Origin: Squalus acanthias
Taxonomy: Eukaryota
Reading direction: 5' to 3'
NCBI GenBank assembly: GCA_030390025.1
Contig: CM059430.1
Location: forward strand, 67,828,001-67,892,000
DNA length: 64,000 nucleotides
Shown: positions 1 to 64,000 of the stretch, in pieces
How the letters are laid out: each line of letters begins with the position of its first letter
How positions within the stretch are numbered: position 1 is the stretch's first letter
Notes under the pieces: model-generated
Database searches by the model: none
The model's input: only the letters and a program-made list of their open reading frames with translations
What the model was told of the DNA's origin: nothing
Program-made: the position numbers and the translations under genes

Positions 1-330
1 GTTCACACAGGTCCCAGGTCAACAGTAGAGGGTACCGCACTGTTTTGGCTTTCTAACTTACAGTAAGTTCCAGTGAAAAATCCCATAAAAACTCTGTGTG
101 CGAGGGCAATGACCTGCTGGCACCGTTCGGTCGCCACTGAGCGCAAAAATTGGCCCAAGATTACCATCCATCTGACACGGCGTATATTTTAGCATTATAT
201 TGTAGAATGCAGTCACAGTTAGTACTTTTTCAATAATTTATGAATTTTCAATCAGCAAAGCAATTATATAGGAAAACGTGAACTTTTTGATATATGTTCA
301 TGTTAACTCTGTATTCGTTATCAGGACAAA

Positions 331-452
331 TGAAAGAAAGAAAGGAATACTTGCATTTATATAGCGCCTTTCACGACCACCGGACGTCTTAAAGCGCTTT
401 ACAGTCAATGAAGTACATTTGAAGTGAAGTCACTGTTGTTATGTGGGAAACG
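331..452 (-). mobile_element. SINE 3' tail fragment (Deu-domain/L2-tailed SINE type)
   Basis: Short simple-repeat tail followed by ttgcatttatatagcgcctttcac...aaagcgctttacagtcaatgaagta, recognised as the tail of a common fish/shark SINE; a similar relic lies near 36598-36662. Confidence 0.55.
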
Positions 453-923
453 GTAATAACATAATGTTGCTAATGTTTATATTTATCCACTCAATTGACA
501 TTTCTGTCTTTTAAAAGCTTCATTAAAGATTTTGTTTCAATGATTCAACCTGTCTTAAAAGCTTAGGGGGAAAAATTAGGTCGCGCCCCATTTGGGGCGC
601 AAATATCGTCTGGACGCAAAAATTAGCGCCTGGCGCTAATTATCGCCACTGACTGGAAACTTCACTTTTACCGCCCCGGGAGGTGAGTGGAGCGCTAAAT
701 CAGGCACTGCACACCTGTCTTAAGGCGCAAAGGCCGAGCAGTGAGGCGCTAACTCAGCACGCGAGCGCAGCGCAGGTGCTGCCAGTTAGCGAGAGAACAC
801 AGACACACTGGCGCCGGCCAGTTCTTAAAGCGGGGGGGCCAACTTGCTCCCCAGCCACACCCTGCTCATTGCAGCCTTGAATCTCGGCCTGGAGAGACCT
901 GTGAATCCATTTTGCTGCCAAGG

Positions 924-2710
924 ATGGAGAGGGTGAGAGAACGAGCTCAGCGCTTCACCGAGCGGGCCTTGGATGCTCTGGTTGGCGTGGTGGAGCGCAG
1001 AAGATCTATACTCTTCCCTGAGAGTGGCAGGAGGCCTTTGCCACGCGAGTACAGAAGAGTGTGGAGGGAGGTGGCTCAGAGCGTCTCCTCCAGGAGCATG
1101 GTGCCCAGGACCCATGTTCAATGCCGCAAAAAGTTCAACGACCTCACTTGGATCGTCAGGGTGAGTGGCTTTTTCTCAATACCTCTCCATCCCTCTATCT
1201 CAACCTTACTCTATGGCAAAGGGTCTTAAAACCCCAATGCACAACACTCATCCAACACCTATGGCCCTTTCATGAAACACACACACACATTCCACACTTT
1301 GCATACAGTAAGGGCTATTCACCTATGGGAGGCACATCAAGCAAGACCATGGCTGCATACAGTAAGGGCTATTCACCTATGGGAGGCACATCAGGCAAGA
1401 CCATGGCTGTATATTTACTCAGATGCTGTCCTTTTACTTGCAGGCCAAGCTGGCGCATAATATGAGACAGCAGCAACGGACAGGTGGAGGGCGGACTCAG
1501 CTGCAACCACTCAGCGATGTTGAGGAGCGTGTCCACAGGATTGTGGCAAGCCGGGTAATCGGTCCCATCGCCACTGGAGACGCCGACCCCGTTCTGGACA
1601 GCAATGGTAAGGTCATCACCTTTTTGTCCTCTGTCCTTCCACTTGTCCCTCACAACACCAGCCTTTGACACTTTCAATCCAACTTGCTAACTCGCTGCAC
1701 TTATTCCTCCCTTACTGCCACCCTGTCCTCACGCTAAAGCCACTCTTGTACCTCCCTGCTTTCAGATGGTGATTCACCAGCTGAGGAAACGGGCCCTGAA
1801 GCTGCCAGTGGGAGTGAAGCTGCAGCCGAGGAGGAAGAGGAAGCCGGAGCATCAGTGCCACCCTCTCCTGAGGAAGCCCTTGCCCACACTGGGAACACGC
1901 CTTCCCTGGAGGGGAGCAGGGGGGAAGGGTCTGATGAGGGTGAAGCTCCAGGACCCAGCGGGCTGCAGCAACGCCATGGGTGTAGGGAAGAACGGGGGCC
2001 TTCTCCCCAGAGGGAGAGTATGCCAGCGACTCCTACTGCAATGGACGCAGAGGAGGAGCGGCTGATCGCAGAAATGAACACCCAGGCGGTGGGCATGCAC
2101 AATGAGCTCATGGGTGCAGTGGGAAGGGTGCCCGAATGCATTGAGTCACTGGCAAGGAGTGTGGAGCACTTCGCTGTAGCACAGGCGGATGCCACACTAA
2201 AGCTTAGTGCTGCAATTCAGTCACTGACTGCCGTGATCCCATCTCTGACTGCTCTCATGCAGACTCAGATTGAGGCCACGCGAGCACTGACTGCTGCCAA
2301 CCTCGATGGTTCGTTCACATGTCCCCGGGGCTCTCACCGCGCCGCAGCAGGCCAGCAATCTGTGCTCCAGCAGATTGCTCCGGATGCTGAAGTGCTGCCC
2401 CGTGGGAGTGCCAGTGTGTCGGTCAAGCAGGGAGTTGCTGTCCTCTCTCACGATGACAGCATTCCTGCTGCCAACCTCTCCACTGCACTTGGCACCGCCT
2501 GTAGGACAGACTGCTGCCGGCAATGCAGAGTTGGTGCAGTCTGCAGCCGGGCCCTCCAGGCCCAGAACTGGTCGAGGCCATCCTTCAGGGGCATCTGCAG
2601 TGTCAGGGTCTGACAATCAGCAGCCTTCCACCAGCCTTGCTGCAGCCACTGAGGTCCCATTACGGAGGAGCAGTAGGGTTAGAAGGGGGGAAGTGTGCAA
2701 GGGAAGTTGA
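924..2710 (+). CDS. Harbinger Myb/SANT-like DNA-binding protein, 3 exons (924-1160, 1444-1606, 1766 to 2613 or 2710)
   Basis: Exon 1 encodes RAQRFTERALDALV...W.EVA..VS....RT..QCRKKFNDL (Myb/SANT-like); GT-AG introns in compatible phases (0, then 1); exon 2 has the typical R.RTGGG motif; exon 3 is in frame with ORF 1855-2613. A probable frameshift near 2480-2500 moves the basic C-terminus (AGPSRPR..RRSSR) into ORF 2306-2710. Confidence 0.85.
1300..1407 (+). repeat. 54-bp tandem duplication (2 copies) in intron 1 of the Myb/SANT gene
   Basis: tgcatacagtaagggctattcacctatgggaggcacatca(a/g)gcaagaccatggc at 1300 and 1354, one mismatch. Confidence 0.95.
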
Positions 2711-3046
2711 TCACCCTCGAAGGGCAAAAAGTAGGAGGTGTGACAAAATGCTGGTCATTTTTTTATTAAAGGCCGAGGTTCGTGGTCCAACTTTTGTCTA
2801 GTGTTTTGGACATTATCTCCAGGTTGTGAGAACCAGTTATGTTAATGACTGTTTTTTTGTGTTTATTTCTATCAGTTTGTCATGAGGAAATGACACACAC
2901 AGAGTTTGTAAAATTAATAAGTTTTTGTATTCAAAATATACATGTTTGGTGTTTGGAATCATTGGTGCCTTGGCCGGCTTAGGGGTTGCGTGCTGGGTTC
3001 ATTGATGTTGTTAGCAATGGCAGAAGCCATTTCCACAGCAGGGGCC

Positions 3047-4207
3047 CTAGAAGCGGCTTGCTATCAGCCGTTGACCGACGGCCCTTGCAGTTTCAACATT
3101 GTGGGCCGCCCTCCCGCCTTGGTGCTGCTGATGATCATCCTCCTCGTCCTCTTCCTCCTCTTCCTCCTCGTCCTCTGGTGGTGCTCCAAGGCCTGGTGGC
3201 ATTGGCTGGGTCCTGACGATTGCCATGTTATGCAACATGCAGCACACAACTACGAAGTTGGATACTCACTCAGGCGAGTACTGCAGGGCTCCTCCAGAAT
3301 GGTCGAGACAGCGGAACCGTTGCTTCAGCACGCCGATTGTGCGCTCAATGATGTTCCTGGTAGCTTGATGGCTCTCGTTGTACCGCAGCTCAGCAGGGGT
3401 GTTGGGCGTACGGCGTGGTGTCATCAGCCAGGTGCTCAATGGATACCCCTTGTCCCCGACAAGCCAACCAACTGGCTGATGCGGTGCCTCGAAAAGTTCT
3501 GCCACAGTAGTCTGGCGCAGGATGAAAGCATCGTGGCAGCTGCCAGGATAGTGGGCATTGACAGCGAGTATCAGCTGTCTGTGGTCACAGACCAACTGAA
3601 CATTCAAGGAATGGAACCCCTTTCTGTTCCGGAAATCCTCGGCATTCTCATGTGGAGCACGCAAAGCCACATGCATGCAATCAATGGCGCCCTGCACCAT
3701 GGGGAAGCTCGCTATCCACGCAAAGCCCAGTGCGCGGTCACGCTGCTTGTCTAGGGTCATGGGGAAAGAGATGAACTCTCGTCTCCTTGTAAAGAGGGCA
3801 TTTGTGACCTGCCGGATGCAGCAATGCACCGCGAACTGGGAGATATTGGCGAGGTCTCCAGCAGCAGCTTGAAATGAGCCAGTAGCATAGAAGTTGAGAG
3901 CCACTGTGATTTTCACTGCCACCGACAGAGACGTCCTGGACCTCAGTTGAGGCTGCAGATCTGGCTGCAGCAGGTGGCAGAGCTCAGTGACCACCTCCTT
4001 GCTGAATCGCAGCCTTCGCAAACACAGCTCCTCAGACATATGAATGTAGGAGAGCTGTTCACGATATACCCTGGGAGGGTAAGCTCTCCTGTACATACGC
4101 CTGTTGGCCCTCCTCCGTCTGGCCATCATTGCCACTCTCTCTCTGCGTCTCTGTGTCCTCCGATTCAGCTGGAGCAGGACGACGCCCCCATTCAGTGCAG
4201 CCCCCAT
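3047..4207 (-). pseudogene. Harbinger (HARBI1-like) DDE transposase with one in-frame stop
   Basis: ATG at 4207; motifs GAIDCMH, NRKGFHSLNVQLVCD, PGSCHDAFI, GDKGYPL, IERTIGVLKQRFRCL; TGA at 3268-3266, after which the same frame resumes (VSNFVVVCCMLHN...acidic tract...LIASRF*, ORF 3047-3247). Confidence 0.93.
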
Positions 4208-5284
4208 AGTCTCTTTGCAAGCAAAGTTATGAAGGACAGCAACCAAAGTACCAGCGAAGTTAGGATCAGTAGGCAAAACTACCTGACAAAGCATTGATCT
4301 CTCTCTCCGAATCTCTCTCTCTCTCTCAGAACGAGTGGTGCAAAAATGTCAACCACAGAAAAAGACAGGAAGAGGCCCCCTTTAAATAGCGCCCCCCCCC
4401 CCAGCCCCACAGCGAATGATAGCGTTCCAGTCTTCCGGTCGTTGGATGCGCCAGACGGTAAGGCAGGGGGCGCCACTCAATTTCCGCTCCGGGGCGCCAC
4501 AAGGGCGTTGCACCAAGGAATGACGTCACAATCTGCGCACGCAGCTGGTCGCAGCGGTAAAGTTTAGCGCCGCCGCACAATGTCTAGTTAAGTTCCCGAG
4601 CGGCGCTAATGGAAGGCGCAACGAACTGAATTTTTCCCCCTTAGAATTCAACTGGATATTTGTTTATCTCACAGCAGTTGGATGGGTCGTTCAAATACAA
4701 TTGTGCATTATGAGTTTGTGTGGCATGCAAAAGTTTACAGCGTGCAATTTTTGCATTCCAAAGAATATCCCTACATTTTTCCAGTGCATCAAAATGAATT
4801 GAAGAGTAGAGGATATATCCGTTCAGTCCTGATATTTTGAAAATTGCTTTGCTTTTTCCAAAAGACTTTGAAATAAATTGGATGTTGAATTCTCAAATGA
4901 AAGTGAGGACATTTATTAAGAGATGCTGTTCTCTGTTGTGAACTGCTTAGACAACGCCTGTGAGGGACAGACCCAGTGATTAGCAACATTGTGACTGTGG
5001 TTTCCACAACCAAAATTTTACTCTAATTAAAGTGTGCCATTAAATTCAGTGGTCGTGATCTGCCATAGCTTCAGCAATAAACTGGATAAACATTCATAGG
5101 AACAGAGCAAATGACTGAAAAACTGGGGCAATCGCTGTGGAATTTCATGGCTTGTAATTTGGTATATAAACAAAAGAACAAACGTTTCATGCTTATGTTT
5201 CGGGCATAGGCTGAAAGCGAATATTGTGAAATTTTACACCTCCACTCCATTGATTGCAAGAAGCAGAGCATTTATATTTATATG

Positions 5285-6902
5285 GTTCGGACTCCTGCAT
5301 CACCATTCCTGGGTATGTCCTGTCTCACCGGCAAGGCACACCTACCAGAGGTGGCAGCACAGTGCTACACAGTCGGGAGAGAGTGGTCATGGAAGTTCTC
5401 AGCATTGACTCCGGACCCCATGAAGTCTCATGGCATCAGGTCAAACGTGGGCAAGGAAAACTCCTGCTGATTACCACTTACTGCCATCCCTCAATTAATG
5501 AATCAGTGCCATGTTGAACACCAGTTTGAAGAAGCACTGAGGGAAGCAAGGGCACAAATGTACTCTCAGTAGGGGACTTCAAAGTCCTTCAAAGTGATGG
5601 AAGGTGTCGTTGACAGTGCTATCAAGAGGCACTTACTCACCAATAACCTGCTCACCGATTCTCAGTTTGTGTTCCACCAGGACCACTTGGCTCCTGGCCA
5701 CTTTACAGCCTTTGTACAAATATGGACAAAAGAACTGAATTCAGAGGTGATGTGAGAGATGCTGCACTTGACATCAAGGGAGAATTTGACCGAGTGTGGC
5801 ATCAAGAAGCTGTAGTAAAATTTTAGTCAATGGGAATAAGGAGAAAATGTTCTACTTTGTCTGGAGTCATACCTAGCACAAAGAAAGATGTTTGTTGTTG
5901 TTTGAGATCAATCATCTCAGCCCCAGGACATCGCTGCAGGAGTACAGCAGGGTAGCGGCCTACGCCCAACCGTCTTCAGCTACTTCATTAATGAGCTTCC
6001 CTCCGCCATATGGTCAGAAGTTGGATGTTCGCTGATGGTTGCACAATGTTTATTTCCATTCACAACTCCTCAGATAATGAAGCGGTCTTTGCCCTCATGC
6101 AGCAAGACCTAGACCACATTCTAACTTGGGCTGGTAAGTGGCAAGTAACATTTGCACCACAATCGTTGCAGGCATTGACCATTTCCAAAAATAAATAGTC
6201 TAACCACCTCCCCTTGACATTCAACGGCATTACCATCGTCGAATTCCTGACATTCAACATCCTGGGGGTTACTGAAACGTAACTGAACCAGCCACATAAA
6301 TACGTTGACTACAACAGCTGGTCAGAGGCTGGGTATTCTGTGGCGAGTGACGCACTTCCTGACTCCCCAAAAGTTTTCCACCAGCTACAAGGCACAAGTC
6401 AGGTGTCTGATGGAATACTCTTCACTTGCCTGGATAAGTGCGCGTCCAACAACACTCAAGAAGCTCAACACCATCCAGGACGAATGAGCCCGCTTGATAG
6501 GCACCCCATCCACCAGCTTGAACATTCACAACCTCCACTGGCAGTGCACCGTGACTGCAGTTTGTATCATCCTCAAGATGCAATGCCAAGCCTTCATCGA
6601 CAGCACATCCCAAATCCTCAAACCATATCACCTAGAAGGACAAGGGCAGCAAGCGCTGGGGAACACCATGACAGTCAAGTTTCCCTCCAATTAACACACC
6701 ATCCTGACTTGCAAATATATCGCTGCTCCTTCATCGTAGCTGAGTCAAAATCCTGTAACTACATGCCGACCAGAACTGTGGGAGTACCTTCACCACATGG
6801 ACTGTAGCGGTTCAAAATGGCGGATTACCATCACTTTCTCAAGGTAACTTAGGGATTGGCAATGAATGCTGGCCTTGCCAGAAACGCCCACATCCCCTGA
6901 AT
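5285..6902 (+). mobile_element. Non-LTR retrotransposon 'family B' (CR1/L2/Jockey supergroup), decayed, internally deleted near 5590
   Basis: Endonuclease-region fragment joined to RT remnants (MFADGCT, WAGKWQVTFAP, YKAQVRCLMEYSSLAW); same sequence recurs at 12626, 19750, 26703 and 53872. Confidence 0.85.
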
Positions 6903-6922
6903 GCTGCAATTCAAACGCTAAT

Positions 6923-7090
6923 GGGTATAAATTCTTCTTGTGCGGTAGTGGGAAAACACGCAACAGCGAACCGGCTGCCGATTTTCCATATCATTTACTT
7001 CAACGAAAAAATAATCGGGTGGAGTGTAAAACAGAATGTCAGTTCACTATCGCCCATTTTGCCCTAACGCACAAGACACATTTCTACCCC
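6923..7090. mobile_element. Short MITE with ~50-bp imperfect TIRs
   Basis: gggtataaattcttcttgtgcggtag... versus the reverse complement of ...ctaacgcacaagacacatttctacccc; AAT on both flanks. Confidence 0.65.
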
Positions 7091-7142
7091 AATATGACAC
7101 TGGAGTAGATTTGAGTTTCTGCGATAAGGAAAATCGGACAGT

Positions 7143-7670
7143 GAGGCCGAGATTTTCCGGGTGTCAGAGGGCGCGATCAGCAGGGGGGTCGGGTGGAAAA
7201 GTGTTTTTTTCCCAAGCGGGTCGGAACCCTGCTGTGAACCCACCGCCCCATGACTTTACCTGTGAAATGCCTGTCAGCGCTGAGCAGACCCGACATGCAG
7301 CGGTGGGGGACCCAATTCAGGTCATTATGACCTTGTTTGGAGATCATTGAGAATACATTTGAACTCATATTATGATTTTACGTTCTCGTCCAGGGGGTCC
7401 ACACTGGTCGTGGACCACGTCTGCCAAGCTGAGGCGGGGGTTCAGTCGCCATTGAAACAGCTGTTGAGTTGAAAGCTTCAAATGTACAGTAAAAGCTCTC
7501 ATCTTACAGAGATATCTTCCCTCAGCCACAAGCTCTTCCTTATTGCATTTCCCCGACAGATTCACCATGCTGCAAGTCTTCACACAAGTCTCCATCCAGT
7601 CTGAGCTCATTACCTCTCTCACCAGAGACAGATCGCTTCTGTCATTTCTACATCACCTGCTCTGCATCTT
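7143..7670 (+). mobile_element. Terminal arm of a non-autonomous Harbinger-like element
   Basis: ctgtcagcgctgagcagacccgacatgcagcggtgggg (7271) matches the reverse complement of 19487-19525. Confidence 0.5.
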
Positions 7671-8704
7671 TTTCTTATTTAATAAATGAATAAATAAATA
7701 CTTGTGTATGTATATATGAACATAATCACAGGCAACATGTTCCTAACGGAGAACCTTGGCCTTATTCCTATAGTGTTGGAAAAGGGAATACTTGTACACT
7801 AACTGTTGTCTTCTCTTATACATTTTTTTTGATGTTGAACTGTTGAATGCAGGTAGCCTGTGAGCAAATGACTTATCTGGAAGTACCTCCATAGTTATGT
7901 TCCAGATAAATCAATCTTACCGTAATACACAGAGTGAACAACTTAGAGTTTGGTAAGTGTGGGAGTTTTAAGGGTTAATTTATTTTAAGGGTTAATCTCT
8001 TTTAAAATCTATTGTTAATTGCTAGTAGATCTTAAGTAAGATCAACTGTTTAAGATACATTTTAAACTTTTAATTTTTAAGTTTCATTCAGGCTTAAGCA
8101 GAGACAAACAAGCAAGTTCTCCTACTGGAGAGCTGCTGTAGTTAATTAATTAGCTAGCTAGATTAAACTGGTTCATGAAACAATAGCAGAGCAGTGCTGA
8201 CTCACCTGAGTTACAAACAGTATAAATACAGCGGCCTGTGAGTGCAACCAGTGCTGAGTGCAGTGGGCAAAGAGTGAACAACTTGGGAGTTTGGTAAGTG
8301 TGGGAGTTCGGTGAAGTGGGGGAAGGTGGACCTGCTTTGCATTGCTGTTCCTAAATTCTCCCGCAGAGCGACAGCGGACCTGAGCTGGAGCATACTGAGG
8401 CCCGAGAGTGGGGATAAAAGCAGCAACAGACCTGCAACAACAAGAGAAAACTGAAGTGTGACGTCACAGGTAAGGCAGGTAAGTGACTGGTAGTGTCTGT
8501 GGGCTAAGTTTTAAGTTAACATATAGCATATCACTACATTTTGAAAACTAAACATAATTTAATTAATTTAATAATCTAAACGAGGTAAATCATTTAATTA
8601 ACACTAAACTACTTCATTAAATAAATAAAATAACGGGTGAACAGGAGATGTGTTGCTGCTGCAATATGTGAGAGCTTGTTGACATTTTTGTCCCGTGCGA
8701 CTAC

Positions 8705-10402
8705 ATAGAACATAGAAAAGTACGAGCAGGAGTATGCCATTCAGAACTTCCAGCCTGTTCTGCCATTCAATATGATCATGGCTGATCCTCTAACTCAATA
8801 CCATATTCCCGCTCACTCCCCATAGCCCTTGATGCCTTTTGTGTCTAGAAATCTATCTACCTCCTTCTTCAATATATTCAGTGACTTTGCGTCCACAGCC
8901 TTCTGTGGTAGAGAATTCCACAGGTTCATCAACCTCTGAGTGAAGACATTTCTCGTCATCTCAGTCCTAAATGTCCTACCCCATATCCTGAGACTGTGCC
9001 CCCTCGTTCTTGAGCCCCCAGCCAGGGGAAACATCCTCCAGTCTGTCTAGCCCTGTCAGAATATTATACGTTTCTAAGAGATCCCCTCTCATTCTTCTGA
9101 ACTCTAGTGAATGCAGGCATAGTCGTCCCAATATCTCCTCATACGACAGTCCTGCCTTCACAGGAATCAGTCTGGTGATCCTTCGCTGCACCCCCTCCAA
9201 GTATATCCTTTCTTAGGTAAGGAGACCAAAACTGCACACTGTACTAAAGGTGTTGTCTCAACAAGGCCCTGTATAACTAGTAAGACATCCTTGCTCCTGT
9301 ACTCAAATCCTCTTGCAATGAAAGCCAACATACCATTTGCCTTCCTACTGCTTGCTGCACCTGCATGTTTGCATTCAGTGACTGATGTACAAGGAAACCC
9401 AGGTCCCTCTGTACATCAACATTTCCCAATCTAACACAATTTAAATAATACTCTGCCTTTCTGTTTATCCTACCGAAGTGGATAACTTTACATTTATCCA
9501 CGTTATACAGCAACTGCCATGTCATTGCCCACTCACTCAACATGTCTAAATCGCCTTGAAGCCTCTTTGCATCCTTCTCACAACTCACAATCCCACCTAG
9601 TTTCGTGTCATCAGCAAACTTGGAAATATTACATTAAGTTCACTCATCCAAATCATTGATATCTCTTGTGAATAGCTGGGGCCCAAGCACTGCTACCTGT
9701 GTCACCCCACTAGTCACCACCTGCCGCCCCAAAAAAGACCAATTTATTCCTACTCTCTGTTTCCTGTCTGTTAACCAATTTTCAATCCATGCCAGTATAT
9801 TGCTCCGAATCCCATGTGTTTTAATTTTGCACACTTTCCTCTTATGTGGGATTTTATCAAAGGCCTCCGGAAAATCCAAATACACCACATCCACTGGTGC
9901 TCCCTTATCTACTCTACCAGTTACATCCTCAAAAAACTCCAGTAGGTTTGTCAAACACGATTTCCCTTTCATAGATCCATGTTGACTTTGTGTAATCCAG
10001 TTGATATTTTCCAAGTGTCCTGTTGTCACATCCTTTATAATAGACTCTAGCATTTCCCTACTACTGATGTTAGGCTAACCAGTCTGTAGTTCCCTGTTTT
10101 CTCCCTACCTCCTTTTTTAAATAGTGTGGTTACATTTGCCACACTCCAATCTGCAGGAACTTTTCCATAATCTATAGAATTTTGGAAGATGCCAACCAAT
10201 GCATCCACGATTTCCATGGCTTACTCTTTTAGTACACTGGGATGCAGATTATAAGGCCCTGAGGATTTACAGGCTTTCAGTCCCGTTAATTTCTACAGCA
10301 CTATTTTTTTACTAATAATAATTTCCTTTAATTGCTCCTTCCCACTAGGCCATTGGTTCCCGCGCATTTCTGGGAAGTTATTTGTGTCCTCTTTGGTGAA
10401 GA
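8705..10402 (-). mobile_element. 5'-truncated CR1 inserted in reverse into ORF1 of the host CR1
   Basis: Minus-strand RT fragments (ORFs 9640-10053, 9277-9588, 8976-9200, 8813-9034) and 3' tail at 8705; host ORF1 zinc-finger region resumes at ~10403. Confidence 0.92.
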
Positions 10403-12625
10403 CATATCCGGGAAGTGTCTGCAGCTCGAGGAACTTCAGCTCCGATTTGAGGCGCTGGAGTCCGAGCTGCAGACATTGCGAGACATCAGGGAGGGAGAAA
10501 GTTACCTGGACCTTTTGCTCCAGGAGGCAGCCACACCCCTTAGATTAAATACTTCAGCATTGGCACGTGGTCAAGGACAGGATGGTGTGACTGCGAATGA
10601 GGCACGTACGGTGATCCAGGTAGTAGTATTGCAGGAGCCTCAGTCCCTGCCCTTGTCTAATAGATTCGAGGTTCTTGTAACCCGTGTGGACAAGTGTAGG
10701 GACTGCGGAGAGCATGAGTAAAGTGACCACGGCACCGTTGTACAGGAAGCCATTCAACTGGGTGAAGTAAAAAGGAAGGTGATTGTTGCAGGCGACAGTA
10801 TAGTTATGGGGATATACACTGTTATCTACAGCCAGGTGCATGAGTCCCGAAGGCTATGTTGCGTACCCGGTGCCAGGGTAAAGGACAACTCCTCCGGGCT
10901 GGAGAAGAACTTGGAGTGGGAGGGGGAGGATCCAGTTGTCATGGTCCACGTAGTTACCAACGACATAGGCAGGACAAAGAAAGATGTTCTGCTGAGAGAG
11001 TTTGAGCAGCTAGGGAGTAAATTAAAAAGCAGAACCACAAAGATAATAATCTCTGGATTGTTACCTGAGCCACGAGAAAATTGGCATAGGGTCAATAGGA
11101 TCAGGGAGATCAATGCGTGGCTCAAAGATTGATGTGGGAGAATTGGGTTTCGATTTTGGGGCACTGGCACTCGTACTGAGAGATAAGAGAGCTGTTCCAT
11201 TGGGATGGACTACACCTGAACCATTCTGGTACCAGAGTTCTAGCGAATCAAATAACTAGGGAGGCAGATAGGGCTTTAAACTAAATAAGGGATGGGGGGG
11301 AGGGTCCCGGTGGAGAGAAATCTAGATTGCTAAAGATAAAAGACAAGGAAGCAGTGCAGGAAAATGATTGTGGTAAGGATAAACAGATTGTGTCAGAAAG
11401 GGACAGAGTGTACAAACAAAAGAGTGCACTAACAAACAGGTCCCGGGTAAGAAAAAAATGGTAAGAGGTCAAATGAGGGATTAGTACCAAAAAATGTTAA
11501 GATGTCTAACAATGTTAAAAAGACAAATCTAAAGGCACTGTGTTTGAATGCACGAAGCATCCGTAATACGGTAGACGATTTAACAGTGCAAATAAATGTA
11601 AACGGATACGATATAATAGCGATTACGGAGACATGGCTGCAGGGTGACCAAGGCGGGGAGCTGAATATTCATGGTTTTTAGGAAGGACAGGATAAAGGAA
11701 AAGGAGGTGGGGTGGCGTTGTTTGTAAAGGATAAAATCAGAGCAAGGATATTGGCTCAGAAAATCAAGATGTAGAATCAGCCTATGCGGAGCTAAGAAAC
11801 ACCAAGGGGCAGAAAAAATTGGTGGGAGTTGTCTATACGTCTTCAAACAGTAGTGGTAATGTAGGGGACAGCACCAACAGGACATTAAAGATGCATGTAA
11901 CAAGGGTACTGCAGTAATCGTGGAAGACTTTAATCTAACTATAGACTGGACAATCCAAATTAGCAGTAATACTGCAGAGGATGAATTCACGGAGGGTGTA
12001 CGAGATGGCTTTTTGGACCAGTAGGTTGAGCAGCCAACTAGGGAACAGGCTATCCTAGATTGGGTATTGTGCAATGAGTAGGGGTGAATTAATAATCTGG
12101 TTGTGCGGAGTCCTTTCGGGAAGAGTGACCATAACATGTTAGAATTCTTCAATAAGATGGAAACTGAAGTAGTCCAATCCGAAACTAGTGTCCTAAATCT
12201 CAACAAAGGAAACTACGAAGCTATGAGGAGTGAGTTGGCTAAGATAAATTGGGGAGCTTCATTAAAAGGTATGACCGTGGATAGACAATGGCTAACATTT
12301 AAGGAACGAAAGCATGAATTGCAACAGTTATACATTCATTTCTGGAGCAAAAACACAAAAGGAAAAGCGGCCCAACCATGGCTAACAAGAGAAATTAAGG
12401 ACAGTATTAGATCAAAAGATGAGTCATATGAAGTTGGCAGAAAAAGTAGCAAGCCAGATGATTGGGAGCAGTTTAGAATTCAGCAATAAATGACCAAGAG
12501 ATTGATTAAGAGGGGAAAATAGAGTATGAGAGTAAACTTGCAAGGAACATAAAAGTCGACTGTAAAAGCTTCTACAAGTATGTAAAAAGAAAAAAGATTA
12601 GTGAAGACAAATGTAGGTCACTTAC

Positions 12626-13916
12626 ACTGTCATCGACAGTGCTATCAAGCGGCACGTACTCACCAATAACCTGCTCACTGATGCCCAGTTTGGGTTCCGC
12701 CAAGACCACTCGGCTCCCGACTTCATTACAGCCCTGATCCAAACATGGACAAAGGAGCTGAATTCCAGTGGTGAGATGAGAGTGACTGCCATTGACATCA
12801 AGGCAGCATTTGAGCGAGTGTGGCATCAAGGAACCCTACTAAAACTGAAGTCAATGGAAATCAGGGAGAAAACGCTCCACTGGATGGTGTCATACCTAGC
12901 ACAAAGGAAAATGGTTGTGGTGATTGAAGATCAATCATCACAGCCCCAGGACATCGCTGCAGGAGTTCGTCAGGGCAGTGTCCTAGGGCCAACCATCTTC
13001 AGCTGCTTCATCAATGATCTTCCCTCCAACATAAGGTCAGAAATGGTGACTGCACAGTGTTGAGCGCCATTCACAACTCCGCAGATAATGAAGCAGTCCA
13101 TCACCGCATGCAACAAGAGCTGGACGAAATGCAGGCTTGGGTTGATAATTGGCAGGTAACATTCGCGCGACAGAAGTGCCAGTCAATGACTATCTCAAAC
13201 AAGCGAGAGTCTAACCACTTCTCCTTGACAATTAACGGCTTTAACATCGCCTAATTCTCCAACATCCTGGGGGTCATCATTGACCAGAAACGTAACTGGA
13301 CCAGCTACATAAATACTGTGGCAACACGAGCAAGTCAGAGGCTAGGTATTCTGTGGCGAATGTCTCACATCCTGAGTCCCCAAAGGCTTTCCACCATCTA
13401 CAAGGCACAAGTAAGGAGTATGATGTAATACTCATCACTTGCCTGGATGAGTGCAGCTCCAACAACACTCAAGAAGCTCGATACCATCCAAGACAAAGCC
13501 GCCCGTTTGATTGGCACCACTTCTCCCACCTTCAACATTCACACCCTCCGCCACCTCCGTACAGTGGCGGCTGTGTGTACCATCTATGAGATGCACTGGG
13601 GCAACTCGCCAAGGCTTCTTCGGCAGCACCTCCCAAACCCACGACTTCTTCCACCTTAACAAGGACAAAGGCAGCAGGCGCATGGAAACACCACCACCTC
13701 CAATTCCTCTCCAAGTCACACACCATCCTGACTTAGAAGTATATCGCGAATCCTTCATCGTTGCTGGGTCAAAATCCTGGAACTCCCTACCAAACAGCAC
13801 ACGGACTGTAGCGGTTCAAGAATGCGGCTCAGCTCCACCTACTCAAGGACAACTAGCGATGGGCAATAAATGCTGGCCTTGCTAGAGACGCTCAGATCCC
13901 ATAAGCGAATAAAAAA
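12626..13916 (+). mobile_element. Family B non-LTR 3' fragment nested in CR1 ORF2
   Basis: RT motifs DIKAAFERVWH and GVRQGSVLGP; ends gaataaaaaa; CR1 ORF2 continues on both sides. Confidence 0.88.
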
Positions 13917-16679
13917 GAAGAAATGGGAGAATTTATAATGGGGAACAAGGAAATGGTTGAGGAATTAAACAAATACTAAGGTTCTGTCTTCACGGAAGAG
14001 GGCACAAATGACTTCCCATAAGTGCTAGGGAACCAAGGGTCGAGTGAGAAGGAGGTATTAATGGAAATTAGTATTTGTAAAAAAATACTGCTGTAGAAAT
14101 TAATGGGACTGAAAGCCGATAAATCCCCAGGGCCTGATAATCTGCATTCCAGAGTACTAAAAGACGTAGCCATGGAAATAGTGGATGCATTCCTTGTCAT
14201 CTTCAAAAATTCTATAGAATATGGAACAGTTCCTGCAGATTGGAGGGTGGCAACCCCACTATTTAAAAAAGGAGGGAGAGTGAAAACAGGGAACTTTACA
14301 TCAGTAGTAGGGGAAATACTAGAGTCTATTATAAAGGATGTGTTAACAGGACACTTAGACAATATCAACGGGATTAGACAAAGTCAACATAGATTTTTGA
14401 AAGGGAAATCGTGTTTGCCAAATCTACTGGAGTTTTTTGAGGATACAACTGCTAGAATAGATAAGAGAGAACCAGTGGATGTGGTGTATTTGGATTTTCT
14501 GATGGCCTTTGATAAAGTCCCACATAAGAGGTTAGTGGGCAAAATTAAAACACATGGGATTTGGGGTAATATACTAGCATGGATTGAAAATTGGTTAACA
14601 GACAAGAAACAGAGAGTAGGAATAAATCAGTTTTTTTCAGGGTGCAGCTGGTGACTTGTGTGGTACCACAGGGATCAGTGCTTCGGCCCCAGCTATTCAC
14701 AATATATATCAATGATTTGGATGAGGGAAGCAAATGTAATATTTCCAAGTTTGCTGAGGACACGAAACTACGTGGGATTGTGAGTTGTGAGGAGGATGCA
14801 ACGAGGCTTAAAGGAGATTTAGACAAGTAGGGTGAGTGGGCAAAAACATGGCAAATGCAGTATAACGTGGATAAATGTGAAGTTATCCACTTCGGTAGAA
14901 AAACAGAAAGGCAGAGTATTATTAAAATGGTGATAGATTGGGAAATGTTGATGTACAAAGGGACCTGGTTTTCCTTGTACACCAGTCACTGAAAGCAAAC
15001 ATGCAAGTGCAGCAAGCAGTTAGGAATACAAATGGTATGTTGGCCTTCATTGCAAAAGGATTTGAGTACAGGAGCAAGGCTGTCTTACTACAGATATACA
15101 GGGCCTTGGTGAGACCACACCTGGAGAACTGTGTGCAGTTTTGTTATTCTTACATAAGAAAGGATATACTTGCCTTAGAGGGAGTGCAGCAAAGGTTCAC
15201 CACACTGATTTCTGGAGTGGCAGGACTGTCATATGAGGAGAGATTGGGACTATTAGGCCTGGATTCACAGGAGTTTCGAAGAATGAGAGGGGATCTCATT
15301 GAAACGTATAACATTCTGACAGGGCTAGACAGACTGGATGCACGGAGGATGTTTCCCCAGGCTGGGGGTTCTAGAACGAGGGGTCACAGTCTCAGGATAC
15401 GTGGTAGGACATTTAAGACTGAGATGAGAAGACAGTTTTACTCAGAGGGTGGTGAACCTGTGTAATTCTCTACCACAGAAGGCTGTGGACGCCAAGTCAC
15501 TGAATATATTGAAGAAGGAGCTAAATAGATTTCTAGACACAAAAGGCATCAAGGGGCATGGGGAGAGAGCAGGAACATGGTATTGAGATAGAGGATCAGC
15601 CATGATCATATTGAATGGCGGAGCAGGCTCGAAGGGCCAATTGGCCTACTCCTGCTCCTAATTTTCTATGTTTGTATGTAAGCCAGGATCCATCGCATCG
15701 TCTTCCTCATCCTTTACCCACAAATCAAAATATTGTCCAATTCACCACAGTTGTTGCCCTTTCCAACCATTGTTACAATGGCAGTTCTGTTTTCTGCGCA
15801 GGCTTCTGTTCCTGAGGTGGTTAGAGGGCGACGTCATAATGTCACTAACAGAGAAGAACTACTCAAAATCTCCTCCATGATCGCCTCCCACCTGCAGCTC
15901 GAAGGTGAAACACACTGTAACAAGGGATAACTTTAATTAGCAGCCCCCCTCTTAAAAAAGTTACAATAATGGGGAAATTCAATTTAAAAATCAGTCACTT
16001 TAGCTAAATTATGTTTAGTTTTTAACTACCTGGCCAGAAATTACATTTCGAGATCCCGCATGATTACCGGAACAATGTCGTCCATGAAAGATCTTCGTGG
16101 AATGGATCTGACCAATTTCACAGTAGCAGAAGTGTAGGCGAAAAAAATAAAGCGCAAATATTTAGAAGAACACGCCTAATGTTTGTTCTAAATTTTGTAT
16201 AATGTCGATAAATATAAAGAATGGATCAGATTTCGCGTCTTCAGGCGAAGCCATTGTACATTCTAGATGTTAAGAAATATTACAGGGCAAATATGAAGTT
16301 TAGTTGCGTTTGAATGTGACCTTTACGCGTATGCGCGCTTTCGCTGGATGTTGCAATGAGCAGAGCTAAAATTAACACTTGAACTGCTGCTGTGTAGAGG
16401 TGAATTGATGAGCCACGTTCTTTATTTAGCTCGAGAACGTGATGCACTCGTGTCATTATATCCGAACATGTTTAAGTACTGCAAAAACCACACGGTCAAA
16501 ACCTTCGCTATTTCCTTAGGTTTCATCAGACTACGTGATAAGTCGAACATACAGATATTTCACGCGGCTATATCTGATTATGTTATATTCCGGTACCGGG
16601 TTGTTAAATTAATCCTTACCCCAATTATATATTCTCCAATTTGAAACAATTAGTTCGGTGGCCAGAGCTCACAGATTAG

Positions 16680-17815
16680 TGGTAAATTAATTGGCAAAAG
16701 AACTAGAAGGAAAATTTGGAGAATTCTTTTGATACAGATATTGTTAATATCCAGAATGCACTACTTGAAGGAGTGGTGGAAGCAGATTCCATAAGAACTT
16801 TCAAAAGACAATTGGCGATGTACTTGAAGAAGACTAATTTGCAGGATTATCAGGAAGAAGCTGGGGTGCAGGACGAAATTGGACAGCTCTTTTAAAGAGC
16901 CGGCAGAGACACATCGGGCAGAATGGCCTCCTTCTTTGCTGTAAGATTCTATGTCTCTACGATTCTATGATTACTATTAGATGGAGAAATTGAATGGAAG
17001 AAATAACTTAATTATAGGTAAACAGTTCCTGAAAATTTACAAGTTTTCAGATTATGTCACAGAACATTTGGTATTGCATTTAGAAACAGAAACATAGAAG
17101 CATAGAAAATAGGAGCAGGATACGGCCATTCGGCCCTTCGAGCCTGCTCCGCCATTCAATATGATCATGGCTGATCCTCTATCTCAATATCATATTCCTA
17201 CTCTCTGCCCATATCCCTTGGTGCCTTTTGTGTCTAGAAATCTATCAATACCTTGAGTACTGTGTGCAGTTGTGGTCGCCTTATCTGAGAAAGGATGTTC
17301 TTGCCATGGAAGGAGTTCAGCGAAGATTCACAAGGCTGATACCTGGGATGGCAGGAATGACATATGAGGAGAGATTGGGTCGATTGGGCTTATACTCGCT
17401 AGAGTATAGAAGAATGAGAGGGGATCTCATCTAAACATATAAAATTCTGACAGGTCTGGACAAACTAGATGCAGGAGGAATGTTCCCGATGGTCGGGGAG
17501 TCCAGAACGAGGGGTCATAATCTAAGGATAACGGGTAAGCCATTTAGGACAGAAATGAGGAAGAATTTCTTCACCCAGAGAGTGGTGAACCTGTGGAATT
17601 CTCTACCACAGAAGGTAGTTGAGGCCAAGTCATTAAATATATTCAAGAATGAGTTAGATATATTTCTTAAAGCTAAAGGTATCAAGGGATATGGGGAGAA
17701 GGCAGGTACAGGGTACTGAGTTTGGATGATCAGCCATGATCTCATCGACTGGCGGAGCAGGCTCGAGGGGCGGAATGGCCTACTCCTGCTCCTATCTTCT
17801 ATATTTCTATGTTTG
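16680..17815. mobile_element. Cluster of CR1 3' fragments (+ 16680-16975; - 17085-17246; + 17247-17815)
   Basis: LEYCVQLWSP, RRMRGDLI and RTRGH...FFTQRVVNLWNSLP motifs, plus CR1 3' tails. Confidence 0.85.
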
Positions 17816-18489
17816 TACAAAGCCACACCCAACATCATCTTGGTGTGCCACTCATCACATCCCCATCTCTCTGAGTTCCCTACCTTACTCCTGCACATGT
17901 TTACTCGCATCAACTTACCTTGCACCTCCGCCCATCCCGCTCTATCTGAATTATCACTTCCCCATCTCACTAGCCACCCCTCACACTCACCCTCATCCTA
18001 CTGCAAGCATGCCAACTAACAACACACAAGATTAGGCACTTGGGTGGTTTCAGTTAATGTGCTGTCAAACATTGAAATCTTTATTTTCAACACTTTCCGT
18101 TCTTGAACAGATTTGTGTGCACCTTTGAAAGTGTCTGAGTGAGTTGCAGTGAATTGTGAGGCCTAACTCCCCCCCAACCCCGCCCCCCACAATGTTGATG
18201 AGTGTGAAAGGAATGGCTTTGAAATTGTAGGGATGCTGTTGTGGGGTGGTGCCAAGCTGGTGCAAGATGTGGCAGTCAGGGTTAAGTGAAGCTAATCTGG
18301 ACATGGTGAGTCCATCGCTGGCGTCAAGTCAGCAATGTGCAGGGGTAATGATGCCCTGTGACCGGTGCAGCATCAGTTGATTGCGGAGAAGGTTGGTGTG
18401 GATGTTAGTGCTGCTGCTGTGCCCGGTGATGCTTGTGTTGGGGCTGATCGTTTTGGGATTCTGATGACCAAGGTGAGATCTTTTCTGAT

Positions 18490-19650
18490 GGAATAGATGG
18501 CAGGTGAGGTTGCGATGACAGAAGTAATCTCTCAATGTTGAGGTAAATTGTTCCAAAGAGGTGACAGTGGATAGAGAGATTACTCCAAACACTTGAAAAG
18601 TGCATAAAGCTCAAAAGAGGGTACTAAGTACTCAGGACTGAAGCTTCTGACATTGCAAACTGACCAGCTGTATAATGGCAGGTTTTAAACCACTTTTGCA
18701 GTTGTCATCTATTGAAAGAAATGTTGAGTTGTTCAGAACGCGACATATTTACCTGGCGTGATCCCCGAGCGACGGGACCCTCGTGGAAAACTTGGCAAAA
18801 TTTTTTGAACGAGGAAAATTGCCATTTAATTACTTTAAACACCCTCCTAAGAAGCACAATTGATTGACCCACCGTTTAGTGCCGTGTCTGCAAAGTGCAG
18901 GCAGAAATGGCACTTGGGAAACTGACAAGGAGACGCGTTCAGAGTGGGATACCGGCCCGCTGTCAATCTTCTTGATTTTGACAGTGAACCCGCCTCCAAA
19001 TCCGCCCTCTGAACACCAGCATAATTCAGCTGGATTTTACCAATCTCAGCGGGTCTGTGGCGGGCGAGGTCGATGGCGTCTGCCGACCCCACTGTTCTCT
19101 CCATCTCGCTGCCTAAAACGATTTTCCCCTGACTGAGAGAAGCGATCTGTCAATGATGAGAGAGTTTGATCCAATGAGGTGACACTGGATAGAAAGTTTA
19201 CTCCAAACACTTGCAACCTGCATAAAGCTCAATCTGTCTTCCAAAGGCAGTAAAAAAACAGCTTCTGAGCTTGGAAAGTGAACAGATGTGATTTGGGAGC
19301 TTTTATAGCACATTTCAAGCTGTCAAGTAATGAGATGACTCCATGGTCATACAACTCCAGGCCTGCTTACCTGAAATGATCCCCGAGCAGCGTGGAACAC
19401 GTGGGCGACTTCGTAAAATGTAAAGGTGAGCCCAAACTACTTCTTAATGGGCTGTTAACAGCGTCATAATGAATTGAATTGCAACCCCCGCTATTGCGTG
19501 TCGGGTCTCTTCAGTGCTGACAGACCCGACATCTGGGAAAGGTGCGTGGCAGCGGATTGATAGCGGGATCCCGACCCGTTGTCAGAAAAAACATTTCCCG
19601 CATGACTCACCACCGAACGCGCCCGCTCACCCGCTGGGAAATTCCCCCTG
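18490..19650 (-). mobile_element. Two tandem diverged terminal arms of a non-autonomous Harbinger-like family
   Basis: gaggtgacagtggatagagagattactccaaacacttg (18558) matches gaggtgacactggatagaaagtttactccaaacacttg (19176); tgatccccgagc occurs in both; each arm ends ttttcccc or aattccccc followed by TGA. Confidence 0.55.
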
Positions 19651-19749
19651 ATGTATTTCAGTGGAAGTGCCAGTATTAGTAAAAATTGCTGGCCATAAAC
19701 TGTTTGGGGGCCTTCGATGTACATCACTAAAAGTGTCTTGGTAGCACCA

Positions 19750-20690
19750 CTCCTGACCGAGCTGGCCGAGTCCTGAAGGACATAGCTGCCAGACTAAGCG
19801 TGTCGCAGGTGATGACAGAACCAACATGAGGGAAAAAGCCATTTGACCTCGTCCTCACCAATCTACGTATCGTGGATGCATCTGTCCACGACAGTACTGG
19901 TAGGAGTCAGCACGGCAGAGTCCTTGTGGAAACGAAGTCCCATCTTCACACTGCGGACACCTTTCATCGTGTTGTGTGGCACCACCAGCGTGCTAACTGG
20001 GATAAATTCAGAACAGATCTAGCAGCTCAAAAATGGGCATCCATGAGGCGTTGTGGGCCAAGAGCAACAGCAGCAAAAAGGCATATCCCTTACTCTACCA
20101 TTGCCATCAAGCCAGGCGACCAACGCTGGTTCAACAAGCAGTTTAGAAGAGCATGCCAGGAGCAGTACCAAGCTTATCTGAAAATGAGGTGGCAACCTGG
20201 TGAAGCTACAACCCAGGACATGCATGCTAAACAGCGGAAGTAGCATACTATAGACAGAGACAGGCGACCCCACAAAAAACCGATCAGATCAAAGCTCTGC
20301 AGTCCTGCCACATCCAGTTGTGAATGGTGGCGCATAAGTAAACAACTAACCGGTGGAGAAGGTTTCATGATAATCCCCATCCTCAATGATGATGGAGCCC
20401 TGCACTTGAGTGCAAAAACAAGGCTGAGGGCCCCGACAACATCCCGAATGTAGTGTTGAACACTTGTGCTCCAGAACTAGCCACTAGCTAAACTGTTCCA
20501 GTAAAGCTACAACACTGGCATCTAACTGACAAGGTGAAAAATTGCCCACATATGTCCTGTCCACAAAAATAATGACAAATACAATCCGACCAATTACTGC
20601 CCCATCAGCCTACTCTCAATCATCAGCAAAGTGATGGAAGGTGTCATCGACAATGCTTCAAGCACCACCTAATCACCAATGTGTGGCACT
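19750..20690 (+). mobile_element. Family B non-LTR internal fragment with deletions
   Basis: ANWDKFRTDLA and KPGDQRWFN in ORF 19872-20243; PDNIP and NYCPISLL-like remnants downstream. Confidence 0.75.
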
Positions 20691-20769
20691 ATTACTCTGG
20701 TAAATGGAATAGATTCAGAACAGATCTAGCACTACAGCCGGGATTGCACGTTTATTGTTTCTTAATGCC

Positions 20770-22995
20770 AATCAATTAGATTCTGTCTTTGACCCCTGAA
20801 GGGCATTTTCTTCTTCTAGCACTGTAATATTTTCCTTCATCAAAACTGCTACCCATCCTCCTTTTTTCCTTCCCTATCTTTCCTGAATACCTTGTACCTT
20901 GGAATATTAAGAGTCCAATCCGCCCCCTTTTGAAGCAGGTCTCAGTTATCGCCACTGCATTATATTGCCATGTGGCTATTGGCGCCTGTATCTCACCAAC
21001 TTTATTAACTAAACTTCGTAAATTTACACACATACATTACAAATCTAACTTAGATCTCTTTGTATTTTCTATGATCCCACCTAATTCTGTATTATTTCTA
21101 ATTCAAGCTGTCTCTCCCATTCCTCTATACTTTTAAAAACTACATGTTGGTGCTCAACCCCCTGCCGAATTAGTTTAAACCCTACCGCACAGCACCCGTT
21201 TTCTTGATCAGTTTGTTTCCAGCGCAGCGAGAAAGGAGGCGTTGCTGGATCTAGTCATAGAGTCATAGAGTCAAAACGGCACAGAAGGAGGCCATTTGGC
21301 ATATCGAGTCCGTGCCTACTCTCTGTAGAGCAACCCAGTCACACCCATTTCCCCTCTCTATCCCCGTAGCCTTGCAAATTTATTTCCCTCATGTGCCTAC
21401 CAGTCTCCCCTTGAAAACATTGAGTGTTTCCGCTTCCGTCGGAAGCGAATTCCAGGTCATCACCACTCGCTGTGTAAAAAAACTTTTCCTCACATCCCCC
21501 CCTGAATCTCTTGCCCAAAACCTTAAATCTGTGCCCTTATTCCTTGTACCATCAACTAGTGGGAACAGCCTTTCTCCGTCTAGCCTATCCAAACCCGTCA
21601 AAATCTTGTACACCTCTATCAAATCACCCCTCAACCTCCTTTGCTCGAATGAAAACAAACCCTTCTTCCCCAACCTGTCCTTTTAGCTAAGAACCCCCAT
21701 CACTAGAACCATTTTGGTAAATCTCCTCTACACCCTCTCAAGGGCCTTCTCATCCTTCCTAAAGATTGTTGAACAGAACTGGACGCAATACTCCAGTTGT
21801 GGCCTAACCAGTGCTTTATAAAGTTTCAGCATAACTTCACTACTTTTGTACTCAATACCTCTATTTCTGAAGCCCAAGATCCCATATGCTTTGTTAACCA
21901 AACTCTCAATATGTCCTGCCACCTTCAGGGACCTATGCATGTTATCTCCCAGGTCCCGCTGTCCCTGCACACTCTTTCAAACTGTGCCATGACGTGTATA
22001 TTGCCTCTCCCTGTTCCTTCTGCAAAATGCATCACCTCAAACTTCTCTGTATTAAATTCCATCTGCCACCCGTCTACCCATTCTGCTAGCCTTTTTTTGT
22101 CCTGTTGCAGTCGATTGATCTCATCATCAATGTTTGCCACACCACCAAGTTTGGAATTATCGGCAAATTTAGAAATTCTACTGTGTATTCCAATATCCAG
22201 GTCATTTATATATATCAAAAAAAACAGTGGCCCCAGCACTGACCGTAGTCCTGAGGAATGAAATGGGTAAAGTGGAGAATGTCAGTCGAGGAGCATCTCG
22301 AGATTAGCGATCATGGTATCATAAGGTTTAGATTGTTATGGAAAAGTACAAGGAGCAATCGAGAATAAAATTATGTAACTGGCTAATTTCAGCGAATTGA
22401 GGAGGGATCTGGGCCAAGTAAATTGCCATACATGTAATGGAGCAAAGGACGGCCTTTAAAGAAGAGATGGTTCGGGTAAACTTTAGGTACATTCCCACTA
22501 GGTGGAAAGGGAGGGCAACCGAAGCCAGAGCTCCCTAGATGAAAAAGGAGTTAGAGAGTAGGATGAAGCAGAAAAAGGGGTCGTATGACAGAAGTCAGCT
22601 TGATAATACAAGGGAGAATCAGGCTGAATATAAAACGTGCAGAGGAGAAGTGAAAGAGGAAATAAGAGGGGCAAAGAGACAATAAGAGATTAGATCGGCG
22701 GCTAGCATAAACGAGAATCCAAAGGTCTGCTGTAGGCGTATTAACAGTAAAAGGTTTATCAACGAAGCGGTGTGGCCAATTAGGGACAAAAGTTGAGGTC
22801 TATTGGTAGAGGCAGAAGGTATGGCTTAGGTACTAAATGAGAACTTTAAATCGGTCTTTAACAAGGAAGATGACGTTGCCAAAGCTATGGTAAATGCCGA
22901 GGTTGCCAGGATACTGGATGAGATAAAAATACATAAAGCTGAGGTACTAGAAAGGCTGGCAGAACTTAAAATGGATACTTCACCCGGTCCGAACA
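20770..22995. mobile_element. Nested CR1 fragments (- 20770-21190; + 21200-21256 and 22244-22995; - 21257-22243)
   Basis: CVNLRSLVNKV/AITET endonuclease start on -; LGPLFFLIYINDLD, KFAD and LEYCVQF on -; + strand LERLAELKMDTSPGP. Confidence 0.85.
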
Positions 22996-23959
22996 CTTTT
23001 CCTGTAATGATTCCCTGTGATGCTTGTAGACAATTTTGTAATAGGGTTTTCAATGTTACTCCAATCGCTCAGTTATAACAACTCCCTGTAAAACCAGAAT
23101 GTGTTGCCCACAAGTCACTCAAAATATTTTCTAACAAATAATCTATAATTGCTCCCATTTACGAAAAATTAAAGAAAAATTTAAAAATACAAATTTCATG
23201 ATAACATTATTATATCTACCCGTCGAATTTTCTCTTGTATCCTTTAATGTCTTCATTAAATGTTTACTTGAAGACCTCAGTCTATCCCAAAAGCCATGCT
23301 CCCGCTTGATATTGTTGCCCACGCCTGTGATTCTGTTCGTTGAAAGCAGATTCTGAGGATGTGCAGTGTATCTAATTTCCTAGGATGCATCAGTACCATT
23401 CAATCAACAGTGCTGGGGAATATTTGTTTTTAACCTCAAGCAATTTATTCTCAGTTGTTTATCGAAGTTATTTAAAGGGAAGCTAGGGGACGTTTATTCT
23501 GCGTATTTATTTTATAACAATGTGTGCCTTTGTAACTATGAGCGAGACAGAAAGAGAGAAGCGTAAAAATGTGATGATTAGACTTCTGTTGAAGCTTTTA
23601 TTTTGTGTTTCTATAAACTTCAGAAAGCACATTGAGCTGATCTAGAAGCTCTTTTCTCACCCTAAGTTTTGTAAAAGTTTCAAATATTGTTCAATTTTGA
23701 AGCCAACAGAAGGCTTGTAAGCGTCTCTCCTGTGTTATTTTGACAGGTAGAAAATGAAATATTCTAATTTCTGACACTTATGTAAAGCACAGAAGCCAGA
23801 CACACATATGCACACAAATTGCTAGAGAGACAGACAGAAATATTTCCTTTTCTGAACAATCCACACGTGAAACTGCAGTCATCAGCAGCTTATTTTCCCA
23901 GGATAACATTTCACCCCACGTCTGAAAAGAAATAATGGAAGAAGTAAAAGGCGGAGAAG

Positions 23960-24022
23960 CAGAAGAGACGAGGGAGAGAGGAGGGGAGAGAAAGAGAGAG
24001 AGAGAGAGAGAAAGAAAGAGAG
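23960..24022. repeat. (GA)n-rich microsatellite within a purine-rich tract
   Basis: gagagagagagagagaga core with degenerate GA flanks extending to ~24160. Confidence 0.9.
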
Positions 24023-24835
24023 GCACAGAGTGTGTCCGTATTTATGTGAGAGAGAGGCAACGAGAAGATTTACGGTGAGAGAAACAAGAGAAGAGAAAGA
24101 GAGACAAAAGCAGTGAAGCAGAGACGGAGAGAAATAGCAACACGAAGACAACAGAGACAGGTAAAGCAGATATCATATATTCTGACTTCACATATGCAAC
24201 CCTACGGGAAATTGACTAGTTCGTATAAAATCGTACAGCTTAGCTGAGGCTGAAATACTCCCAGTCCATTGAAATCAATGGGTCATGTGGTAAAGGTAAT
24301 AGTAACACATGCTATCTTCCCGCTCTCGACAGGATGACACTGCATCCTCTTAAAACAGTTATACAAGAAACCGTGCCATTCCTGACTTGTTCCAGAGGTG
24401 GGGCTATGAATTTCCTCAGCCTGTTACAACAATGCAGCTAAAAGACATACCATTTCCTCCCAGTAGGAGCGAGCCTGGTCAGGGGAGATCCACCACTATA
24501 CAATAATCAGTCTATATTTATCAGTTATGTTTGAATGGGCTATGGGTTTGTTGACTGAATAATGCTGTGGTATATGAATGTACTGTCTTCATTAAACGGA
24601 AAGCTCAGATGTATAAAGGATTCATTTGTGTTTACATTTCAATTTGAAAAAAACACTATATCTGAGCTTTGAAATCTGGCCATGTGATTATACAAAAGTT
24701 TCAGGCATTGCTATCGAATTCTTTTTTCACTATTTTATCAAATACATGAATTCGTTTAGGTAAAGGTAGCGCTTCTGCTACAAAATAGCAGACTATATAA
24801 TTTAAACCAATATGATAAGGATTGATACTTGGATA

Positions 24836-25752
24836 ATAAAGCGAAATGCTGCAGATGCTGGAAATCTGAAATAAAAAGAGAAAATGCTGGAAATACTCAG
24901 CAGGTCAGGCAGTATCTGTGGAAAAAGAAATAGGGGGAAAAATTCAGCTGCTTGCGCCTCCCGTTAGCGCCTTAAGAGGGCGCTAATGGGGCGTAAAGCA
25001 GCTAACGCCCGGGCGCAGCGCCGCCCACGCCTCCCGTAAAATTCAGCGGGAGGTTAGCGGCGGCGCCAGCCGGTAGCGCCCTGTGGCGCTGCGCCGCCGG
25101 CGATTACGTCATCGCCGTGCGCAGCACCCCGCTCGCGCTACAGCCGCGATCTTCAGTCGCGCCCCCTGATTTACCACCAGACACTATGTCCGACGGGTTC
25201 AGGGAGGCATATGTGCGGCCGGGGCGGCGATATTTAAAGGGGAGGTGGCAGGCGGCCATTTTTGTTGCTGGCCGCCTGCCAGCACCTGCCCCCGTTGCTG
25301 TCCCCGGCCCCCGTGAAGCCCCCCCCACCGTGAAGTGCCGGCTGCGCTCCAAGAGCCCGGCACTTCTCTTGAGTGCCGGGCTCTTTTGCTGGCACTCCCG
25401 ATCCCTGGGGGCCCAGCTGGGCCCCGGTTCGCGCTGCGCAGGGTCCCTCCCCTTTAAGAAGGGGAGGAAGGCCTGCAATACCACGGCGCGACGTGCCACA
25501 GCGCCTGGCGCTGCGGCACGTAGCGCCAGGATATTCCCTCGCAGCGCCCCAAGAGGGATGCGGGGTGCTTCCAGTGGCGCCCCGCTTCCCTCTTGGGGCG
25601 CAACCACTGAAGTTCCGGCGCGGGGCCGCTAATTTTTTCGGGGCGCTAAAAGTAGCGCCCCAGCGAGGTTAGCGCCCCAAATGGGGCGCGACTCACTTTT
25701 TAGCCCATAGAGTCAACTTTTCAGGTCGTTGATCCTTCTTCAGAACTGGCCA
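24836..25752 (-). mobile_element. Penelope-type 3' terminal (pLTR-like) relic split by a MITE
   Basis: 24836-24932 plus 25710-25752 is the reverse complement of the Penelope tail at ~50610-50745 (gcagatgctggaaat...aaatgctggaaatactcagcaggtcaggcag). Confidence 0.85.
24933..25706 (-). mobile_element. Harbinger-derived MITE (774 bp), GC/CpG-rich
   Basis: Left end gggggaaaaattcagctgcttgcgcc resembles the right arm of 566-4640; right end (reverse complement gggctaaaaagtgagtcgcgccccattt) resembles its left arm; ATA duplicated at 24930-24932 and 25707-25709. Confidence 0.88.
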
Positions 25753-26702
25753 GATACTTGGATAATACCATGGGCTTTTGAAGCTATGCTGCCAGGGAGA
25801 ACTAAAGCCAACTGTCTCTCAATTGAAATTGTTAGCATTGAATCATTCAGATACAAATTATATTTATTTCAAAAAATAACATTTTGCGATACAGTATATG
25901 ATTAATTTGAGACAGGTTCTGTTGTAAGTGTCGCATGCCTGGGAGAAACAGGAGACTTTGGCACTTTGGTTCCCAAAGCTCTCTACCTTTGGGGTTTTCC
26001 TCACGTCATGTATAAGCCTGCAGTAAACTAATTGATAGAGACTGTTTGCCGTGAATCATGTATCATGCGACAACCAGGATGGTAGAAGGGGAGCTGTGAT
26101 AATTTTTCGTCCAGCAATTCCTACGTTCCTATGTAAATAACCAATTAACTTATAGGGCTACCATCTAATACAGTTATCTTCCTATCAATTAAATGAAGTT
26201 ACATATAACATTTCAGTTTTGCTTTTATTTCATATATCCTGCCGGGCGATGCAAGTTATTATGTTGGCACTGCACCACATTCAAGCGGACCAAAGTGCTG
26301 CTTCAATGGTGCGCACAGAATTCCACTCCCCGTCAAGCTAAAATTGGTTAACTCGATGATAGTGTAGGTTAAGCACTGGTTCTTTGCCAAAGGTAGAAGA
26401 CGCCAAAAGAAATTCAGAAAGTTCAAAAAATTCACTTTGCTCTACTTGTATTTAAACTACAGCAGGCGCTAATCCAACGCTCTGTGGTTTTAATGAGCAC
26501 CAATGTTGCTTGCTGGAATGTGAAACTCTATTCATTCGGAGACTTGAGGTTTTTGATGTTATAGGATCGTTTCAAACTTCATTTACAACTTATTTTGGTC
26601 TTGGTAAAGAGCAGAATAACCAATATAATATTTGCTAATATTGAACCAAGATTTAGAGACAGGTGAACTGATCTTTTCCAATACGGGCAGTCAGGCACAT
26701 GT

Positions 26703-27500
26703 TTTTTTTAATTATTCGATCATGGGATGTGGGCGCCGCTGGCAAGACCAGCATTTATTGCCCATCCCCAGTTGCCTTTGAGAAGGTTCTGGTGAGCAGC
26801 CTTCTTGAAGCGCTGCAGTCCGTGTGCTAAAGGTACTGCCACAGTACTGTTAGGGAGGGAGTTTGGCCCAGTGACGATGAATGACCGTCGAAATACTTCC
26901 AAGTCAGCATGGTGTGTGACTTGGAGGGAAACTTGGAGGTGTTGGTGTTCCCAAGCGCCTGCTGCCCTTGTCCTTCTAGGTGTTAGAGCTCGTGGGTTTG
27001 GGAGGTGCTACCGACGAAGCCTTGGTGAGTTGCTGCAGTGCATCTTGTAGATGGTATATACTGCAGCCACGGTACGCCGGTGGTGGAGGTAATGCATGTT
27101 TAAAGTGGTGGGTGGGATGCCAATCAAGTGGGCTGCATTGTCTTGGATGGTGTCGAGCTTCTTGAGTGTTGTTGGAGCTGCACTCATCCAAGCAAGTGGA
27201 GAGTATTCCATCACACTCCTGACTTGTGCCTTGTAGATGGTTAAAAGTCTTTGGGGAGTCAGAAGGTGAGACACTCGCTGCAGAATGCCCAGCCTCTGAC
27301 CTGCTCTTTTTGCCACAGTATTTAGGTGGCTGATCCAGTTACGTTTCTGGTGAATGGTGACCCCCAGGATGTTGATGGTGGTGGATTCGGCGATGGCAAT
27401 GCCGTTGAATGTCAAGGGGCGGTGGTTAGACGCTCGTTTGTTGGAGATAGTAATTCCCTGACACTTGTGTGGCACGAATGTTACCTGCCACTTATCAGCC
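26703..27500 (-). mobile_element. Family B non-LTR 3' fragment
   Basis: ORF 27008-27475 (YKAQVRSVMEYSPLAWMSAAPTTLKKLDTIQD) and an A-rich tail at 26703. Confidence 0.88.
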
Positions 27501-27787
27501 CATTCAGGACACTCAGGACAATCTCCGCTTTGCCTGACCAGCGAACAGTGTGCAGCTACACTCCTTTAATGCTGCTCGTGGCTTTTAGTCTCAAATATGT
27601 ACCTGCAGTTTAAAAGCGACACGATAGCTCTCATTTTAGTTAAAAGCTTTAGTTCGAGCGAGCGCCATTACAAGTCACCAGTCAGTTGTTTTACTTTGAA
27701 AATTACATTTCAATTTACTTGGCTGTAAATACAGTTTGTTTAACAGCTTTATCTCTTTTTAAAATCTTGTTTCTGTATCACTCACAG

Positions 27788-27823
27788 GTACAGTTAATTC
27801 GGATCAGAATGAATCGGAAACAG
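27788..27823 (+). other. Candidate 36-nt phase 1-1 micro-exon (GTVNSDQNESET)
   Basis: Pyrimidine-rich acceptor ...tcactcacag and consensus donor cag|gtaagt; length is a multiple of 3 and open; parent gene not identified. Confidence 0.4.
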
Positions 27824-30800
27824 GTAAGTTACATGTATACGCTACATACTACTGTTTGAGACTTTCAGATGAGGCAATGTTTAGCTTGTATTCATATTTC
27901 GCCTTCCTGAAAACGTAAGTGCGCTCACAGCCTTTCATAAAACGTCCAGAACAGAAAAACAAAAAGTCCCCAAAATAGGAGTTATGTGCAAACAGTCCAT
28001 TCTTTATGCTTATATCGAATTTGTAATTTTACCACCGATGATTACATTGATTGTACATAAACCGCATCAGACGCACACAAGAGCTAGAGCCACATATAGA
28101 TACTGCAATAAGATAAGATTCCTCCCAATTTAAATAAGGTGTGCATATTAGATTCCTGGCCCATTATTTTACTGGAGACAGCAACTTCTTTTAAGTAAAT
28201 TGTTTAATGTCTGTATTGAAATAACCGATGGAAGAAGTTGCGATTAATTCTTAAGGATTGCTAACCGAATGTCATACTGCATAAATTCAAGGGCCTTATT
28301 CAAGCGTCCGTAAGTAGCTGGGTCTCTAGTTATGCTGTGAGACAGTAGCTTTGGAACACGGAATGCGTTCGTCCAAAATGTCTCTATTTCTTATTTAACC
28401 GGATGCACGATTCCATTTGAAACATAATGGCAAACTCCTCCTCTAAAAGAGGGAAGAGACAAATTACAGATAATACCTAAATTGTTCTCAGGGAGTAACC
28501 TCAGGGCCTATTTGTACAAATCACGTTTATGGATGGGTTGGATTTGAGAAAGGTTATTACCCTGTTTCGAAGAGTTTTATGTGGCAGTAATGGTCGAACA
28601 TCAGATAAAACTAGAATCCTGTACTTGCTTACATGGCTGAAAGCGCATTTAATCACTTAACCCTAATTATATCGAATTGAAATATTGGACAGGAAGTCAA
28701 CTGTGAGTTCTCAACTACACTGCAAGGTCAAACATCTCTCGTTCCCACTGGAGATATTCCTTTTCATTCTGCTGTCCATTTAGCAGCTGGAGAAATTTCA
28801 GGGAGGTAAAAAAAATCGATTTATAAAGGAAAAATTATCAACCTGCATTTGCATTCTTGATCTTTACCCTTTGCTATTAAGTGCTCCTGAGCGGATACCG
28901 AGAGGGGACAGGATGGGTTTCAGCTATGCTGAACCTCACAATCGAAAAGCCTACCGCCACACAAGGCCACTTGGGTGAGGTTGTAGACGGAAGCCGGCAG
29001 CCGTGGGTTTATACCCAAAGATAATTCAACACCTTCGGAGAGCAGGGCAGGACACTGAAGGGTTAAACGTCAGAATGAAATGTCTGAAGACTACTAGCAA
29101 CAAATTTAAATATGTTTTATCGCTGACGAGGTGAAAAGACTGGCAGAAAATTGGATTGTTTACTGAATTGCTGGTAGGCACATGCTAAATACCCACTGGA
29201 AAATGCAGTCGAAAATTATATATTGCCAAACAGCAATTATAACTTTCGTAGAAATTGCGAGAATGTAACGCGGTAATATCTATTACACAACTTTCAATTA
29301 AATATCTTTTTGTCATGTAATTAAATAAAGAGTAGATATGTATCTGGGATAGCAATGTATTTATTAAAACGCATTTCATTGGATACGCAGGATCCTGCTT
29401 GGGATTAAACCAAAGAATGAAAACAAGGAGCGGTAGAATGATGACGATTTCTACACTGTGTTTTTTTTATATACAGTCCATGTAATGGGCAACTCATGAG
29501 GAGTGAACTTGTGCGGGTGCCTCTGAAATTTAACTGAACATCTCAAAGACATTTAAGTGTGTACCTCGGTGACGCATAGAATCAGAAGCAGTAAAACAAA
29601 GATTGTATACACGGCAAAAGTATATTGTCACTTAAGATACATATTTAAATGATATTTTATTTAGTTGTTATTTTATTGCTCCGCCGATGTTTCACGTCGC
29701 ATAATATCGCTTATTTATTGCTCTGCATATGTTTTTTAAATGATTCGTTATGGACTTGAAATGAATCGTACACGGAAATAGCTAAGATTGGTACAGTTGG
29801 TCATTGTTGTGTCTCTCTGTGCTTTCTTTATTTTCCAATTGAGCTTCTAGGTTAAGTCTCATTGCAAGTTCACCATAATGACATGTCTCATCGTGTGTTG
29901 TCTCCATCACAGCACCTTACCTATCTTACCAACAACAGAGATGCCTCAATGAAAAGGAGCGCCTTGAACTAATTCATGTCAATCTTAGTGTCTTCTTAAA
30001 ATTGATTAATTGTTGAAAAATAAAGTATATGCTTACATATTTATCCCAGCCCGTTAAACCATTTCCAAAAATCCCGGCACTGTCCAACACCCCGACATAA
30101 TGTATACCATTTACTAACTGGACTAGTTTCGAGCGATCGATACTGAGAGGTGTCTCAGGCCTTAACTTTATATTTGGTCCTGGGAATTACGTTAGGACCG
30201 CTTTCAAAATTGCGTACATGCATGGAAAATAAAAATCATAAATTAGAAAGTAACCTGATTGAAAAAATGACAGGTTATAACAAAAAGTTTAAACGGTATA
30301 AATAATATATAAGAAAATAGAAATAGCCGGGGTGGTAATTCGTTACTCAAACAAAGCAAGCTAGTTTGATCTTTCACTGCTAGCGTTAGACCAATCATTG
30401 TTGTTCTTTTGATTTGAATGTTGCAATATGAGCAAGCGAACTTGCACAATAATGTGTTAAATTTATCTCCTTCAACCTGTTGCAGTCACTGGGCGAATGT
30501 TTCGCAATGTGATGAATACAGCTGTGCGGCGGCGATAGGCTGTTTACGGTCTTTCAATTTAACCAGATACTCGAAATATTTCTGCTCAGGAAGCTTCCGT
30601 TGCATTAGTGCAGGTGTTAATATTCAGCCACGCAGTAAACCTCATCACCAAAATATACCGCATATAATACACCATGCACTATTTATATATGAATGTGCTG
30701 TATGTCAAATGGTAATAATCGCAATAAAATAAATAGGTGAATTGGGATTGATCTGCGGTTTTGCAAGCAAGCACTTTCCCAAGAGAAAATATAATCACAG

Positions 30801-30869
30801 CCTTATGACTCGGGATTGTGTGACCCACAGAAGAGTAACCTGCTGTTTTCTGAAGGAGGAAATGCAATG

Positions 30870-31270
30870 GGTACGGTAGTGTAGTGGTTATGTTACTGGA
30901 CTTGTAACCCAGCGAGCGTGAGTTAAAATTTCGAAATAGCAGTTTGAGAATTTTAATTCAGTTTGAAAATAAAAAGCATGATAATCAAAAAATGTTTCAG
31001 ATAAATCTCTTTATGGATGTGATTGAAGTAGTAAAAATCTGGTAGCAGTAAAATTGACAATCAAGCGGTTTACTATTGACTGACGATCAACTAACGGCTC
31101 ATTCCTTTAGGCAAGCAAAACTGGCACCCGGCCTATATCTGTCTCCAGTCTCGCACCAATGTCGTTCACTCTGAACCGTACTCTGAAAAGGCCTAGGAAG
31201 ACATCCAGTTGTAAAAAAAAACCTTCAATGAGAGGGCCCGGCACCATCACTTTCTCATGTGAAAGGGATG
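30870..31270 (+). mobile_element. tRNA-derived SINE, decayed
   Basis: A-box-like head ggtagtgtagtggttatgttactggac; 3' end resembles the family B tail (caccatcactttctca). Confidence 0.45.
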
Positions 31271-31469
31271 AGCCCAAAACCACTTAGAAAATATAGATGG
31301 AAAACTAACTCTTTAAAGGCGACAAATCACTTATATTTAAACTAGTTTACCTGCTTTCAAAAATGCAGAAGCAGATTTAAAACAATGTTGCCTACTTTCC
31401 TGCCCATTCCTCTTCTGCTCTTGAAAGTGAATCAGATAAGCGTCCATTTGCACAATTAGCCCCCCTGTA

Positions 31470-34400
31470 CCATTCACCGAAGGAGGCCATTCGACCCGTC
31501 CTTCATGTGCTGGCTCTTTGAAAAAGCATGCGTGCTTAGTCCCACATCCCTGCTTTATCTCCGTAACAATGTAAGTTCCTCATCCTCAAGTACCTGCCAA
31601 CAACCTTTAAAAATTATTTATGGAATCGGCTTCCCCCATTTTTGAGTGAAAATAAACTCCTCCTCGCCCCTCTGGATCTTTTGTCAATGAATTTTAAACT
31701 ATGGCCTGTGGTTATTGCACCCCTCCCCAGAGGGAATAGTTTTTCTCTCATCTATCAAAACCTCTCATCATCATGAAAACCTCTATTAGGTCAACTCTTC
31801 ACCTTCTCTGTTCCAAGGAGAATAGTTCTACCTTTTCCAACTTCTCCTCATAACTGAAGTCCCTGATAATATCCTAGTAAATCTCCTCCGTATCCTTTCT
31901 AAGACCTTTACATCTTTCAGGAACCGTGGTGCACAGAATTATCCACAATACTCCAGCTGAGGCCTAAGCAGTGATTATATAGTTCTAGCATGATCTCTTT
32001 GCTTTTTATATTTTATTCCTCTATTTATAAACATAGAAACATAGAATCTAGGAGCAGGAGTAGGCCATTCGGCCCGACGAGCCTGCTCCACCATTCAATA
32101 TGATCATGGCTGATCATCCAAATCCAGCACCCTGTCCCTGCTTTAATCCCCACAGTACACATATCCCACCCTACCCCCGTAACCCCACGTATTTAATTCC
32201 CCCTAACATATCCCATCCTATCCCCATAACCCCACATATTTAATCCCCCCCTAACACTAAGGGTCAATTTTATCATAGCCGTATCAACCTAACCCGCGCA
32301 TTTTTGGACTGTGGGAGGAAACCGGAGCACCCGGAAGAAACCCACGCAGACACGGGGAGAATGTGCAAATTCCACACAGACAGTCACCCGAGGTCAGATT
32401 CGAACCCGGGTCCCTGGCGCTGTGAGGCACCAGTGCTAACCACTATGCCACCGTGTTGCCCTGTAAACCCAAGTAACCCATATGATTTTTTAACCATCTT
32501 ATCAAGTTGCCCTGCATCTTTTAAGGATTTGTGTATAAGGACACCAAGGTCTCTCTGCTTAACTACACTTCTCAAAATCGTGCAGTTTTCAGTACACTGT
32601 CATTTCATATAAGTCCTCCCAAAGTGCATCACTTCACATTTCGCTGCATTGAACTCCATCTACCATGATTCTTCCAATTTCACCATCCTATCTATGTCAT
32701 CTCGAAGCCTATAACAATGCTCATCACTATATACTACTTTACCAACTTCCGCATCATCTGCAAACATTAGAATTCTCCTCCCTATAGCCGAGTCTAGGTC
32801 GTTTGTAAGAATTGAAAGGAGTAATGGACACAAAACTGATCCTTGGGGAACACCACTGCAAATCACCTCCAAGTCAGAAAACATCTATCCACCACTGACC
32901 TTTGCTTCCTGTCACTGAGCAAATTTTGTATCCATACCGCCACTTTACCCTTAGTTCCATGGGCTTCCTTCTTCTTACTAAGCCTCCTGTGCGCAATGTA
33001 TCCAATACCTTCCGAAAGTCCATTCATACAACAACAACTGCACTACCTTGATCAACCTTCTCTGTTACCAAATCAAAGAATTCAATCAAGTTAGTCAGAC
33101 AAAATTTGCCTTTAACAAATCTATGCTGACTCTGCTTGATTAACCCATGCCTTTCCAAATGAAAGTTTATTTTGTCCCTGATAATGATTTCTCATAACTT
33201 CTCCAATACCGATGTTAGGCTGACTGTCCTGTAGTTTCCTGGTTTATCCCTCTCTCCTAACTTGAATAGAGGTATAACATGAGCAGCCCTCCAGTCCTCC
33301 GGCACTACTCCTGTATCCAATGAAAATTGAATGATTTTGACCAATGCCTCTGCTATTTCTACCTTTGCTTCTTTCAGCAACTTAGGATGCATTCCTTCTT
33401 TCTTTGTGAAGACAGATGCAAAGTATTCATTTAATAGTTTAGCAATGTCCTCTGCCTCGATATGACGATTTCCCTTTGGCCCATTAATAGCCCAACTTTG
33501 TCGCTAGCTAACGACTTACGCATTTTATGCTTATAACATGTTTTAGGGTTCATTTTAATATTGCTTGCTAATTTTTTCTCATAACCTCTCTTTGCCTCCC
33601 GAATTAACTTTTTCAATTTCCTCCTGTACTTTCCATAATCCTCCTGGTTAATAATTGAATTTGCTCCTGAAATTTGTCATAAACTCCTTTTTCTGTTTTA
33701 TTTTAACTTGTGTTTCCTTTGTCATCCACGGTGCATTACCTTTGGATGCGCTACCTTTGCCCTTCAAAGGAATAGGCTTAGTTTGCACCTGTACTATCTC
33801 GTCCCTGTATGTGTTCCATTGCTCCGTTACGGCTTTACCCTACAATCGCCTTTTACAATCTATCTGTGCTAGGTCCCTCCTTAAATCACTGAAATTAGCT
33901 CTTCCCCAGTTGAGCACTTTTGCCTTCGATATTTATGGTGTCTTCCCATGTTTATTTTAAACCGAATTAAGTTGTGGTCACTTTTAGCTAGACGATCTCC
34001 GACGGTAACACGCACCACTTGCCCTACTTCATTTCCCAGAACCAGATCCAACACTGCTTCCTTCCTTGTTGGACTGGAGACATAGTGATCGAGAAAGTTC
34101 TCCTGTTACATATCAGAAATTACTCTCCTTCCCTACCCTCAGCACTATGTTTTCCCCAGTCTATATTAGGACAATTAAAGTCTCCTAATATTATTACTCT
34201 ATTTTTGTTAAACGCCTTTGAAATTAGCCAACAAATATGCTCATCTATCACCTTCGCAATGTTTGGAGCTCTATAAAATAAGCTTCCAACAGTGTAACAG
34301 CTCCCCCTCTGTTCCTCAACTCAAGCCAAATAAATTCAGTCGTAGATCATCCAGTGTGTACTTTCGACTTAGAACTGTAACATCATCTTTAATCAATGCT

Positions 34401-34580
34401 GCCACGCACCCTGCTCTTTATCCTTCTCTATCATTCCCGAATACTTAGGAACCAGGAATATTAAGAACCAATTCCTGGCCTTGTTTTAGCCAGGTCTGTA
34501 TTAATGCAACCACGTCATAATCCGATGCAGCAATTTGTGCCTGCAGCTCAACAACCTTATTAATTACACTGCGGATATTG
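31470..34580 (-). mobile_element. Decayed CR1 ORF2 (endonuclease to 3' tail)
   Basis: Minus-strand HPKLLKE..VPEDWR..PGNYRTVSLTSV, SGVPQGSVL and MFADD fragments. Confidence 0.88.
32031..32461 (-). mobile_element. HE1-type V-SINE nested in CR1
   Basis: tRNA-derived head (ggtggcatagtggttagcact...gggttcgaatc), V-domain core gtgtctgcgtgggtttcttccgggtgctccggtttcctcccacagtccaaa, CR1-derived 3' tail; taaac repeated at both ends; internal ~47-bp tandem repeat at 32140-32255. Confidence 0.88.
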
Positions 34581-35519
34581 GCCTACCTACAAAACTTCAT
34601 TTCAGTTGGCTGCTTCAGATATGGATGACAACCCAAGCCTAATTGATTAATATTCTGTCCAGTGCAGGGGCACTTAGCTCAATCATGCCACCACTGTAAC
34701 AGTTGTCTCTGAGGTTAGCTAATACAGAAGACTCCAAGGACGATGGCTTCAAGAAATAAGCGAACAGGTCATGGTAAGCAACCATACTATCTGCAACAAT
34801 ACAGATATATAGTGAATGGATTTAGCGGCAGCATGAATGTTCACTGAACTTACATATTTAAACCAAACTAACACCGGAGTATTTGATCGGAGGTTGATGC
34901 TAATGGGGTACTCATAGGTTATGGTAGGCACTGCAATAATGTAATAGAGACATGAGCACAGCACTTGTGAATTCAGGTGGATCTGGGAGCTATGATCGGG
35001 CAACAGGATGAGGGGATTCTCTATAACACACAAAAAACTATAGTCCACACAATCTGCCGTTCCACTTTCACTCCTGTTTTCTCATTTGTTAGTTTCAACG
35101 TTCATAGGAAATAAGACCAGAAGATTAATAGGGATGAGGTAGGCCAGTCAGTTCATCCGACAGTTCACCATCAAAGCTGAAGTCAACCGTTTTGTTACAT
35201 TTGCACAACCGTGGATTAGACAAATAGGCTCCTCTTATTTACAGCAGAATGTGAGTCGATGGATTTGACATATGCATTTAAGCTAATTAACATGGCGAAC
35301 TCGATTGGTTCGCGTAATGGCGCACGGGCATTCAATGTACAGACATAATTGTTTTTTACACTGATCAGGGTTTGCTGTAGGAATAGGCGGAACAAAATAA
35401 ACCAGTACAATCAGCAACGCTTTATCACCACAAGAACAAGAAAGAAGCACTCACAGTGCAGAGTTTTCTCCGCGTTTCCGCCAAGAGAGAAGTCCAATCT
35501 GGAGGCAAACAAGTTACAT

Positions 35520-35800
35520 GGCTTTAAAGATGGCGCATTTTTACGTAAGTGAGTTGCACGTGTAACTACAATGCAGCAACGTATCATATATATTTTAAGT
35601 TGGTGAATTAAACCCTGAGTCACCACGACTCTCCGCCCACAATGCAATCTGAACAAAGGAAATATATCAATTGAAATTGTACGTTTAGGCACGTGATATT
35701 ACACGCCACTCTAGATCACGTGCAAACCCCTGGCTTCCAAAGCCCCAGGAGCTTGGTGGTTCCTTGCAGCTTCTGGCCAGTCTAATGTTCGTTGCTCAGA
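35520..35800 (+). promoter_or_regulatory. Putative promoter of the IgSF gene
   Basis: Non-repetitive CpG-retaining stretch just upstream of the ATG: three CACGTG E-boxes (35557, 35690, 35717), TGAGTCA AP-1 site (35616), GC box (35633), YY1-like AAGATGGCG (35527). Motif presence only. Confidence 0.4.
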
Positions 35801-35855
35801 ATGGCGGTGAGCTCCGCGCTTTTCTGCATATCTTTGGTGTGAGTTCTTTACAGAG
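35801..35855 (+). pseudogene. Signal-peptide exon with premature stop
   Basis: MAVSSALFCISLV*VLYR; TGA at 35840-35842; phase 1 donor ag|gtgtgt at 35855/6. Confidence 0.72.
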
Positions 35856-36068
35856 GTGTGTTTGTTTATCTTACCTCTCCATGCTTATCGAAAAAAGCTA
35901 ATGTAAACAAAATTCGTCATTTTTTGTGCACATTTCTTTCTTCCGTTTTTCACATTGTGCTATTAATGTGGTTAATTTTCTTGTTTTTTTATTTCTAAGT
36001 CATAATATTTGTTCTTTTTCTAAAGTATGCAAACTATTATGTCAGCATTCTTGTTTATTTCCTGATAG

Positions 36069-36373
36069 CCGCTGAAGTAACTTCGATCAAAGTGGATCAA
36101 TTCCCTAAATACATGGAGGTTGCCAGCGGTACAAATGTTTCCATGTTCTGCGCATTTTCAATATTTCAAGATGCTTCTGATATTTATTGGTGGAGACGGG
36201 GCGAGGAGAAGTTTGTGGAGCTAGACAGCAGAAAGCAATTTGATGTAAAAAAGGGAAGTGGGTCATTTAATGTCCTGCATGCGAGTGTCGCCGACTCCGG
36301 AATATGTTACTGTAAAGTAATACATCACAAAAATGAATTGGAGATGGAACTGCCTCGCAGCTTACTGTGTACG
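36069..36373 (+). pseudogene. Ig V-set exon with fused J-like G strand; frameshift near 36326-36337
   Basis: IKVDQFP...VSMFC...IYWWRRG...DSGICYCKV; the shifted frame gives IGDGTASQLTVY followed by donor g|gtgagt; exon length is out of phase 1-1 by one base. Confidence 0.9.
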
Positions 36374-38789
36374 GTGAGTGTCATTGTGCCGGGCACTGGG
36401 AGATTCTCAGCAGTGTGCGATATATGTAAAACTTAGTAGTGAGGGTAATTTGAACGTTGACAGTGGCTGGAAAACTGGTGATAGCAAATTCGTTTTACAC
36501 TTCTACCAATTTTCTTTTCCATTCAAACCATGTACAACGGCCCACCAATTCGCTAGCGCCCGGCATGCGCTACTGCACCCGTTTATTGTCCGCATGACAT
36601 TCCAAAGTGCTTTCCATCCATTGAGATCTTTTGGAAGTGCAGTTACAATTGTTATGGAGGCAAGATACTGAAATATTATAAATGTTTAATTCTTGCCTTG
36701 AAATTAAAAACTGGGATTAGATGGCCAAAATCCGTCTCACCAAAATAACGGTGCCAAAGAGCGACAATGGGATCAATTGTAACACCTCCTAGGTCAGGTA
36801 TTTTATGCTTAATTAAAGGCCAGTTACTGCACCCCAACAAGGTGCCTTCATTAAAAACTCAGCAGGTCAATGTCCTGCTACAATCGTGGTTATTGCACAC
36901 ACCAGGGCACATTTTGGCCCCACTGCTTGAAATTGCCAATCAAATATTTTCTGTACAGAATTGTCCAACTTCTGGAATTCGCTCTCCCAAAAGGATGTGG
37001 GACAATTGAAGCTTTCAAGATTGAAATGGATAGATTTTTGTTAGGTGGGGATATCAAGGGATATGGAATTAAGTGGAGAAATGGATTTGAGGTACAAATT
37101 AGCCATCATCTAATTGAATGGCGGAGCAGACTCGAGGGGCTAAATGGCCACCTCCAGTTCCTATGTCCGCGGTTTAGGCTCAGCACTTGCTTCCATTGAG
37201 AACTTTTTTGAGACTGCCAAACTCATTTCACAAAGGAGTCTTATAACCCATTGAGAGGGGAAGTGTTGGTCTTACCCTCAAAGCTGGATTCCACCCCAAG
37301 TCCTAGACCTTGCAGGAGTGTGTAGAAACCCAATGCCCCTGTTTGAACCTCTGTCTTACGCCAATTGGACTTTCTTTCATACACTCACATCCTGTAAAGT
37401 ACGGGCAGATTATCGCCGAAATTGCTATAAACGCCTGGCCTCCCGTGTTTGTAATTCATGATTTCCATTTACACTCTACCAATCCCAGACTGAAGTTACG
37501 GCAGGAGATTAAGTCAACACTTTCATCCTCCTCCTCCACGGAAATTCTACCGCCTTACATATTATGCCTAAACAGATCAGTGGTAAAGGAATGGAGGAAT
37601 TCTGAGCTTTGGTTGGGCAGTCAATACGGTGCTGCTGGGAATAAAGCCTAAAATAATTTTCCAAGTTAATAATGCCCCTGATTTAAAAGTTTGCTGTTAT
37701 TACAAATTCGGGAAAGTAAACATGTAAAGAAAATATGTTAAGCAGATTGTTTGTAATGAACTGACGAAATAATGCAAACATAATAAGGGACTCTACTTCC
37801 AGCTAAACAGTGACTGTAACTCTAGCGGACAAAGGTTCACATTATTAAAAGACGATTGGAGGACTGATATAAACTGAGATTTTGACAGATTATGCGTGGA
37901 ACTGCCGCCAACATCTTCTTCAGGCAAAACGTTTTCAACAGACCGAATAGACTTGGGGAAGGACAAAGCCTCTGGAATTATATAAGACATTCACTCTGAG
38001 TTAGGATATCCTATAGGTTTCCCTCATCTGTATGGATGTTGTGATCTGCACAGAGATACATCATTACCATTATAACCCTTTCATGACATGAAAAATATTC
38101 CAGTCCTCAGTTCGCGCTCTGGGGAAACTACATTTAGTGAAAGCTGCACGATCTGAAATCTCCACCAGACACTGAAATGCTGAGTCAGTATTTGTAATGC
38201 ACGAATATTAATCTTTAGATGTAACAGCATCCTGTCTGCAATCTGTGTAGACATCAGAGATATTTCGATATATTGGTAAGAATTCTTCTTCTCAATATTC
38301 ACCGTTTATATAAAATATGTTTGCAATATATGAAATAGCTAAAAAGCGAACAATTAAAAATTGTTTAAAAAATAAACACACAAAATGTTTAATACTCAAA
38401 AGATTATTAATGAATAATGAGAAGCGATTCCACTGTTCATGCATTCTGGGTTGCGCTCTCTCCGATATAGTCGGTCAGGAACCTTACTCGGGGTCACTGC
38501 TGCAAACCATAATCCCGCGCCAGGATCTGATACTCCATTCAGAACAGTGACCTGTGCCTCCCGCATGTTAGCAGCCCTGGGAGATTCACCCTCTTTGCGT
38601 ACCGTTTCCAATAAATCCCGTCATTTTGCTGTGCGCCTTAAAACAATTTATAAAATAAATGCAAACTCGAAGTTTAAACAACGGCAGCGATGATAACTGT
38701 TGTGACAGTAGGACTGTAACAGCATAACGAGAGTAGGCAAATTAGAATGTGCTCCTTTAAATTGAAATAAAACTTTTTTTCTCTTAAAG

Positions 38790-39077
38790 TTCCCCCAACC
38801 CCCTTGAAAATCGCTCCTGTTGAAGGGATGTCAGCGGCTTCTCTAAAACTTGATTATAAAACGGCTGCCTTTTACCCGGAGCATTTAGAAATCTCCTGGC
38901 GAAGAGATGGTGTCGAAATTGTGACCGGAATAGCAACTGTGAAAAACAGGAGCGCGGAGGGACTGTTTGAAGTTTCCAGCTCGTTGGAAGAAGCACAGAG
39001 CGGAGATGTTTATACATGTCTGGCATCTCATGTCGCTCTTCCGGTGCCCGCCAGTGTCAACTACACCGTTAAGCAAG
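38790..39077 (+). pseudogene. Ig C1-set exon, B-strand Cys replaced by Tyr
   Basis: VPPTPLKI...LKLDYKTAAFYPEHLEISWRRDG...GLFEVSSSL...YTCLASH; FYP, W and YTC..H hallmarks of C1; acceptor ctcttaaag, donor g|gtaata. Confidence 0.92.
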
Positions 39078-40374
39078 GTAATATTTGAATAGATTATGTG
39101 TGGAACTGCCGCCAACCTCTTTCAAGGAAATTTCTTCGATGACCCAGATTTCTTGGAGTGTTATTAACCTACATCTCTTCTATCTATGTATTGACGCCAT
39201 CAGCACATCTAGGACTATTAACAGAAGTGGCTTCTCCATATAGTTCATCAATAGGCGAGACAGCGTTGAACCTAAAATAGACCAGGTAGAGCTCTGTCTG
39301 TAAATCTACTGCTCCCCAGACCGAGCCTTTATTTATCACTTTCCAATTCTCCCCGAATGTCATGAGGCTGAATTTGCTTCAAAAGCCTCACGAGCAGAAC
39401 TTTTGCAAGTATCTTCCAAAAATATAAGGAAACTATTACCTAGATTTCCTCCACTGAGCAACTTCGCTCCTCAATTTCCTTTAGATTGATGAAGCAAGGC
39501 GCATTGCTTCTAAATCCACTCTGGCTACCACTATATCTATGGACTCTTCCGAGCAATAAATAGCAGTATATGAAATGTTCGGAACCGTTTTTTATTACTA
39601 TGGACATTAGAGTAAAATTAAGGAATGGTGGAAATTACTGTGCAGATGGTAACAATTTGGCACTTGGCCCCTGTGCTGGTGAGAACCAGTCTCCCATTAA
39701 GGGAGTCTACGCCAGGCTACTTTTATGAAAATGAGGAACCTTAAGGCAGATAAGACAGCCAAATACACTTCGTAGGTCTCCGGAGACAGCCCGGTGGGCA
39801 GCAACCTAAACCAGGAGTGTCATGATCAGGTCGTGGAGGGGGGGGAGGGGGTGGTGCGGGGGGACCGTGCCCGGGTTGCTGCATCCCAGATTATCGTTGT
39901 GGTACCCAGAGGGGCACTCCTGCTTTTCCTCGTCCCGCAAAAATAATTTAAATGTACATGTTCATATCTCTTTATCTCTATCGCTAGTAAAATGGCCACA
40001 GAATGCAGGGCGTACCAGTTCCGTCCTGAAATGGCCATCGGGATCCTCTGTACATTATAGAACCTCGATTTGGATATGAAGAATAGCCTACTGCCTGAGA
40101 TTTAGGCGACAGCCCCGAGCAACAGGCCCTCTCTGACAGTGGAAGGCGCCGTTGTCGGCGTTAACATGGTACTAAGTCTACCGACCCCATTTTGAGGCCA
40201 TTATCGCACCGTTAACGCCGAATTAGGCAAGTTCAAATCGATCACCATTGAGTTCGGTTTAAAGTAAGCCATTTAATGGACCCCATGCCTCTGTATAAAC
40301 CAGTCATTGTTGCTTCCATTCGATAATATTTATATACCACAGTTTTATATCTTGGTTTTAATCCAACATTGTAG

Positions 40375-40488
40375 GTCACAGTTTCAGCATCCGGCTCCTC
40401 ATGATTGCTCGGTTTGTTCTGTGTTTTTTGATAATTCTTGCACTGACGGGAATTATTGTGGACCACGTAAAAATGACTTCCATTGCAG
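40375..40488 (+). pseudogene. Transmembrane exon with intramembrane Arg
   Basis: 114 nt, phase 1-1: GHSFSIRLLMIARFVLCFLIILALTGIIVDHVKMTSIA; acceptor ttgtag, donor cag|gtaaga. Not present in the supplied ORF track. Confidence 0.88.
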
Positions 40489-40599
40489 GTAAGAAAACAC
40501 TTTATCAATTCAGGAAATCACCTCTGAAGTATACACACAGATAGGATTGGTTTTATGGAGATGAGAAATGTATTTTGCCAGCTGTTTGTTTGTAAGCAG

Positions 40600-43500
40600 C
40601 TGCAGAGAGCAGCAGCTGATTAAAAAGAGCGGGATCCCGAGCACCAGTGATTTAAAACGAGCGGGGCAGAGAGCAGCAGCTGATACCAGACAAACGGAGG
40701 GAAAAACTCAAAAATTGACGTCATTATCCGTATAGAGTGAGAAGTGGCGGGAGCCGAGGAATCATAGATAATTGATTAATTTCTCATCTATCAAAGTATT
40801 AAGACCATAGTATACTTAAGGTAAACAAATAGATCTAACTTGGCAGGGGGGGTGGGATACGGAGTGAGCTATAGTAGGGGGTAAAGCACAGCCAAATATA
40901 AAGGAAAAAAAGAAGTCAAGCTGGCAGGCAGAGCAAATATGTAACGGCGCAAGGGGGTATGGCAAGGCTGGATGGCATTTATTTCAATTCAAGGAGTCTT
41001 GCGAGGACGGCAGATGCATTGAAGGTGTTGATGAACACATGGGAGTATGATATTGTTGCTATCACAGAGACAATGTTAAGGGAGGGGCAAAACTGGCAGC
41101 TCAATATTCCGGGGTATAGAATCTTCAGGCGAGACAGAGGGGGGTGTAAAAGAGGATGGGGTGTCGCAATATTAATCAAGGAGTCAGTTACTGCTGTAAG
41201 CAGGGATGATATCTTAGCAGGTTCCTCTAATGAGGCCATATGGGTAGAACTTATAAACAAAAAGGGGGCAAGCACTTTGCTGGGAGTTTACTATAGGCGC
41301 CCAAACAGTCAAGGGGAGATAGAGGAACAGATATGTAGGCAAATCGCAGAGATCGTAGAAATAATAGGGTAATAATAGTAGGGGATTACAACTTCCCCAA
41401 TATTAACTGGGATATTCAGAGTGTGAAAGGCTTAGAGGGTGCGGAATTCTTAAAATGCATCCAGGAGAGCTTTTTGAGCCAGCATGTAGAAAGTCCTACA
41501 AGAGAGGGGGCAGTACTGGACCTAATTCTAGGGAATGTAGCCAGACAAGTGGTAGAAGTGTCAGTAGGAGAGCATTTTGGTGACAGTGACCATAATTCGG
41601 TGAGATTTAAGGTACATATGGAAAAGGACAAAGATGGATCAGAAATAAAGGTTCTAAATTGGGGGAAGGGCGATTTTAATATGATAAGGCAAGGCCTGGC
41701 CAAAGTGGACTGGGATCAGCTACTTGTAGGAAAATCCACATCAGAGCAGTGGGAGTCTTTCAGAAAGGAAATAGAGAGAGTACAACCGCAACATGTTCCC
41801 GTCAAGGTCAAGTGTGGGACTAGCAAGCCCAGGGAACCCTGGATGTCAAGGGACATAGGAGAATGGATTAGGGAAAAAAGGGAGGCTTTTGGCAGATACA
41901 AAGGACTAAAAACAATGGAAGCCCTAGAGGAGTATAGAAAGTGCAGGGGGGTATTTAAAAAAGTGTTTAGGAGAGCGAAGAGGGGGTAACAAAAAATACA
42001 GGTGGGCAAAATAAAGGAAAATACCAAGGTGTTTTATAAGTATATTATAGGCAAGAGGATAACCAGGGAAAGAGTAGGGCCCATTAGGGACAAAAGTGGA
42101 AATCTGTGTGTAGAGCCAGAAGATGTGGTTGAGGTTTTAAATGAATATTTTGCATCTGTGCCCACTATGGAGAAGAACGATGTAGGCATAGAAATCAGGC
42201 AGGGGGTTTGTGATATACTTGAACAAATTAGTCTTGAGAGGGAGGAGGTACTAGCGATTTTACCGGGCTAAAAAATGGATAAATCACCAGGCCTAGACGA
42301 GATGTATCCCAGGCTGCTGTGTGAGGCAAGGGAGGAGATTGCAGGGGCACTGACACAAATTTTCAGAACCTCTCTGGAAACAGGTGAGGTGCCAGAGGAC
42401 TGGAGAACAGCTAATGTAGTATCATTATTCAAGAAGTGTAGTAGGGATAAACCAAGGAATTACAGGCCAGTGAGCCTAACATCAGTGGTAGGGAAATTAT
42501 TGGAAACAATTCTGAGGGACAGAATTAGTCTCCACTTGGAGAGGCAAGGATTAATCAGGAATAGTCAGCATGGCTTTGTCAGGGGGAGATCATGTCTGAC
42601 CAATTTGGTGGCTAGGTGTGTGGATGAGGGTAGTGCAGTTGATGTGATCTACATGGACTTCAGTAAGGCTTTTGATAAAGTCCCGCATGGGAGACTGGTC
42701 AAGAAGGTAAGAGCCCATGGGATCCAGGATCCAAAATTGGCTTAGAGGCAGGAGGCAGAGGGTGATGGTTGAAGGTTTTTTTTGTGACTGGAAGCCTGTG
42801 TCCAGTGGTGTACCGCAGGGACCGGTGCTGGGTCCTTTGCTGTTTGTAGTGTACATTAATGATTTAGATATGAATGTCGGAGGTATGATCAGTAAGTTCA
42901 CAGATGACACGAAAGTTGGTGGGGTGGTAAATAGCGAGGAGGGAAGCCTCAGGCTACAGGACGATATAGACGGGTTGGGCAGATAGGCAGAACAGTGGCA
43001 AATGGAATTTAACCCTGAAAAGTGTGATGTGATGCATTGTGGGAGGACTAACAATTCAAGGGAATACACAATGAATGGTAGGACCTTAGGAAGGACAGAG
43101 GGTCAGACGGACCTTGGTGTGCATGCACATAGATCCCTGAAGGCAGCAGGACAGGTAGATAAGGTGGTTAAAAAGGTATGTGGGATACTTGCCTTCATTA
43201 GCCGAGGCATAGAATATAAGAGCAGGGAGGTTATGATGAAGCTGTACAAAACGCTAGTTAGGCCACAGCTGGGATACTGTGTGCAGTTCTGGTCGCCACA
43301 CTATAGGAAGGATGTGATTGCATTGGAGAGGGTGTAGAGGAGATTCACCAGGATGTTACCTGGGCTGCAGCGCTTCAGCTATGAAGAGAGACTTGATAGG
43401 CTGGGGTTGTTTTCGTTAGAGCAGAGAAGGCTGAGGGGACCTCATTGAGGTTTACAAAACTATGAGAGGCATAGATATGTTAGAAGTAAGGAACGTTTCT

Positions 43501-43812
43501 CTTTAGTAGAGGGGTCAATAACCAGGGGGCATAATTTCAAGGTAAGGGGCAGGAGGTTTAGAGGGGCTTTTTGGAAAAACTTTTTCACCCAGAGGGTGGT
43601 TGGAATCTGGAACTCACTGCCTGAAAAGGTGGTAGAGGGAGGAACCCTCAAAACATTCAAGAAGCATTTAGATGAGCACTTGAAGCGCCATAGCATACAA
43701 GGCTACGGAACAAGTGCTGGAAAATAGGATTAGAATAGACAGGACTTGATGGCCGGCGCGGACACGATGGGCCGAAGGGCATCTTTCAGTGCTGTGTAAC
43801 TCTATGACTCTA
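40600..43812 (+). mobile_element. CR1 LINE with nearly complete ORF2 but no ORF1
   Basis: 5' UTR-like repeats and TGACGTCA at 40716, then YFNSRSL/IVAITET/GDSDHN endonuclease and RT (YMDFSKAFDKVPH, GVPQG, KFTDDTK) through to the 3' tail. Confidence 0.9.
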
Positions 43813-43814
43813 TA

Positions 43815-46800
43815 AAAGGGCGAGGTCGAGAGCGGCATGACAGAAAAATCGCAAAGTGATGATGTCAGAGCAGAAGGTAGGATGGCGGGGTAATTTACAG
43901 GTCAATATTTAATTTAATCTACCTCTAATTTAAATTAGATGAAGTAATTAGTTAAAAATAAAGAATATAAGCTAAGTTGATTAATTACATAAACTTTAAT
44001 TAATTAAATAATTTAAACAAGGTTATATCGGGATGGCAGCACGTATGTCACAACTGCATCATGTGGGAGTTTGTGGGAGCATCAGGATCCTGGACAACCG
44101 TATCTGCAGTTAGTGTCTGTATCTCGAGGAATTTCAGCTCAGACTTGCTAAGCTGGAGTCCGAGGTGCAGCCATTATGGGGCTTCAGGGAGGGGGAGAGT
44201 TACCTGGACACTTTGATCCAGGAGGCAGTCACACCCCTTAGGTTAGGTATTGGCAGAGGTCTGGTTCGTGTTAATGGACAGGAGGGTGTGACTGTGAGTC
44301 AGGCAAGGCAGGTGCATTGCTGGAGGAACCTCAGCCTTTGCTGTTATCCAACAGGTACTAGGTTCTTGCTGCCTCTATAGATTAAGGCAAATTCTGCAGG
44401 GTGGATAAACAAACTGACAACAGCACCGTGGTAAAGGAGGTCATTCAAGTGATGGGAGCGAAATAGAATGTGGTCGTTGTAGTGTACAATTTATTCAGGG
44501 GGATAGATACTGTTCTTTTTGGCCACAACCAGGAGTTCTGTGGGTTGTACTGCCTGCCCAGTCCCAGTGTTAAGGGTATCACCTCGCAGTTGGAGAAGAA
44601 CTTGCATTGGGAGGGGAAGGATCCAGTTCTCGTAGTCCACGTAGGAACCAACGACATAAGTAGAACTAGGCATGAGGTTCTGCTGAGGGAGTTTGAGGAG
44701 CTCGGGTCCCAATTAATAAGCAGAATCTTAAAGGGCTCTGGATTACTACCTGAGACAAGCGCAAATTAACATATGTTCAAACAGATGTGAGTAGAATGCC
44801 TGGCTGAAAGTGTGGTGTGAGGGACAGGGGTTACGATTCAGGGGGCACTGGCAGCAGTACTGGGGAAAGAGGGTGCTTTTCTGTTGGGACAGGCTCGACT
44901 TAGACCAGGCTGGGATCAATGTTCCAGTGAATCGAATAACTAGGGCTGTAGACAGGGCTTTCAACTAAAAAGTGGGGAGTGTGCAGGTGAGGGGAAATGT
45001 ATAAATCAATAGAGAAAAGTCAAGGCCATAGAGCAGTGTTGTGATTTAGGTAATGATAAGCAGAGTGTGGCTGAAAGGGACAGTAATAATACATCAGTGA
45101 ATAAGGTCAAATCAGGGAAAAATATTAAAACGTAAATGTTAAAGGTGCTTTATCTTAATGCATAAAGCATTCATAACAGAACAGACGAATTAATGGCATA
45201 AATAGAGATAAACAGGTTTGTTCTAATAGCCATTAGATAGCCGTTGTTGCATGGTGACCAAGGTTGGTAACTAAATATTCCAGGGTACTTGACGATTCGA
45301 AAAAGACAGACAAAATGGAAAAGGAGGGAATAGCCCTAATAATAAAGGATGACATAAGGCCAATAGTGAGAAAGGATCTTGGCGCAGAAAGTAGAATTAG
45401 TATGGGTGGAGAAATGAACAACAAGGGGCAGAAAGCACTGGTGGGGAGTAGTTTATAGCCACCTCCCCAACAGTAACTATACTGTTGGACAGACAATTAA
45501 TCATGAAATAAGAGGAACTTGTAACAAAGGTACTGCAATAATCGCGGGGGGCTTTAATCTTCATATAGACTGGACAAATCAAATTTATAAAAGTAGTTTG
45601 GAAAACGAGTTCAGGGAATCCATTTGAGACAGTTCCCTAGAACATTATGTCGTGGAACCAACCAGGAAACAGGTTAGTTTAGATATTTTCTTTTGTAATG
45701 AGGCAGGGTTCATTAGTAATTTCATAGTAAGGGAGCCACTGGGGAAGAGTGATCATAATATTATGGAATATCACGTTGTGTTCGAGAATAACATACTTAA
45801 GTCCGATACTGGAGTATAATTTTAAATAAAGCCAATTACATAGGTATGAGGGGCGAGTTGGCTCAGGTAGATTGGGAAATTAGATTAAAAGATAAGATGG
45901 TACATAAGCAATGGCGAACATTTAAAAATATTTCATACTTCTCAACAAATATAAATTCCATTGAGCAATAAGGGCTAGACAGACTGGATGCAGGGAGGAT
46001 GTTTCCCTGGCTGGGGGTGTCTAGAACGAGGGGTCAGAGTCTCAGGTTACGGGGTAGGACAATTAGGACTGAGATGAGGAGAAATTCTTTCTCTCAGAGG
46101 GTGGTGAACCTGTGGAATTCTCTACCACAGAAGGCTGCGGAGGCCAAGTCGCTGAATATATTTAAGAAGGAGATAGATAGATGTCTAGACACAAAACGCA
46201 TCAAGTGGTATGGGAAGAGAGCTGGAATATGGTATGGAGATAGAGGATCAGCCATGATCATATTGAATGGCGGAGCAGGCTCGAAGGGCCGAATGGACTA
46301 CTCCTGCTCCTATTTTTTTTCTATAAAACTCCAATGAACAGGTGACCCATCCGTGGCTAACTAAAGAGGTTAAGGATGGTATAGATTAAAAGAAAAGACT
46401 TACAATGTAGCCTAGAAGAGTACTAATCCCGAGCATTGGGAGACTTTTAAAAACCAGCAAAGGATGTCCAAAAATTAATAACGAGCGAAAATAGAATATG
46501 AGAGTAAAGTATCAAGAAATATATATATTTTTAAGAAATTCTAAAAGTATGTAAAAAGGAAGAGAGTGGTGAAAGTAAATGTGGGTCTCTTAGAGGCTAA
46601 GACAGGAGGAATTATAATGAGAAATAAGGAAATGGCAGAGACGTTAAACAAATATTTTGTAACTGCCTTCAGAAGAACCAAAACACATATCATAAACAGT
46701 GGCGAACCAAGTGTCTAATAAGAGTGAAGAACTTAAAGTAATTAATATTAGTAAAGAAAAAATATTGGAGAAATTAATGGGACTAAAAGCTGAAAAATGC

Positions 46801-48303
46801 TCTGGGCCTGATAGCCTACATCCTAGGGTACTAAAAGAGCTGGCTGCAGAAACAGTGGATGCATTGATTGTGATCTTCCAAAATTGGTAGATTCTGGAAT
46901 GGTCCCAGTGGATTGGAAGGTAGCAAATATAGCACCGCTATTCAAGAAAGGAGGCTGAAAAAAAACAGGGCACTACGGGCCAGTTAGCCTGATATCAGAC
47001 AGCGGGGAAATGCTGGAAACTATTATTAAGAAAGTGCTCACAGTACACATAGAAAATCATAGTATGATTAGACAGAGTCAACATGGCTTTGTGAAAGGGA
47101 GATCGTGTTTAACACATTTATTAGAGTATTTTGTGGATGTAACTCGCAGGGTAGATCAAGGAAAACCAGTGCAGGTAGTATATTTGGATTTACAAAAGGC
47201 ATTCGATAAGGTGCCACATGAAAGGTTGTTATACAAGATACAGGCAGATGGGGTTGCAGGGGGTGGGGGGTATTATATTAGCATGGATAGAGGATTGGTT
47301 AAAGGACAGAAAACAGAGAGTACGAATAAATAGGTCATTTTCAAGTTGTCAGGATATTACTAGTGGGTGCCACAAGGATCAGTGTTGGGGCCTCAGCTAT
47401 TTACAATCTATATTCATGACTTAGATGAAAGGACCGAGTGTAATGTATCCAAGTTTGCTGACATTAAAAGCTAGGTGGGAAAGTAAGTTGTGAGGCAGAC
47501 ACAAACAGTCTGCAAAGGAATATAGACGGGTTAAGTGAATGGGCAAGAAGGTGGCAGGTAGAGTATAATCTGGGGAATTGTGAGGTCATTCACTTTGGTA
47601 AGAAGAATAGAAAAACAGAATATTTTACGTGGTGATAAGTTATTAAATGCTGGTTTTCAGAGGGATATTGCTGTCGTTGTTCATGAAACACAGAACGTTA
47701 ACATGCAGGTACAGCAAGCAATTAGGAAGGCAAATGGTATGTTGACCTTTATTGCAAGGGAGTTGGAGTACTAAATTAAGGAAGTCGTGCTGAAATTGTA
47801 TAGCACTTTGGTGAGACCACTCATGGAGTACTGTGTACAGCTTTGGTCTCTGTATCTAAGGAATAATATACTTGCCTTAGAGAGGGTGCAACGAAGGTTC
47901 ACTAGATTGATTCCTGGGGTGATAGGTTTGTCCTATGAGGAGAGATTGAGTAGCATGGGACTAAACTCTCTGGAGTTTAGAAGAATGAGTGGTGATCTCA
48001 TTGAAACATATACTTTTCTGATAGGGTTTGACAGGGTAAATGCTGAGAGGCTGCTTTCCCTGGCTGGAGAGAAGAGGAGACATTTCTTCACTCAGGGAGT
48101 TGTGAATCTTTGGAATTCTCTACTGCAGAGTGCTGTGGATGCTGAGATCGATAGATATTTTGGACTCTAAGGGAATCAAGGGATATGGGGATCAGGTAGG
48201 TAAGTGACGTTGAGGTCGACGATCATCCAGGGTCTTATTGAATGGTGGCTCAGGCTACAGGGGACTATGGCCAATCCTGCTCATATTTCTTAGGTTCTTA
48301 TGA
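43815..48303 (+). mobile_element. Near full-length decayed CR1 (ORF1 esterase + ORF2) with nested CR1 3' fragment at 45971-46325
   Basis: YCLPSPSVK..VHVGTNDI (44470-44769); RT fragments 46699-48170; the inserted tail fragment interrupts the linker region. Confidence 0.88.
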
Positions 48304-48677
48304 AACATATTTTCATGCAACGAGTGGTTAGGATTTGGAATGCACTGCTTGATATGGAGGTGGATACAGTTTCAATAGGGAATTGGATAAATAATACTTA
48401 AAGAAGAATAAAATTGCAGGGTTATGAGGAACGAGCAGGGGAGTGGAGCTAACAGTATTGCTCTTCGAAAAAGCCAGCGCAGATTCGATGGGCTGAATGG
48501 CCTACTTCTGTGATGAACTAGTCAATGTTTCTATATAATTTAAGATTAACGATTGAAACGTTTTGCCACCAAATTGCTGACAACATTGAAAAACGATACT
48601 TTAATATTTTCATATTTAATTCCGTTCTTACAGGATAATTCAAATAGTAAACGCTGAACATCTGATGCAAGTTTGAG

Positions 48678-48880
48678 CCTTGGCACAGTGGTAGCTCCTC
48701 GCTTTGAGTCAGAACGTTGTGTGTTGATGTTGTCACTCCAGAGACTTGAGCTCAAAATCCACGCTTTTATTTCAGCACAGCACTGAGGGAGTCCCGTCTG
48801 CCCTCTCGGATGGACGTAAAACATCCCACGACACTATTTCGTAGAAGAGCATGGGAGTTCTCCACTGTGTCCTGGCAAAA
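48678..48880 (+). mobile_element. Deu-domain SINE (SacSINE1-like), partial
   Basis: tRNA-like head (ggcacagtggtagc) plus gtctgccctctcggatggacgtaaaacatcccacgacactatttc...gggagttctcc...gtcctggcaa. Confidence 0.6.
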
Positions 48881-48977
48881 TGGCCTACTCCTGCTCTTAT
48901 TTCTTCTGGAAGAACCAAGGGTATAGCGAGAATAAGGAACTGAAAAAAATTACTATTAGTAAATAAAGTAGTACTGG

Positions 48978-50745
48978 AGAACGGACGCGGTCGAGGGCCG
49001 TCAACCGCAGTAGAGGGGTATCCTCGGTGGAGGAAAAAGGAACACATGTCGGAAGCACTGGTATGGAAGATGGCATTGTCAGAGCAGATGCGGCAGAGAC
49101 GGAGAAACTGGGAGCATGGAATAGAGTCCTTACAGGAGGCGGGGTGGGCGGAAGTGTAGTCCAGGTAGCTGTGGGAGTCAGTAGGCTTGTAGTGAATGTT
49201 TGTCAATAACCTATCCCCAGAGATGGAGATGGAGAAGTCGAGGAAGTGAAGGGAAGAGTCGGAGATGGACCATGTGAAGGTGAGGGAAGGGTGGAAGTTG
49301 GAAGCATAGTAAATGAAATATTCTAGTTCAGGGCGAGAGCTGGAGATGGTACCGATACAGTCATCAATGTACCGGAAAAAGAGGTGAGGGAGGGGACCCG
49401 AGTAGGACTGGAACAAAAAATTTTCCACATATCCCACGAAAAGGCAGTCATAGCTAGGACCTATGCGGGTATCCATAGCAATACCTTTGATTTGGAGGAA
49501 ATGAGTGGAGTCAAAGGAGAAGTTGTTCAATGTGAGAACAAGTTCAGACAGGCGGAGGAGGGTGGTGGTTGTCAGGGGACTGGTTGGGCCTCGACCGTGT
49601 CCGTTCTATCTCCTGCACTTCTGCCCTCACTCCTGCCCCTCCCTCCCGGAAACACGATAGAGTTCCCGTTGTCCTCACCGTTCACCCCACCAGCATCCAC
49701 ATTCAACAGATCATCCTCCGTCATTTCTGCCACCTGCAGCGTGACCCCACCATCAAAATGCATCTTCCCCTCACCTCCCCTTTCAGCATTACGCAGGGAT
49801 TGCTCCCTCCGCAATACCCTAGTCCACTCCTCTACCACCCCCAGCACCGCTTCCCCTTCGCCCGGCACCTTCCTGTGCATGCGCAGGAGATTCAACACAT
49901 GCCTTTAAACCTCCCCCCTTCCCACTGTCCAGGGCCCCAAACACCCCTTCCAGGTTAAACAGCGATTTACTTGTACTTCCTGCAATTAAGTATACTGTAT
50001 TCCCTGCTCACGATGTGGTCTCCTCTACATTGTGGAGACCAAACGCAGATTGGGTGACCGCTTTGCGGAACACCTCCGTTCAGTCTGTAAGAGGGACCCC
50101 GAGCTCCCAGTGGCCTCTCAGTTTAATTCTCTGCTCCACTCCCACTCTGACCTCACCATCCTCGGCCTCTTGCATTGTTCCACGGAAGCTCAGCGTAAGC
50201 TCGAGGAACAGCACCTCATCTTTCGTTTAGGCACTCTACAGCCCTCTGGACTCAACATTGAGTTCAACAAATTCAGATCATAACCCCGGCCCCCATCACA
50301 CATATATATATAGTTATATTTTATTTTTTTATCCACCCTTTTGTTTGGCCTTTTTTTCTTCCCTCCCAGAAGCTGGCAGCTGTCCTTCATTCTGCCAGCG
50401 CATTTCACACTTCATCCAGAGCCATCCTTTGTCCCTCAACCTGTCACATTACCACCTCCTCTTGCCTTGAATATCTCTTAATGGCTCTCAATGTCTCTTA
50501 ATCTCTCCTGCTTTCCATCCTGCCACTGACCTTCCCTTTTGTTCTTTCATCCCCTCCCCCTTTTTGCAGCATTATACTTGCTTTAAATCTATTTAATTTC
50601 CTGCTTTTTTCCTGTTCTGACGAAAGGTCTTCGACCTGAAACGTTAACTCTGTTTCTCTCTCCACCGATGCTGCCTGGCCTGCTGAGTTTTCCAGCGTTT
50701 TCTGTTGTTATTTCGGATTTCCAGCATCTGCAGTATTTTCCTGTC
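48978..50745. mobile_element. Penelope-like element, 5' part inverted (RT on -, 48978-49590; linker, GIY-YIG and tail on +, 49587-50745)
   Basis: Minus ORF: FLQIKGIAMDTRIGPSY..LF, FRYIDDC, YKPTDSHSYLDYTSAHP..CK; plus strand: VYCIPCSRCGLLYIVETKRRLGDRFAEH...EEQHLIFRLGTLQPSGLN. Confidence 0.93.
50614..50650 (+). ncRNA. Minimal hammerhead-ribozyme-like motif in the Penelope tail
   Basis: CTGACGA (50617-50623), stem II AGGTC-TTC-GACCT, then GAAAC, with palindromic AACGTT in place of stem III; stem I is weak. Confidence 0.6.
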
Positions 50746-50747
50746 GT

Positions 50748-51812
50748 CGTAGGAAAAAACGGGTCATTTTCGGGTTGACAGGCTGTAACTAGTGGGGTAC
50801 CGAAAGGATCAGTGCTTGGGCCTCAGCTATTCAAAATCTAAATCAATAATTTGGATGAGTGGACCAAATGTAATATATCCAAGTTTGCTGATGATACAAA
50901 GCTGGTGGGAATGTAAGTTGTGAGGAGGATGCGAGGAGGCTTCAAGGGGATATAAACAGGCTAAGTGAGTGGCAGGAACATGGCAAATGGAATATATTGT
51001 GGAGAAATGTGAAGTTATCCACTTTGGTAGGAAAAATAGAAAAGCAGAGTATTTTTAAATGGTCAGAGATTGGTAAATGTTGGTGTTCAGAGGGAGCTGG
51101 GTGTCCTTGTACATTGATCACTGAAAGTTAACATGCAGGTACAGCAAGCACTTAGGAAAGTAAATGGTAAGTTGGTCTTTATTACAAGAGGATTTGAGTA
51201 TCAGAGTAAAGACGTCTTTCTGCAATTATATAGGGCTCTGGTGAGACCACATCTGGAATATTGTGTCATTTTTGATCTCCTTACCTAAGGAGGGATATAC
51301 CTGCCATAGAGGGAGTGCAATGAAGGTTCACCAGACTGGCTCCTGGGATGGGAGGATTGTCTATGAGGAGAGATCGAGTAGGCTAGGCCTATATTCTCTC
51401 GAGTTTAGAAGAATGAGAGGTGATATCATTGAAACATACAAAATTCTTACAGGGCTTGAAAGGGTACATGCAGGGAGGATGTTTCCCCTGGCTAGGGAGT
51501 CTAGAACCAGGTGTCAAAATCTCAGAATAAGGGGTCAGCCATTTAGGACTGAGATGAGGAGAAATTTCTTCACTCAGAAGGTGGTGAATCTTTGGAATTC
51601 TCTACCTCAGAGGGCTGTGGAGGGTCAGATGTTGATTACATTCAAGTTAGAGTTCGATAGATTTTTGAATATTAAGGGAATCAAGGGATATGGGGATGGG
51701 GCATGAAAGTGCAGATGAGGTAGAAGATCAGCCATGATCTTATTGAATGGCGGAGCAGGCTCGAAGGCCCAAATGGCGTTCTCCTGCTCTAATTTATTAT
51801 GGTCCTATGTTC
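50748..51812 (+). mobile_element. CR1 3' half (continues the fragment at 48908-48980)
   Basis: KFADDTK region through RRMRGDIIETYKIL and FFTQKVVNLWNSLP to the 3' tail. Confidence 0.88.
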
Positions 51813-52232
51813 CCGTGTGGGCATAGAGAGTGAGCACTGATAGACATCACATTGTCGATCCTGATCCCGTCCTCATTAGACTGGCAATTTCCAGCTGCGG
51901 CCCCTGGGTAACGGTCAGAAACAGGATATAATGCTAATTGCCCTCTTCCTCTCCCTGGGCACTCAGGCCAGTTTTAGCGTTTCAACTGCTGCCGGAAATG
52001 GGATCATTTAACACAACACAGATAGGCAATCCAACCTGGCAACTTCTGATTTGTATGGCTCGGTGCTATACCCACGGGTTACTTAAGGTGTGGATTTATT
52101 CAACGTGAAATGTAGTTATTATATGTGTGCAAGAGAGTATTGGACATCAGGTGAGTGCAGACGGCTCGAAGATTTTCATTCAGTTATTCATGTAACTAAC
52201 AGCCGTATTTTTGTTTCAATATCATTCTACAG

Positions 52233-52277
52233 TAAGTGAAGTGGAAACGATTCAGTGCGACATCTGTTATGATTTAG
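52233..52277 (+). other. Probable cytoplasmic exon of the IgSF gene (VSEVETIQCDICYDL)
   Basis: 45 nt, phase 1-1, acceptor tcattctacag, donor tag|gtaatc; lies in the first non-repetitive sequence after the repeat-filled intron. Confidence 0.55.
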
Positions 52278-53799
52278 GTAATCGGTTGTTAATTTTTATA
52301 TTAGATAATTCTAATATAGAAAAGATAAAGTGCACAATTACAAATACACAATAATCATGAGTGAAAGAGTATCGCCGAATGAAAGTTAAACAGAAATGTG
52401 AGATCCTGAGATGACGACATATTTATTTAAAATAGAGGAACGTTTATCTTTGTCCTAGAATGATTTAAAGTAAGATTATTTAGATAATTATTGTCGAATC
52501 ACAATGAAAGGATATAATTGAAGAGCGTTCCTTTAATGTATTAATATTTGGATATTTATGCAGTTGTGAGTGGGTCTGTGAGTCTATTTACATTGATGCT
52601 GACGTGCACTCAAAGGCACCGCGTGTGGATGGAAAATAAAAAAATAAACAAGGTAATTACATTATTTAAAAACACAGACACGATGGGCCGAATGGCCTCC
52701 TTCTGTGCCTTAAATTTCTATGATTCTATGATTCTGAATGTTGTTGTTAATGGCCAGGTAAAGAACTGCTGATAATCTCTGCCTCCGCTGCTCACAATTC
52801 CACGAGAGCAATAGGTTAGCCTTTGGGAAAGAATAGCGCGTGTCCAGGCACAGCTGGGAATTAAAAGCAGAAACATACGAAAGCAGGGAACGCGATGAAG
52901 GAGCCGCAATCGAAATGGATAAAGGGTGCCTGTAGCACTCGCTTACAGCCGGCTTCCGTTATACTTCGCTACACACTCTTTCTGTAACATTAGATTATAG
53001 AAAGGTAACTGCTAGTTGGCTCCTGTATATAATGAGCGTATTGCTTTCTATGTAAAGGCTATGTTAAGAAGGGGGAGAGGGTTGTAGCTGAGACTTCATG
53101 TTAGTATTTTTTGCGGCCTGACACGTATCTTGATGGGTGAATGTTTCCAGCTGACGAAATGTTTCAATAAATCTAAGTGCTGTCATTTATACGTGTCAAG
53201 TTGTATCGAGTGTGTAAACGTATCATATGTCTTATATTTTACTGAAGTAAAATTAAGAGACTTAGAGAGAACATTCTGGTCATAGAAAAAGAGACCCGTT
53301 GGAGGCCCAATAATACCTGACATTGATTTGTACTGAAAATCCACGATCAGAATTTATGTCATGGGCGAAACCAATTCAAAGGAAAGTTTGCTCTTTGAAG
53401 AGAAAGTTGGACACTGTGAATCTGGAATAGTTAAAAATACGCGATCACATGCGGAGATACATCGTATTCGGCATATCGACGGAAACAAATGGGTGGAGCG
53501 AAGCAGTAATTGTGATGAGAATAGTAAAATAATATTCGTCTTTCCTGGACTAAACTTGAGACGGTGCAACCATTTGAAACCAAAGACATCTTATTACACA
53601 AGGGCAATTTAAAGACACTAATAAATGATAACTAGCGAAACAGTTAATCACATTAACTAACTGCTAATTTACTTAGTATTGAGCTAAATCCACCTATTTA
53701 TTCAATCTAGACCTCAAGTGACCAAATAATGCAAGAAATAAATAACAGATAACCAACAAATAAATAAGCTAATTAATTAATTAATTAATTAAAACATTG

Positions 53800-56700
53800 C
53801 ATTACAGGCAGTGTGTCGGGATTTTAGTACGCAGAGCTTTGTGGACAAGGAGAATATCCCAGACTGCCACACTGAGGTGAGAGTGACTGCCCTTGATATC
53901 TAGGCAGCATTTGACCGAGTGTGGCATCAAGGAGCCCTAGGAAAATTGCAGTCAATGGGAATCAGGGGAAAACTTTCCATTGGCAGAAGTCATGCCTCGC
54001 ACAAAGGAAGATGGTTGTTGTTGTTGGAGGTCAATCATCACAGCCCCAGGACATCGCTGCAGGAGTTCCTCAGGGCATTCTACAAGGCCCAACCATCTTC
54101 AGCTTCTTCATAAATTACCTTCCTTCATCATAAAGTCAGAAGTGGGGACGTTCAGTGATGATTGCATAGTAATCAGTTCCATTGCAAATGCTCACGTAAT
54201 GAAACAGTCCGTGTCCGCATGCATGGGCATCATTCAGACGTGAGCTGATAAGTGGCAAGTAACATTCGTGCCACACAAGTTCCAGGCAAAGACTGTCTCC
54301 AACAAGAAAGCGTCTAACCAACCCCCGCCCTTGACGTTCAACAGCAATATTAGCACCGAATCCGCCACCATCAACATCCTGGGGGTCACAATTGACCCGA
54401 AACTCAACTGGACCAGCCACATCAATATGTAGCTACGAGAGCAGGTCAGAGGCTGAGTATTCTGTGGCGAGTGTCTCACCTCCTGTCTCCTCAAAGCCCT
54501 TCCGCCATCTACAAGGCACAAGTCAGGAGTTTGATGGAATACTCTCCACTTGCCTGCATGAGTGCAGTTCCAACAACACTTAACAAGCTCGGCACCATCC
54601 AGGACAAAGCATCCCGCTTGATTGTCAGCCCATCCACCACGTTTATCATTCACACCCTCCATCACCGGCGCAACATCACTGCAGTGTGTACCGTCCACAA
54701 GATGCATTGCAGCAACTCGCCAAGGCTTCTTCGACAGCACCTCCCAAACCCACGACCTCTACCGCCTAGAAGGACAGGAGCAGCAGGTGAATGGGAACAC
54801 CAGCACATGCAACTCCCCCTCCAAGTTACACACCATCCTGACTTGGAAATATAGTGCTGTTCCTTCATCGTCGCTGGGTCAAAATCCTGGAACTCCCTCC
54901 TAAACAGCCATGTGGGAGAACCTTCATCAGACGGAATGCAGCGGTTCAAGAAGGTCTCACATCACCACCTTCTCAAGGGCAATTAGAGATGTGTAATAAA
55001 TGCTGACCCTGCCAGCGACGCCCACATCTCAGAAACGAATAAACAAAATCCGGCTCAGAATCATTGAGCAGGAGTGTGAGCTAGAAACACTCCTACACAT
55101 AAGGGAGGAGGGGAAATTTCAGCATAATTTACGCCAGGATACAGTTACACACCAGAGGAAAGAATAGGTATAGGAAGGGGAGAGTGTGACTGTCAGTCAA
55201 CTGGATAAGAGCAACGTAGGAGAGTTAGTGAAGGAGGTCCATCAGAACAATCCAATACGTACAAGATAGTTGATACCTGTGAGCATAAGGTGAAAGAGTC
55301 ATTGGCACGTAATTTCCGATAGGAGACTTCCTGCGTGCGGCTGTCTCATATCGGGAAAAAATCTACGCCCTTACCTGAGGGCTCCCGAAGTCCAGAATCT
55401 TCCGCTCCTGGGCCTTTCCTGTTGCGCGCGCTCAGAGACCCAGGTATCCCAGGGGCGCAGGCGGTCCGCCAGCGTCCCTCTGACCACGTGGGCCAGTGAA
55501 TGGGGATCACAAAAAAAATCAAAACATTAAATGCATTTTTTTTTAAAAGCACGTTTTTAAAATGAGTTAATCTCACATTAAATTAAATATTTTAAACAAA
55601 AAATTATTTTTTTGAAAAAAATAATCAAAGTTTTTTCGGGGCTAAAAATAAACTGTTTTTAAATTATAAATGAATGAAATTTTTTAAAAATACTATTTAA
55701 AACTCATGCTCTCTGAAGAGCAATCCAGTCAGACCCATTCCCCTGCTCCATCCCCGTAGCCCTGCAGGTTTAATTCCCTCAAGTGCCTATCCCCGTCTAG
55801 CCTATACAAACCCTTCATTATCTTGTACACCTCTTTCAAATCAGCCCTCAACGTCCTTTGCTCTAATGAAAACAAATCCAGCTTCTCCAAACTGTCCTTG
55901 TAGCTAAGATCCCCCATTCCCGGAACCATTCTTGTAAATCTCCTCTGCACCCTCTCAAGGGCCTTCACATCCTTCCTAAAGTGTGGTTACCAGAACTGGA
56001 CGCAATACTCCAGTTGTGGCCTAACCAGCGCTTCATAAAGTTTCAGCATAACTTGTCTACTTTTGTACTCAATACCTCTATTTATGAAGCACAAGATCCA
56101 TCATGCTTTGTTAACCACTCTCTCAATATGTCCTGCCACCTTCAGGGAACTATGCACATTAACTCCCAGGTCCCTCTGTCCCTGGACACACTTTAAAACT
56201 GTGCAATTAACTGTATATTGCCTCTCCCTGCTCCTTCTGCCAAAATGCATCACTGCACACTTCTCTGTTTTAAATTCCATCTGCCACTTGAATGCCCAAT
56301 CTGCTAGCCTTTCTATGTCCTGTTGCAGTCGATTGGTATCATCATCACTGTTTGCCACACCAACAAGTTTGGGTGTCATCGGCAAATTTAGAAATTCTAC
56401 TCTGTATTCCAAAATCCAGGTAATTTATATGTATCAGGAAAATCAGTGGCCCCAGCACGGACCCTTGGGGAACAGCACTGTCTACCATCCTCCAGTCTGA
56501 AAAACAGCCATTTACCACAACTCGCTGTTTTCTGTCCTTAAGGCAATTCCTTATCCAAGCTGCCACTAACCCACCTATTAACCAGGCATCTATGTGGTAC
56601 TTTGCCAGACGCCTTCCGAAAATCCATGTAGACACCATCCATTGCATTCCATTCATCAATCCTCTCTTTTACTTTATCAAAAAATTCAATTAGATTAGTC

Positions 56701-59460
56701 AAACACGTTCTGCCTTTTACAAATCCGTGTTGGCTCTCCTTAATTATCTTAAACCTCTCCAAGACTGTGGGAAGGACCACCAGAATGCCAGCCAGGCCAC
56801 TATGGAGCAGAAGCTTCTCCAAGGGAGAAGATGCAGAGAAGAAAGGTTGATGTTATGGGGGATTCTATAATTAGGGGGATAGGCAGCATTCATTGCAGTC
56901 AGGAATCGAGATTCCTGAAGGGTATGTTGCCTACCCATAAGAGTAAGGGAAATCTCAAAATGGGTAGTAAATAATCTTGAAGAGTGGAAGAGGATCTCAT
57001 TGTTGTGCTCCATGTCGGAACCAACAACAGAGAATCATAGATATTTACGGTACAGAAGGAGGCTATTTCGACCATTGTGTCTGGGCCGGATGAAAAGGAG
57101 CTGTCCAAACTAATCCCACTTTCCAGCTCTTGGTCCGTAGCCTTGTAGGTTGCAGCACTTCAAGTGCATACCCAAGTACTTTTCAAATGTGATTAGGTTT
57201 TCTGCCTCACCACCCTTTCAAGCAGTGAGTTCCAGACCCCCACCACCCTCAGATTGAAAAGATTTCTCCTCAATTCCCTTGTAATCCATCGACCAATTAT
57301 TTTAAATCTATGCCTCCTGGTTATTGATCTCTCTGCTAAAGGAAATATATCTTTCCGATCCACTCTATTCCACTAGCCTCCTCATAATTGTATACACCTC
57401 AAACAAGTCTCCCATCACCCTCCTCTGTTCCAAAGAAAACAACAACAGCCTATCCAATCTCTCCACATCGATAAAATTCTCCAGTTCTGTCAACATCCTC
57501 ATAAATCCCTTCTGTACCCCCTCTAGAGCAATCATATCCTTCCTGTAATCTGGTGACCAGAACTGTGTGCAGTATTCTAGCTGTGGCCTTACTAGAGGTT
57601 TATACAGTTTAAGCATAACTTCCTGGCTCTTATATTCCATGCCTTGGCTAATAAATGAAAGATTAGGGGAAGGGTCCTGCTAAGAGAATATCAGGAGTTA
57701 GGAGCTAACTTGAAAAGCAGGACTTCACGGGTAATAATCTCAGGATTATTACGTGTAAGGTCCTGTTTTTCACGTTTTTTCGGATTATTACCGGAGCCAC
57801 GTGGAAATAGGTATCGAGACAAACAAATTAGGAAAGTCAATACTTAGCTATAGGAGTGGTGTGGGAAGGATGGGTTCCATTTCATGGGACGATGACACTA
57901 GTACTGGAGCAGGAAGGAGCTGTACCATTGGGACGGGCTGCACCTGAAACGGACTGGGACCAATGTCCTAGTGGAAAGTATAACTAGGACTTTAAATAAG
58001 ACTTCAAAATAATAACATGGAGGGGCGGGGTGGGGGGATTGCTACAAATTAGAGAAACCTAACAATAAAAGAATCAAGAAAAGAGAGTAGAGGACAAACT
58101 AAAGGAAGGAATAAGGATAACACGAATAGCCAGAGATCGGATAAATTCATAGACAATAATAGTAAAATAATTACTAAAATCAAAGAGAGAGGAATAATAC
58201 ATAAAAATAAATTAAACTGTTTGTACAGCAATCCATGTAGTATTCAAAACAAAATGGACGAACTGGAGGCAATAATTTGCAGAGAGGATCCGGATATAGT
58301 AGGGGTGACTGAAACATGGCTGGATAGAGAACAGGATTGTTAACTAAATATTGCAGGATATAACACACTTAAGAAGGAAAGGGAAGGAAAGGGAAGGAAG
58401 GGGGGAGGGGGAGTACCTGTTTTGGTTAAAGATAACATAATGGCAGTAGAAAATAGCTTGAAACTATCAGTAAGATAGATACAAAATCCCTATGATTTGA
58501 GTTCAAAGATAAAAAGGGATCCATCACCTTAATAGGGGTATACTATCTTCCTCAAATAGTGTAAAGGGAATTTGAGGAAGAAATATGTAGGAAAATCTAT
58601 GAGGTGAGTAGCAGAGATAGAATAATAATCATGGGATATTTCAACTACCCGAAATAAATTGGCAGGAAGAAGTAGCGAAACGAGAAAAGGGAATCGAGTT
58701 TTTACAATGTGTAAGAAGTCCAACAAGAAAATAATCACTACTGGATCTCGTAATGGGTAGTGAACCAGAACAGACAGAAGAAACAAGAGTCGGAGAACGT
58801 CTTAATAACCATTGATCACCACATAGATTTGGATCACGAGTTACTTACGTAGGTCAAAGACTAAGGTAATAGATTGGAAAAGAGCAAATTATGAGCAAAT
58901 GAGGGTTGAACTAAAGAAGGTAAAGTGGGAGAAAATTTTGAAAACAAAGCGCCAGAAAAACAATGGGAAATCTTTAAAAGGGTAATCAATAGAGTTCAAG
59001 AGAAATGCATTCCACTAAAAGCCAAAACAAGCAAGCTAATTATTGGGCACCATGAATGAATAAAGGACGACAGGGAACATTGTATCTAAAGAAAACAACA
59101 TATAAGTAATTAGATACTAAAGAAGAGGAGCAAAATTGGGTATATGCAAAATTTTGCAGCGTACATTTCATAGAGTCAGTCATAGAGTCATAACGGCACA
59201 GAAGGAGTCCTTACCGGCTCTCTGTAGAGCAATCCAGTCAGTTCCATTGCCCCGCTCTGTCCCCGTAGCCCTGCAAGTTTATTTCCCTCAAGTGCCTATC
59301 CAGTCTCCCTTTGAAAACATTGAGTGTCTCCGCTTCCACTGCTTCCATCGGCAGCGAATTCCACATCATCACCACTCGCTGCGTAAAAAAGTTTTCCCTC
59401 ACAGTCCCCCTGTATCTCTTGCCCAAAACCTTAAATCTGTGTCCCCTAATTGATGGTACA
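53800..59460 (+). mobile_element. Old CR1 5' half (ORF1 + endonuclease) fragmented by nested insertions
   Basis: ORF1 pieces at 53800-53871, 55049-55300, 56763-57032 and 57661-58010; ORF2 start ~58215. Inserts: family B 53872-55048 (+), MITE fragment 55303-55705, CR1 (-) at 55706-56762, 57033-57660 and 59168-59460. Confidence 0.78.
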
Positions 59461-60404
59461 AGATAGATGGTACAAACTCTTTCAATAACGAACCAGTTGT
59501 TTGGTTAACAGTGAAATATTTTATTAAAGCCATTGGTACCTTTTGCCATAAAAATGTGGCGCTCGGCGGGAATTGTTGAATCTCTGAGATTATCAGTTTT
59601 TCCTGGGTCTTTCAAGCACAACATGGTTCATAGGTAATGATCATACACCGTCAGATTTCATTGTCGCCAAATAACGCTCCAGGTGAAGTGGTTTCCGTTT
59701 GCCAGCCATGCTAAACTTGCAGCATGAATCCAAGTCACGGCCTGACCAGGTGGAATAGGTCTCACAGTGATGTGGTTCGATATCGCTCTGAGTGTAACTA
59801 CAGTGGGATGGGAAATTATGTAAAAAAAATAAAGTTCCCAGGGAATCCATTGTGGTGTTCTTTATTTCCTCATTTTGTACTGAACGGCATCAGCATTTGT
59901 GTTTCGCAATGAAAACAAATGTTCCGCGTCTGCACATACAGTCTTCATCATGTAAGGCAGTAGAGAGTCTTATTGATAGTGGTTTTAATGTGAACAGTGC
60001 TTATTTCGAGTGCTGTCAATATAAAACGATACCTCCCATAGAGTTAGCTGCAACCACTTTTTCACGTCGACTGATTAATGTGGCAAATCAATCGCATTGG
60101 GAAAGCCGGTTGCTTGTGTGGAATCAGAGGTCGCGATTCTAAGCTGTAGAATCTATGTTCTGAATATAACTGAAAGCCCGATTTTTCTGACTCAGACCTG
60201 TAACGATAATGTGCAGCAAATGATTAATAGAGAATCGGCGAATTAAACTGATTTCTTATTGGGGGATATGTGTTGAGAAAGTAAAACGGGTTTACTGGGT
60301 AACAGAGACCAGGCAAAGAAGAAAAAAATCATCGTGTTTAAATCCGTTAACTTGATTATCCATTCCTATTCATATCTTTACTTTGATTATGTATTAATTG
60401 TAAT

Positions 60405-61174
60405 GGGCCAGAAATTCGGCTTGCCGGCTTCCTGCGGGTACAAGCATTGCGCGCGTACTTGCCTACCACACCTGCAGTTGTGCTTTGGGCCCACGGGGAC
60501 TTCAGGTCCTGGGCCTCCTGCAGCTGCCGGCGCGCAGTGCTCGTGTATCCCAGGGGCACAATTAGTTCGAAGCGTCCCCTGGGATCAGCTGGGCCATGGA
60601 GAGCCAATTCTACCAGGGAATTTTCATAGATTTGACAGGAAGACCTGTCAAATCTATGAATAGAGATCGGCCCCAAAACCACACTTAAACTTCAAATAAA
60701 TTTAAAAATAAACATCACATTTTTAAAATAACTATAAGTTAAATTATCTACTTTAAACAAAAATTTAAATTTGTGAAAAAATTAATTATACTTTATAACG
60801 GTGCTAAAAATAAACTTACCTTTCTTTAAAGTATCTAAAGAAGATAACCCTGTTGAATTTTTTTTTCAATTGTAAATAACTAACCACTTAACTTGTTAAA
60901 AACATGCCTTGCGCCTCATTTTTAAAAACGCAGCTTCTTCATACTTACCTTCCCGGAGAAACCTGAAAAAAAACTGAAGTTCGCTGCGTGTGCGCAGCCC
61001 CTCCCGCGCGCGCTACCTCTCCCACACACACGTTCCACTTCTTAACCCCTCTCTTCAGGAGAACGGAAGTTCTGGTTTCCCGCGCATGCGCAGTGCATGC
61101 AGTAAACCGGCACTTCAGATGGCCTTACGGGTGAGTACACAGCGAGTACCCGATAACAGCCGAATTTCTGTCCC
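60405..61174. mobile_element. MITE with 17-bp TIR (Harbinger-like GGG termini)
   Basis: gggccagaaattcggct versus reverse complement gggacagaaattcggct (16/17); flanks AAT and AAA; related truncated copy at 55303-55705. Confidence 0.8.
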
Positions 61175-63517
61175 AAACCGAAACTATTTACTTGCAGCGA
61201 GGATTACCTTTACATTAAGCCACCAGCAAAACACTAATCTGCAAATCTACCTGGACGGAGAGAACCAAGATGTGCTCCCATTGGCATTCGAAGTTGGATA
61301 CTTTGTCAGCAAGTATCCACAGTCACCTTACATTTGCCGTGCATGTGTATTTGCTTCTGCGCATATGTCTGCGCATTTTCTTCTCAAGCATCTTGTGTGG
61401 ATAATCATAGACAGTGTATTATTTAAGGGTAATGCAAACATCTCGACGCTTCAGAACTGCCTGATATTCCTTCAATGTTGTGACGGAAAATATCTCTCCA
61501 CTTATTTCTGTCTGCCGTCCCCTTTATTATGATACTAATCTGCCGGTTGCATGATGTCTATGAGCAGGAATTCCGTATGGAAGTGCCTCTCCTGTGAAGT
61601 CACGAATGGGGATTTCTTGCCTCTGCTCAATGTCCCGATGTGATTGGAACGGGTCGGCTAGACGACACCTTAGAAATTCTTTGCAAATCGGCTCTTTCAT
61701 CACCTCAAACCCAATATACTATGATGTCAAACAGTTTGATAGGAACAACTTGAATGAGCAACATTCCTGACAAAATGGTTGCAATTATGGAGAAATTGAA
61801 TAAAAGGTGCTTTATTAGCCGAACTCACTTGCCATTTTGCAGAATATGCAAAACCTACAATTTGTGAGCTCATGTGACCAATGTTACAATATTGTAGGAC
61901 ATGAAGAACTTGCAATGCGTTTCAGAGATTTAACCAATTTAACTGTACTGAAATTTGCGTGGATATATAAAACAAAAATGAAGAAAATGTACTTAGTAAT
62001 ACACTTAGAAATATATATGAAAATTGAATGAATAAAAGAGGGATAAACGCCTTAAGGCGGGGCATTTACGCATTCCCATCGGTAGCGATAGTGAGCTTAG
62101 GAAAGTTACAAAGACTAATGTGAAGTAAAATCTACATTGAATGTGAACATTAAGTGTTCTTATAATTACACTGAAACATGCGATGTGAAATAACTGCTGC
62201 TATTCAACACTAGATACGTTTTCAGTATGTTGCAATTAACAGAGTTAAATTGAGAACAAGACGTGTTGGTGCTTCGAGTTGAGCAACTGAACCGCTTCCT
62301 TTACTTAGCTTGCATAAGCGATTCGCCCTTGTAAATATTTAGCAAAACATCAGTGTAGCGAAAAACAGAAGATAAAAACCCCAGCTAATCGCTTGTAGTT
62401 TATCAGAACTGATAGATCGCCCACACATTGACCTTTTAATTCCTGTATATAAATGTGCCACTGTTTCGGTTAATAAATTATCAAAATAATCTACTCCACG
62501 TTGTCTCCATTTGAAGATGGATTGTTATTAGATGAGAAAATCGAATTTGAAGTAAACTTTAACATAATAACTCGTAATCAGTTACACATCTACTTCCATT
62601 TTTCGGCCCCTGTCATTCGGGATAAAAATGCGACGTTCTTGTAGAAACCTGTGCTAATTAAGGCAAATCAGCACGGATTTCGAAAAGGCAAATCGTGCTT
62701 GAATTCCCTTCTAGAATTCTTTGAAGAAACAGCAGCGGGAATAGATAAAGGAAATGCAACAGATATCGTTTGCATTGATCTATTTTAAATGACAATTTGA
62801 CACCAGCAGATAATGAGTCTTGGAAGCAGAATACATGGGAACTTTCAAAACGGAAGTGGATATAAACGTGGAAAGAATAACATTGCAGGGATTTAGGGAA
62901 AGAGTGAAAGAGTGGGACTAATTGGTTAGATCTTTCAAAGTGCCAACACGGGCACAATTGGCAGCATGGTCTCCTTCTGTGCTTCTACTTGGCCACATGG
63001 GCAGACACATGTTTGGTGGATATAAAACAACTGGTAGCTACTTTTAGTACCTTGATGGACGAAACCATAGACTAGAGCTTCACCCGTTTCACATCAGGAA
63101 CGTCACCTGGTGTGGAAGCCAGAATGCAGTGACGCCACACATAAACCAACACACAGGTTTTGCAGTTTTACACGCAAAAAATGAGCACCAATCGTTGACT
63201 TGTAATTGATCGTATATAATCCATTTTTATTGAATTAATGATAATTAGGTACAGCAAGGATATTAGCGTATCATTCTAATCGAATGAGCACAGATTTGTC
63301 ATCAGTTAACTGATACCGATTTAACATCAAAGTATGTCAGGAAAGTTACTTTTACGAAAACAGTAAGTAATAACTATAGACTGTATTCTCTGATATATCA
63401 ATGGAATGCGTTACCTCTCGGAGGAATTATATCGCACGATATACATACGCGTGATATAGCAGAGAAATGCGATCAATACACACCAAAAAAGTGAAGTCCT
63501 TATCTAAAATTATATTG

Positions 63518-63688
63518 CTAATTGATTCTTACTTCTGCGTAGACAGCCTCTGTTACTCGTCTTTGTTTTTTTGTCCGCAGCTGGGCATATTCTGTCCTTT
63601 CATTATTTTTGCATCTCCCGGTTTTCTCTGAGCCAGTCAATGCTATAGTCGTGTACGTCAGCTTGTCACGCCCTGTCCCTTGTTCGGT
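63518..63688 (-). CDS. Terminal coding exon of an inhibitory immunoreceptor (ITIM/ITSM-like motifs)
   Basis: TEQGTGRDKLTYTTIALTGSEKTGRCKNNERTEYAQLRTKKQRRVTEAVYAEVRIN*; acceptor ggcttcacag; AATAAA on - at 63231-63226. Confidence 0.8.
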   Translation of the reverse strand, partial: TEQGTGRDKLTYTTIALTGSEKTGRCKNNERTEYAQLRTKKQRRVTEAVYAEVRIN

Positions 63689-63896
63689 CTGTGAAGCCAA
63701 TGTTTGGAAATATTGTTAATTGTTCATTTTGTAAGTTTTGTGGACTGCTGCTCAAAGCAGCCATCAGAAGGTCACACAAATAGGCATAGATACAACACAC
63801 GGTCAAAGTCAGCACAAACATATGCCCTCCACTATCGCATGAATGTTGATGTAACACCGGTGATCTATGTTTCTCTGATCTGTTACTCAGTCCTAC

Positions 63897-64000
63897 CTCA
63901 GCGTATACGGTTCTCTCCTCTTCACGTTTATATCTTGGTGTTTTCCTGGCTCTGCTCAAATTTAGTGCAGCATAATGCATGAACTCAGCCGCTGCTCCCT
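63897..64000 (-). CDS. Penultimate cytoplasmic exon of the inhibitory receptor (runs off the window)
   Basis: GAAAEFMHYAALNLSRARKTPRYKREEERTVYAE(V); phase 0 donor gag|gtagga is compatible with the terminal exon; the exact donor is uncertain. Confidence 0.72.

Follow-up and report, generated by a model that had tools for sequence, protein, structure and literature searches.

An intact ITIM-tailed gene and a broken Arg-transmembrane gene of Squalus acanthias in a cluster of about 120 VJ-C1 genes, probably paired receptors

Introduction

The ectodomain of NKp30 (NCR3) is a single VJ domain with no known C1, unlike that of the shark family described here, which has C1. Both have a VJ exon and an Arg in the upper half of the transmembrane (TM) helix, with zeta/gamma coupling (predicted for the shark family); according to PMC13107469, Arg near the top of the helix couples to gamma/zeta. 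SIRP-alpha and SIRP-beta1 resemble the family in a J-like V joined to a C1-set domain, in paired forms and in the spacing of a multi-tyrosine tail (PMC2785349 and PMC12975943). However, they have two C1 domains and DAP12 coupling, whereas the shark family has one C1 and an outer Arg. PMC13262535 places SIRP under Tetrapoda.

The NITRs of teleosts and holosteans are clustered genes with non-rearranging VJ exons, activating and inhibitory, that are predicted to be NK receptors (bioRxiv 2021.06.11.448072); their second domain, of I type, has a J-like end, in contrast to the true C1 of the shark family. Elasmobranch UrIg and UrIg2 are also non-rearranging VJ-C1 genes, but UrIg2 comprises ten Ig domains and assembles into Fc-like dimers (PMC12227049), whereas members of the shark family carry a single V and a single C1 with an ITIM or Arg module. 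In the mammalian KLRC, Ly49 and PIR, as is likely in the shark family, ligand-binding exons of opposing receptors are homogenised and signalling parts kept distinct, which is called merohomogenization (PMC3210942), although their ectodomains are unrelated to it. In the literature searched, coverage of which was incomplete, no description of a large family of paired Ig-type receptors in cartilaginous fish was found.

Here we describe a 64,000-nucleotide stretch of the S. acanthias genome (the window; contig CM059430.1, here C6) and the gene cluster to which it belongs.

Results and Discussion

The two facing genes

The window contains a plus strand gene and the 3' part of a minus strand gene (Table 1), arranged tail to tail as the sequence-only reading had described, with their stops ~10.7 kb apart. 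For the former, that reading proposed a V-C1-TM receptor with Arg in the membrane helix and no ITIM. The exons, the TM Arg and the ITIM-free tail were confirmed, but it is a pseudogene and not a working gene. Codon 35840-35842 of the leader is TGA, while all five paralog leaders that aligned have GGA; a 1-nt deletion near 36326 (305 vs 306 nt) shifts the frame of the J-like G strand of the V exon; and TAT at 38855 replaces the codon of the first, B-strand Cys of C1, an exon also 9 nt short relative to its paralogs. Since these lesions are several, independent and different in kind, an assembly error is unlikely. The TM segment has its Arg near the outer end and Asp-His 17 residues on, and the short tail has no Tyr. 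The terminal exon is 94-95% identical to those of three complete, intact Arg-TM genes (L057, L059 and L060). Paralogs with an undamaged Arg-TM structure do exist in the genome. Homologous tails map to 52758, and for this reason a candidate terminal exon near 52233 was not retained.

Table 1. Exons of the two genes; positions above 64000 are window coordinates continued past its end
Feature	Position	Strand	Remarks
Leader exon, Arg-TM pseudogene	35801..35855	+	premature TGA 35840-35842
VJ exon, germline-joined	36069..36373	+	Pfam V-set match
C1 exon	38790..39077	+	Pfam C1-set match
TM exon, Arg-TM pseudogene	40375..40488	+	Arg 40410-40412
Terminal exon, Arg-TM pseudogene	52758..52819	+	located by tails of RefSeq relatives
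Leader exon, ITIM gene	68389-68347	-	
V exon, ITIM gene	68177-67857	-	
C1 exon, ITIM gene	66817-66512	-	
TM exon, ITIM gene	65402-65289	-	
Cyt1 exon, ITIM gene	64587-64544	-	
Second cytoplasmic exon, ITIM gene	63897..63998	-	MHYAAL ... TVYAE, phase-0 donor GTAGGA
Terminal exon, ITIM gene	63518..63688	-	LTYTTI, TEYAQL, AVYAEV, stop

The minus strand gene, modelled with seven exons bordered by AG/GT, an open frame and an uncharged TM, reads as an intact 366-aa receptor. All five tyrosine motifs reported for its tail were located (MHYAAL at 63980, TVYAE at 63911, LTYTTI at 63661, TEYAQL at 63595 and AVYAEV at 63547), with two corrections: the last letter of 'TVYAE(V)' belongs to the intron, because the splice donor directly follows TVYAE (the spliced model reads TVYAET, and the RefSeq relative P0012 has TVYAQN), and MHYAAL departs from the ITIM consensus. 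ITIM-like pairs are common by chance, eight being present across the six frames of the window; the motifs of this gene stand above that level because the exons that contain them have AG/GT borders and 29 paralog tails repeat them. The alignment score of the tail with that of bat SIRP-alpha, 64, was reached in 0 of 2000 shuffles. In three presumed-RNA runs carrying the same species label, coverage was essentially confined to repeat pieces of this gene.

The V and C1 exons of the ITIM gene, sought beyond position 64000, were found there and are paralogous to those of the facing gene, with identities of 44% (V) and 48% (C1). Thus the ectodomains are related, and the earlier view of the two genes as sister members of a paired-receptor family holds as far as paralogy is concerned. 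They are nevertheless distant paralogs and no matched or functional pair: one of them, the Arg gene, is a pseudogene, and the two belong to different subfamilies. The ITIM gene that does match the Arg gene is located at C6:67942836, ~51 kb past the window end, and shares 87% nucleotide identity with it over 3.6 kb. That the tail-to-tail layout is itself functional, forming a single co-regulated activating/inhibitory pair, would fit the observed orientation and the common family of both genes; the lesions of the Arg gene, the subfamily difference, a gap consisting mostly of repeats and the mixed orientation of genes along the whole cluster make it exceedingly improbable, and for this assembly it is largely refuted.

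Organisation of the gene cluster

Both genes are members of a large cluster that spans 19 Mb and has at least 122 V loci, in line with the chondrichthyan receptor cluster that had been suspected. The searches gave 111-150 matches each, with nearly all V matches on C6. Among the 122 V loci examined, the V exon is open in 77 (the frameshifted V of the window gene is not counted as such, and the exon filter can clip the V start), V and C1 are both intact at 64, and a TM exon was found for 55 of these 64. So many loci are broken (58/122 fail the V+C1 filter) that part of the cluster is debris.

A J-like GxG[T/S] motif is present in 73 of the 77 open V exons, and FGxG/WGxG in one. The G strand lies inside the V exon and is followed by a phase-1 donor, indicating non-rearranging genes with V and J joined in the germline and ruling out rearranging Ig/TCR genes, in which V is split from J. 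The membrane-proximal domain is a true C1-set domain by Pfam and by the hallmarks given in PMC2785349, namely an FYP-type motif (85/92), Cys-13-Trp (90/92) and CxVxH (81/92), which argues against NITR membership. Tandem C1 duplications are few (L062 and P0031). Pooled dN/dS was 0.62 for V and 0.57 for C1 (28 pairs), showing no excess of V change. The AlphaFold model of P0012 (pLDDT 70) consists of V, C, one TM helix and a disordered tail; it matches antibody light chains generically, and the Atlas matches are generic V-C1 clusters.

Relationships of the family

Members of the family are present in sharks, rays and chimaera, where automatic annotation has named them inconsistently, most often SIRP-alpha/beta-like in RefSeq. 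These names, SIRP-alpha 2wng standing high among the PDB matches of the full profile (E 1e-26), the SIRP-alpha-like spacing of the ITIM tail and the common combination of a J-like V with C1 could indicate that the family is the shark SIRP, a V-C1 form of V-C1-C1. This is unlikely, since the family gene models have one C1 and not two, the TM Arg lies near the top, unlike in DAP12-type coupling, and SIRP is listed under Tetrapoda as cited above. A kinship with SIRP or NCR3, for which trees had been proposed, did not emerge from them: the family C1 forms a clade of its own (99) that leaves out the SIRP C1s, and a 98/99 split separates the family V from that of SIRP, two SIRP proteins serving as outgroup in these trees of short domains. 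The family V also falls outside the NKp30 clade. A search with bat SIRP-alpha ranks TCR-like, NKp30-like and Ig-like loci ahead of C6, which is reached only at E ~8e-4. The neighbours of SIRP are NSFL1C and SNPH (syntaphilin); genes of these types lie on C8/C11, not C6. The C1 domain and a separate NKp30-like cluster on C26 that belongs to another clade speak against NKp30/NCR3 membership.

In the V tree, from which P0039 was left out, the family V stands beside domains that we label B7H6-like (98/99 split, with long branches) and apart from SIRP, NKp30, TCR and IgNAR. PD-L1 recurs as a PDB match (E near 1e-6 to 1e-8); UrIg2 is among the top PDB matches of the family profiles by summed C1 scores. 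Because of the V grouping and the PD-L1 matches, some members may be ligands. A descent of the whole family from B7/B7H6-type ligands, with members acting mainly as counter-receptors with reverse signalling, would also agree with RefSeq names such as NCR3LG1-like or CD276-like. It is very improbable, given the J-like GxG of nearly all V exons, absent from the B7H6-like outgroups, the conserved ITIM cassettes, the Arg module and the uncertainty that long branches bring to the V tree. Moreover, RAG1 and TSG101-type genes, markers of the B7H6 region, are on C10, which rules out C6 as the RAG1 chromosome. WT1 and FTO were located on small contigs, an opioid-gene search gave a single weak match, and a Pfam scan of 254 unique ORFs of the flanks and window yielded no useful synteny marker.

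Transmembrane classes and probable ectodomain homogenisation

Of the 90 TM exons, 16 have Arg and Asp-His (Arg-DH), five form a second Arg class, 31 belong to genes with ITIM tails and 38 are without class, often for too little downstream sequence. No ITIM was found in the 21 Arg genes on the 0.8-12 kb searched downstream of each. In 15 of the 16 Arg-DH exons the Arg is 17 residues ahead of an acidic or Asn end, the remaining one being truncated; the outer-half position of the Arg is as in NKp30. In the TM tree (110 columns) all 16 fall on one side of a branch supported at 96/79, the SH-aLRT of 79 being just below the bar, and the Arg module is also present in chimaera (P0018). One old Arg...Asp-His TM module is thus joined to ectodomains of several subfamilies, and a second, independent Arg class exists.

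The ectodomains tell otherwise: a single clade of the nine intact ones of Arg-DH genes is rejected (p-AU 1.2e-6), and those of Arg members are 91-100% identical to those of their ITIM partners. The V exons of the Arg/ITIM pair L113/L131 differ at 1/312 nt, L095/L136 show 94/92% identity, and L057 and C6:67942836 show 93/96%, their alignment stopping 13 bp past C1. For the subfamily of the window gene, the identity between Arg and ITIM ectodomains within the genome is 86-94%, compared with 68-81% when other species are taken; a second subfamily tested shows a weaker species effect (93% vs 78-83%). Since the Arg-DH TM exons form one clade and the ectodomains, near-identical to those of ITIM partners, do not, the ectodomains have likely been homogenised repeatedly between the Arg and ITIM classes. 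Near-identical ectodomains bearing either an ITIM tail or a charged TM with a short tail are as expected of paired receptors. In contrast to KLRC, Ly49 and PIR, four or more subfamilies of the shark genes show this pattern, with an Arg module common to chimaera.

Predicted signalling and significance

The genome encodes two zeta/gamma-family TM exons. Of the ITAM adaptors proposed in the sequence-only reading for a charged TM, the outer position of the Arg favours FcR-gamma or CD3-zeta, through which the Arg members would signal; DAP12 is the less likely partner. The ITIM members would recruit SHP-1/2 and be inhibitory, and expression is predicted in leukocytes. Passage of ectodomains between the two classes could have proceeded by gene conversion or unequal crossover, perhaps under pathogen pressure. 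The ligands of the inhibitory members would most likely be broadly expressed self proteins, and the activating twins may counter pathogen mimics.

It is quite probable, overall, that the window holds an intact ITIM-tailed and a broken Arg-TM gene of a ~120-gene VJ-C1-TM cluster of likely paired receptors whose ectodomains have been copied repeatedly. A further proposal, which we regard as unlikely, is that cartilaginous fish use the family as their main variable NK/myeloid receptor system, a functional KIR/Ly49/NITR counterpart reading MHC class I. In this proposal the family would also be an expanded living offshoot of the gene that gave rise to antigen receptors, a non-rearranging VJ-C1 gene with a zeta/gamma-binding Arg.

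A set of RefSeq genes that now carry SIRP, tapasin, Ig lambda, B7H6, CD276 or MHC names is explained by this one family. With about 120 loci, of predicted activating and inhibitory forms, the family offers specific candidate genes for the NK or myeloid receptors of sharks, and its matched Arg/ITIM pairs are open to direct tests. Ectodomain homogenisation would thereby extend to the oldest jawed lineage, and the plain VJ-C1-TM layout of the family is that proposed for the antigen-receptor precursor.

Structure of the two facing genes

The plus-strand gene with Arg in its transmembrane (TM) helix had been read as a V-C1-TM receptor gene without an evident ITIM. Its domain make-up bears this out, but the gene itself is broken. 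The leader contains TGA at 35840, where five paralog leaders have GGA; the V exon measures 305 nt, not 306, and the G strand is thereby out of frame; the C1 exon is short by 9 nt, with TAT replacing the first Cys codon. The gene is a pseudogene. Its long last intron consists mostly of repeats (40836-43814 and 44400-59400), and the insertion at 40836-43814 is missing from the paralogs L057, L059 and L068.

Exons of the plus-strand Arg gene (window positions)
Feature	Position	Strand	Remark
Leader exon	35801-35855	+	
V exon	36069-36373	+	Pfam V-set
C1 exon	38790-39077	+	Pfam C1-set
TM exon	40375-40488	+	
Terminal exon	52758-52819	+	without Tyr

All five Tyr motifs claimed for the minus-strand (ITIM) gene lie at their reported positions, and five more of its exons were found in the stretch adjoining the window. 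The resulting model comprises seven exons with AG/GT borders and a 366 aa open reading, in the order leader, VJ, C1, uncharged TM and tail. The tail motifs are MHYAAL, TVYAET, LTYTTI, TEYAQL and AVYAEV; the V of the earlier 'TVYAE(V)' is not coding and belongs to the splice donor. ITIM-like pairs occur eight times in a six-frame count of the window, so the motifs carry weight only via exon context. A decayed orphan C1 exon (L032, window-counted 72434-72709, minus strand) lies upstream of this gene.

The V and C1 exons beyond position 64000 are related to those of the plus-strand gene, as the sequence-only reading supposed; at 44% (V) and 48% (C1) identity, the facing genes are paralogs, but distant ones. 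A close ITIM relative of the plus-strand gene, carrying three Tyr cassettes, sits at C6:67942836 (V 74%, C1 81%; nucleotide identity 87% over 3.6 kb). The two facing genes are no true pair, one being a pseudogene and the other only distantly related to it, but they do mark a real, large family.

A receptor cluster on contig C6

Searches of the shark's own genome returned at least 111, at least 131 and at least 150 matches. Among the matches listed, nearly all V matches fall within 57.5-76.9 Mb of C6, the contig that carries the window. The sequence examined comprised 10 kb around 111 V positions, eight orphan C1 positions and one locus on contig C3468 (a set that excludes the C3675 copies), together with 200 kb adjacent to the window. 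Splice sites flank an open V exon at 77 of 122 V loci; V and C1 are both intact at 64 of the 122, with a TM exon in 55 of these 64. The motif GxG[T/S] ends V inside the exon in 73/77, with FGxG/WGxG in only one. Each C1 hallmark, as given in the accessible part of PMC2785349, is present in 81-90 of 92 C exons.

A tandem duplication inside an ITIM gene (L062:4141-6971) covers part of the V exon, the intron and the C1 exon. A remnant resembling a retrovirus, in which Pfam recognises integrase and env, also lies within the cluster (L040:1723-3963, C6 about 67.98 Mb). An IBR-domain open frame (L192:4756-5439, minus strand) lies about 24 kb from the outlying member L051.

Transmembrane and tail classes

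Sixteen of 90 distinct TM exons form the Arg-DH class, with Arg near the outer end and Asp/Glu/Asn-His/Tyr 17 residues past it (one of the 16 is truncated). A second Arg class accounts for five, ITIM cassettes follow a further 31, and the other 38 are unassigned. No ITIM cassette was seen in the 21 Arg genes (0.8-12 kb of sequence searched per gene). V and C1 are intact in nine Arg-DH and four second-class genes; the intact Arg-TM paralogs expected earlier do exist, L057, L059 and L060 being complete and open.

The second class (L150, L154, L156, L159 and L161) is independent of Arg-DH, and its TM exons resemble the neutral TM of a neighbouring ITIM subfamily. Locus L114 (C6:73204446) combines Arg in the TM (LRLG) with an ITIM exon; its V and C1 fail the intactness filter, and similar TM exons occur at L164, L165, L167 and L168. 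Members of this type are possibly dual-signal receptors. Seven loci at C6 62.0-62.7 Mb (L066, L075, L076, L083, L084, L086 and L087) encode a TM with Arg at its outer edge and Asp within the helix; their tail exons are degenerate.

Probable exchange of modules between Arg and ITIM genes

A branch with support 96/79, recovered in 96% of bootstrap trees, separates all 16 Arg-DH TM exons from the rest, and the motif is also present in the chimaera protein P0018. The Arg-DH ectodomains are scattered, requiring 6 changes for nine genes in a 32-gene tree, for which a single clade of the nine is rejected (p-AU 1.2e-6), and 11 changes for 15 rows in the tree with other species (protein P0039 left out). 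The V exons of the Arg gene L113 and of L131, an ITIM-tail member, differ at 1 of 312 bases. Ectodomain identity reaches 93/96% in the Arg/ITIM pair L057/C6:67942836, whose alignment ends 13 bp past C1; the Arg/ITIM pairs L095/L136 and L150/L142 show 94/92% and 89/90% identity. Identity between opposite classes in this genome is 86-94% for the subfamily of the window gene, compared with 68-81% when relatives from other species are aligned; the values for a second subfamily are 93% and 78-83%. Pooled dN/dS over 28 pairs (V 0.62, C1 0.57) gave no sign of faster V change.

The sharing of ectodomains by shark Arg and ITIM genes is like that of mammalian paired receptors, where the pattern is termed merohomogenization (PMC3210942, in the portion available). 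Copying may have proceeded by gene conversion or unequal crossover.

Distribution and relation to known families

In the full-profile search, 82 of 83 matches are cartilaginous-fish proteins, going by the names given, from chimaera, sevengill, horn, cat, hound, basking, white, bamboo and zebra sharks, sawfish and rays; the remaining one is a teleost protein (E 3e-9). Database names are inconsistent (SIRP, tapasin-related, Ig lambda, NCR3LG1, CD276, MHC, TCR). Among 20 checked of the best 150 representatives, bony-vertebrate matches are multi-domain, e.g. bat SIRP-alpha and B7H6-like repeats, 'B7H6-like' being a label assigned here; bony fish may still have members of the family.

In the C1 tree, the family makes up a single clade (99), distinct from the C1 domains of SIRP, Ig and B7H6-like proteins. 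The family V groups with B7H6-like V in a tree with long branches and few outgroups, where a 98/99 split separates both from SIRP, NKp30-like, TCR-gamma-like and IgNAR V. The SEP and syntaphilin families, which we take as SIRP-region markers, map to C8/C11; RAG1 (C10) and UEV (C10/C8) are assumed to mark the B7H6 region.

The VJ exons of a separate cluster at C26:13.5-17.1 Mb (L203, L204, L207, L208) match NKp30 best among PDB entries other than antibodies; this is likely an expanded shark NKp30-like cluster. The V exon of L200 (C8:145.15 Mb) lacks a G strand, as it stops at the second Cys, and is presumably TCR-gamma-like.

NITRs, for which bioRxiv 2021.06.11.448072 (in part) cites no evidence in cartilaginous fish, have an I domain, whereas the shark family has C1. 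UrIg, named in the accessible sections of PMC10751288 and PMC12227049, is a shark VJ-C1 gene, as are the cluster members. The family may work like SIRP or NITR, without assignment to either. No description of it was found in the literature searched, which took in the available portions of PMC11599192, PMC13262535, PMC6795676, PMC7677710 and PMC7916673 and the main text and one supplement file of PMC3964593, but neither subscription journals nor bioRxiv supplements. An earlier mention is quite possible, though on balance we do not expect one.

Proposed signalling

CD89 and TCR-alpha are coupled to gamma/zeta dimers through an Arg located close to the TM top, and the same is presumed for NKp30/NKp46 (PMC13107469, partial text). 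Two zeta/gamma-family TM exons are present in the shark genome, and by analogy the Arg members may activate via zeta/gamma-family chains. SIRP-alpha recruits SHP-1/2 (PMC12975943, partial text), and the ITIM members could do so in the same manner; the alignment of the ITIM-gene tail with the bat SIRP-alpha tail beats all 2000 shuffles, although shared motifs can converge. The cluster is a real and large family of VJ-C1 receptors, probably paired, that apparently has no name.
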